Below, in pieces: positions 1 to 64,000 of a DNA stretch of 64,000 nt. The DNA comes from Mobula birostris. Taxonomy: Eukaryota. A model generated the notes under the pieces. That model saw only the letters and a list, made by a program, of their open reading frames with translations, was not told the DNA's origin and did no database searches. Position 1 is the stretch's first letter; every line of letters starts with the position of its first letter. Location of the stretch: positions 94,641,712 through 94,705,711 of the forward strand of contig NC_092383.1 in assembly GCF_030028105.1 (NCBI RefSeq). The letters are read 5' to 3'. A program made the translations under genes and the position numbers.

Positions 1-183
1 AAATATTCAAAAATGTATCATATTTATCTCTTAAATTATAAGTAATTTTTTCAAAGCATTCAAAGTTCAGAGGAAAAGTATTATATGAGTATACACTGTA
101 CATGTCCCATACACTACACCGAAATTCATTTTCTTGCAGGCATTTTCAGGAAAATAAAGAAATACGGTAGAATTTACTACAAA

Positions 184-876
184 TGTAAGGGGGTTTCGAT
201 TTTTATGTTACTGAGGAGGCTAATTAAAATGGCGTTTTTGTTATGTTAATCTGGGGAATGCGGCTTTGCTGTGCTTTAACGCTGAGAGAGTTTGCGCTAG
301 CAGCTTGTGGTTTAGAGTCTGATAAGAGGGTGCTATTAACCAATTGGGATAGTTGTTATGGTTTTGGTGTATTTGAAGATACTGTATGCGCGGGGTTTGG
401 GGGCAGAAGGTGGGAGAGAGAGACAGAGGATGGACCAGGTGCTGTGAGTCCGCTAACGGGGTCGGACCCCGAGCGGGACGTTCAGCGAGGAGACGGAGAT
501 GGACTCGTGTGGAGCGTCTGGTCGACCACCGTTGTTGGTCCCAGGCGGCCAGTCGAGGTGGTCTGAGGGGGGTCGCAGGGTGAAGAAGAAGGTCCTTGAG
601 CTCCAACGGTTTTTGTGCACGAAGAGATTGAACTTTGATAAGCGTGGCGCCTTTTATTTTCCTTTTATATTTTATTCTCTTTTAATTATATAGTTCCAGT
701 AATATCTATAAACTGTAAATCATTTAATTGCATCTGGTGTAATGTCTGTTATTTGGGCGGGGTGGGGTACCTCACACAGCATCCACACAAACGAATTACC
801 CAGTTTGGCGGGGCCGAGGCTGTTTCCCTAGACGACAGCGAGCCAAGCGACCCTGAGGGTGGCCAGGGGGGCTGCA
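184..876. mobile_element. Solo LTR (693 bp) of an LTR retrotransposon/ERV
   Basis: Begins TG(TAAG) and ends (GCTG)CA. Flanked by a 4-bp direct repeat CAAA (180-183 and 877-880). CpG-rich relative to its flanks and interrupts a LINE 3' tail. Confidence 0.8.
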
Positions 877-879
877 CAA

Positions 880-1400
880 ACAAAGACTGACTAACAACGT
901 GCAAAGATGACCAATTATGCAAATAAAAATAATACTGAAAGTCAGAGTTGTAATGAGTTCTTGAAAGTTGCTTGTAGAATCAGTTCAAGGCAGTGGTGAG
1001 TGAAGTTACCCATGCCGGTTCAGGAGACTGATAGTTGTAGGGTAATAACTGTTCCTGAACCTGGTGGTGTGGGATCTGATGCTTCTGTACCCTCCTGCCG
1101 GTGGTAGTAGCGAGAAGAGAGCATGGCTTTGATAAAGGTCCTCGATAATGGATGCTGCTTTCCTGTAGCAGAGCTCCATGTTAATGTGCTCAGTGGTGGG
1201 GAGGGCTTTGTTTGAGATGGACTGGGCTGCAGCCACCACCTTCTGTAGCCTTTTCCATTCCTGGATATCGGTGTTTCCATTCCAGACCATGATGCATTGA
1301 GGCAGGATACACTCCACTGTGCATCTACAGAAGTTTGTCAAAGTTTTTGGTGACATGGCAAATCTCTGCAAACCTCAAAGAAAATAGGGGGTGCTTCTTT
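880..1400 (-). mobile_element. Rex/Babar-type LINE 3' fragment (degenerate)
   Basis: ORF 1006..1371 has 'LTNFCRCTVECIL..WNGN..RLQKVV..HALFSLLP..YRSIRSHTTRFRNSYYP', the typical C-terminus of this RT family. Confidence 0.75.
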
Positions 1401-3489
1401 GTCACTCAGAGTCTAATTAGACAATTTCTTACACACTCCAGCATACTACATATTCAATACAATACCGCAATAATCAGACTGCAATTTTCAGACTACTACT
1501 TGAATTTTCCAGAATTCTGCACAGGATTTCTGCAAAAGGTAGAGTGTACTTGCTGTTTGTTATAAAAGCCAGCACCGGTTTGCTCAAACCAATAATCTTC
1601 TTTTGGCTGCAAATGGGTGAAATGTTTTCAACTAGGATTGGGAATCAGCAAATGGACAGGAGTGCTCTTCATTGATTACAGTGTCCTCGACCACAGGCAA
1701 GTTATAATGCATTGTTCCACCCACAGAAACAAGTAGATTGACACCCCATCCTCAACTGTTCACCTTCTCTGAAAGTGCTTCCACACCCACCCCCCCCCAC
1801 CCCTTAGACAATGCCAACCAACCTCTCACCTCATGGATCGAGGATTGGCGAGCTTCAGCAGTAGAGTCTGGAGAAGCAACTGACTGTTTATTCTCCCCCA
1901 AAGATGGTGCCTGACCACCCATTTCCTCCAGCATTTTGTGTGTACTACACCTCAGCCATTTTCTGACATTGCACCTCAGGCAGTGACTGATGAAACTACA
2001 GGAGATACCTAGTTCGTCACCGACAGCACCAGAGAAACAGGTTCTTCCACATTTTCAGAATAAAGAAAAAAGATCACTGTTTTCCAAAACAACATATCTA
2101 TTATGAAATATTTGGAAGTGCCGTCACAGCAAGAGAATGCAGCAAGAGATTAGGGGGTGCTGTGAGTACAACCTAGTCCATCAGATAACTAACCACACCT
2201 GCATTGAGCATTGTTAACACTTTCCAGCAGCTAATTTAAACAAGCATCCCCTCACACCCTTCACAATCCCCTCTCCCCACCCCCATCATGCAGAATATTG
2301 AGAACGTTTACCATCCAGAATTGGGTTTAATAGCACTGGCAGATGTGAATTACTTACTGTAATTCACAGCTTTTTTCTCCCTGTTATCATGTATTGCATT
2401 GTACTACTGCTGCAAAGTTAACTAATATCACAAGATATGCTGGTAATATGCCATGTCATATGTTACTTATAGATATTAAACAGTTAAATGAAGCAAGTAG
2501 TGCAAAAAATAGGAAATAAAAAGTAGTGAGGTAGTGTTCGTGGGTTCAATGTCCATTCAGAAATTGGATGGCAGAGGTGAAGAAGCTGTTCCTGAATTGT
2601 TGAGTGGGTGCCTTTAGGCTCCTGTACGTCCTTCCTGATGGCAGTATGTCCTGGGTAATGGAGGTCTTTAATGACAGACACTGCCTTGCTAAGGCATCGC
2701 TTGTTGAAGATGACCTGGATACCAGACTCAAGGACAGCTTTTATCCAACTATTATCAAACACCAGAATGGATATCTTCTTGTGAAAGGTATACTCTTCAT
2801 CTCCTCATCATAACCCTTTCACATCGTCTACCTGCACCGCACTTTCTTTGTATCAACACTATATTCTGTTGTTTTACATAACCACCACAAGTTTTTCTTT
2901 TGCTTAACCCTCTCTTCTCATTGTTGCCATCGGGAAGGTGGTGCAGGAGCCTTAGGACTCACGCCACCAGGTTAATATCCCTCAACCATCAGGCTCTTGA
3001 ACCAGAGGGGGTAATGTCACTCAACTTCACTTGCCCCATCACTGAAATGTTTCCACAACCAAAGTTCACTTCCGAGGACTCTTCAACTCATGCTCTCGAT
3101 ATTTATTGCCTATTTATGTATTATTATTATTTCTTTCTTTCTGTATTTGCAGAGTTCATTGACTTTTACACTCTGGGTTGAACATCCCAGTTGGGCAGTC
3201 TTTCATTGATTCTGTTACGGTTAGTATTCCATGAATTTATTAAGTATGCCCACAAGAAAGTGAATCTCAGGGTTGTATATGGTGATATGTATGGACTCTG
3301 TTAATAAATCTACTTTGATGTACTTGTACATGGCCATCTGACATCATCTTTCTGAATGGTCCGTGAATACTGCCTAATCTTCTGTATTATTAATATTTAT
3401 AACTTAAAGTGGTTTTACATATTTGCACTGCACTGCCGCTGAGAAATGATTTTCACATCATCTATGTCCATGATAATAAATCTGATTGT

Positions 3490-4400
3490 GATGTTGAGGA
3501 GCTCAGCAGGTCAGGCAACATCTATGGAAAGGGCGTTCCGGGCCATGACGTTTCATCAGGAAAGGAAGGAGAGAAGTCAGAGTAAGGAGGTGAGGGAGGG
3601 GAGGAAGATGTACAAGGTGTCAGATGATAGGTGAATCTGGGGCGGGAGGGGTGAAGTAAAGAGCTGGGAAGTCAATTGGTGAAAGAGATAAAGGGCTGGA
3701 GAAAGATGAATCTGATAGGAGAGAACAGAAGATTATGGAAGAACGAGGAGCACCAGAAGGAAGTGATGGGCTGGTAAGGGGATAAGGTGAGAGAGAAAAA
3801 AATGGAAATGGGAATGGGGAATGGAGAAGGAGAGGAGGAGGGCATTTACCAGACGTTCGAGAAAATCGATGCCCATGCCATCAGGTTGGAGGCTACCCAG
3901 ACAGAATACAAGGTGTTACTGCTCCAACCTTTGTACTCCAGGGAGCGTGAAGCGCAGAATCAAATATCGCTGTGATGATTGTACGTTCTAGTATCAATTG
4001 TTTGGCGACAATAAAGTATAAAGTAACCTGAGTGTGGCCTCATCCTGGCAGTGGAGGTGGCCATGGACTGACATGTTGGAATGGGAATGGGAAGTAGAAT
4101 TGAAATGAGTGGCTACTAGGAGATCCCACTTTTTGTGTCGGACAGTGAAGGCGCTCGGTGAAGCTGTCACCAACTCTCAAGGCGATCGCAAGGTGGCCAT
4201 CCACTTCAATTCTTACTTCCACTCCCTCCACTTTCTTACTGTCATTTCTCCCGTTCCTTCCCACTCCTGAAGAAGGGTCTAGGCCCAAAACATTAACTGC
4301 TTGTTCATTTCGATAAATGTTGCATGACCTGCTGAGTTCCTCCAGCATTTTTGTGTGTTGCTTTGGATTTCCAGCATCTTCAGAATCTCATGTTTGTGAT
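3490..4400. mobile_element. Penelope-like element remnant with inverted terminal segment, carrying a 94-bp LINE-tail insertion
   Basis: Similar to the 3' part of the 32552-33919 element. The terminal motif occurs in both orientations. Insert 3931-4024 is flanked by AACCT duplicates. Confidence 0.7.
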
Positions 4401-5189
4401 TCCCATCTGTCTGATTGACCAGAGTCAGATTCAGATTTAATATCAATCGCATATGTCATGAAATTTGTTGTGTTATGGCAGCAGTACACTGCAATGCACA
4501 AGAAAACTTAACTTACAGTAAGAAATATATAACTATTACCAACAATTGTTGTGTCATCGGCAAACTTATAGATGGAATTTGAGCTGTGTCTAGCCACACA
4601 ATCACAGGTGTAGAGAGAGAAAGGCAATGGGATAAGGCATATCCTTGAAGTGCACCAGTGCTGACTGGCAGTGAGGAGATGTTATTTTCCAATCCACAGT
4701 GGCTATGGTTCCCCGATGAGGAAGTTAAGGATCCAGTTGCAGAGGGAGGTGCAGAGGCCCAGGTTTTGGAGCTTGTTGATCAGTATTGAGGGTAGATTGG
4801 TGTTGAGTTCTGAACTGTATTCACTCAATACAGAACAGCAAGATTAATGTAGGTATTGTGAATGTCCAGGTGATCCAATGCCATGTGGAGAGCCAGTGAG
4901 ACTGCATCTGTTGAGGATCTATTGTGGCGAAAGGCAAGTGGCAGCGGATGGTGGTCCTTGCTCAGGCAGGACTTGAATTTGATTTTGGCAAGACAAGGTT
5001 TCTCCACTGTACCCCAGATATGTGACAACTTTGAACCAATTGCCAATCCAGAACACGAATCTCTAGGGCAAAGTCAGAAATTCAAACACTGACTTGTTAA
5101 TTTCAAGATCCATTCAGGAAAGAGAACTTCCATTCAGCCCACTTCTCTCTGCTAGCAGCCCCATTCAGGACCTAAAACAATATTTGCAG

Positions 5190-6420
5190 ATTTAAAACTC
5201 CTTGCACACAGACTGATCTGTAACTGGATCCTTGACTTCTTGACCGTAAGGCCACAGTCAGTAAGTGTTGATTGAAACATCTCTAGCTCCATCTCTCTGA
5301 GCACCAGTGCCCCCCAGGAATGTGTGTTCAATCCGTTGCTGATCATGGTGCTGACACATGACTACCCTGCTGAATCCAGTAAAAACGGAATCAAGTTCGC
5401 CAATGACACAACAGTAGGTGGCCTCATCAACAGCGACGACAAGGTGGCATACAGAGAGGAGGAAGAGCGGCTAGTAAAATAGTGCAAGCACAACGGTGAG
5501 TCTCAACATGAACAAGACCAAAAAGATCATTGTGGACTTTAGGAAGGTGCAGTCTGATCATTCCTCACTGCACTGCACGTCATCTCCCTCTCTCACTCTC
5601 CCTTCTGTTACACACACATTGTCTCCCTCTCTCCCCTCTGTTACACACACACTACTCCTCCGTGGAGAGAACTAGGAGAACTAAGTTTCTGGGAGTGTAC
5701 ATAACAGACAATCTCACCTGGTCCCTGAACATCACCTCTTTGATCAAGAATGCACAGCGGCATCTCCACTTCCAGAGGAGATTAAAGCCAGTGACGCTCT
5801 CCTCCCCTCCCTCACATTTTAACCAATTTTTATGGGAGCGCCATTGAGAGTTTACTGCATCACCGTCTGGTACGGGAATACAAGGCACCTGCCTGCATGT
5901 CTCTACAAAGGACTGCGAGGGCTTCTGAGAGGATCTTCAGGGTCTCTCTTCTCATCAGAGATATTTATCAGGAGGGCTGAATACACAGGGCCCTTAGCAT
6001 TATCAATGATCCCTCCCATCCATCCAACAATCCCTTTGACCCCCTACCATCAGGCAGGAGGTACCATATCATTAGCACAAGAACTGTTAGGATGGGAAAC
6101 AGCTTCTTCCCCCAGGACACAAGGCTACTGAACTCCCTGCCAGCCTCCAGGTCTCATCATGTATAGGCACTGGTTTACTTTTACTTTTAAAACTTGTATT
6201 GAATATGCACCTCACATAAAAGTTGCTGGTGAACGCAGCATCTGCAGATTTCCTCGTGTTTGCGTTGAATATGCACCTTATTATTTGTTGTTGTAATGTT
6301 GCTGTGCATTACGTGTGTGAGTAGACATACTGTGTTGTGCACCTGGGTCCAGACTATCATTGTTTTGTTTGACAGTACACGTGTACAGTTGGATGACAAT
6401 AAGCTGAACTTGAACTTGAT
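5190..6420 (+). mobile_element. Rex/Babar-type LINE RT fragment (degenerate)
   Basis: Remnant motifs GAPQECV, KFANDTT, KFLGVYITDNLTWS and CITVWYGN, ending in an (AACTTG)n-type tail. Confidence 0.75.
6213..6264. mobile_element. 52-bp inverted micro-insertion of the young Penelope family
   Basis: 14-bp TSD TTGAATATGCACCT (6199-6212 and 6265-6278). The first half is identical to 32559-32586. Confidence 0.8.
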
Positions 6421-7769
6421 GCACACAAAATGCTGGAGGAACTCAGCAACAGCCATGGAGAGGAATAAACAGTCAATACATGCCGAGACCCTTTATTCCA
6501 CTCCGTAGATGCTGCCTGAACTGCTGAGTTCCTCCAGCACTTTGTGTGTGTTGCTCTGGATTTCCAGCATCTGCAGAATCTCCTGTGTTTATGATTTGCA
6601 CCCAGACTACCGATATGCTGTGCATAGATCTAACCAGAGGTTTGGCGGCGGGGGAAGTCCTAAAGGGAACCAAACAGAGGAAACAAAACCACTGCGGTAC
6701 TTTTGACTTGACTCTGCCGGAACTGGGATTCCTGATCCTGTACCCTGATCAGATAATAACAAATAGTGTGAACGTTTATTATCAAAGTATGTATACATTA
6801 TACAACCTTGAGATTCGCCTCTTTACAGGCAGCCACAAAACGAAGAAACCCAAAAGAACCCATTAAAAAAGACCATCATACACCCAGTGTGCAGAAAAAA
6901 AACCAAAGCATGCAAACGATAAACACAAGCAAATAGCACTCTGAACTGAAGTCCACAAAGAGAGTCAAAGGAATTATCTGACTGTAATCCAACACCAGAA
7001 TGCCATTGTCCCAACTAAGCAACTTCGATTCAGCTCAACGTTCATGCATTCAGTGTTGGGTCCTGCATATTGCGTACGACTAATAGTAGATGTTTCACAA
7101 TGCTTGAAATCTTGTGTCATCAGAATTACGGTATTACCACTCACATTTCCTGTAATGGCTAAGAGTCACAAGTTAACAGTGAAGAACTGGGTGTACCCTG
7201 TTGGATTTAATTCAGAAACACAGGACGAAGCTCGGCGGAGACCATTCTAACCGCTGCAGCGCAGGCCGGTACAGAGTCTCCAATGCACAGGATCGCAGGA
7301 GGTACGGGGGTTGTAGACTCAGCTAGCACAGGCACAACCCTCCCGCCATCGAGGATGTCTTCAAAAGGCAGCATTCATCACTAAGGACCTTAACCATCTG
7401 GGACACGGCCACTTCTCACCACTATCAACGAAGAGGTGGTACAGGAGCCAGAAAACTCACATCCAACGATTCAGGAACAGCTTCTTTGCCTCTGCTATCA
7501 CATTTCTGAACAGCCCATGGACCTAGAACATTACCTCACTACTCATGTCTTTCTACTTTGCTTGTAATTTATAATTGTACTTCGGCACTGTAGAAAGCAA
7601 TGGATTTTACAAGTGTTAGTACATCTGATTATAAACTTTGCTGTTAATAATGGCCAAAAGGACTGACCAATTCCCTAAACTAACCCACGTGGGAATTGCT
7701 CCAAGTAAGGGAAGTATATGAAAGAGCATGACTGAAGCACGTCATGACAGTTTAAAACTCTACACAGTG

Positions 7770-8165
7770 GACTGGAGAGGGGTGAGGGATATGTCTCTAC
7801 AAAAGGAGGTGTGAGGTGCTCCTTCCTTCCACTAGCCTGCAGGTCACCCTGGGGCAGAGTGTAGCACCTGTTTAGCCCTCCCCACCCACGGATCAGGGTC
7901 ATGTGAACCCATGGGAGCAGATGGTGGATGGTCGTATGAGCAGCCGGTGCAGATCACAAGTCCTGGTTATGTGACCACTGACGCCAGGCTGACAGTCTCT
8001 GAAGAGTATTGATAATGGCCGGGGTCACCCGTCTTGTAAAGACACTGCCCAGAAGAAGGCAATAGCAAACCACTTCTGGGAAACAATTTACCAAGAACAA
8101 TCATGGACACAGAAAGACCACGATCGCCCACATCTTATGACACAGCACATAATGAACAAATGAAT
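7770..8165 (+). mobile_element. Dispersed ~400-bp SINE-like repeat, probably RTE-related (other copies ~34620-35005 and ~48415-48600)
   Basis: Three homologous copies in the window. The 3' part contains GAAGGCAATAGCAAACCAC, resembling RTE 3' ends. Confidence 0.6.
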
Positions 8166-8726
8166 GCACAAATTGCCAGAGGAGCTCAGTAGATCAGTCA
8201 GCATCTATAACGATGTAATGATGAGGGGATCTACCATCCCTCCAACCCACCTCTATCTTCAAAGACTCTGATCTCTTCATAACTAGCATCCTTTTTCCTG
8301 AATTCCTTAAGCATTTCAGAATGTATATTATATACATTTCTCTGACATTAAAAGTACCTTTGAAACCTTTGATCCATAACCACACAAACACATTCATCTT
8401 TTATACCTGCGTTTTAGTCAAATACACAATAAGAGGCCGCTTGAGTTTCAGTAGCAAAATGTTTCACAGCATGGTGCTCCACGTTCAAAGTCATATCACT
8501 CATTTCCTTTCTGAAAATCACAGAGCCTTCACCTTTCCCACAGCCCTAAATACTCTATCCAAACCTCAGCTGCCTTCACCACCTCTTCAGCTGCTGAGTT
8601 ATAAATAAGGCACCAAACCATTTGATATGGTACATGTCCCGTTAAAAAATAATATTCTCAATTCATTACACCGGGTTGGGGGGGTGGGCATGGACAGTCA
8701 CTGTTTTTGATCAAGAGCCTTTATGT

Positions 8727-8807
8727 CAGGAGTTCCCAACCCTTTTTTCTACCATGGAGCAATGCCATTAGGTAAGGGGTCTGTGGACCCTAGGTTGGGA
8801 ACCCCTG
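8727..8807. mobile_element. hAT-type MITE (81 bp)
   Basis: TIRs CAGGAGTTCCCAACC / GGTTGGGAACCCCTG. 8-bp TSD CTTTATGT / CTTTCTGT (7/8 match). Confidence 0.8.
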
Positions 8808-10904
8808 CTTTCTGTGGACTAATGAAGGGTTATGTGGACTATGAAGGGTTATTTCATCTGGTCCAATGAAGGTTCCCAACCTGAAATATCAGCTGTCCAT
8901 TTCCCTCCAGAGATTTGCTTGACTCAGTGAGTTCCTCCAGCATTTTGCATGTTGCTCCAGATCCCAGCATCTGGAATCTCTTGTGGCTTCACTTCATTGC
9001 CCATTAACCTGTGATGTTAATTCTACCCTGCAGTTGCATTCAGAGTCCCCAAGCACAGGTTTTAAACTTCAAACCACAATAACCTTTACAGATTGGTGCT
9101 GCATTAAACAACAGTTTTATCTGGCACTGGGGAAGTGAGATTCCGATGACATTCAGAACCAACTTGAACTTCTGTGATTCAGAATAATTTATGCTTGTAC
9201 TTTAGTGATGGACAGAATCAAGTTTATCATTGTTTTTAATGAAAGTAATTTTAATGTTTTGCAACAGCAGTATGTTGAAAGCAGCAGCCCTGGGTTTGTT
9301 GGACTGTCTGTGTGCGAGCAGGAGGAAGGAAGAGAAAGGGGTTTTTCTGGCTGATGTTCTTCTGTTGTTATTGTTGCTCTGCTGAACAGTGTGGACGTGC
9401 AACATTGGTGCATGTGTGGCGACCCTTGTAGGCTGCCCCAAGCACATCCATAGGTTGCACTCGTTGTCCAGGCTGCTATACAGTACAATGTCAAATCAGA
9501 TGGAAAATGGAAGGAACAGGAGCCTCGGGACTCACACCACCAGGTTCAGGAGCACTTATCACCCCTCAACCATCAGGCTCTTGAACCAGAGGGGACAACC
9601 TCACTCGCTACATCCCTTAACTGTTCCCACAACCTGTAGATTCACATTCAACGAGCCTTCATCTCATGCTCTCGACATCTATCGCTTACTTGTTTTTTTT
9701 TCTCTTTTGTATTTGCTCAGTTTGCTTTCTTTTACGCACTAGTCGTCTGCCCTTTTGGGTGCAGTCTTTCACTGATTCCACCATAGTTCTTGGACCTACT
9801 GAGCATCCCCACAAGAAAACCAATTTCCGGGTTTTATATGGTGAAATATTTGTACTTTGATAATAAGCTTACTTTGAGTTTTGAAGTCACTTCTCATCTT
9901 TCATCTCTCCAAAGAGAAAAGCCCCAGCTTGCTCAGCCTTCCCTCATAAGACACTGAATGTGCAGAGTTTGTCATCCTTTTACCCTGGTGGTGCAGCCTT
10001 TCATTGATTCTATTATGGCTATTGGATTCATTGAGTTTGCCCACAGGAAAATGACTCTCAGAGTTTATAATCAAAGCGCATATATGTACTTTGACTATAA
10101 ATTTATTTTGAATTTTGGACGGATACGATTTAGTTTCAAGATAGGTTCGTTTTTAAAGCAATACCCACAAAACAAACAATTTCACTGCATGTTTCAGTGT
10201 ACTTGCGATGAATAAATCTCAATCTGAATTACAAAATAAATAATGTTAAAACAAGAGCAGTATGCACATCCCTTGCATTTCTCCGAAAGTGGAAGCGAAT
10301 TTACATTGAGGAACCAACTTAGTTTCACGCCGGCTAGCAACTCACTAAACCCATCTGTGCCACAAAGCTAGATTCAAGATCTGTGCTGCCGGACCAGGCA
10401 GAGGGCACTTCAGGGAAGGAAAGGAAACAGAAAAGGCATCACAGACTGCCAGTAATGACTAGGCAGCCCTTATAGATTTCCTAACACTGGTCCAGCATAG
10501 AGTTCAAAGCATTCAGCGAATGAATGTCTAGATATCACTGCACCCAGAGACGTAGTTCAGCAATACAACGGGCTCAGATTACAGTTCAAAGAAACTGATA
10601 GTGCAACTAAGCTTTCACAAAAACCAAATTACTAATTAAATTCAGCGTAAGCCTTCATTAACCAAATACATGGTTTAAATGAATCAAAAGCAAAAAGTTA
10701 AATGATTCAACCCAGTTAATATAACTAAGTCAACAATAGAGGAGGATAAGTTATCATTAACATCTCACCCTTGGATCAGCAAGTGCTCACAATATTGTTG
10801 ATTCTGTCACTGTACTTATTACACCCCTTAATTATTCTTCAATAACTCCACATTAGTATTGCCAGCTTGTCAAGAAAAACATTTTTAATAACCAACCATA
10901 AACT

Positions 10905-11205
10905 CAAGAGATTCTACAGATGCTGAAAATCCAGAGAAACACATACAAAATACTGGAGGAACTCAGCAGGTTGGGCAGCATCTATGGAAAAGAAGAGTCG
11001 ACATTTCGGGCCAAGACCTTTCATCAGGACTGAAAAGGAAGGGGGAAGAAGCCAGAATAATTATTCTATAATAACTCTTAATCCGGCTTCTTCCTCCTTC
11101 CTTTCCAGCCCTGATGAAGGGACTCTGTCCAAATTGTTGACTGTTTATTCCTCTTCATAGATGCTGCCTGGCCTGTTGAGTTCCTCCAGCATTTTCTGTG
11201 CGTTG
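10905..11205. repeat. Inverted pair of Penelope terminal repeats (long hairpin) with two hammerhead-motif copies
   Basis: ~10939-11062 is an imperfect reverse complement of ~11079-11205. Each arm has CTGATGA...GAAA/AAA. Confidence 0.8.
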
Positions 11206-11395
11206 CTTTAAAAACTAACCTACCTTGAAACTAAATTACAGCCTTTGCATCTGACTGGAGATTGTACAGTAATATGCACAGTAATGTACAGAATTTATCC
11301 TTAAACTATGAAAGGGTGCACCAGCTGAATATCCCCCTCAGTTCACAAACACGATTCATCTGCAAAGCTCCTCCCTCATAACACAAAACACTTAC

Positions 11396-11464
11396 ATAAC
11401 TGGGGTTGTGGCTGGTTTTGTTATTGTAGTTCCTGACATGACCAACACTGGCGATGGAATCCAT
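11396..11464 (-). CDS. Probable first coding segment (MDSIASVGHVRNYNNKTSHNPSY) of a minus-strand gene, possibly the C1orf116/SARG ortholog; whole exon 11571-11396
   Basis: Unique-sequence exon with acceptor ttctgatttacag| at 11572 and donor |gtaagt at 11395. The ATG at 11464 has an in-frame stop just upstream and gives a phase-0 intron. Identity rests on vertebrate synteny (C1orf116-YOD1-PFKFB2) and a similar short first coding exon. Confidence 0.45.
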
Positions 11465-12699
11465 GAGAGATGATCAGGTCGCAGGAAACTTAGGGCATTG
11501 CACTGGGACCTTGTTATTGGGCTTGCTTGAAGGAGTCACATCAGGAAGAGCCAAATAAAAACCAACAGTGGCTGTAAATCAGAAGAAGTAATTAGCAAAC
11601 AAGAAAGGATATTATTTTATAATATTATATTTGGTTTTAACACCCAACAAATTCCTGTAAAAAAATTAATTGGCATCCATTGAGATACGTAGCAACCACC
11701 CATATGGCGAACTTCATCATGAGCATGGGCTGAAAAGTCCCACTCCGATAACGAAGGAGAACAGTGGGAAGCTCCCAGTGCAAATAGTCATAGTCATACT
11801 TTATTGATCCCGGGGGAAATTGGTTTTCGTTACAGTTGCACCATAAATAATAAATAGTAATGGGTGAAATTAACGGTACTGGCAAAGAAAAGGAATCGCG
11901 GCATAAGGGACTTGAGTGAGCAGAGCCGGCAAGCGTTGCAATGAACGCAAGGACTGCAGGATAGACAGCTTCAGCAACTAGTTGATACTTTCAGTTTTTG
12001 GAATACAGGAATGACTGGCAAGGCTGAGGTTTATATCCATCCATAAATACCATTGAACCAACTGCTAGCTCGGCTGCTTGTAAAAGGATTAAAATTTAAC
12101 CAGATGAGAATTCTAAAGGGCAACAGAGAATTCTGAGATTGTTTCCCCTGACAATTGGGCAGCTAATGCTCTCTATTAATGGCACACCTATCACGTCCAG
12201 CTTCTCACTTCATTCCCAATCCTTCATCCATCTCCTTTCGTCCTCACCAGGACTCACCTATCACTTGCCAGCGTGTACTCCTTCCCCACCTTCACCTTCC
12301 TTCCCCTTCCTTTGCAGTCCTGATGAAACCACCTGAAACACCAACTGTTTGTTCCTTTCCAAAGATGCTGCCTACTCTGCTGAGTTCCTCCAGCATTTTG
12401 TACATGTTGCTATTAACGGCACAAGCATGTTCTTCCAGATTTAATTGACAGTATTGAGTTTACCAGCTGCCAGTGTGGGTGAGATGTGAACACACCTCCC
12501 ACCAAATCCTTGGAAAAGCTGAATGATTTAAATCTCACATTGAAGTCCTCCAAAAAAAATCAAAAATCACACGAATCATACTGCCACCATTGCAATAGAC
12601 AAGTACAGGAGCCAAGAAAGTTCACTCCAAATTATTAAAAGCGGGAAACAGCAAAGAACCACTTGGTTGCGGATTAATTTATTTATCTATTTATTTATT

Positions 12700-12960
12700 G
12701 AGATACAGCATGGAATTGGCCCTTCTGGCTCTTCGAGCCACACGGCCAGCAACCCGCAATTTAATACTAGCCTAATCACAGGACAATTTACAATGACCAA
12801 TTAACCGACCAACTGACGCATCTTTGGACTGTGGGAGGAAACCAGAGCACCCGGAGGAAACCCATGCAGAGAACATACAAACTCCTTGCAGGCAGCAGCG
12901 GGAATTGAACCTGGGTCACCTGCGCTGTAAAGCGCTGTGCTAACCACTACGCTACTGTCC
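12700..12960 (-). mobile_element. tRNA-derived V-SINE (HE1-like); related copies near 25530-25760(+), 47990-48130(+), 58130-58290(+)
   Basis: A-box TAGCGTAGTGG and B-box GGTTCAATTCCC followed by the V-domain-like GGGTTTCCTCCGGGTGCTCTGGTTTCCTCCCACAGTCCAAAGA. Confidence 0.75.
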
Positions 12961-15900
12961 TGCCAGCAGTTTCCTCCAAGATCAGATCTCTGCACAGTCC
13001 ACGAACACTACCTTGCTATTCCTTGTTGCACTATTTGCTTTAAACAATTTATGACACATTTATGCCTTTACACTGTCCTGTTGCCACAAAACAATTTTCC
13101 CTTAATTTCAGTCAGTGATAATAAATCTTAATGTAATATAACATTACAATTGCAAGGCAATAGGTATCTGTAACCAGAGTCTAAAACATTCTCCCCTGAC
13201 ATGCAAAGGCACAAGGATCACGACATCCTCACCACCAGCACATAAATAAGACCATAAGATATAGCAGCAGAATTAGGCCATTTGGCCCATCGAGTCTGCT
13301 CCACCATTTCATCAATCTACCTTCCCTCTCGGCCCCAATCTCATGCCTTCTCCAGCATTATCAGGGATACATCTCACCCTAACCATGGACTTTTTACTCT
13401 CCTTCCATCCGGTAGGCGCTACAGGAGCCTCCGCTCCCGCACCAGCAGGCACAGGAAGAGCTTCTTCCCTGAGGTTGTGACACTGCTGAACCTCTCATCA
13501 CAGCGCTAAGCAGTATTGCACCCATATTGTACTGTCTCAGTACTTTTATATTTGTGTGCTGTAGCACTTACTTTTTATTCGCACTTATTTTGTAAATAAC
13601 ACTATTCTTTGCATTTCTGGTCAGATGCTAAATGCATTTCATTGGCTTTGTATCTGCACTCGGCACAATGACAATAAAGTTGAGTCTAGTAACTCCACGT
13701 GCCCCGACTAATCAAGAATCTATCAACCTCTTTAAATATTTAAATTTAGCCTCCACAGCCTCCCGTAGCACTGAATTCCACAGATTCACCATTCTGTCAT
13801 GGCCATTCATCAGGTCAGAGTTGGGGAGATAATAGCTCACTTCCTGACCATCCCATAGCTTCTCTTCCACCAACAAGGCACCTCAAGACATACACCCATG
13901 GTTGATTTATTTTCCCTCTCAATCCCATTTTCCTGCCTGCTCCCTGCAACCTTGACACCCTTAATAATCAAGAACCTATCAACTTCCACTTCAAATATAC
14001 CCAATGACCAGCCCCGCCCCCATCACCTCTGGAAATGAATTCCACAGATTCACCGCCTCTGACTGAAAAATCCTCCCCACCTCTGCACTGAAGAAACCAC
14101 CCTTGTATTCTGAGGCTGTGCCTTTTAATCCTAGACTCTCTCACTATTGGAAATATCCTCTCCACATCCACTCTGTCTAGGCACAAATCGGGAGGTGGGG
14201 GCACATGTAAGAAGGGATGCACTGGTCCAGAGGCAGTTCATGAGAACGATCCCAGGAATGAAAAGGCTAATGTATGAAGATCATTTGGTGGAGTTAAGAA
14301 AAATGAGGAGTAATCTCATAGAACCATATTGATATTGAAAGGCCTATGCAGAATGGACATGGAGAGGGTATTTCTAACAGTGAGGGTATTAGAGTGATTT
14401 TTGGGTTTACATGTACATTTAGCAAATGACTTCAGCCTTCAGGTCTGACTACAAATTGTGGGTTTAATTTGGAGTGCAGCTCTGAATGCTGGGTTCCAAA
14501 AAGCCATGAATCCCGGACCAGACAACGCTGATTAAAATTCACTTGGACATTTGTGGGTGTGAATTGGGATGTGTGAAATTTGTGTAAATATGGAATTGTC
14601 CTTTGATGTTTGGCACATAAAATATCAAGCCCCACGTTGGGCTGGCCAGACCCTTTAACCAAAATCGTTTTTGTATTATGCCTGCTGTATCTTGTTCTGT
14701 TGAATAAAGAAGCTGCTTCATATCTGCCAGTAGCTACATTCTCTGGTAGTTACATTCACACAGCAAGGGAGTCTAGGACCAGAGGGCACAGCCTTAGAAT
14801 ACAAGGATGGTTCATTTAGAACAGAGATGAGGAGGAATTTCTTAAGACAGAGGATGGTGAATCTGTGGAATTCACTGCAACACACAACTGTGGAGGCCAG
14901 GTCATTGGGAATATTTAAAGTGAAAGTTGATTAAATTCTTGATTAGTCAGGTTGTCCAAGTTACAGGCAGGTCAATGGGGTTGAGAGGGATAATAAATCA
15001 GCCTTAATGGAATGGCAGAGTAGACTTTATGGGCGGCAAGGGTTAATTCTGCTATGCCTTATGGATCAATAGTCCTTGATGAGGTCCATAGTAAACAGTT
15101 GTAATACACAGAACTCTGCTCTATTGGTAGCACCCCAGGACACACCGCAAGACAAATAAACCAACATTACAGGCTTCCGGCACATCAGCTCAGTAAAAGA
15201 CACATTCTAGTTTGTCTGAAGCGTAAGGAGATGACCACAAGGGAATGCCGATGGCTGGCTGGCTGGCACATTCCAAGAGGGAGGAGTACGCACTGAAGGA
15301 TGCAGCCAAGCCCGGTGTAACCATTGCAAAGGCTCTGTGGGGAAGGAGCCGGAGGACAGTCTAAGATCCTGCAGCCACTGGACACTGAGAATCTGGGCCC
15401 TGCACAACAACCTCTCAAACACTAAGTGTATTGTTTAAGGAATACAGGTTGCGTGGTGCTGGCTCACTGTAAGAGCACATTATGGACTGACGGTGCAACA
15501 ACTGTCGAGAAAGTAGTGTGTTAACATTTATACTGCACATATTATAAAGGAAGTATAATTTTGAAATACAAACTCCTGGCCTTGCCAGCAACACCCACAT
15601 CCTGAAAAATTAATTCTGACAGATGGGGTTTAATTAAATGTGCGTGGATCTTAAAGAGCTTCAAAATAGGGTTGCAACAGCTCATTTTGGCTCACATTTG
15701 ACAAATCTTGTCCATTACAAAATGCAAGTGGTCCAGTGGAATCTGTGTGTAGTTTTTCATTGATTCCTCTGTATTTCTCCATTCTACTATGAATCTCTTC
15801 AAGAAAATGAACCACAAGATAGTATATGGCGACATATACATACACTGATAATATATTCACTTTGAACCTTTGAGTCATTTCAATCACGTGCATGACACAT

Positions 15901-16124
15901 TTTGCAGATTCTATTTCACAAAACCATCAGTAAAGTATCAGAGACACCACCTTTAGATTCCTCTGGTTAATCACATACCCTCAGGCAGAGTGTTACTGAA
16001 CAATTCTGGATCAGAGAACCACTGAAGAGCTCAAACCCCACCCACAATTCAAATTCTATTAAATAAATCTACAACCAGAGTTGAAGTTGTATAATTCCTT
16101 GCCAAAATATCATTCTGTCTAGTA

Positions 16125-16720
16125 CCATCGACCTGCATCAAGACCATAGTCCTTCATACACCTCCCATCTAATTACCTATCTACATTTCTCTAAAATGTT
16201 GAAATTGAACTCACATTCGCCACATCTACTGGCAACTCATTGCACACTCACACCACCCTCTAAGTGAAGAAGCTCCCCTTCATGTTTCCCATAAAAATTT
16301 CACCTTTCACCCACAAACTCTAGTTCTAGTCTCACCCAACCTCAGTAGAAAAAGTCTGCTTGTACTTACCCTGTCTATACACTTCATTATTTTGTATACG
16401 TCTACAAATCTCCGCTCATTCCCCGAATAAAGTCCTAACCAATTCAACCTTTCCCTGTAACTCAGTTCCTCAAATCCCAGCACCATCCTTGTAAATGTTC
16501 CCTGCGTTCATTCAAGCTTGTTGGTACCTTTCCTGTAGTTAGGTGGTCAGAAATGCACATAATACTCCAAATTAGGCTCACCAACATCTTATACAACTTA
16601 AACATAATATCCCACCTCATGTACTCAAAACTTTGATTTATGAAGGTCAATATGCCAGAAGTTCTCTTTACAGCCCCATCTACGTGTGACACCACTTTCA
16701 AGGAATTATGGATTTACATC
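16125..16720 (-). mobile_element. CR1 LINE 3' fragment (degenerate)
   Basis: Homologous to the 35316-36010 CR1 copy; remnant 'KLYKMLV' motif. Confidence 0.65.
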
Positions 16721-17229
16721 CCCCATTGCCTTTTTTTTCATCAACTTTCCATGCAACTTCTTAGAAAAATTCCAAAAGAATGGTTCCTTTGGTATCTGGG
16801 ATATGTCCCATCAAGTCATGGGGACTTAGCCAACTTAATACTTTTCAAAACACTCAACACCATTACTTTCTCCTTTTTCATATCAACATGCCCCACAACA
16901 TTAACATACGACCGTAAGACAGAGGGTTAGAATTAGGCCATTCAGCCCATCAAGTCTGCTGCACCATTCCATCATGGCTGATTTATTATTCCTCTCAACC
17001 TCATTCTCCTGTCTTCTCCAGAAAACCTTTAATGCCTTAACTAATCAAGAACCTATCATTTATGTATACCTACCCAATGACTTGGCCTCCACCGCCGTCC
17101 ATTGCAATGAATTCCACAAATTCAGTACCCTCCTCATTTGTTCTAGACAGCTGCCTCTCTATTCCGAGGCTGTGCTCTCTGGTCCTAGACTCCTCCACTA
17201 TTGGAAACACCTTAGCCAAGCTTTCAACA

Positions 17230-18500
17230 GATAGCTACTTTATTGGCCCCAAAGGAAATTACAGTGTCACAGTTGCATTACAAATGCACAGATATGCAAA
17301 CGTTAGAAGAGAAAAAAGTAAGAATAAAAAATAAGTTAACTCGAACAGTCTAACAGGACAGGGGAGGGGGTCATCACTTCCCTGGCTATTGGTTGACTCA
17401 TTATAGAGCCTAATGGCCAAGGGTAAGAATGACCTCATATCGCGCTCTTTGGAGCAGCACAGTTGTCTTAGTCTATTACTAAAAGTGCTCCTCCTTTCAA
17501 CCATGGTGGCATGAACAGGGTGAGAAACACTGTCCAGCATTGCCAGGATTTTCCATAGGGTCCTTTGTTCTACAACAGCCTCCAGTGTGCCCAGTTTGAC
17601 CCCTATAATAGAGCTTACCTTTCTACTCAGTTTATTGAGCCTGTTGGCATTACTCGTGTTGATGCCGTTGCCTTGGCACACCACCACATAGAAGATTGCA
17701 TTGGTGACAGCAGACTGGTAGAACATGTGAAGGAGAGGCCTACATACTCTTAAGGACCTTATTCTCCTCAGGAAGTAGAGGTGAATCTGACCCTTCTTGT
17801 ACTCAGTCTCTGTGTTGGTGCTCCACTCAAGTCTGTCATCCAGGTGCACCCCCAGGTACCTGTAGGTCCTCAACACACCCACGTCCTCACCATCAGTCTT
17901 CCTGAAGTCCATCACCATCTCCTTTGTCTTACTAATGTTGAGCTGCAGATGATTTTGCTTACACCATTTGACAAAGTCCTCCACTAGGGCCCTATATTCA
18001 TCCTCCCATCCTCCCCTTATACACTCAACCATTGCTGAGTCATCGGAGAATCTGTGTGGATGGCATGACTCAGTGTTGTATCTAAAGTCCGAGGTATGCA
18101 GGCTAAATAGAAAGGGAGACAATACATTTCCCTGTGGGGCCCCAGTGCTGCTTATAACCACGTCTAACACAGAGCTCTGATACTGCACAAACTGTGGTCT
18201 GCCAATCAGGTCGCCCATTATCCAGGGTTCAATGGAAGTGCCAACCTGCATTCCCCAGCAATGAGGTTTGTATGGTATTGAAGGCACTTGAGAAATCAAA
18301 AAAAAATATGGTCCTCACAGTGCTGCCCTGTTTATCCAAATGGGAATAGGATATCTGCTGAGCAAGTACATCACAGCACCATTAACCCCAATGTGCTCCT
18401 GGTAGGCAAACTGCAGTGGATCAGGGGCTGATCTGACCAGGGGTCAGAGGTGAGCTAAGACCAGCCTTTCTAGGGTCTTCATGATAAATGATGTAGGAGG
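17230..18500 (-). mobile_element. Rex1/Babar-clade LINE, RT domain and 3' end
   Basis: ORF 17259..18299 (346 aa) has GAPQGNVLSPFLFSLHT, FSDD, LNISKTKEMVMDFRK and YLGVHLDDRLEWS. Confidence 0.85.
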
Positions 18501-20287
18501 TCAGGGCGGCCGGACTATAGGCATTCAAGGCTTTTGGTTGGCCCTTCCTGGGCGCTGAGAACCCAAGGAGGGCCAACTGAAAATTCGGAGGATTTTAATG
18601 AGATCCCCCTCGTTTTTCTTAAACCAGCAACACGCCTCATAGTTAACCCTTTCATTCCCTGGATCATTCTAATAGATCTCCACTGGACCATCTCCAACGC
18701 CAGCATGTCCTTTCTTATGTCTCCTCTGACCCTTGGAGAATATCAATGCTCATTAAGGACCCCACCCTTACAGGAATGCCCTTCCTTGTCCCTGGCTGGA
18801 CCTACTCCTGTCTTCTCTACCTTCCTGCTCCTATGATATCCTCTTTTATCCTCGCCGACAAAGATATTTCATGGTCCGTTTTAGCACCCCCCCAACCCTT
18901 CCTGCGTCCTTTCTGTTCCCAGCTTCCCAATCCTTCCTCTTTCTTTTTGACTAAACCTACAACGTGTTTTTAAAGATTTAAGCTTGCCCAGTAAATTGCT
19001 CATTAAACACCGCAAACAAAATGTCGACTAGGCTAGGCTGCAAGGAGAAATTGCAAAATTCAATGCAATTTTAATAAAAGACTCGAAGTATATTCTTGTT
19101 CAACAGTCAGAAATAGTATTTTGAATAGCTAACGGTGGTTTTAACATTCAAAGTTCAAAAATGTTGTATTTTTAAAAGAAAAATAGCAAGGAAATGAATC
19201 CGATTTAAAAGAGGGACCTGAGGTGAAATTTTTTCACGCAGAGTGTGGTGCACAAACGATGCGTACCCGAGTCGTTAGAGAACTGAGGCGGGTCATTTAC
19301 AACATTTTAAAAGCATTCGGACAGGTAACACACACAATTATGGAGAAACTCAGCAGGCCAGGCAGCGTCTACGGGAAGAAAATAAACAGTCGACGTTCTC
19401 GGCCCGAAACGTCGATTGTTTACTCTTTTCCATTGTTGATGCTGTCTGACCTGCTGAGTTCCTCCAGCAATTTTGCGTGTGTTACTTTGGATTTCCAGCA
19501 TCTGCAGATTTTCTCGTTTTTGTGATTTGGACAGGTAGATGGATAGGTTTTAGGGGAATTTGGGCCAAACGGAGGCAGATGGGACCAGCTTTGACAGACA
19601 CATTGATCGGCAACAACACGTTGCGCCGAAGGATCTTTTTCGAACTGACCCTAATTTGAAAAATCCTGAACGCACCTAAACCTCCTTCAGTCAGTAGTAA
19701 CAAGACCTATCCGGGCACAAGTGGGATTTTCTGCTGGGAGCTGCTCGCTATTACACCTGCCTTCCAGCGTGAGCACACACTCCGCGGGCAGGGCAGCAGC
19801 CGACAGCGGGAAGAGGGGAATGTACCGGGCCGGTCTGGCCCGTCACCCCAGGTACACTACAGATGATTTCAGGTGGGGACGCGGTCTGGTAGAGGGCGAG
19901 CCCTCGCATCGGCTGATGCTATTGACTCAAGCCGTCGCCCATCAGATCGCGCACACCCGAGGCTATCCGCGGAACCAGTTTACCGACCCTCAATCCTGCA
20001 GCCTGCTGCGTGTCTGGGAACCCCCATGTCAGTCTCGGAGAGACTCCATCAGAAAGTCCAAACAGTTGAGCAAGACCTTAACAGCTCCGACAATCCGCTG
20101 GACGGGACCAGGTCAAGGATCCCAACCTGCCCGGTCCGCAAGGTCTGAAGGTCGGTGTGAGCCGCCAGATCGTCACCCATCTTTACTTGGGATAGTCTGG
20201 TTCCGTTCCCTGACGGTCCGCCTTTTGCTATCGCAATCCTTCAATTTACATCCAGCGACTCTGGCCCCGTAACCCTTTCCCGCAATC

Positions 20288-20649
20288 CTTCCTGCCCCTG
20301 TTCCGATCGGGCAACCTCTCCTGTCCCTGTTCCGATCGGGCACCCTCTCCTGCCCCTGCTCAGATCGGGCACCCTCTCCTGCTCCTGCTCCGATCGGGCA
20401 CCCTCTCCTGCACCTGTTCCGATCGGGCACCAACACTCTCCTGCCCCTGTTCCGATCGGGCACCCTTTCCTGCCCCTGTCCGATCCGGCAATCTCTCCTG
20501 CCCCTGCTCCGATCGGGCACCCTCTCCTGCCCCTGTTCCGATCGGGCACCCTCTCCTGCTCCTGCTCCGATCGGGCACCCTCTCCTGCCCCTGTTCCGAT
20601 CGGGCACCCTCTCCTGCCCCTGTTCCAATCGGGCACCCTCTCCTGCCCC
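20288..20649. repeat. 29-bp CpG-rich minisatellite, ~12 copies (CTCCTGCCCCTGTTCCGATCGGGCACCCT)
   Basis: Directly visible tandem array. The spanning ORFs repeat every 29 aa (3 x 29 nt). Confidence 0.95.
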
Positions 20650-20894
20650 CGGCTCACTCCCACACCCCACATCCCCTGTTACCTCTGTTCACCTCCCACA
20701 CTTCGCACCTTTGATTCCCCTCCGAGTTTGTCCCAGTCCCTCTATGTCTTCGCTCGCTTCCAGTCTGTCACCTTGTCCTTTTTCCTCACCTATTTCAATG
20801 TCCCTCCCCCAGCCCTTCTCGAATAGGGACTCAGATCCCTCACCTCCGACCTGCACCGCCTGGGCGCCCTACCGACACTAATTCAGCGACTCAC

Positions 20895-20945
20895 CTGCGA
20901 CTCCGACCCCGCGCACACACCACACGGTCTCTCTCGCTTTCTCCC
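20895..20945 (-). other. Probable non-coding exon 1 of the minus-strand gene
   Basis: Lies ~25-30 nt downstream of TATAAA (20972-20967) and ends at a consensus donor GCAG|GTGAGT (intron begins 20894), within a CpG island. Confidence 0.65.
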
Positions 20946-21180
20946 GCCCGCCCCGCTCCCACTCCCTTTATAGGTTTGGATACGCCCGCTCCATCCCAGC
21001 CAATCAGCTTTCACATACCTGCAACAGACCAATCAGCTCCTCGTCCTTCTTCACAACAAACCAATCAGATAGCGAGTCTCTTACCTGTTGCCTTGACAGA
21101 ATCCACCCCCAAACAGGTGTGGGCACCCTCCCCTCAGCCAATCAGATGGACCTATATCTTTCCCATTGCTCCTATTGGTG
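20942..21180 (-). promoter_or_regulatory. Pol II promoter: TATA box, GC box and five CCAAT (NF-Y) boxes
   Basis: TATAAA on the minus strand at 20967-20972; GC box ~20942-20954; CCAATCAG at 21000, 21029, 21061 and 21138; ATTGG at 21174. Confidence 0.8.
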
Positions 21181-23434
21181 AAGATGAAGCCACGCCCGAT
21201 TCTACCCTGCGGAGCTCTCCATTCAGCGTGTAAAAGGGCTCCCGGGGTTTCCGGAGCTTCGATGGGTATAACCGGGATCACCCGGGGAGAGGCATTGCGG
21301 AGGCTGGGACGGGCGGACCCTGTCCTGTCACAAGCAGGGAATCTGCTGAATGTGGGACGGTCTCGTATCAAAGATCATAAGACACAGGAGCAGAATTAGG
21401 CCATTCAGCCCATCGAGTCTGCTCCACAAAAGAACCACACAGGCCATTCATACATTATGACAGTACTACCCAGGAACGGGTGTAGTGTGGATGAACAAAG
21501 TGCTGCAGGAACTCAGATTCATTTATCCCATGTACATTGAAATGCTTTGATTCTGTTAACAATAACACATCTAAGTATGTGCTGGGGACAGCCCACAAAT
21601 GTCGCCACACATTCCTGGCCCACAATGTTCAGCAGAATAATACAAGCAGCCAAAACAAAACAAGATACCGACAGTAAAACAAACCCCTTTCCCATCACTC
21701 ACACCCTCCCCTCTCCCCCCATCCACTCACACATCTAGACAGGCCTTCAACTCCAGGGCAGGCCACCCCTGGGCCTCTAGTCCTTAGCCCTGGACTCGTA
21801 GACATCAGCTTCCAACTTCAGACTTCTGTGGGCGAGGAGCGATAGAGCAGGGTCCACACCAAATGGCAACTGTCCAATCTCCTCCACAGATACTTGTCAG
21901 CTCCCTTGTTCATGGACCAGGGTTCTTTGAGGATCATCCATGTCCTGTTTAAATGTGATGAGGGTCTTTGTCTATGCCAGGAACAGAAGAAAGTCTGAAG
22001 ATACTGGAAATCCAAAGCAACACACACAGAATGCTGGAGGAACTCAACAGGTCAGGCAGCGTCTATGGAAAGGAATAAACATTCGACATTTTGATCTGAG
22101 ACCCTTCTTCAGGACTGGAAAGGAAGGGGGAAGACACTATAATAAAAAGGTGTGGGGGAGGAAGTGGAAGGATGTTAACTAGAAGCTGAGAGGTGAACCT
22201 AGTTGGGTGGGAAAGATAAAAGATTAGAGCGGAAGGAATCTGATAGGAAAGGAGATTAGACCATAGGAGAAAGAGAAGGAGGAGGGGACCCAGGGAAAGG
22301 TGATAGGTAGATGAGAAGAGGTAAGAGGCCAGAGTGGGGAAAAGAAGAGGGGAAGGTGAGGGAAATATTAAAAATATAACTGTCTACACTATCCTTGCAG
22401 GCAGCAAGTTCCAGATCCACATCACTTGTTTGGTGAAATAATCTTTCCTCTTATAAAGTTGAACCATACAGTGAAATGGTAACCTCTTTGTGGCGGAAGG
22501 TGGGCACCTTATGCTCACCTGATTAGCCTTCTCAATTCTTTTTGCCTGAATCAAATCTCTGCCCAGTTTATCTTGTTCAATCTGGGCAGCCTTTCCCTAT
22601 AACCAATTTTCCAGCACTGGTAACATCTGCATCCTCTCCGGTGAGCTGTATCCTTATCCTAGAGTAACCATAAGACATAGGAGCAGAATTAGGCCTTTCA
22701 GCCCATTGAATCTGCTCTGCTATTTGATCATGGCTGATGTAATATCCCTCAATGCTGTTCAGCCGGTGGTATAGCGACATCAGCACCGAACTTCGGATTT
22801 GAATCTTGCTGGCTCCTTGCACGCTTTCCATCCGTGCTGGGTTGAGCATCGAACTAGCAATTCAGCCTCGAAAAAAAAGACAAAAGTGCTAAAGAAACAT
22901 CAAGGTTTCCACCCAGTGTGCCACAAGGAACAGAGAGGAATAAAAAAAAACAATCCTATTCCCCTGCCTTCTCCCCATAACCTTTGACACCCTTACCAAT
23001 CTCTATTTTAAATATACATGATGACTTGACTTCCACAGTTGTCTGTGGCAATGAATTAATCATCCTCCGGCTAAAGGAATTCCCCCTCATCTCTGTTCTA
23101 AAGGGACGTCTTTCTATTTTGAGGCTGTGCCCTCTGGTTCTAGACCCCCCTACTGTAGGAAACATCCTCTCCACATCCAGTAGGTTTCAATGAGACTCCT
23201 GCCCCCTTTCCCCATTCTTCTAAATTCCAGTGAGTGCAGCCCCAGAGCCGTCAAATGCTCCTCATATGTTGACCCTTTTATTTCCAGCATCCCAGGATCA
23301 TTTTTGTGAACTTCCTCTGGATCCTCTCCAATGCTAGCACATCCTTTCTTAGATAAGGAGCACACATGAGTGGTGGTCATTGATCGAGCTGAAGTTTAAC
23401 CAGTGTTTAACACAAATCTAACACAACTTTCTTG

Positions 23435-24850
23435 TGCAACACACATAAAATCCTGGAGGAACTCAGGTCAGACAGCATTTATGGAAATGAATAAACAGTC
23501 ACCGTTTCAGGCTGAGACCCTTCATCAGGACTGGAAAGGAAGGGATGGATGCTAGAATAAGGTGGGGGGAGGGGAAGGTGTACAAGTTCAAAGGTGACAG
23601 GTGGGTGGAGTAGGGGATGAAGAAGTAAAAATTTGGGAAGTGATAGGTGGAAAGAATGAAGAGCTGGGGAAGGAATCTGGTAGGAGAAGAGTGGACCATG
23701 GGACAAAGGGAAGGTGAATGGGGTCCAGGGGGATGCGAAGGCTAGTGAGAAGAGATAAGAGGGGAGCAAGAAAGGGGAAATAAAGAAGAGGAAAGGGGGA
23801 TGGGGAAAAATTACCAGGTTGGAGAAATCGATGTTCATGCCATTGGGCTGAAAGCTACCTAGACACAACATGAGATGTTGCACCTCCAACCTGAGAGTGA
23901 CCTTATCATGACAGAAGAGGGAGGCTAGGACCAGCCTGATGGAATGAGAATGAGGATTATAATTGAAATGATCTGCCACCTGGAAATCCTTATTTTTGTG
24001 GATGGAGCCAAGGTGCTCACAATGCAGTCGCTCAGTCTATGTCAGGTCTCATCAATGTAGAGGAGGCTGCATCGGGAGCACCGGATACGTGGATGACCCC
24101 AGTAGATTTGCAGGCGAACTCTTGCCTCTCCTGAAAGGACTATTTGGGGTCCTGAATAGAGGAGAGGGAGAAGGTGAATGGGGAAGTATAGCATTTTCAT
24201 CATTTGTACTGATATGTGCCAGAAGGGAAATTAGTGGTGAAAAATGAATGGACAAGGGAATCATGGAGGGAGTGATTCTTGCAGAAAGCAGATAGTGGGG
24301 GGGGGGGGTTGGAGGGGAGAAAAAGATGTTTTTGGTAGTAGGATCCCGTTGAAGATACCTGACGTTGTGGAGAATGGTGTGTTGGATATGGAGGCTTATG
24401 TGGTGGTGGGTGAGGACAACAGGAATTTTATCCCTGTTAAGGTAGGAGGAAGATGGGGTGAGTGTGCATGTTTGGAAAATGGAGGAGATGCAGCTGAGGG
24501 CAGCATCAAATGGTGGCAGAAGAAAATCCTGTTCTTTGAAGAAGGAGGAAATTTCTGATGTCCTGCAAAGGAAAGCCTCATCCTGGAAACAGATGCAGTG
24601 TAGATGAAGGAACTGAGAAAAGGGAATGGCATTTTTTACAAGACACAGGGTGGAAACAGGTATAGTCAAGATAGCACAGAGAACAGCAGGTTTATGAAAG
24701 ACATCGGTGGACAGTTTGTCCCCAGAGGCGGTGACAAGAGAGGTTGGGAAGGGGGAGAGAGGTGTCAGAAATGGACTGAGTAAATTTAAGGGCAGGGCAA
24801 GAGTTGGAGGTAAATTTGATGAAATTGACAAACTCAGCATGAGTCACCAA
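23435..24850 (-). mobile_element. Penelope-like element, older degenerate copy (RT C-terminus + GIY-YIG + terminal repeat)
   Basis: ORF 24052..24840 has 'LSTDVFHKP..KNAIPFSQFL..SSFFKEQ..PVVLTHH' and is colinear with 32552-33919. Confidence 0.85.
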
Positions 24851-27800
24851 TGCAGCGCCAAGAGTTAGAGAGCATTACCAAGGAGGGCTTGGAAAAGGGA
24901 TGTTTATCTTGGCTAAGATAGCTAGCTTAGCTATGGTTATTTTGACTATACCTCTTGTTCTACCTCAATGCCCAACCAGATGTATCCTTGGATGTTATGG
25001 TAAAGGGAGGAGATTGCTAGGGCCTTGGCAGAGATATTTGTATCTTCCTTAACCACAGGTGAGGTACTGGAAGAGTGAAGGATACTAATATGCCTTTAAG
25101 AAGGGGATCATGGATTAACCAGACAGACTAGGCAGTATCTATGGAGGGAAATAAGCAGACATTTTGGGCCAAGAAGCTTCATCAAGTTTTAATCATAATT
25201 TGACAAAATGAATGACTTCACCAATTCACCTTGCATTTATTTAAAAGAAAATCGAATGGGAATACATCTTAGTCAACATTTCCTCAAAAGGTATTTAATT
25301 GCAAAAATTCATGTACTTGCTATAATTTGCATTCCAGCACTCAAACCAGTAACAGTTGTAGTTTATAGTAAATTGTAGTGGTCCTTTTTGAAATTGTGAA
25401 CTGTGAAAAACATGCTTTTAAATTTTAAACAAGTAACTATAATTTGCTTCCAGCTACAGGGACTGTAGGCAAAAATAAGTGCAGGTCAGAAGAAATGTAT
25501 CCTTTTTTTAATGCCAATATTGTAAATAAACCCAGGTTCATTCCTGCCTCTGTCTGTAAGGAGTATGTATGTTCCCCCCATGACCACGCAAGTTTCCTCC
25601 GGGTGCTCCGGTTTCCTTCGACATTCCAAAGACATACTGCTTGGTAGGTTAATTGGTCATTGTAAATTGTTTCATGATTAGGCTAGGGTTAAATGGGGAG
25701 CTGCTAGGCAGTGTGGTTCAAAGGGCTGGAAGGGCCTATTCCACATTATTTCTCTGTAAATAAATATTCAATCCAATTGAGTGTCCCCACACAAAATGGA
25801 GTTTTCCTCAGATTAAAGATAATGTTAAACTCAATGTTAGGAAAGGTTTGTGCTGTCGGAAGAAGGCCCCTTACTCGAGCAATCCCCTCCACCCCTCCGA
25901 TGGTGAGTGAGAGTCTGTTGGTTTGCGGAGAAGCGATATAGAAGATTGTAACATTCGAACAGCGAGCAGCTGGTCTCCGTTCTGATTGTTGCTGGAGCAA
26001 TCTCTCTCCCTCGCTAGTGACAGAGCCTGTCTGAGATATTGAAGTGTTGATTAAGGACCATAGATTTTGATGGCTCTAAATCAAAGTCTCTTTGGGGGCT
26101 TTTGCTATTGTTTGCATGGTTGGGGAGGGGTGGTTTCACTGTTTCTGCTGCTGCTTGTGTGTGGACGGGGCTTTGGGGCTCTGATATTTCTGTCATTCAT
26201 TTTGTTTTTTTTTATTTCGCCGACATCTGCGAAGAGCAAGAATTTCAGGTTGTATACTGTATACATTCTCTGATATTAAATTGAACCATTTGGAGAGATG
26301 TTAAATTCAGAACAGTAATTGGGGCTTTTGACACCATAAGATGTACAGTAGCTATGTAACAAAGATCGCTCTTTATGAAAATGGTGTAGAATGATGAGCC
26401 AACTGGCACAAGTTCTGGAAAATGATCACTCTGTTTTTACAGGCAATGATCAGTTCCTCAATAATTATAGGTTACAAACCCATTTGCTGTAAAATAAAGT
26501 CTCAGATGGGCCCTACGGCCAACTCCTAGCGCTTGAATCTAGACAGCGCAGCGTCAGATTGAGACGGCCAAGTATAAAGCAGATACAAAGATACACAGAT
26601 ACAAAGCAGGAGGGTCATGTAGCACAATAATGTTTATTTCTTTTCCTGAAAAATGTATAAATTATAGATGACCAATTGCAGCCAGAGAGCAGGCATGGAT
26701 ACAATCAAGTTCATGAATCCTTTTTCTTTCATCAAATGACATACAAGCACCAGCAGCAGCAGCAAAGTATGAACAACAGAATGCTCAAGTTTTTTAAACC
26801 ACTTACAATGTTTGAAATATGGACAAAATTCACACTTTTGAAACTCCCAATTACAATTACATATGTTGCATAAATAACCAGTGAACAACTTGCACACAAG
26901 CTGAATGATAATTCAGCTGAACAATCGAGTGCTGAGAGGTACCAGTCTGTTAGCACATCTCCCCCAAATTCCAGTAGTACACATACTCATCTTTTAAAAA
27001 CAAGTTTAATGTTATTTAATGCAGATAATGGTTATTATAGAGAATATTACTTTAATGTGCCCAAACATTGGTTTCAATAATAGCTGCTAATTACATTTGA
27101 TTATACAAGCATACCAGTTGCACTTTTTACCCTACAAACTTTTTTGAAAATTAAATGCTTTAAATGACACCACTTGTTTTTTTAATGCATGCTTCATCCA
27201 GCCCTGATCTTTCAAGTTTCAAGGTTTTTTTTGGGGGGGGGGGGGAGAGGAGAGAAACCAGAATGAAACTAGACAAATACTGTATGAACACCCAAAATGC
27301 TGGAGGAACTCAGGAGGTCAGACCACAATCTATGGAGAGGAATGAAGAGTTGATATCTCTGGCCAAGACCCTTCAACAGGGCCTTGACTCGAATGGCTCT
27401 TCACCCCTTTCCATAGATGTGGACAGACCTGCTAAGTTCCTCCAGCATTTTTGAGAGTATTAATCTGGATATCCAGCATCGGCAGAATCTCGTGTTTATA
27501 CATATATGCAATCAAATTTGAACAGGGCAAGGAAACCTTAACAACATCACTTTGAGTGTGTACACACACATGCACTGAAATTACTCAATACTATTTAAGG
27601 CCAACTAAACTTCTCACCCTGAAACAATCTCCACTCAGCTGTATCATGTAAGACTTCCCTTGAGATCTAAACATTACTTTGATATATCTCTATCCCTACA
27701 CAAGATAAACAGGTAAAATTCTTTAGTTCTGTGTAAACTTCACATGAAACACCTTTTGCAGTTTTATTCAGGCTCCACACGCACCAATTTGTTGTGAGCT

Positions 27801-30800
27801 TTAATGAAGAAATGCTGGAAATACCTGGTAGGTCAGGATGTGTCTATGGAGACAGCCAATACTTCAGGTTATTGACCTTATAGATTATTGAACTGAAATT
27901 TAACTTTTCCAATTCACAAGGTAGCTGCTTAATATTTCTATTCCTTATAGTTTATATTTCTCTTTACCACTAATATTATGCTCGGTGGACCCAGTCACCC
28001 ACACTCATGGCTAGTTTGTTCAACACTGCCCCACACTTACCTGGTTTTAATTCTCCTGAGTGAGTGCATGCTGGAGCTGTTAAACAGGAGTCCAAATCCT
28101 GTTATTAGGTCATGTGCAAGGGCCAAGAAACCAGCATGATGACATTTAACACATACCAAAGGCACACCTCAAACTGCACTCTGTCAAAGCTGTGTAATAA
28201 CACAAAATGCTGCAGCAGCTTAGCAGGTCGGGCAGCATCTACAGGGGTTCCCAATCTGGGGTCGATTGACCTCTCGGTCAAAGGTAGGCGGTCTACAGCA
28301 AATAAGAAGGCTGGGATCTACGGAGAAGGATGAATGTGTCCAGATGAAATGTCCTGAGACATCAGCTGTTTATTCCTTTCTATAGATGCTGCCTGACCTA
28401 CTGAGTTCCTCCAACATTTTGTGTGTGTTACCCCGAACTTTCAGCACTTGCAGAGTCTCGCATGTTTCTGTCAAACCTGATATTTAGAAACAGTCAAAAA
28501 GCTGTTAAAATGATTTTAAAAATACCAAAAATTTTTAAAAATCAATAAACAAAATAATAAAATGTCAAAGCGTTTTCTTACACACTCTTCACTGAAGAGG
28601 TAAATTGGCTTGTGGAACTTGCTCTGGGTCTAATCTGGAATGGCATCAGTAAGCAGATCTATTGGTAAGACTCACTAAACATCTGCAACCGAAGGGTCCC
28701 GCCGAAAGTCTCGGCCCAAAATGTCGACGTATTCTTTTCCATTGATGCTACCTGGCCTGCTGATTCCTCCAGCATTTTGTATGCGTTGCTTGGATTTCCA
28801 GCAGCTGCAGATTTTCTCTTGTTTGTTCACTAAACATGTGCTCTGCTGTGGGACTCCTTGAAGAGTTAGGAAGTGAGGGAGACTTCAGTTCTGTTCAATA
28901 TCTAGAATATGAGTGAGTTTGCCATTCCAAATAGGAATATAACAGAATATGCGAATGACACTCACATTTCTACAGATGTACCCACGACAGCATTCTGTCT
29001 GCATCACCATCTGATATGTGGAGGGTACTTGGTTGGGGGGGGGGGAGGGGAGAGGGCTACTGCACAGGATTGAAGTAAGCTGCAGAGAATTGTACACTCA
29101 GTCAACTCCACCAAGGGCACTAGCCTCTGTAGTATCTGTGACATCTTCAAGGAGCAATGCCTCAAAAAGGTGGCATCTATCATTAAGCACCACTCCATCA
29201 CGTAGGTCATGCCCGCTTTTCATTGCCACCATCAGGAAGGAGGTACAGGAGCCTGAAGGCACACACTCAACAATTCAGGAACAGCTTCTTCCCCTCTGCC
29301 ATCTGATTTCTGAATGGACATTGAACCCATGAACACTACCTCACTACTGTTTGATTTCTATTTTTGTACTAATTTAAATATATACTGGAATTCACAGGTT
29401 TTTTTTTACTATTATTATGTATTGCATTGTACTACTGCTGCAAAGATGAACAAATTTCACAACATATGTTGGTGATATTAAACCTGATTCTGATTCTGCA
29501 ATTCCATATAGGAATATGATTACATCAAAGTCCTGATCTGCTTACATTTCCTTTCTGCATTCACTGGACCAGAGCTAAAACCATCAGGATCTCATGCCAT
29601 TTGTTATATTCATGACCACTAAACATTAAACTTTGCGCACACCAAATAAATATCAAAACCTCAACACTGAAAAGAATGCAGAAAAAACCTGCAATGTAAC
29701 CCATTCTCTCACCACTGCTCCTTCCTAACCCACTGAATGATTCCACTGCTGTTGTTATTTTAAATCTGAGACTAGCTTTAAAATTTCGCCTGCATTATGA
29801 TTCAAAATTGCAAGGTTTGATGCTTGTTTTTGGCTCCAGGAACAGCAGATGGCAGCAGTTAATTACCCAGAATGAGAAGCACCAATTTTGGTGCACCCAT
29901 GGCTAATTTTATTTCTTAAAAGTTATACATGACTATGAGACATTGGAGCAGTATTAGGCCATTCGGCCCATCCATTCTGCTCAACCATTCCATTTGATCA
30001 TGGCTGATTTATTATCCCTCTCAACACCCTTCTCTTGCCTTCTTCCCATTACCTTTGACCCCCTTACTAATCAAGAACCCATCAACCTCCGCTTTAAGTA
30101 TACCCAATGACTTGGCTTCCACAGTAGTCTGTAGCAATGAATTCCACAGACTCACCACCCTCTGGCTAAACAAATTCCCCATTTCTTTTCCAAAGGGATG
30201 TCTTTCTATTGAGGTTGCGCCCTCTGGTTCTAGACTCCCCTACTATAGGAAACATCCTCTCCACTCCCACTCTGTCCAGGTCCTTCAATATTCAATAACC
30301 TAGATCCCTCCCCCCCGCCATTCTTCTAAACTCCAGTGAGTACAGGCCCAGGGACATCAAACATTCCTCATATGTTTACCCTTTCATTCCGGGGATTATT
30401 CTCATGACCCCTCTCGAAGATGTCATCAGCAAACCTATTCTTTTCACATTGTGGTTGGGGCTCCCATTAAATCAGGATAAAATAGCTCCACGGAATTTTG
30501 TTTCTAAATAGCTGTGATGAGTAGGTCTGACCTAGTTAGAAGCTAAACATGATTAAATTATACAGAATTTGAGAACTTATTGCATTCATAAAAAAAATGC
30601 AACACACAGTAAAATGCTGGAGAACTCAGCAGGTCAGGCAGCATCCATGGAGAGGAATAAACAGTCAACATTTTGGGCCAAAACCCTTTAACACTGGGGT
30701 TCTCAACCTTTTTTATGCAGGGACTCCTACTATTGACCAAGGGGTCCGTAACCACAGATTTGGTTCAGACCCGCTGAGTTCCTCTAACATTTTGTGTGTT

Positions 30801-31164
30801 GCTCTGGATTTCCAACATCTGCAGAATCTCTTGTGTTCATAGCAATGACAATTAGTTACAAATACCAATTAAATAATTTACATTATGTACTTGAGATAAT
30901 GAGCTGGCTGTAATGAGCTGATCCAAGGCCAGTGAATGTAGACAAAATAACTGTAGCCTGCCTCTTCAAGCACAAGTATTGAACTAACTGTGACTCACAG
31001 CAACAGTAGCAGCTTCTACTTATACAGTGCTTTTGACACAAGAATATTGTGGCATAAACACATTGTGCTTAACCAATCAAATTAGTAATGAAATGGCTAA
31101 CAATATTAACCTCGTCTACAAATTGTCCATACCCTTCCATTTTCCTCACATTCATGTGCCTATC

Positions 31165-32210
31165 TAAACAGCCCATAAAAAGTTGGTTGCAGATGGGTCA
31201 CATTCTGCATGGAGGTCGGTGACCAGTGGTGTGCCTCAAGGATCTGTTCTGGGACCCCTACTCTTCGTGATTTTTATAAATGCCCTGGATGAAGAGGTGG
31301 AGGGATGGGTTAGTAAATTTGCTGATGACACAAAGGTTGGTGGTGTTGTGGATAGTGTAGAGCTGTCAGAGGTTATAGTGGAACATTGATAGGATGCAAA
31401 ACTGGGATGAGAAGTGGCAGATGGAGTTCAACCCAGATAAGTGTGAGATGGTTCATTTTGGTAGGTCAAATATGATGGCAGAATATATAGTATTAATGGT
31501 AAGACTCTTGGCAGTGTGGACGATCAGAAGGATCTTGGGGTCCAAATCCATAGGACACTCAAAGCTGCTACGCAGGTTGACTCTGTGGTTAAGAAAGTAT
31601 ATGGTGCATTGGCCTTCATCAATCGTGGGATTGAGTTTAGAAGCAGAGGGGTAATGTTGCAACTATATAAGACCCTGGTCAGACCCCACCTGGAGTACTA
31701 TGCTCAGTTCTGGTCACCTTACTATAGGATGTGGAAACCATAGAAAGAGTGCAGAGGAGATTGACAAGGATGTTGCCTGGATTGGGGAGCATACCTTATG
31801 AGAATAGGTTGAGTGAACTCGGCCTTTTTTCCCTGGAGCGACGGAGGATGAGAGGTGACCTGATAGAGGTGTATAAAATGAGAGGCATTGATCATGTGGA
31901 TAGTCAGAGGTTTTTCCCCAGGGCTGGAATGGCTAGCACAAGAGGGTACAGTTTTAAGGTGCTTGGAAGTAGGTACAGAGGAGATGTCAGGGGTAAGTTT
32001 TTGTTTTTAAACACAGAGAGCGGTGAGTGCTTGGAATGGGCTGCTGGTGACGGTGGTGGAGGTGGATACGATAGGGTCTTTTAAGAGCCTCCTGAACAGG
32101 TACATGGAGCTCAGAAAAATAGAGGGCTCTGGGTAACCCTAGATAATTTCTAAGGTAAGGACATGTTCGGCACTGCTTTGTGGGCCAAAGGGCCTGTATT
32201 GTGCTGTAGG
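31165..32210 (+). mobile_element. CR1 LINE 3' fragment (RT C-terminal half, frameshifted)
   Basis: SGVPQGSVLGPLLF, KFADDTK, WQMEFNPDKC, LYKTLVRPHLEY and RGDLIEVYK spread across several frames. Confidence 0.9.
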
Positions 32211-32551
32211 TTCCCCGCCCGCCCCCAAACACCGCATTTTCGTCAACGCCCCCAGATTCTACGTGACCACAGACTTCATACAAGCAGCCAGTTAACTTAC
32301 CTACCCACACATCTCTGGCCTGTAGGACACTGAAGCACCCACACGGTCAAAAGGACATTATTCAAGACATCAGACTGGGGTCTCCGATATTTCAAGGTAG
32401 TAGCCCTACTAACTGCATCACTGTGTTGCCCAGATCTAGTAAGGTAACTTAGTAAGATTGAACAGAATATGATACCCTGACTGGTGATTATCTAATTTGG
32501 GCATCATATTGCTTAACTAGTGAAACCAAGAACCAATAGAGGAATCTTTCT

Positions 32552-33919
32552 AGCAACACACATAAAAGTTGCTGGTGAACGCAGCAGGCCAGGCAGCATC
32601 TCTAGGAAGAGGTGCAGTCGACGTTTCAGGCCGAGACCCTTCGTCAGGACTAACTGAAGGAAGAGTGAGTAAGGGATTTGAAAGTTGGAGGGGGAGGGGG
32701 AGATCCAAAATGATAGGAGAAGACAGGAGGGGGAGGGATGGAGCCAAGAGCTGGACAGGTGATAGGCAAAAAGGATACGAGAGGATCATGGGACAGGAGG
32801 TCCGGGAAGAAAGACAAGGGGGGGGGACCCAGAGAATGGGCAAGGGGTATATTCAGAGGGACAGAGGGAGAAAAAGGAGAATGAGAGAAAGAATGTGTGT
32901 ATAAAAATAAGTAACAGATGGGGTACGAGGGGGAGGTGGGGCATTAGTGGAAGTTAGAGAAGTCGATGTTCATGCCATCAGGTTGGAGGCTACCCAGACG
33001 GAATATAAGGTGTTGTTCCTCCAACCTGAGTGTGCCAACCTGAGTGTGGCTTCATCTTTACAGTAGAGGAGGCCGTGGATAGACATGTCAGAATGGGAAT
33101 GGGACGTGGAATTAAAATGTGTGGCCACTGGGAGATCCTGCTTTCTCTGGCGGACAGAGCGTAGATGTTCAGCAAAGCGGTCTCCCAGTCTGCGTCGGGT
33201 CTCGCCAATATATAAAAGGCCACATCAGAAGCACCGGACGCAGTATATCACCCCAGTCGACTCACAGGTGAAGTGTTGCCTCACCTGGAAGGACTGTTTG
33301 GGGCCCTGAATGGTGCTAAGGGAGGAAGTGTAAGGGCATGTGTAGCACTTGTTCCACTTACACGGATAAGTGCCAGGAGGGAGATCAGTGGGGAGGGATG
33401 GGGGGGGGGGGGGACGAATGGACAAGGGAGTCGTGTAGGGAGCGATCCCTGCGGAATGCAGGGGGGTGGGGAGGGAAAGATGTGCTTAGTGGTGGGATCC
33501 CGTTGGAGATGGCGGAAGTTACGGAAAATAATATGTTGGACCCGAAGGCTGGTGGGGTGGTAGGTGAGGACCAGGGGAACCCTATTCCTACTGGGGTGGC
33601 GGGAGGATGGAGTAAGAGCAGATGTACGTGAAATGGGGGAGATGCGTTTAAGAGCAGAGTTGATAGTGGAGGAAGGGAAGCCCCTTTCTTTAAAAAAGGA
33701 AGACATCTCCCTCGTCCTAGAATGAAAAGCCTCATCCTGAGAGCAGATGCGGCAGAGACGGAGGAATTGCGAGAAGGGGATGGCGTTTTTGCAAGAGACA
33801 GGGTGAGAAGAGGAATAGTCCAGATAGCTGTGAGAGTCAGTAGGCTTATAGTAGACATCAGTGGATAAGCTGTCTCCAGAGACAGAGACAGAAAGATCTA
33901 GAAAGGGGAGGGAGGTGTC
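32552..33919 (-). mobile_element. Young 5'-truncated Penelope-like retroelement (RT C-terminus, GIY-YIG endonuclease, 3' terminal repeat with hammerhead)
   Basis: LPFLDLSVS..YYKPTDSHSYLDYSSSHP..KNAIPFSQ; CYTCP..FTCESTGVIYCVRC and YIGETRRRLGDRFAEH; perfect 11-bp TSD GGAATCTTTCT (32541-32551 and 33920-33930). Confidence 0.92.
32616..32651 (-). ncRNA. Minimal type-I hammerhead ribozyme (Penelope-associated), intact core
   Basis: Minus strand reads AGUC-CUGACGA-AGG GUCUCGG CCU-GAAAC-GUC-GACU: stem I AGUC/GACU, CUGANGA box, stem II AGG/CCU, GAAA, loopless palindromic stem III (ACGU), GUC cleavage triplet. Confidence 0.85.
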
Positions 33920-34293
33920 GGAATCTTTCTGCTCCACAACAAGAATTCTAAATCATGTTTTTCAAAAAAAAAAATCACTTGCTGAGTTCTGGCATTCAAC
34001 GTTATTCAAACCCTATCCAACTTAAATGATGTCAGATTTTTTAAGAGCCTTCCCAATTTCATGCTCAAGATGGTAAGGTTTTAGTTTTCAATGCTAGGCA
34101 GCAAGGATCATTCTGAAAGCATGCAAATGTATGAATAAGTGAAAATTAAACATCTCAATGACAGAACCACAGTATTCACAGTTGAAAGACATTCCTAGTC
34201 CACCATGCATTAAACCCTTGCTCAACTAAAGTTTATGTACTGAAGCTTAAAACACCCAAGGGTTTGTTGTGGAGATTTACACAATTGATTGTA

Positions 34294-34431
34294 CAGGACG
34301 ACCTTCACTAATCCGGCACCACTGGGACCTGAGGAGTGCCGGATTAGTGAAAATGCCGAATTACAGAAGGATCATATTAAGCATAATCAGTGCCAGATTA
34401 TCGAAGGAACCGGATTAGTGAACGTCAACTG
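34294..34431. mobile_element. Tigger/pogo-like MITE (138 bp)
   Basis: TIRs CAGGACGACCTTCACTAATCCGG / CCGGATTAGTGAACGTCAACTG, TA on both sides, and internal subterminal repeats of CCGGATTA. Confidence 0.8.
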
Positions 34432-35315
34432 TACAAGAAATGATTGGCACAAAGCAGTATTAAAATGTTTCTCTAATCCATTACCAAATATGAGCTTCAG
34501 ACACAAGAGCAAAGTTAGGCCATTCAGCCCATCGAGTCTGTCCCATCATTCCAGATTTATTATTCCTCTCAATCCCATTCTCCTGCCTTCTCCCCATAAC
34601 ATTTGATACCCCTACTGCTGGGTGGCGAGGTGGAAATACGTCTCTACCAAAAGAGGTGTAAGATGCTCCTTCTCTCCACTAGTCTGCAGGTCATTCTTGG
34701 GCAAGGTGTAGCACCTGCTTAGCCCATCCCACTCCTCCACTCATGTGAAGCCATGGAAGCAGGTGGTGGATGGTCGTATGAACAACTGGTGCACATCACA
34801 AGTCCTGGTTACATGACCACTAACACTAGGCAAACAAACTCTGAAGAGTATTGATAACGGCTGGGGTCATCTATGTTGTAAAGACACTACCCAAAAGGAG
34901 GAAATGGAAAACCACATCTGTAGAAAAATTGGCCAAGAACAATCATGGTCATGGAAGGACTATGATCATTCAAGTCACACAACGTGGCACATAACGAAAG
35001 AACAAACTAATCAAGGACAGATCATATACTGTACACTGACCTTTGCTTGACGTATCTGTTAATTTAAGCACCATATGCACTTGAACTATAAACTATTTCT
35101 AATTATACATTAAATAATTATATATAAATTCATTTACAAAAGGATTAAAAACCTCAAACAGTAAACTGTAGCTGTAACTGATATATGCCTGAGTTATTAT
35201 TCACCTCAATTGTAAACTGAATAAATCTGGTTACTGTTGGGGAAAATGTCTCCATATTACTGCAGCCTTGATCTTAGCTGTTAGTTGCAACTTTGTGATA
35301 ACTTCCTGCAAACAT

Positions 35316-36010
35316 TGCAGTCATTGAAAGTGGGCATGCAGGTACAGCAGGCGGTGAAAAAGGCAAATGGTATGCTGGCATTTATAGCAAGAGGATTCGA
35401 GTACAGGAGCAGGGAGGTACTTCTGCAGTTGTACAAGGCCTTGGTGAGACGACACCTGGAGTATTGTGTGCAGTTTTGGTCCCCTAATCTGAGGAAAGAC
35501 ATCCTTGCCATAGAGGGAGTACAAAGAAGGTTCACCAGATTGATTCCTGGGATGGCAGGACTTTCATATGAAGAAAGACTGGATGAACTGGGCTTGTACG
35601 CGTTGGAATTTAGAAGATTGAGGGGCGATCTGATTGAAACGTATAAAATCCTAAAGGGATTGGACAGGCTAGATGCAGGAAGATTGTTCCCGATGTTGGG
35701 AAAGTCCAGAACGAGGGGTCACGGTTTGAGGATAAAGGCGAAGCCTTTTAGGACTGAGATTAGGAAAAACTTCTTCACACAGAGAGTGGTGAATCTGTGG
35801 AATTCTCTGCCACAGGAAACAGTTGAGGCCAGTTCATTGGCTATATTTAAGAGGGAGTTAGATATGGCCCTTGTGGCTAGGGGGATCAGAGGGTATGGAG
35901 GGAAGGCTGGTGCAGGGTTCTGAGTTGGATGATCAGCCATGATCATAATAAATGGCGGTGCAGGCTCGAAGGGCCGAATGGCCTACTCCTGCACCTATTT
36001 TTTCTATGTA
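35316..36010 (+). mobile_element. Young CR1 LINE 3' end
   Basis: Uninterrupted ORF2 C-terminus (KKANGMLAFIARG..LYKALVR.HLEYCVQFWSP..RGDLIETYKI..FFTQRVVNLWNSLP) followed by the CR1 3' UTR ending TTCTATG. Confidence 0.92.
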
Positions 36011-36424
36011 AACCATACTTGGTCATCATTCTCTATGGTCCCACTAAAGCTTCACATGCACCTTGTTCCGTGAAACTAAGAGGACAGCCGTTGTTGGCTA
36101 ATCTCTTCCAGTGGAGCAGAAGTCCAGAAGGAAAGTAGGAATCCATTAGTTTGGTCAGAGGAAAAGCTAAACTTGCCCCTGGTCTTGGAGCAAGGGTTTG
36201 CTGGCAAGAAAAACGTTAATGCCTTGATTGCTGGTGAACTGGCTTGAAGATCAACAGCAAACATCTAATAAAAGACAAACTACATTTATGTTAATCTACA
36301 AAATTTCAAAAGAAATGCACGTGTTAAGAAAATATGCCCATCAGTAATAAAGATTATGTGCAAAAGTGTTGTACAGGATACTGTAGGTTTTAGTCATGGT
36401 TCAGATAATAATCTTGAGGTATAT

Positions 36425-36905
36425 GTGGTGTCCAGGGAGGGGTTGCACCTCTGGTGAAATGACTTGTCATGTCATTCTGGGGCAGCTCATTCACCTTTGG
36501 TCCTGACCAGACACTCAGTTTTCACCTGTAGTTCCAAGTAGCTGTCTACGTGTGACAGCAGCCACACCCTGGCACACTGCTTCAACAAGTGGGCTAAACC
36601 AGGTGAGGGCAACCAGCAGCCTCATACCCCAGTGAGTTAGGGACATGCCTATCCTGGCATGTGGAATCAGCTCTGGAGGACTGGACGGATGAGATCTAGT
36701 GAGATCCAACAGTCAGGAACATTCTGTGGAGAGTGAAGGGCATGAGGATGTCATGGTCATCCACTGTAACCAAGGTCCCAGTTTGTGACAGTTGTTCGTA
36801 CCGTTGGACTTGGACTCCTGAGGTCGAGTGAGTGGAACTGCCCAGGTGCAATGGCTTTCCACTTTAAAAACTTTCCCACACTGGCCTCCTGTCAGTGTTG
36901 GACAC
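36425..36905 (+). mobile_element. RTE-related non-autonomous element (tentative)
   Basis: Resembles RTE 5'UTR/3' end composites (GCAATGGCTTTCCACTTTAAAAAC). Called by recognition only. Confidence 0.4.
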
Positions 36906-38399
36906 TACTCCATCCACACAATAATCTTAATACCCTTATTTTATATAATGGTGATTTTAAAGTTTTAGTAGGGGTTAGATGTTCTTCTATTCAGAGGAGA
37001 TCCTTGGGCCAAGGTTACAACTTTTAGGATTTTAGAGAAAGTCATGAGACTTCTTTTTGCTAAGGATAAAAAATTTACAAGAGACAATTTAAAAACCAAG
37101 AAACAAAGATTTAAATCAACTCTAATACCAGGAGAAGATTCACAACAAAAAGTGTTTTTAAGTGTTCAAGAGAAGTATAAAAATAATAGAAGGGTGTTAG
37201 CTGGAGAATTAATTTGCAGGGCCTTGCAGACATAAGATGTCCCTTTAATATTGAGGAACTAGGGTTCCATTTTAATTCTCAGTTTGCCATCACCCACAAG
37301 GCCAATATTAGTAGATTCTGCCTGTGTTGACAGGGAGATGATGTTAATTCTATTGAGAATTCGAGTGGTATCGATGGTTTTAAAAGATGCAACGGCCAGC
37401 CCAGACAGTCTGAGTCTGGCTGAGCTCTGCGACATGGACTCCAATGGGTTAGCCTGTACACTTTTCCTCTTGCATTGAAGTGGGTGAAATTAAAATCTGT
37501 GCACAACCGATATCCTATCACCATTGGTCCAATTCTATAGAGATTGTTCTCTAAGATTTTGGCCAAGTAGCAGATACACACAGCTGCTCTAAACTGCTGT
37601 CAAAAATGATTCATCACAGCATTTCATAGCTGTAATGTATAACGTAGAAAGCGGGTCTGGCAGGTGCATTTTGTTGTCAACTCCTCAACAATATTTCTGC
37701 CGAACCTGAATTTTGAGAATATGGAATGCTTCTGTAAATAGCACAATGGGACAATCTTGAATAAGTGCTGCCAGCCTGTAACATTTCCAAGGGCTTATAA
37801 AACACATGCCAACCCGGTTATGTTTCATAGCTGCCTTAACAAACATTTAACCACACAGACACACACAAAATGCTGGCAGAACTCAGTAGGTCAGGCAGCA
37901 TTGATGATGGGGAATAAACAGTCAACATTTCAGGCCAAGACGTTCATCAGGATTGGTAAGGAAGGGGGTAGAAGCCAGAATAAGGTGGGGGCAGAGTACA
38001 AACTGGCAGGTGACAGGTGAAGGCGGAGGTGGGTGGGGGAGGGAAGTGAGAAGCTGGGAGGGGGTGGGTGGAAGAGGTAATGGGCTGAAGAAGAAATAAT
38101 CTGATAGGAGAAGAAAGTGGACTATGGGAGAAAGGGAAGGAGGAGGTGGTGGGCAGGGTGGGGGGAAGGGGTAAAAGAGGGGAGCGAGAATGTGAAATGG
38201 AAAAGGAAGAAGGGTGATGGGGAGAAGTTACCAGAAGTTGCAGAAATCTATAGATGCTGCCTGACCTGCTGAGGTTCTCCAGTATTTTATGTGTGTTGCT
38301 CAAGATTTCCAGCATGAGGACAATCTTTTGTGTTTAACCATACATTTTACATGATCCAGCACTTAATTTTAGCTCTAGAAATGTAGAAGTATAATCAAA

Positions 38400-38885
38400 A
38401 TCAGTCCAGTATACAATGACAAAACCCAATGCAGAGACTGCAACAAATATTACGTTGGCCAGACTGGGAGAAAACTATCCACAAAGATCCATGAACATCA
38501 ACTGGGTTTAAGCAGCATGGCCACTCTCCCTAGACTCTACCCATGAAGATCAAGGGCAGAAATTCAACTGGGCATCAGTGAAAGTCATGGCAGAAGTGAA
38601 CACATGGCATGCAAGAGAATGCTTAGAAGCGTGGTTTTCCACAAACATTTCTGTAAAACATGCAGACTTCGGTCCTGTATACGAGCTGATGCAGGCAAAA
38701 TTCCTGACCACAATGCACAAAGTTCACCACTCAGCCAATCAGCTGACTTAAAAGTATATAAAGGCCAAGCATTCGGAGGACACACCACAGTCAACAGCGC
38801 ATTGACAATGTTGCCTTGCAAGGTGATGAAATGTTTGCAAGTAAACTGCGAAAAGTAAAGCTTAGCGAATAACTCAACCCAACCA
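38400..38885 (+). mobile_element. Second Penelope-like family: GIY-YIG fragment with degenerate hammerhead
   Basis: Translates CRDCNKYYVGQTGRKLSTKIHEHQ ... FNWASVKVMAEVNTWHARECLEAWFS. Hammerhead-like motif at 38799-38838. Confidence 0.75.
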
Positions 38886-41800
38886 TAGGTCATTGAAGCT
38901 TATTTTAAAATACTGATCAAATGAATGTAGTACAATAATCTATGTTACAACGTATCTTTATGATAGATAGTTAAATCTAACTTTTCTCTTTTGAATAGGA
39001 GCGTATTTTTACTTTACCAGCTTTTGTAAGACAGTGCTCTCAACATTCATGTCATCAGAAGTCTGTCACATTTTGTTGATTCTCTCTAACACCCTTTCAT
39101 AAATTACAGACCTGTCATAGCACATTTCTGCCCATCAATTCCATGCTAGCTCTTTGAGGAGACGTTCTACCATTTGTTCCCTGAAGACTTGCAGATTATT
39201 TTTCCTGAAGTGCTTATCCAATTCCCTTTTGAGTTTACATAATGCTTGTGTTTACAATGGGCCCCAAAAGCAATCTAAATCTTCTACTGAGAGGCTATAA
39301 ACATAGGAAATGTATAGGGTGGGCTGTGAAGCAAACACAAACAGTACAAAAACTGCAATGGTTTGCTTCTAAATGTTTCCGTATGTAATCTCTGACAAGG
39401 ACACCGAATATTTTATCAGAATTCATTCTTTGCTTTTTCACTAGTATGTATACTCAGATTATGCCTCAACAAGCCTGCAGTGATGGGATTGGTTAGGGCT
39501 CTTTTGTAGAGTTTGGAATGAACTCATAGAAACCTACACATTTGCTAGTGTTCAGCGACATGGCGTCCATGTCACCCAAGACTAGAAAATTTCTGCAGAT
39601 GTACTGTGGTGAGCATTCTAACTGGTTGCATCACTGTCTGGTTTTCAGGGGCTAGTGTAAAGAATCGGTAAAAGCTGCAGAGGGTTGTAAACTCAGCTCG
39701 TTCCATGATGGGCAACAGCCTCCCTGGCATCGAGGACATCTTCAAAAGGTGAAGCCTCAAAAAGACAGCACCCATCATAAAGGTCCCCACCACTTCTTAT
39801 TACTACCACCAGGGAGAAGGCACAGGAGCCCTAAGAGCCACACTCAACATTTTAGGAACATTTTCTTCCCCTCCGCCATCAGATTTCTGAATGGTCTGTG
39901 AACACTACCATTAATATTTCTCTCTCTTTTTGATTTCTTATTGTAATTTGTGGTACATTTCATGTCTTGCATTGTACTGCTGTCACAAAACAAAAAAATT
40001 TCACAGCATATGTCAGTGATAATCAACCTGATTCTGACATTTTTAACAGTTCTGGATAGACCAGATGCAGGATGTTCCTGATGGTGGGAGGGTTCACGGT
40101 CACAGCCCAAGGACAAGGGTCTTATTTCAAGGGGCTCTAACGAGAAGGGACAAGTCATGTAGGACTCAGATGAGGAGAAATATCCACACCCTTGAGTGGT
40201 AAACCTGTGGAATTCTGCACCAGAGAAGGCAGTTGAGACCAATTACTGAAATATATTCAAGGAGAAATGGTAATGGTTAAATAAATCAAAGGATATGGGA
40301 AGAAAGCAGGTTCATGGAACTGAATTTGGATCACTAGGATCATTCAACTAGATGGGCTGAAAGGCCTTCTGCTATATTCGTAATAAATTTCAGTGACGAG
40401 GAATTATAGAAATAACTCGACAATAACTCAAGCAAATAGCTACATGATATTAGTTAATGAGTATAGACACAAACTCTTTTAAAAATCTTTTAGCAACAAG
40501 AATATAGAAATGTCCCCTTCATGATCTAGCCATGAACCATACTGATGGTGCATTAACCAATGATTGCTGCATCTCTTAGGTTGAGATGCCACCTGCAGGC
40601 ACATAGCAGTAGTGCAATTATTTGCCAAAGGCAGAACAAGGAGAATCCTCTTTCAAGTGCATGCGTTTATCTAAAATTACAAGAGACTGCCCAAAAAAAA
40701 GCATTTAAACAAGGGTTAGTAACGTAATCTGTTCAGGAAGATTTGAAAGGAAATTACCTTTAGATTGAACAGCAATGACACTATGGGACTCACTTATTGG
40801 TAGTGAACTTGTACAGAGGAATATTTGAGGGGGACAGCTTATCCTGCAGAAGTACTACTGGCAAAGATTAAAACTAGACTCTTGACCTCTAGCTCACACT
40901 GGCAACCAGAGACACTTGTGATGTGAAATTAGTCCCAAATGATCTGCGAAGGAAAAAGCACTTGAAATATAGCAAAATACCACGTTCTTTGGAGATGTTG
41001 TACAATATTGGTTTCAGAGTTGGGTGTAAGGCACATTGCTGCCACAGAGATCATTACTTTGCACCCAACGTAACAGAGAAGCAAAGGGTGCACGCACTTG
41101 ATGGTTTCTGGAATAAGCTGAGTTGTTTCCTAACATTACCTTATATTGAACAACTACAATAATAACCTTGTGGTACAAAATTTGGCGTATCCACACACTC
41201 AGATAATAATCTGTAACAGGATTTTGCTTAAGTTATTAGAATTAGCTGAAAACAATAACCCAAAGGCATCATCCACATGCTGGGCCAATAACGAAATCAA
41301 GTTGCTACTCGTAATATTTGTTAGCTGAGCTTTCACATCTGAACATTGTTCATTTGCAGTTGACTCAATCCTGAAAAATTCTAAATAGAGCTTTAGAAAT
41401 TTTTTAAAAATGGCTTCCTTCTGATAATAGCACCAAAAACTCCATTTTTTTCACTATTTAAAATGTTTTCATCTTTAAATAAATTACAGGTACATTAGAA
41501 AAAATCTAAAACATTTACATATGTATGTCTGATAAAAACATGTGGCACATAAAATGATTGTGACTAAAGCAGTTTAGGCCTGCTACAAAATGAATACTTG
41601 CATAAATAAATTTAACATCAATTAAATCAAAAGTCATCTTCAAAGATCAATGTCATCTTTAAAGATCAGCTTTCCAAAACAATTTCTTTGCTAATGTCTA
41701 CAAGTGAGTCACATAGAAAACAACCCTAATTCTGTCACAATTTTGACTGGGTAGAAGCCATTTTCAGATAAATGGTTAAAACAGGGGACCACGATTTTAA

Positions 41801-42438
41801 TTGTGTCATTCAATTAAGATGAGTAGATTTGAATTAAGTTTGACTTTGAAAAACCATCAATTCTTATGCAGTGCACTGAGTCAATGTTAAGAGGCACTGT
41901 CAAGGATTTGATTATCCAAAAGTTGTTTACTGGGAAAGCTTTGGACTAGGACACTCACAGATCCACCCGTTGACAGTGTAACTGAGATCAAGTAACGATT
42001 CTCCACGTGCTAGTGGAGGAATTGCAAAGTTTCATATCTGAAAATTATAGGAAGGTTGTTTCCTCAGAATTCAAATTTATTAACTGCACCTGAACTGCCT
42101 CTGTCTTGGATATTTTGTTTAGGAAACTGCATCACCAATAGGGCTGCCCCCTTGTCTGTTTACACAATCATCTAAGAACCAAATCTTTGCCTTTCAAGTA
42201 ACAATTTGATGCTGTAACAGCTTTCGAATTTTTAGGGAGGCAAAGGTATCCAGTGAACATTCCTCAAGATCTCACTTGTGAAATATTTTGGTTGAGTGTG
42301 TAGCTTAGTCCCGGATACAATATGCCATTACTACTTCTATAAAGGGTAGGGATTCCTGATCTTAGAGTTGCCTTGGGCTATTCAGTGAAACTTCCCTTTG
42401 GCTGGGAAAGTGGGTTACTAGGCATTTATACAATAAAT

Positions 42439-42511
42439 GAGGGGCTCGCAACCTTTCTTATGTCCCTACCACTAACCGGGGGGTCCGTGGACCCCAGGTT
42501 AGAAATCCCTG
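42439..42511. mobile_element. hAT-type MITE within the presumptive YOD1 3' UTR (other copies ~28242, ~30694, 44171-44249)
   Basis: Perfect 8-bp TSD CAATAAAT (42431-42438 and 42512-42519). Degenerate TIRs match the 8727 element. Confidence 0.8.
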
Positions 42512-43136
42512 CAATAAATGGTAACTCAGCAGAACAATTAAAAAACATTTCAGGCCATCAACATGGGCTAGAAATGAAAGTGGTAGCTCAGGATGTTATT
42601 CTGAAGAACTGACCACTAAAAACTTGTTAAATCATTAAACAGGCAACCGCGCTCTTACCCTTGCCCACTGCCCCCCCCCCACAGTGGAATGATGAACCTA
42701 GAGGAATTAGTATTCACACCAAAAAGTTTACATGTACTTTCTTCAGTTGAATGTTTTGCAGTAAGGAGGTTTTCAGTTTGGCTCATTCCTGTGAATTTAA
42801 TCGGGAACAATCAAAGTCTGGAGAAACCACTGACATATTTTTCTGGCAACTAAATCTCTCCATTAGTTAATACACCTAATGGGGAAAACCTGAGGCAGTA
42901 ATATTTTAATATGCAATGAGAGGTGTATAATAATAGATTGGAATAATCAGGCAAAATCAATTCCTACTATGTAAACAGCAGTTTAACAATGAGAACTAAC
43001 CTTTTCAACCAACCAGCAATTTGATCAGCTCACAACTAATCAAACCAGGGTTTAAAAGATCCATATAATTCCATTTTGTTCCTAAAGAAATATTCCAGTG
43101 CATTCCAGGAGCGTGAGGTAAGTAATTTTCTGAACA

Positions 43137-43840
43137 TCACACCTCTCCGAAGTTGGTGTGCCCCGTCTCTTTAGCATGCTCCCTAGCTTCTACCTGACCC
43201 ACCAGGCCCTTCTGGCAGACTATGCAACGCAGTGTGAATCTGTTCAGATCGGTGAACTGCCGTTTTCTTCTAGCCTCATCGCCCAGCTCCAGTGCCTGAG
43301 CGAGTACAACATCATCCGCCGTGGAGAAGATGGTTTGCGGTGGGGTCTCGGGGTCCTCAAACCGCCGTTCCAACGGGTCGTAGTGAATCCCGTCGTAAAT
43401 CAGAAGCACCCGCTTCGTGTAGCTGACGTCCTCTCCAAACCTGTCGATTCGTACTGTCTGTGTATCCACGACACAGATCTCGCACCGGTAAAATTTGGAT
43501 AGAATGGAGATCTCAATGGCCCCTCCCCATGTGTCACTCCGGCAAATCCAGTTACAGTATTCCCAATTACTCTTTCCCAGTACCGCTTCTGTGTACGAGT
43601 GGGGGTCACTTGCCACGATCTGGGCGATCAGGTTTCGCATTTCTGGGGCACAGTTTGGTTCACAGACACCTCCTTCTACCACATAGTGGATACTTGTGAA
43701 GAGGCAGGAGTTGTCTGCAGGGACAACATGTCGAGTCAGGTGCGGAAAAGTACTCGTATCTGAGCTTTCCACACCAAGCTTTGAGGCGGAACCTTTGGTT
43801 TTCACTACGTCCCGTTCCTCCTCCACAATCAAAGTATCTC
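43137..43840 (-). CDS. YOD1: YOD1/OTU1 deubiquitinase, last coding exon (OTU domain + C2H2 zinc finger)
   Basis: [48 protein letters not shown]...[14 protein letters not shown]. Acceptor tcttttccag| at 43841; phase-1 join restores G-D-T-L-I-V-E-E. Confidence 0.97.
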
Positions 43841-44749
43841 CTGGAAAAGAGTGTTTAGTGTGACCTACTTGATTATTTCAGAATTGGTTTAGACATTATG
43901 AAGAAATACATCAATGACAAGGAATATAGAGCAAAGAAACAGATCTTTCACGCTAGGTTGTCACTCTTCATTCAGCTACTTGCTCATATAAACCTCTCCA
44001 AATCAACATCTAAAAGAAATTTTCTGAAGATACATGGATGGGAGGGCTTAATGGGTTTAGACAGATTAATAGTTTGGCATGGACTAGATGGGCAGAATAG
44101 CCTATTTCTGTGCTGTAGTTTTCTATGACTCCATTCCTTTCTCATGTCTTTACCCAGCCTTTATCTAAACCAGTGGTTCCCAACCTGGGGTGCATGGACG
44201 CCTTGCTTAATGGTATTGGTCCATGGCATAAAAAGGTTGGGATTTCCTGATAAACAACACATCCTCACCATTCACCCCAACCACCAATTAGTATAGCATT
44301 ATATTCCCACTTGCCACTTTTTTGATAAAGTAATTTCTTCTGAACTGTCCTTTTGATTTCCTGATTTACTGACTCCCAGTTTTTTCCCAGGTATGTAAAA
44401 TATGTTTTTAATTAAGACGTTTAAGTGTAGACAATTGAACTTGCTTGCTAAGGGCAGATCACATAATAAGGGATTTTTAACTCCATTCTTCCATAATCTT
44501 TAAATCCCTCACTGAATGAGAAGCTGTCAATCGCTGTCTTAAATACATACAAATGACTTGGCTTCCGCAGTCCTCTGAATTCTACAGATTCACCATCCTC
44601 AGGGCAGTGGAATGCTGAGGTTACTTGGCCAGCTAGTCATCTGCTCACACCATCCCAGGAGACCCAACACCTTCCCTTCCCACCACCCAGACCCCAAACC
44701 TTCTGACCCAATGAAGCAGTAGTTCACTTGCACTTTCTCCAATGCAAAA

Positions 44750-46110
44750 GCAGGCCCATTCAGTCCGACCTGATCTTCTGCCTAGTCCCATCTTCCCGCA
44801 CCCGGACCATAGCCTCCAAACCCCTCCCATCCATGTACTTATCCAAACTTCTCTTAAACGTTGCAATGGAGCCTACATCCGTCACTTCCGCTGGTAGCTC
44901 ATTCCATGCTCACTCCTCCTCCTGAGTGAAGAAGCTTGCCCTCAGGTTCCCCTTAAATATTTCAGCTTTCACTCCTAATCCAGAAATTTAGTTCTATTCT
45001 CACCTGAACCCAGGGGAAAAAACCTGTTTGCAGTTACCCTGTCTCTACCCCTCAATTTTGTATACCTCTATCAAATCTCTTCTCATTTTCCTATGCTCCA
45101 GGGAATAAAATCCTAACCTATTCAGCCTTTCCCTATTCCTTAGGTCCTCAAGCCTTGGCAACTTCCTTGTGATTTTTCTCTGCATTTTTTCAATCTTATT
45201 TACATCTTTTCTCTAGGTAGGTGACCAGAACTGCACACAATAGTCCAAATTAAGCCTCACCAACATCTTATGCAACTTCAACATAACAATCCAACTCCGG
45301 TACTCAAACTCTGATTTACGAAGGCCAGTGTGCCAAAAGCTCTGTTTACAACCCTATCTACTTGTGATGCCACTTTCAAGGAATTACAGACCTAAATTCC
45401 CAGGTCCCTCTGACTATCACACTCCTCAGTGCTCTGATGTGAAGTCCTAACCAGGTTTGTCCAAAGTGCAACATCACACTCATCTGCATTAAATTCTGTC
45501 TACCATTTTTCTAGCTGGTACCCATCACACTGCAAACTTTGATAGTGTTACTCACCGACCACTATGCCCCCTTTTACAATTTTCTGACCCAGTTTACATT
45601 ACCATCCAGATTGTTGACATAGATGACAAACAACGGTCTCGGCACCGATCTCTGCAGCACACTACTAATCACAGGCCTCCACTCAGAGAGACATCCATCT
45701 ACTACCGCTCTCTAGCTTCTCCCACAAAGCCAGTATCAAATCCAATCTACTATCTCATCTTGAATGCCAAGCAACTGAACCTTCTGGAGCAGCTTCTTAT
45801 ATGGGGCTTTGTCAAAGGCCTTGCTAAAGTGCATTTCGACAACATCCTTTCCTTCATCAACTTTCTTAGTAACTTCCTTGAAAAACTTGTACAAGATTGG
45901 TTAGACATGACCTACCACGTACAAAGCCATGTTGACTATCCCTAATCAGTCCTTGTCTATCCAAATACTTATGCATCTTTTAAAATATCTTCCAATAATT
46001 TATCCACTGACTTCAAGTTCACTGGCCTGTAATTTTCTAGTTTATTGGTACAGCCTTTCTTGAACAAGGGAGCAACATTAGCTATCCTTTAGTCCTCCGC
46101 CACCTCACTA
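44750..46110 (-). mobile_element. CR1 LINE fragment in the YOD1 intron
   Basis: Degenerate RT-to-3'UTR sequence homologous to the other CR1 copies. Confidence 0.7.
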
Positions 46111-46280
46111 GGTGGCTAGTGCTTCATGTTTAGTGTTCAATTGGTGGCCTCCGGAATACCAAAGGCAAATGCAGATTACATGACTCCTATGCAGAACACC
46201 TCCGACTTGGCCCTGCCCTCTTAATTACTCAGGCAGCATTTACTCCTTTGTTCTGTAGACGGGGCCTTTAATACACTCAC

Positions 46281-46488
46281 CAGATTTGATAGGACAATCC
46301 TTGAGAGCCAGTTCTCCATTGTGGAGATCCAGGCAGCATGGAGGATATCCCACCATAATTTTCTGCAGAGCACATGGAACCCCTGTTAGCTCTTCCACTT
46401 TATCTTTCAGCTCTTGGACACTGGATGATGAGGTCAGCCCTTGCATCAGGTGGGTTCCATTCTTCGCCTTGCATCGCAAACGCAGCAT
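46281..46488 (-). CDS. YOD1: YOD1 first coding exon (UBX/ubiquitin-like domain)
   Basis: MLRLRCKAKNGTHLMQGL..KIMVGYPP..LDL..PIKSG. Acceptor ttccttcag| 6 nt before the ATG; donor G|gtgagt at 46280. 208+704 nt gives 303 aa. Confidence 0.95.
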
Positions 46489-48992
46489 TTTACTCTGAAG
46501 GAACAAAGTGAAATTCGGTCAAAGGTGACATTCTGCTAGGATTTCGTTGACAAGATCCATTTTTCTTTTACCATTTATACCAGTGATTCAAAGTGACCAA
46601 GTCTGTGTGTTGCTGTGCCCCATACAGTTAAAATGTTGCACCACTCATTTCAAAAGTGCTTAATAGGAGCTGACAGCACAGAAATGAGACAATTATACAA
46701 TGCAAGTTATTGTTTTATTATCAGATAATGAAAAAAAATCAAATTGCTACATGAGAAGTTAGTTGTGTGGGAATGATCACATAACACTAAGCTGTAACTA
46801 AGATCCACAATAACAAATAACATTTGTCTTGATTTCTCTCTCTCTACTCTCAATATAGGTAGACCTGTGTGTATATAGTGATGTATGTGTATACACATAT
46901 ACACACAACATAATCAAGGGGCCCTCATACCTTGGTCATTCTCTCTTTGACCATCTCCCATTGGGCAGAAAATGTAAAAGCCTGAGATACAAAACACAAG
47001 GTTCACATGATCTAACTTTCTAGACCATTCTAACATGACTTCGGCCAACCCTGATGAAGTCCATGTGGGCAATGTCTACCACCTTGCTCTTGTCAATCCA
47101 CTTCTCAAAGCAAAATCAAATTTGAGAGACACCTACAGCACACAGGCTCACAGTCATGCTAGGCAAAGAAGCAACGAGAATAATTTTACCTTTTGAAGGA
47201 AAAACATCAGCAAAATCAGTGGGTTAAATTGAGCTGGATGTGCCTGATTCTGTGACGGGAACCTTCTCCTATTTAGTCCCAGAATAAATGACGGGCAAGT
47301 GGTTTAATATAAAGACAACGGAGGAACTATCAGCACAGTCATACAGCATAGAACAGGCCCTTTGACCCAACTCAGCCATGCTGATTATATTGCCCAGGGA
47401 GCTCATCCCATCTGACCACATTGACCTGCAGCCTTCTAAACCTCTCTGATCCAATTTATTTCATTGCTTTTAGATCTCATCCAACTCATTCCAAATACGT
47501 ACCACCCTTTGCATGAAGAACCTGCCCTGATGTATCTTTAAAACCTCTCGTCTCTGATTTTAATGCCATGCCCTCCTGTTATTAGAATCTCCTCCCTGGG
47601 CAACAGACTAAGATTTCATCCTGCTAACCTTCATGACCTTATATACCTCTATCAGGTTACCTCCTCAATTTCTACACTCCAGGGAATAAAGTCCTGGCGT
47701 AAGCAATCTCTCCTTGTAACTCAAGCTCATCTTGGTAACTCTTTTCAACACCCTTTCTAGTTTAATAGCACTTTCCTATAATAGTGACCAAATCTGTCCA
47801 CATTGCTGTAGAATAGAGCAGAAATGAGAATCTGTGGAGTTCATTGCCACAGATGGCTGTGGAGACCAAGGTTATGGGGAGAAGGCAAGTACATGGGGTT
47901 GAGAGAGAAAATAAATCAGCCATGATAGAATGGCAGATCACTCAATGAGCCGAATAGCCAAATTGTGCTCCAATGTCTTATTGAAACCAGTGGCATAGCT
48001 CAACATTATTACAACTCGGGGCATTCCAGAGTTCAGTTCTGGCGCCACCTGTAAGTTGTCTTTGTATGTTCTACCCATGGATGCGAGTATTTTCTTCAAT
48101 TTTGTTCCATAGTCCAAAGACACACTGAGACAGGTGAGCAAAACTGCAGAGTGTTGTAGGCTTAGCCAGCTCCATCACAGGCACGACCCTCTCCACCATC
48201 CAAGAGGCCGCACTTCAGGAAGGCAGCATCCATAACCACGGATGCTCACTGTCCGAGTCTCGTTACTGCCAGGAGCCTGAACAGATGCATTGAAAGATTC
48301 AGGAACAGTTTCTTCCCCTCCACTAGAATGGTCCATGAGCCCATGAACACTCACTTGCTCTTCCCCTTTCTGTCCCATTTATGTTGGCAAATTATAGTAA
48401 TTGCAATACTGTGCTGGGTGGAGATACACCTCTACCAAAGGAGGTAGAAGGCTCTGATAGCCTGCAGGTCTCCCCCAGGCAAGGTGTAGTGGCTGCTTAG
48501 CTCTGATCAGAGTTATGTGAAGCCGTGGGAGCAGCTGGTGGATGGTTGTATATTTGCCATTGCCTTCTTCTGGGTAGTGTCTTTATAAGACGGGTGAGCC
48601 CATCCACCACTTCCATATACCGACCACCCACTTGAAGTAATCACCATTCAAAGTTCAAAGTAAATGTACTATCAAAGGACATACGTCACCACATACAACT
48701 CTGAGATTCTTTTTTTTGCAGGCATTCACAGTAAATACAAAGAAATGCCATAGAATCAATGAAAAATAACACACACAAGATGGACAAGCGGACAATGTGC
48801 AAAAGATAACAATTTGTACAAATAAAACACAAAATATTAAATAAATAAGCAATAAATAGAGAACATGAAATTAAAAGCCCTTGAAAGTGAGTGCATAGGT
48901 TGTGGGAACAGTTCAGTGTTGGGATGAGTGCCGTTATTCCCTCTGGTTCAGTAGCCCGAGGGTTGAGGGCAATAACTGTTCCTGAACCTGGT

Positions 48993-49653
48993 CCGTCAAC
49001 ACCAGCTCCATAGCAAGGAAAGCCCAGCAGCGTCTCTACGTTCTGTGAAGGCTGAGGAAAGTCCATGTCCCACCCCTCCATCCTCACCACATTCTACAGA
49101 GGCTGTATTGAGAGCATCCTGAGCAGCTGCATCACTGCCTGGTTCGGAAATTGCACCACCTCGGATAGCAAGACCCTGCAGCGGATAGTGAAGTCAGCTG
49201 AGAAGATCACTGGGGTCTCTCTTCCCACCATTAGAGACATTTACACCACACGCTGCACCCGTACAGCAAACAGCATTATGAGGGATCCCACGTACCCCTC
49301 AAACTCTTCTCCCTCCTGCCATCTGGCAAAAGGCACTGAAATATTCCGGCTCTCACGACCAGACTATGTAACGGTTTCTTCCCCCAAGTCATCAGACTCC
49401 TCAATACCCAGAGCCTGGACTGACACCAACCTACTGCCCACTACTGTGCCTATTGTCTTGTTTATTATTTATTGTAATGCCTGAACTGTTTTGTGCACTT
49501 TATGCAGTCCTGGGTAGGTCTGTAGTCTAGTGTAGTTTTGTGTTATTTTTGTATTGTTCATGTAGCACCATGGTCCTGAAAAACATTGTCTTGTTTTTAC
49601 GGTGTACTGTACCAGCAATTATGGTTGAAATGACAATAAAAATCGACTTGACT
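48993..49653 (+). mobile_element. Rex/Babar-type LINE 3' fragment nested in another LINE tail
   Basis: ORF 49065..49484 (FYRGCIESILSSCITAWFGNC), (GACTT)n tail and a 10-bp TSD TGAACCTGGT (48983-48992 and 49654-49663). Confidence 0.85.
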
Positions 49654-49929
49654 TGAACCTGGTGATGTCACCATCACTGAACTGGACTCACCAGCTCATG
49701 TTCTTGATATTTATTGTTTACTGTTATTATTTATTTTCTCTTTTTTGTATTTGCAGTTTGTTTTTTTTGCACATTGGTTGTTTGTCCATCCTGTTGGGTG
49801 AGGTCTTTCATTGATTCTATTGTGTATCTTGTATTTACTGTGAATTCCCGCAGGAAAATTAATCTCAGGGTTGTAAATGGTGACATCCATAAATTTACTT
49901 TGAACTTTGATACAAGTCCTGAGGCTCCT

Positions 49930-52400
49930 GTATCTCCTTCCTGATGGTAGCAGTGAGAAGAGATCACAGGCTAGATGGGGAAGTCCTTGAGCCTGCAAAA
50001 CTGCTCCTTGTAGAAGTGCTCAATGGTGGGGAGGGCTTTAGCTGTGATCAACTGGACTGTATCCACTATGTTTTGTAGGCTTTTCTGGTCAAAGGCATTG
50101 ATGGTTCCATATCAGACTGTGACGCAACCAGTCAATAAATTCTCCACGGCACATCTATAGAAGTTTGTCAAAGTTTTAGATGACATGCTGAATCTTCGTA
50201 AACTTCTAAGAAAGTAGAAACACTGCTGTGCTTGCTTTGTAATGGCTGTTACGGGCTGGGTCCAGGGCAGATTCTCTGAAATGATAATGCCAAGGAATTT
50301 GAAGTTGCTGACACTCGACCTCTGATTCCCCAATGAGGACTGGCTCATGGACCTCTGATTCCCTCCTCCTGAGGTCAATATCAGCTCTTTGGTCTTGCTG
50401 ACATTGAATGACTGGTTGTTGTCATGACATCACTCAGCCAGGTATTTAGTCTCCCTATCTGCAGTTCATTACCCACCTTTGATTCCGCCATTGACAGTGG
50501 CATCATCAGCGAACTTAAATATGGCACTGGAGCTGCGCTTAGCCTCGCAGTTATAAGTGTAAAGTGAGTAGAGCAGGGGGCTAACCACACAGCTTTGTGG
50601 TGCACCTGTGCAGACAGAGATTGTGGAGGAGATGTTGTTTCTAAACCAAACCAAACTTACTGGGTCTGCAAGTGAGGAAATCGAGGATCCAGTTGCACAC
50701 GGAGGTATTGAGGCCTAGGTCTTGGGGCTGATGGATTAGTTTTGAGGGGATGCTCAGCTATAGACAATGAAGAGCATCCTGATGTATGCACCTGCACTGC
50801 CCAGATGTTCCAGTGTAGAGTGAGGAGCCAGTGAGATGGTATCTGCTGAGGACCTGTTGTGATATTAGGAGCAGATAGCTGGAGCAGATCTAAGTTGCTT
50901 CTCAGGTAAGGAGTTGATATGTTTCATTATGAACCTCTCAAAACGCTTCATTACAGTGGATGTGCTACTGGATGATAGTCATTGAGGCAGGTTACCACGT
51001 TCTCCTGGGCACCTGTATAATTGAAGCCTGCTTGAAGCAGGTGGGTACCTCAGACTGCTGAAGTAAGAGGTTAAAGATATCAGTGAGCACTCCAGCCAGT
51101 TGATCAGCACAGAACTTTAGTACTCGACAGGGCCAGATGCTTTCTGTGGGTTCACCCTCCTAAAGGAAGCTCTCATTGGCCTCAGGTCACTTTAAATCAG
51201 AATCAGGTTTAGAATCACCAGCATGTGACATGAAATTTGTTAACTTGGCAGCCAGCAGTTCAATGCAATACATAATATAGAAGAAAAAACTAAACAAATA
51301 ATAATAAAAAATAAATTACAGTATACATATATTGAATAGATTAAAAATTGTGCAAAAAAACCCAGAAATACTCTATAATAAAAAAGTGAGATTGTATCCA
51401 AGGGTTCAATGTCCATTTTGGAATCAGATGGCAGAGGGGAAGAAGCTGTTCCTGAGTCGCTGAGTGTGTGACTTCAGGCTTCTGTGCCTCCTACCTGATG
51501 GTAACAGTGAGAAAAGGGCATGCCCTGGGTGCTGGAGGTCCTTAATAATGGACACTGCCTCTTTGAGACACGGCTCCTTGAAGATGTCCTGGGTACTTTG
51601 TTTAGCTAGTACCCAAGAGGGAGCCGACTAAATTTACAACCCTCTGCCGCTTTCTTTAGTCCTGTGTACATCTTGGTACATCTATAGAAGATTTTGAGTG
51701 TATTTGTAGACATACCAAATCTCTTCAAACTCCTAATGAAATATAGCCGCTGTCTTGCTTTCTTTATAACTCCATTGATATGCTGGGACCAGGTTAGATC
51801 CCCAGAGATCTTGACATCCAGGAACTTGAAACTGCTCACTCTCTCCACTTCTGATCCCTCTATAAGGATTGGTATGTGTTCCTTCATCTTACTCTTCTGA
51901 AAGTCCACAATCAGCTCTTTCGTCTTACTGACGTTGAGTGCCAGGTTGTTGCTGTGACACCACTCCACTAGTTGGCATATCTCACTCCTGTAAACCCTCT
52001 CATCACCACCTGAGATTCTACCAACAATGATAGTTTCATCAGCAAATTTATAAATGGCATTTGAGCTACGCCTAGCCACACAGTCATGGGTATATAGAGA
52101 GTAGAGTAGTGGGCTAAGCACACACCCGAGGTGCATCAGTGTTGATCGTCAGCGAGGAGATGTTATCACCAATCCGCACAGATTGTGACCTTCTGGTTAG
52201 GACGTCGAGGATCCAATTGCAGAAGGAGGTACAGAGACCCAGGTTTTGTAACTTTGCAATTAGGATTGAGGGAATGATGGTATTAAATGCTCAGTTATAG
52301 TTGATGAACAGCATCCTGACATTGTTGTTTGTCTTGTCCAGGTAGTCTAAAGGCCTGTGAAGAACCATTGAGATTGCATCTGCTGTTGACCTATTGTGGC
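49930..52400 (-). mobile_element. Two adjacent Rex/Babar-type LINE RT fragments
   Basis: ORFs 50469..50654, 50112..50378 and 51606..52136 contain [26 protein letters not shown] and FKFLG. Confidence 0.85.
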
Positions 52401-53561
52401 AATGTGTCTAGTCTCTCCCCTCTCATCTTAAACCTATACTCTGTAGTTTTTTTTTGTTGCCTTTTACTGGAGGGGAAAAAAGTGTGTGCATTTACCCTTT
52501 TAATTTATTCATCACCTGCAGTAACTGTCTAGAGGAGACACAAACAGGGAAGGAGTGACAGACAAAAATGCTTGCACTGTTACAGAAACCTGCGGTTGCT
52601 GAGAATCTGAAGTAAAGAAAGCAGAAAGAACACAGGTTCTATCAGGTAGTAGCTATGGAGAGAGAAGCCTGTATGACACAGCTGCCCCATTCGACACACC
52701 CAAGGTAGCCGGTTCCCGGCTGAAAGGAAGCCCCTACTCCAATCCCCACATATCACTCTGCTCGTTCACCAGCAGCCCCACTCCACTGAAGCTGTTCTAG
52801 CAGTGCGTTAGCTGTGCAGTCTAGGACTGGACAGCAGCCCCAAGTCTCCTGTGTTCTACCCAGTGTACAGCAATACCCCACACATGAACACAGTCTCCCT
52901 GCCAGCCAACAGGCAGTAAAACTCTGTGCCAGGCTGTGGCTCCCATAGCCACCATATCTGAAAAACAGTAACACGCTTCACTCGACCCTGACCTACCTCC
53001 CCATCACCCCAGTTTCTCAGCAACACACTTCCCCATCCCATCCCTGCAGCAGTAATGTAACACATATGTCACGGCCCACAGCCCACAACCCACCTCCGGC
53101 TCCTGCTGCCCCTAATACTGAGCTAAGGCAACCACCAGTCCTCATCTTCCCGCATCATCCTCATCCCCAGTAATATCGGTAACGGTAACACATCTCAGTA
53201 ACATTCCACTGCCCCCCCCATTCTACCCCCACCTCGCTCTGCCCTAGTGCCTGAGCATATCTGTCCACAGCAGCTGCCGGGACTCCAAGCCCATCGCCCC
53301 TCACCATGCACACCTCAGCAACAGTCCCACCAACCCACCTCAATCTCCTGCCCGCCCGCCCCTCTTCCTCAGACCCGCTTCCCGGGTCACACCTAGCTAG
53401 CTTGCAACCGCCGCCCCCCTCCCGTACCCAGGTCTTCATCTCCTCTCTCCTTCCACCCCCCTCACCCCCAGCGCACACGGCCCCGATTCCCATCTTCCCC
53501 GTAGCCGTAACCATACCCGGTCCCCAGAAACCGCTTCCTCCCGACCCACCCCGCTCAGTAC

Positions 53562-53625
53562 CTCAGTAGCGCTGACACATTCCACGGCCGTCACACCACG
53601 CCGGCGCCGAGAGCAGGACGCATGC
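53562..53625 (-). other. YOD1: Candidate non-coding exon 1 of YOD1
   Basis: The YOD1 ATG exon starts with an acceptor, so an upstream exon is needed. The nearest CpG island has a donor CTGAG|GTACTG at 53561. Confidence 0.5.
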
Positions 53626-53762
53626 GCTTACCCCCCGACATGTGAACCCGCCCCTCAACGGCTGGGGGGGAGGGGCTTGATAGCAACTGACACGGGGGGG
53701 GGCGGGGCCGTGTGTGACGTCACCATAGCAGCGTGCGGTCACGTGCCGGAGCCTGGTGCAAG

Positions 53763-53784
53763 ATGTCGCTGCGGCCGAGGAAAG
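53763..53784 (+). CDS. Candidate first coding exon (MSLRPRK + 1 nt) of the gene divergent from YOD1; PFKFB2 by synteny, not confirmed
   Basis: GCAAGATGT start context followed by a strong donor AAG|GTAAGG at 53785. No recognisable downstream exon lies in the window. Confidence 0.4.
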
Positions 53785-55079
53785 GTAAGGGTGGCTACCG
53801 GCTGGCGAGGAGTGGGTCTGCTTGGCCGAGCCGCCGGCGGGGTACGGGAACCAGATATGGGCAGCCTGTCAACAGACCGGGCGCTGGGGAGCGGGTCATC
53901 GGGCTGGGTTTGGGTACCTGGTGCCCTGCAGCTCCTTTTAGCGCGATAACCTGGCAGAGCCATGGGGGGGGCGGCTGGAGTCTCCGGCCAGCTCCGGTGT
54001 GATATGTTATCACCAGTGGTGTGTGAGTTGGGCAGGAGCTCTCCAGCATAGCTGTGTGTGTCCCTCTCAGTATGTAATCTCCCTGAAATCGGCTCTTTGA
54101 AAATGTGCCCCTCATTGATTCTCCGCTCCGAACAGAATCCGAAAGTTCTTGCCTGCACAATTAGGTAGCAGAATGAAATCCTTTACGATTTTGACAAGCG
54201 ATCAAACGCCAAATGCAGAACGCTCCAAATCGACATTGTGCAGAGACTGCATCGTCGGTGTGTGGTGATGAACTTGCTTTGTGGCTACCTGTCAGCCGAC
54301 AAATCTCAAGGTTGTAAAATTTATATATACCTTGATAATAAATGTACGACGAATTTTTTGAATCTTGACGTTCATTCATGGCTTGTGACATTACTGAACC
54401 TGGAGGAAGTTGTGCGTCCTGGTGTATTGGATAAACCACTGCAGTCCTTTTAGTTTTATTTTGCACTATCTTTGTGGACTAATTTCAGAATACAGTCCGA
54501 AGTCACTGTTTAGTGGTTGGAGTTATTGAGTGAAAGTGGTAGTCTTGCAATTTAGTTTGAAAGAATGTTCTGGAATGAAGAAGTAAGAACTATGCTGGAC
54601 AAGAGCAAATCATTGCCATTTCTCTGCCTCAATAAATGACTTGTGAAAGGAGCTGGAAGGCTGTGACACATTAAGGGAGCAAAATTCCTTTCCAGGTTTA
54701 AGAAATTGGAGCAGGTTGGCCATTTGGCCCTTTGAGCCTGCTGTATGCCACTCAGTACCACCCCCCCAACAGCCTTATATTTCCCTTGAATTCTGTCATG
54801 TGCAGAAGTATCAGTCTGTTTTAAATGTAAACAATAGCTAAGACTCCACTGTGTTTTTGAGTGAAGTCAAACATTCAGTACCCACTGAGTGAAATTTCTC
54901 CTTTTAGGATTAATCCAGCAACCCTGTTATTTTGCACCTTTACACAGTCTGCCTCTCCATCAGGTTCCCTGTTGCTATTGGGGTCCATAAAATACTCCCA
55001 AATGCTCCCTTTATGTTTCTGATTTTTACCCACACTGACTCAGTGGACGATCCCTCTGCAACGTCTTCCCTTTGTTTAC

Positions 55080-55530
55080 TTGGGCACTATGCTGCTTAAT
55101 TGGGACAAGAGACTATTGCCAAACAGTTTCTAACTAGTGCCAGTCACGTGCACTTGTGTGGTTGTTAGACACTATACTGCCTAGAGTGAAGAGTTTTTAA
55201 GTAGCATCAGATATGTGTTCTCATGTTCAAAGCAGTGATTTTTGTCACTGATGGTTGGCAAGAGATAAGTAGTAAGACAATTCCAAACCGTTTTGCTCAC
55301 TGTGGTTTCAAGCATTCAGGACTGGACACGCCAGAAACATCAGGAGTGAAAATGATACAGTTTCACTACCTCAGTAATAGGAACCATGAAAAATTTAAAG
55401 GTATCAATAATCTTGAATATTGCAATGGAAATGAAAATTTGGAAGATGAAATAGTCAAAAGATTTGTATGAAGGCATCCATTATCTGCACTAGATGTCTG
55501 CGCTGATTTTGTTCATTTATAGTCAATCAG
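55080..55530 (+). mobile_element. Tigger/pogo transposase C-terminal remnant
   Basis: ORF 55223..55471 'DGWQEISSKTIPNRFAHCGF' resembles the pogo DDE C-terminal W..V...TI.NCF..AGF motif. Confidence 0.55.
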
Positions 55531-58500
55531 ATAAAGCTGCTGGGGTTTATAGTTTGAGACAGAAGTTGGTGGCTGATAGGGATTGGGTGAGGTGGGACAT
55601 AATGGTAGATGGAGCTGGGGGTGTATGGGGGTTGTAGTTTGAGACAGAAGTTGGTGTGTGACAGGGGGAAACAGATGAGGAAAAAGAAATTGAGCACGTG
55701 GAGCCAGGAGAGGGGAAAGCTAGAGAAGGGCTGCAAGCAACGTGGAGCCAGGTAAGGGAGAGGTTGTTGGCAGATGAGAGCATAAGTAGTTGGGGTTGGC
55801 CAAGGGAGGACCCAGGTGGATGCATGTGAGTGATGGGCAGATGGAACTAGGTGGAGGAGGATAATGGATCTTGGGAAGTTGGGGTGATAGATGACCATGG
55901 AGGAAAGAACCTACGTGGACTTCTTGGAGTGGGTTAGCTGAAACTGGACAATTCACTGTTCATACCATTGGCTTGGAAGCAAGTGAAATAGGAGGTGTTG
56001 GTAAGAACAGTGACTGTCGGGCACACCAATCCATATGGGTTTTTTCTTCCTTTCTCTCGCATCCCCCAGCTGTCTGAGACCCTCCAACAGTTTGTATGTT
56101 GATAGCTGGTTCATATTTTTCGTCGTGTATCCAACCAACACCTGTGTCTTGATACCTTTTACTTCAAGCTGTTCACAGCTGTGACATTTCTCTTTGCTGT
56201 GATTTAGTGACTTTTTCAGTTGAAAATGGAGGCCAAAGGAAGCATTGGTATTTAATCTGCATGACCTTTGAACACTGGAGTTATTCGTAGCATCGGTTAG
56301 TCAATGGGCAACAAAAAATCTGCTGGAGGAAGTCATTGGGTCAAGTAGGAAAGGAGTCGGGATGGACCTGAACCATAGACAAGTGCTGCTTGCTTCTCTG
56401 GATCATGTATGAAACGTCATTTTATTTTTTTTTAATGTGCTGTAAATACACCTTATGCTAAATGTCAGTCTTCTGGAATATATTTTATTTTTGCTATTTT
56501 ATTTGTGGTGTACTTTAAGTTTGCGTATGAGTTATATGTATGGTGTTTTGCAACTTGGTCCAGAGGAACATTGTTTCATTTGGTGGTATACGTCTACACA
56601 GTCGAATGACAATAAACTTGAACTTCCTCCAGCAGATGGTTGCTCTGGATACCAGCGTCTGCAGTCTCGTTTCTCTCCGTCAGCCAGTGTTGATGTAGGG
56701 TAGAAAATATGAGCCAGCAAACAGTGTGTTTTGCAGAAAACAATCAGACTCAGGTTTATTAAGGCTCCTACCCCACCAACTCAATGGTAATGACATAAAG
56801 AGGACATGGCTTGGATGGTGAGCGTTCTCAGCCACCTCTTGAAGATCTCCTGGATGTTTAAAGACTGGAGGAAACATTTTTGGCTTTGAATGAAGGATTG
56901 CATATGAATTGTTTGCTGAGGTTAATTATGAGTCATGATTATCAAGCTTGATTGGGCAAGGAATTATCCAGTCACCTTCATTCTGCTTGACAATGGAGTT
57001 TATATGTTATAGAAAGTAAGGCGATGGTAGATAACTGTACACTTAAATCTGAATATTCATGGAATGTATTATTGCTAATACTCAGAATAAGCCTGAATAA
57101 AATTGAGTATATTTTGATTGTAATGTTTTAAACTTCAACATTTGATACCTACTAAGACAAAAGGTATCAGTCAAAGTTAAGATGGCTTTCCTTTTTCTTT
57201 GGATTATTCTGTGTGAGTTATGTTTGTCACATGCAGGGTTATATGTGTCTGTGCAGTGCTGACAGGTGGCATCAGGTTGGCTAGCTCCTTTTATATTATT
57301 TACAAGATCATTAGACTATGAAGTCTTGTAAAAATCATTGTGGGTCCTACAGTAATGTGTCTACTATTAAATTCCAGTCTCAAAGTCGTTCTGGTTACAG
57401 GGGGATTGCAAGAATGTAAAAGCTCAGAGCGGGAATAAGCCATCCCACTATTTATCAAGATTTTAGCTGTTCTTCAACCTCAGCTCCTTTTTTTTTCTGG
57501 TGTTCTCCCATTTTCCTCAATTCCCTTAATGTCCAAAAATCTATTGTTCTTGATTGAGAATGGAGATAATTTAGCCTGAAGAGAAGCGGAAGCCCGCGGG
57601 TTGACAGTGAGAATTCAGGGAGTAGCTGTGCTTGTAAACTGAGAATAGTCACAGGAACTTGTTCAATCGAGTGGCTATTCATTGAGGCGAATCTTGATTC
57701 ACTAATCCAGGCAGCATTGAATGTTCTCGCCTGTGAACCACTGGAACAGATTTTAAACATTAAAGCAATTTGCTTTGCCCAGTTGTCACAGGGATTCAAG
57801 CTGCTGGAAGAAGGCTGAATAGAAGCTGTTAGCTTGTGTTAACAGATATTTCTGTTCATTCAAGGAATGTTGGCTTCGTACACTGACCCAATCTCAAAAT
57901 GCCCTTGAGAAGGTTACACCATAATAAGTTATGAGCAAAGTTTGTTTTTTACAGAGAAATATGTGCCTGGAATGCACCACCAAGGAATGTGGAAGAAGCA
58001 GATAAGAATAACAGGCGTTTAGACCAACACGTGATCATGTAGGGAATAGAGGCATATGGACCGTATACAGGAAGATTGGCATCATGGTTGATGCAGGTGT
58101 GGTGGGCTGAGGAGCTTAAGGGTGACATGTTAGCATCCTGCTTTACAGCTGCTGGTAAGATCAGGGTTCGATTCATACCACTGTCTATAAGGAGATAGTA
58201 TATTCTCCCCATGACTGGGAGATTTTCTAGTTTCCTCCCACATTCCACGAGTATGTTATGGGCATGTTGTGTTGGCACCAGAAGCATGGCAACATTTACA
58301 ATTTTTCTTTGATCCTATGGTTCTAAGTGTTTGCGCATAAGAAATCACGCAATTCTTTCCTAGACGATCTGTACTCTTTCCTTCGTAATATAAGCTTGAC
58401 AAGAACCTTTGTCTGTTAGCCAATCATTGCAATCCCTAATTTCTGGCTCAAGGCTAAGATGATCAAAAAGGGCGTGGCTTCTGCCCCCTTCCTGTCCAAT

Positions 58501-59591
58501 TCTGATGAAGGGTTTTCGCCCAATATGTCAATTGTTTATTCCCTTCTGTAGATACTGCCTGATTTGCTAAGTTCCTCTGGCATTTTGAGCATGTAGCAAC
58601 AAGCCCAATTATCACCTCCCTTGGTGCCTCCCTTCCATTTCCCCCATGGTCCACTCTCTTGTCAGATTCCTTCTTCAGCTCTTTACCTTTTCCACCGATC
58701 ACCTCTCAATTTCTCACTTCATCCCATTCTCCCCCACCCACCTACTGTCCCCCCTCACCTGGCTTCACCTGTCACCTTCCAGCTTGAGCTCCTTCCCCCC
58801 CCCTCCAACTTCTGTCCTAGCTTCTGCCCCCCTCCTTGCCAGTCCTGATGAAAGGCCTCAACCTGAAACATCAACTGTTCATTTCCTTCCATACATGTTG
58901 CCTGACCTGTTGGGTTCCTTCAGCATTTTGGTGCACTTAGCAACAAGTGCAATTAAAGTTGTAGTTGACTTTATTCTCTTTCTGTCTGTTTTGGCCAATG
59001 TTTTTGTTAATAGGAATGGTAGCTGCGTATAGTTCCAGCACATTAACACGATTAAGGAACAGCTCTTTCTAAAAAAAAAAGCATTTAAACAGGAGGGAGT
59101 ATTAAATGTCTTAGCATACTTAAAAGTGGATCAGCCCCATGGCCTGATGAGAAATGGCCCAGACTTCTGTATGAGGAGATTGCTCTAGCTCTAACAGATT
59201 TTTAAATCTCAGCTGGCCGTGGAGTGAGCTGCCAAGTGACTAGAAGGTGACAAGTCTTATTGTTATTCAAGAAGGGATGCAGTAATAAGCCAGGTAATTT
59301 TAGGCTTGTGGATCTAACACCAGTGATAGGAAAGTTATTGGAAAAAGTTTCTGAGGGACAGAATTAATCTACGCTTGGATTGCAAAAAGATAGCTAGTAT
59401 TGTTTAGTTCGGAGGATATCCTTGTGAGCAATTTGAGTGACATTTTTGAAACGATAACAAGCTGTACTAATGAGAACAGTACAGTTGATGTGGTCTAGAT
59501 TGACTTCAGTAGGCTTTGGATAAGGTCTTACATGGAGAAGATCCAAACAATTAGAGCCCATGGGACCCAGAGAAAGTTGATAAATTGCTTT

Positions 59592-59631
59592 CCAGTCCTG
59601 ATGAAGTCTCTCATTCTGAAACATCGACTGG
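59592..59631 (+). ncRNA. Degenerate Penelope hammerhead copy
   Basis: CCAGUC-CUGAUGA-AG...CU-GAAAC-AUC-GACUGG: perfect 6-bp stem I, but G16.2->A and a weak stem II. Confidence 0.55.
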
Positions 59632-59759
59632 TCATTCCTCTCCATAGATGCTGCCTGACGTGTTAAGTTTCTCCAGCATTTTGAGTGTGTTACTCCTAAA
59701 TTCACCTTCAGGAATCCTTGGATCTGTACGCCGGGATTCCTCAATATCCCATTATTTCT

Positions 59760-60190
59760 ATAATTGGCTTCTCTAGCTACTCTGCATTGGTTTCCTGTAT
59801 CTTTTAGAATTGATTTTAAGGTTCTCTTGCTTGTTTTTAAAGCTCTTAATAGTCTGAGACTGCAGTATATCACAGAATCACTTTCATTTTATAAGCCTGC
59901 TCAAGCTTTCAGGTTGGTCTTCTGCTGGTCTCTTAAATTTAAACAATCTCCCTCAAAAGATAATTGGCAGGTCAGCTTTTTTGAACTGCGCTCCTAAACT
60001 GTGGAACTCAATAGCCTAAAACTGTAAGGGATGCAGACTCAGTTGACGCCTTTAAACTCCAGCTCAAAACCTATTCATTTAACCTTGCTTTTAACTCACA
60101 TATTTTTGTCTTTCATTTTCATGTTTGCATTTTATCCATTGTAAAGCACTTTGAACGACATCTGTATGGAAAGTGATCAATAAATAAGGT
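59760..60190 (+). mobile_element. L2 LINE 3' fragment
   Basis: LATLHWFPVSFRIDFKVLLLVFKALN; 3' tail TGTAAAGCACTTTG...AATAAA. Confidence 0.75.
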
Positions 60191-61714
60191 GTTATTAGTA
60201 GTAATAGGAGGAGAAGGTGATAGTGAAGGTTTTTTTTCCCTGTGAATGGAAACCCGTAACCGGTGGTGTACCGCAGGCATGGATGCTGGGGCCCTCAATG
60301 TCCATCAACAATCTGGATATGAGTATGGAAGGAATAGTTGGTAATTTTGCAGTTGACATAAAAGTTAATGGATACTGTTTAAAGGAATTGTTCAGACTGC
60401 AGCTGGAATATTGTTAGATATTTTGGGTCCTATGTCTTAAGGAGGATGTGTTGGCCCTGAAGAGACTCCAGAGAAGGTTTACAAGGATGAATGAGTGGTT
60501 GACTTAGGAGGAGTGTGTGGTGGGGTTCAGAAGGATAAAGAGGGGACTGATGCAGAGTTTCAAGGAAATGTTGACAATTTCTTTCCTCCCACAGATGCTG
60601 CCTGACCTGTTAAGTTCCTGCAGCAGATGTTTGTGTACTTGATTAATCAGTAGGGAGGAGCACAATTCTGGTGTTTAGGCAGGGCCACACTGCAGATTTG
60701 TAGAACCTCCCTGAGGACATCGACAAATCAGAACTCCCTGCGGAATGGTGATGTGGCATAATATGAGAGACAGGTGAAGGTCTAAGGGTATGTTTTTCAC
60801 ACACAGGTTAGTGAACATCTGGAATGAGCTGCCAGAGGAGGAGGTGGTGGAAGCAGGTACAATTACAATGTTAAATTGGAGTTTGAACAGGTGCTTGGGT
60901 AGGAGAGGCATTGAGGTGGACAAATCAAGTTCAAGTTTATTGTCATCTGTGTACAAACAAACGAAACAACATTCCTCTGGACCACAGTGCACCCATAAAA
61001 CATATATCACATACAGCACAGAAATCAAAATATTACCATAAATAAGTTAATAAAATATAATACAATGTGCATGTTGTGCACAGCACAAGTAAAAACTAAA
61101 CATTATGGTAAACAATAACAGCTCATTGGAGCGACTAGACCTCAGTGGTGATGCGGTGATTCATCAGTCTCGCAGCCTGAGGGAAAAAGTTGTTACCCAG
61201 TCTGGCAGTCCTATTCCTGATGGTATGAGGCAGACACTGTGGTATGAGCAGTAAGGATCCTCAACAATACTTCAGGCCCGTTGTATACAACGCTCATGGT
61301 AAATGTCACAAATAGGGGAAGGGAGGTGCCGATAATCATCTCGGCGGTTTTTATCTATTAGCATAAGTAGGCATTACAGTTTGTATGGATGAGCTGGGCT
61401 GAGTGGGCTCTGTCTTGTGCTGTATGACTGGTTGTATGAACATTTCAATAATGAGGTATATGAGTGAAGCTATCCCCTTCTATTCAGGAGCCTGATGGTT
61501 GAGGGGTAGGAACTATTCTTGAAGTGGTGTGTGTCCTGAAGCTCTTGTACCTTCTTTCTGACGGCAGCAGTGAGAAGAGAGCATGACCTGGGTGGATTCA
61601 CTTTAAGGAATCTTTATCTCATGTTCTCGTTATTTATTGCTATTTATTTATATTTGCATTTGCACGGATGTTGTCTTCTGCACTTCGGTTGATCTTTCAT
61701 TGATCGGGTTATCT

Positions 61715-62100
61715 CCTCACTGCCCTTCACAACGCTGGCGTTTAGAGCAGCAATTAAGGTCCTCCATCTCTGGCAGTGTTCAGGGCTTCCTTCAGCATGT
61801 CGGTAGTTTCCTCTCAGTTTTCACTACTGTCAGTCACTCAGGTGTAGAAGGATTCTTCATTGCTGCTTACATAACAGTTTTATTTGACTAGTTAGGGTTG
61901 TTAGCCCAGAGCTGAACTCCTGAATCTGGAGGACCGGTGGACCACTCTTAGTCTGGCCTCTACCCTTTGGCCTGTTTGGCGTGGGTGACCCTACCAAGAG
62001 CTAAAGCATAAAGCCCTGGCTCCAGCCAACATAGCTCTCCAGGTCATTGAGGCATGCAAGCCTCCAAACCTATGACAAGGTTGTGGTCCTCTTGGAGGGA
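61715..62100 (-). mobile_element. RTE/Expander-like 5'UTR-derived element (tentative)
   Basis: The minus strand resembles RTE 5'UTR motifs (GGTAGGGTCACCCA..., GGGCTAACAACCC). Called by recognition only. Confidence 0.45.
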
Positions 62101-63457
62101 TGCTGCTATAATTACTATTCTATGCATTTGCTTGTGTGCCCACAGGAAACTGAATCTCAGTGTTGTATATGGTGACATGTATGTACTTTGATAATAAATT
62201 TACTTTGAATGTTAATCCATAAGAATGCGGTAACCAGTGGTCAATTAACAGATATGGAGTAGCAGATGAAAAGGAAATCAAGCAGGCCCTTCAGCACAAG
62301 AGGTTCATGACAACCGAGATGACCATTTAGTCTCATTTCACTTGTATCACTCTGAACCATTTGTGTCCATGTACTTGTTAAAGTGCTTTTAAATGTTGTT
62401 AATGTACCTTCCTCAATACTGAACACCCCTGATGTAGGGTCCCGTTTGAAGCTTTGGCTGCTTATTCCTCTCCATAGATGCTTGACTTGCTGAGTTCCTC
62501 CTGCATTTTGAGCATGTTGCAACAAGGCCAATTAACACCTCCCTCTGATGCCCTCCTTCCATTTCCCCTGTGGTCCCCTCTCCTCTCCTGTCAGTCCTCT
62601 TTCAGCTGTTTACCTTTTTCATCTATCGCGTACCAGTTTCTCACTCAATCCCTTTCCCCCACCTACCTCCCTTCCCCCTCACCTGGCTTCACCTGTCAGC
62701 TTTCAGCTTGAAATTCTTCCCCCCCCCGACACCTTATTCTGCCTTTTCCCTTCCTTGCCAGTTCTGATGAAGGGCCCCGACCCAAAACATCGACTGTTTG
62801 TTTCCCTCCATACATACTGCCTGACTTAACGAGTTCCTCCATCATTACTCTGTGTTACTCTGAAATTGTATCCAAAATTCACTTTCAGGGATCCTTAGGT
62901 CCGTACACTGGGATTCCTCAATATCCCATTACTTCTGTAATCTTAATACTAGTCTGAGCTACTCTCCATTGGCTTCCTGTATCTTTTAGAATTAATTTTA
63001 ATGTTCTCTTTTTAAGGTCTCAGTAGTCTAGACCAGAGTTCATTCCTATCCATAGATGCTGCCTGACCTGCTGAGTTCTTCCAACACCTTGTATTTATTA
63101 CTCTGTATTTCCAATATCTGCAAAATCTCTTGTTTTTATCTCGTTCCTCTCTCCTCTCACCAACCCTGGATAAAACACTGTTAAAACTTTGCAATTTCAT
63201 GTCAATACAGCTTAAAGAAAAGTTGATCCTAGTTATATAACGAGAAAGTTTTCTTCAATATTACACTGAGACCAAATAGGATAAATTAGGAAAGGCCCAG
63301 TTACCTTAGTGGAGAGGGTGAAGTTTAGGACATAGGTTTCAAGTAATTGGTTAAAGATTTATAGGGACACATTGCAGTATTTTCACTTTGTGGAGAACAC
63401 ACAAACTGAAAGAAACTGGTAGAGCCACAACCCTTCAAAATACTTAGAAATACTTAT

Positions 63458-63970
63458 GTACTCACTGACTGTTCTATTAGGTACACCTGCTCATTGATGC
63501 AAATTTCTAATCAGCCACTCATGGCAGCAACTCAATGAATAAAAGCCCACAGATATGGACATGAAGTTCAGCTGTTGTTCAGACCAAACATCAGAATGGG
63601 AAGGAAATATAATCTAAGTGTCTTTGACCTTGGAATGATTATTGGTGCCAGATGGGGTGGTTTGAGTATCTCAGTAGCTGCTAACCTCCTGGGATTTTAG
63701 CACACAGTAGTCTCTAGAGTTTACAGAGAATGGTGCAAAAATCAAAAACAAAAAATCCACTGAGTGGAAGTTCTGTGGGTGAAAATGTCTTGTTAATGAG
63801 AGAGGTCAGAAAATAATGACCAGACTGGTTGAAACTGACAGGAAGGTGACGGCAACTTAAGCAACCATGCATTATGACAGGGGTGTGCAGAGGAGCATCC
63901 CTGAACACTCAACACATCAAATCCTGAAGTAGATGGGCCACAACAGCAGAAGCCCACTTTATTAGGTAGA
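63458..63970. mobile_element. Tc1/mariner non-autonomous remnant
   Basis: Tc1-like terminus CACTGACTGTTCTATTAGGTACACCTG, a second CACTTTATTAGGTA, and internal sequence typical of fish Tc1 derivatives. Confidence 0.55.
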
Positions 63971-64000
63971 GGAGGAACTTAATACACAGCCTAGTTGCTG

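Follow-up and report, generated by a model that had tools for sequence, protein, structure and literature searches.

What hammerhead ribozyme motif recurs along this 64,000-nucleotide stretch of Mobula birostris DNA (the window), what carries it, and how did so many copies arise? A sequence-only reading had listed eleven copies, and all eleven are present, at 4262, 11106, 12316, 58497, 58840, 59592 and 62758 on the plus strand and at 10996, 22081, 23496 and 37919 on the minus strand, as are both of its half-motifs (19380-19425 and 28695-28735). That list was an undercount, however; it overlooked two minus-strand motifs, the intact one at 32615-32652 and another, damaged, at 3559. An HMM of the 120-nt repeat end gave 32 matches in the window, 17 of them across the full core, and none in five block-shuffled windows or in the reversed window. 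Only 1 of the 17 cores, at 32615-32652 (minus), was whole. Rfam returned no hammerhead match at E≤5 in the window, which lowers the family filing only. Its miRNA-family matches at 11.0-11.1 kb were far below gathering scores and had their source in the hairpin of an inverted pair. The copies in the window are given below, with identities to a near-full element, L054.

32548..33923, minus: young 5'-truncated Penelope-like copy, 93.7% identical to L054, with (in order) RT C-terminal region, CX4CxxC linker, broken GIY-YIG, pyrimidine-rich 3' UTR, hammerhead and short 3' end; frame at 33281-33952, endonuclease remnants in two frames
32615..32652, minus: sole intact minimal type-I hammerhead of the window
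23436..24861, minus: older 5'-truncated copy, about 71-74% identical to L054, in which remnants of RT and endonuclease survive; hammerhead damaged, core at 23528
3479..4400, both strands: old compound insertion, a minus copy (core 3559, endonuclease remnant reaching 4145) and an inverted plus arm (core 4267) with a long tail
10894..11206, both strands: head-to-head pair, cores 11027 (minus) and 11111 (plus), one 3' end long and one short
6418..6592, both strands: short head-to-head pair, junction within the core
19328..19523, both strands: short head-to-head pair (the half-motif read at 19388)
27288..27501, both strands: short head-to-head pair
28198..28470, both strands: inverted arms about 95 bp apart, plus arm from -3
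28696..28826, plus: short copy (the half-motif read at 28710)
30599..30840, both strands: inverted arms about 75 bp apart
12185..12410, plus: old copy with a helix II deletion, core 12320
21982..22322, minus: old copy that retains 3' UTR and a long tail, core 22112
37857..38337, both strands: minus copy with 3' UTR (core 37950) and inverted 5' arm at 38247-38337
58475..58937, plus: direct partial tandem in pseudo-LTR arrangement, cores 58502 and 58845 both damaged
59587..59693, plus: short old copy, core 59598
62408..62858, plus: direct partial tandem, cores at about 62428 and 62764, both damaged
1878..1946 (plus), 8166-8211 (minus), 8866-8952 (plus), 25107-25184 (minus), 60547-60631 (plus) and 63037-63139 (plus): six repeat-end fragments

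Judged from sequence, the motifs are hammerheads in the pseudo-LTR, or 3' end, of a very abundant Penelope-like element. The terminal-repeat origin proposed for them was confirmed by their link to an element with RT and GIY-YIG domains, the motif lying ∼360 nt downstream of the stop in the frame that encodes RT and GIY-YIG. The RT piece of the window had 148,354 first-look candidates genome-wide, and 150 of these were scored, at 88–100% identity. In the best of the 150, L054, an 899-codon frame contains RVT_1 (E=1e-5, below the Pfam cut-off) and is followed after a frameshift by the GIY-YIG endonuclease domain (23.2 bits against a cut-off of 22.6). No intact single ORF was found among the 150; relatives have one ORF and carry PF00078 and PF01541. 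The window's own RT fragments had no match in Pfam, and a PDB sequence search with the RT region gave no match at E≤0.01.

A CX4CxxC linker lies upstream of GIY-YIG in both L054 and the window copy, and alignment with relatives revealed the CCHH motif of the endonuclease (CxxC between the VIY and YIG halves, plus two later histidines). Placed by its CX2-5CxxC linker motif and not by a tree, the element appears Neptune-like (Neptune or Nematis). We rejected the Penelope/Poseidon clade, which PMC8557442 defines by an absent linker zinc finger, because the linker motif is present here. Similar to the Neptune and Nematis elements described in that source, the element has RT followed by a C-terminal GIY-YIG, the linker and the CCHH motif, as well as partial tandems, an inverted 5'-truncated neighbour and a 30–40-bp tail at one end; tandems, inverted 5' copies and one-end tail were all found, as in EN+ Penelope-like elements. 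The one-end tail is reported as occurring “often” in Neptune/Nematis (PMC8557442) and was seen in 32 of 32 cases here. There are at least two subfamilies, of different age, most copies are 5'-truncated, and DNA matching one young copy makes up at least 4% of sampled sequence. Our literature search found no paper on Penelope in mobula or on stingray Penelope transposable elements; the family may well already stand in Repbase or Dfam, and the supplements of a 2026 preprint (bioRxiv 10.64898/2026.07.22.740005) may cover it.

The genome-wide load is very high, as had been claimed from a density of about one copy per 5 kb. Using a two-box pattern that does not demand helices, we counted 73,261 whole catalytic cores in the genome (18 per Mb) against 41 in the control, and the exact 34-nt young core occurred 30,949 times. 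In 75 segments of 10 kb taken at fixed round positions (750 kb), there were 97 core-spanning copies, equal to 129 per Mb or 1 per 7.7 kb, which extrapolates to ∼0.5 million in the genome (0.4–0.6 million). Thus, the density is not peculiar to the window, although the window is about twofold richer (1 per 3.8 kb; 17 seen versus 8.3 expected, Poisson P=0.005), a comparison biased in its favour by the seeding of the HMM from window copies.

The window's intact motif has a 5-bp helix I, CUGACGA, a bulged A, a 4-bp helix II and GAAA-CG-UC, lacks loop 3, and is predicted to cleave after 32620. It belongs to the minimal type-I hammerheads, with CUGAnGA and GAAA..UH boxes, pairing possible in helices I and II (helix II closed by G-C), one unpaired A and a palindromic ACGU at 15.2-16.2, without loop 3. 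The fold matches the features listed for min-HHRs of metazoan PLE pLTRs (PMC4209133), namely type I, a short helix I, an unpaired nucleotide before G10.1, a palindromic 15.2-16.2 and no loop 3; the same source describes mostly single motifs on truncated copies and close opposite-strand pairs, as found here. In contrast, helix II is 4 bp here and 7–8 bp in the Schistosoma families. A relative on a metagenome contig (L289, one of eight loci returned), a single natural copy, has the same core ∼130 nt past its endonuclease match; in two pairs of helix I both partners differ, and helix II is imperfectly paired. The predicted monomer fold was not the hammerhead (-7.5 kcal/mol) but a rod spanning -4..+31 that pairs both catalytic boxes (-11.5 kcal/mol); the intact monomer fold had a z of about 0 against shuffles, and the minimum-energy fold of two copies was not a dimeric hammerhead. 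For a single Schistosoma min-HHR of the same class no cleavage was seen (PMC4209133), and cleavage of the anole PLE hammerhead needed protein (PMC11167929). Because of these precedents and the missing loop 3, lone copies, even intact, are predicted to be poor cutters, with cutting expected only from dimers or when a protein assists.

Inserted copies decay as was proposed at CpG positions (36% versus 12%). In 36 old copies, 110 of 283 CpG positions were changed, 100 of them by transitions. Among 40 flank-spanning copies, CpG lesions in G12, helix III or G1.1 were present in 29 (13 of these had no other kind), 19 had a non-CpG core lesion, and 8 had none. These counts support the view that CpG deamination caused more lesions than any other single source. 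Of the description “mostly inactivated by CpG deamination,” the source of the lesions stands, while “inactivated” overstates the starting point. The apparent retention of CUGAUGA was a selection effect. In 24 old copies from outside the window chosen by their flanks, the box was whole in only 11, and 16 of 140 box positions differed (11.4%), compared with 101 of 867 in the downstream flank (11.6%).

These observations bear on whether the host keeps dispersed hammerheads by selection, as RNA-processing elements. The 73,261 whole cores could be read in that way, as could the few changes (4 of 96) at the AAA..U positions of the old copies outside the window. However, the CUGA-GA box decays like the flank (P=1.0), the non-CpG core does not differ significantly from the flank by base class (P=0.41 and 0.17), and intact cores are mostly those of the young subfamily, with 1 of 17 whole in the window. 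Host selection is therefore very improbable, though individual exapted copies are possible. We favour maintenance of the motif in the active lineage and not in inserted copies, which decay at the background rate; this belongs to an explanation that we consider, as a whole, very probable, combining abundant Penelope-like 3' ends, poorly cutting hammerheads, uncleaved template and paired priming.

The ends of copies bear on how they insert. Counting the C of CUGAnGA as 0, with the cleavage site at +27/+28, we mapped 100 young copies, all in the opening 5.2 Mb of a single chromosome, along with 98 old copies. At the start of helix I (-5..-1) lay 22 young and 23 old 5' ends, whereas the 100 nt that follow held 11 and 18 (P<1e-19 for the excess). 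The young edge had three ends at -5 and none at -6..-9, with a skew toward the 3' side. The 3' ends fell into two groups, near +94 and +130 (∼35 nt apart): of 100 ends, 48 lay at +82..+102 and the other 52 at +120..+136. All 32 head-to-head insertions paired one long with one short 3' end, and their target duplications had a mode of 14 bp. While motif and carrier are of known kinds and the basic finding is ordinary, this analysis adds the long-plus-short pairing and, as the unexpected feature, the 5' pile-up at helix I.

In the insertion mode we favour, the endonuclease would cut both target strands ∼14 bp apart, and the two target 3' ends would prime reverse transcription internally, one per site, on uncleaved RNA. 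Many cDNAs would halt at the helix I front, probably by running off the RNA 5' end, and two cDNAs would then be joined head to head. Snap-back of cDNA on helix I was rejected as a general origin of inverted arms, as the starts of partner arms are spread over -11 to +59 and farther, and few lie near +33. A hammerhead that cuts the RNA, so that the cleaved product serves as template, is the model proposed in PMC4209133, but copies run through the site, and a 5' end at +24..+32 was found in only 1 of 198 (1 of 100 young, 0 of 98 old). Moreover, the dominant substrate of the anole element is uncleaved RNA (PMC11167929), and we consider a cleaved template quite unlikely here, though RNA may be cut and then religated into circles.

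The anole element, Poseidon of Anolis carolinensis (PAc; PMC11167929), resembles this one in having two internal RT start sites that bound the tail, both strands cut and extended, and an uncleaved RNA template. Unlike it, PAc is a member of the clade that lacks the linker zinc finger, and the PAc ORF begins within the hammerhead; the parts of that source drawn on here report neither a strand preference of start sites nor a 5'-end pile-up at helix I.

Many copies are short: a start at -5 or farther in was seen for 43 of 100 young copies and for 60 of 98 old ones, and an inverted neighbour accompanies 46 of the 100 young copies. These numbers might suggest a separate non-autonomous family (SINE, retrozyme or MITE-like) spreading from its own short copies, as might the derivation of animal retrozymes from pLTRs (bioRxiv 10.64898/2026.07.22.740005). 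We think this unlikely, since junctions and fillers vary by locus, only the inverted arm is shared upstream, the long-plus-short rule is common to long and short copies, and Tandem Repeats Finder detected no array of the hammerhead unit in the window. A retrozyme of head-to-tail 150–450-bp non-coding units was likewise rejected; with no array in the window, copies enter coding sequence or end at unique junctions. Non-LTR retrozymes (PMC7229834; bioRxiv 10.64898/2026.07.22.740005) are similar in that their load of hammerheads is very high (axolotl has 126,247, ∼4.5 per Mb) and in their relation to pLTRs, and the one chondrichthyan genome sampled in those sources was positive. They are described as tandem non-coding arrays with canonical type I motifs, whereas the motifs here lie scattered, as the single or inverted ends of an element that codes for protein.

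The pile-up at the ribozyme's front edge likely marks the RNA start of the element, as read from its sequence. Of 43,529 copies, 4.75% had a purine in place of the templated T immediately before -4, compared with 0.88% of 35,192 at a control position, a genome-wide enrichment (5.4-fold) weaker than the 100-copy sample suggested; 81 of 85 loci inspected were junctions and not point variants. Alternatively, the pile-up could come from structure, with RT copying the whole -4..+31 rod and falling off as RNA and cDNA refold. The predicted rod boundaries coincide exactly, the extra-G signal expected of a cap is modest (1,272 G versus 797 A), and microhomology with the inverted arm accounts for some of the G set. 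On the other side, the sharp left edge and 3'-side skew are those of run-off followed by trimming, and, among singles with a target duplication, filler precedes the junction in 9 of 12 from the G set versus 5 of 13 from the A set. The A at -4 also stands, in both subfamilies, in a YYANWYY word that we take to be initiator-like. An extra G marks the junctions of capped full-length L1 (PMC11702581), which likewise speaks against a structural stop. We regard such a stop as a real possibility, if not the expected one.

Our tentative proposal, which we would put somewhat short of even, is a capped transcript from the A at -4, one RNA copied twice from two sites and the run-off cDNAs joined head to head. 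If so, ∼40–60% of the half-million copies would be “strong-stop” products, like retroviral strong-stop DNA, the strict one-long-one-short rule would be explained, and the hammerhead load would be the densest among the published figures we found. As a reference, PMC4209133 gives ∼9,000 for Xenopus tropicalis and ∼4,000 for coelacanth, against our 73,261 two-box cores, for which helices were not required; two of the three files of its supplement contained no shark or ray name. The use of the family lies in this scale (∼73,000 whole cores and an estimated 0.4–0.6 million core-spanning copies). Because there are so many junctions, Penelope insertion mode can be counted from the genome alone, and the counts point to an uncleaved template, each priming site used once per inverted insertion, and a frequent stop at the helix I front.

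Splicing was rejected as the source of the pile-up, there being no shared upstream exon in 50 young copies or 85 junction loci. Loose contig ends at 32651 (4 of 23 sequencing runs) reflected upstream sequence of the older subfamily and not an RNA start. An internal promoter in the pLTR would be a common feature with Drosophila virilis Penelope (PMC2377424), in which, unlike here, the mapped start lies ∼120 nt upstream of where the intron ends. In that element an intron end abuts helix I (PMC4209133), and directly before helix I our element similarly has a pyrimidine tract and AG, though our copies showed no spliced junction.

All eleven hammerhead motifs and both half-motifs that the sequence-only reading had reported in the window are present, where it placed them or a few bases off. 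The motifs lie within a repeat end ~100–135 nt long. An HMM of this end matched the window 32 times, and 17 of these matches span the whole core; the reversed window and five shuffled windows gave no match. The only intact motif of the window (32615–32652, minus strand) had been overlooked. The two direct tandems, at 58.5–58.9 kb and 62.4–62.9 kb, have damaged cores; most inserted motifs occur singly or on opposite strands, and we predict that these are silent.

The carrier is a Penelope-like element. The intact motif lies at the end of a 1.4-kb stretch (32548–33923, minus strand) that is 93.7% identical to L054, a near-full copy elsewhere in the genome. The window also holds an older long copy and three retroelement remnants:

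23436–24861: older long copy
17259–18314, minus strand: retroelement remnant with an RVT_1 match
35285–35923, plus strand: retroelement remnant with no Pfam match, presumably a CR1-type LINE tail from its appearance
51606–52148, minus strand: retroelement remnant with an RVT_1 match

L054 contains an 899-codon frame whose reverse transcriptase (RT) match falls short of the curated cut-off (E = 1e-5). A frameshift separates this frame from a GIY-YIG domain that passes its cut-off. CX4CxxC is found in the linker and CCHH in the endonuclease; by motif definitions alone, as given in the available part of PMC8557442, the element would be Neptune- or Nematis-like, not Poseidon. Among named proteins, those of Mobula hypostoma (89% over 64% of the query) and Chiloscyllium punctatum (70%) are closest, which makes a ray the probable host. 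One Mobula protein (P0056), which carries the annotation chitinase domain-containing protein 1 isoform, matches the element at 89% and is probably an exonised or mis-annotated copy of it. Immediately 5′ of helix I, at 32653–32700 (minus strand) and in all long copies, lies a pyrimidine tract ending in AG; it resembles a 3′ splice site, and spliced copies were not seen.

A very high genome-wide load had been proposed from the window, and sampling bears this out. Seventy-five stretches of 10 kb, at round positions on large contigs, contained 97 core-spanning copies, or 129 per Mb, which extrapolates to 0.42–0.63 million (Poisson interval only) in the 4.01-Gb genome; the window rate is ~2 times that of the sample. 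The genome-wide motif scan suggested as a check returned 73,261 matches to CTGAnGA-N13-GAAACGTC vs 41 for the reversed control, a pattern that does not demand helices and whose descriptors differ from those behind published counts. These include ~9,000 min-HHRs in Xenopus tropicalis and ~4,000 in coelacanth (PMC4209133, accessible portion), and, from the parts available of two further sources, 126,247 canonical motifs in axolotl, ~4.5 per Mb at 28.21 Gb (PMC7229834; bioRxiv 10.64898/2026.07.22.740005). Exact matches to a 34-nt core of the young subfamily number 30,949, and those to a downstream 29-mer 59,584.

Decay was followed in copies chosen by their downstream flank alone, with a model that gave 175 matches, of which 170 were kept after 5 at stretch ends had been dropped. 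Sequence upstream of the core extends for 12 nt or more in 40 of them, of which 36 are old and 4 young. The proposed CpG decay is evident in the old set, where 110 of 283 CpG positions are changed (100 by transition) vs 102 of 739 non-CpG G/C positions in the flank (P = 2e-17). Core lesions in the 40 copies are CpG only in 13, of both kinds in 16, non-CpG only in 3 and absent in 8. The claim that CUGAUGA is preferentially retained did not survive. Window copies, mostly seeds chosen for the box, make up 12 of the 36 old copies; without them the CUGA-GA box differs as the flank does (11.4% vs 11.6%), and the apparent retention is therefore a selection effect on otherwise neutral decay. The AAA..U positions show fewer changes, in small numbers (4/96).

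Positions at copy ends are counted from the C of CUGAnGA. Among 100 listed matches to the downstream 29-mer, all young and in the first 5.2 Mb of one chromosome, 3′ ends fall into a short group (48 at +82..+102) and a long group (52 at +120..+136), and the span between them is the known 30–40-bp tail. All 32 head-to-head pairs scored among these loci join one long to one short arm and share flanking words (mode 14 bp). We propose that both target strands would be cut with a stagger, that uncleaved RNA would be the template, primed internally and once per site, and that the two cDNAs would be end-joined.

At the other end, 22 of the 100 listed young copies start at −5..−1 (mode −4), with none at −6..−9 and a thinning out to +20; 23 of 98 old copies in the independent 750-kb sample of 75 stretches also start at −5..−1. 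Only 1 of 198 copies starts at +24..+32, around the cleavage site predicted between +27 and +28. Run-off of the cDNA at an RNA 5′ end near −4 has, in our estimate, an even chance of being correct; arrest of RT after the −4..+31 hairpin, instead of run-off, is a tentative possibility. Genome-wide, 2,069 of 43,529 copies have G or A instead of the templated T at position −5, vs 311 of 35,192 at −10; 81 of 85 inspected loci of this kind are junctions, G is 1.6-fold more frequent than A, and several junction fillers end in TG or TTG. Capped ends of the retrotransposon L1 are marked by an extra G (PMC11702581, part available). Because part of the G excess is microhomology with the inverted arm, these data only suggest a cap at the RNA 5′ end. 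At four inspected loci (L270, L275, L281 and L285), fillers at the 5′ junctions frequently contain repeated bits of the first bases of the core, as though RT had stuttered there.

The motif consists of helix I (5 bp), CUGAnGA, one unpaired A, helix II (4 bp) and GAAA-CG-UC. Its helix layout, unpaired A, palindromic ACGU and absent loop 3 are shared with the min-HHR as presented in the accessible text of PMC4209133, where a single Schistosoma motif does not cleave and multimers cleave weakly. No Rfam hammerhead model matched at E≤5. The intact monomer is predicted to form a rod pairing both boxes (−11.5 vs −7.5 kcal/mol; z ~0). In the young subfamily, as at 32628 and 32643 in the window, most cores carry U at 11.1, so that catalytic G12 loses its CpG, and C at N7, by which the predicted inactive rod is strengthened. 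In Poseidon of Anolis carolinensis, protein is needed for cleavage, and cleavage is dispensable for insertion (PMC11167929, in the portion available). A metagenome contig relative (L289) has the same core ~130 nt after its endonuclease match, in 1 of 8 metagenome loci for this relative; two pairs of its helix I are altered on both sides, and its helix II pairs imperfectly.

Our literature search found no paper on Penelope with Mobula or stingray; retrozymes were found in the one chondrichthyan sampled in the available part of bioRxiv 10.64898/2026.07.22.740005.

By the HMM, 20 kb of the window (38340–58470) lack repeat-end copies, possibly through purifying selection around a gene. This gap spans a 246-codon uninterrupted OTU1/YOD1-type deubiquitinase frame (43137–43877, minus strand; Pfam OTU and zf-C2H2_OTU1_C), which is a large exon or a retrocopy, and a GC-rich stretch, possibly a promoter island, at ~53.2–54.2 kb. 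At 20290–20649, a GC-rich unit of 29 bp is repeated in tandem 12.3 times.
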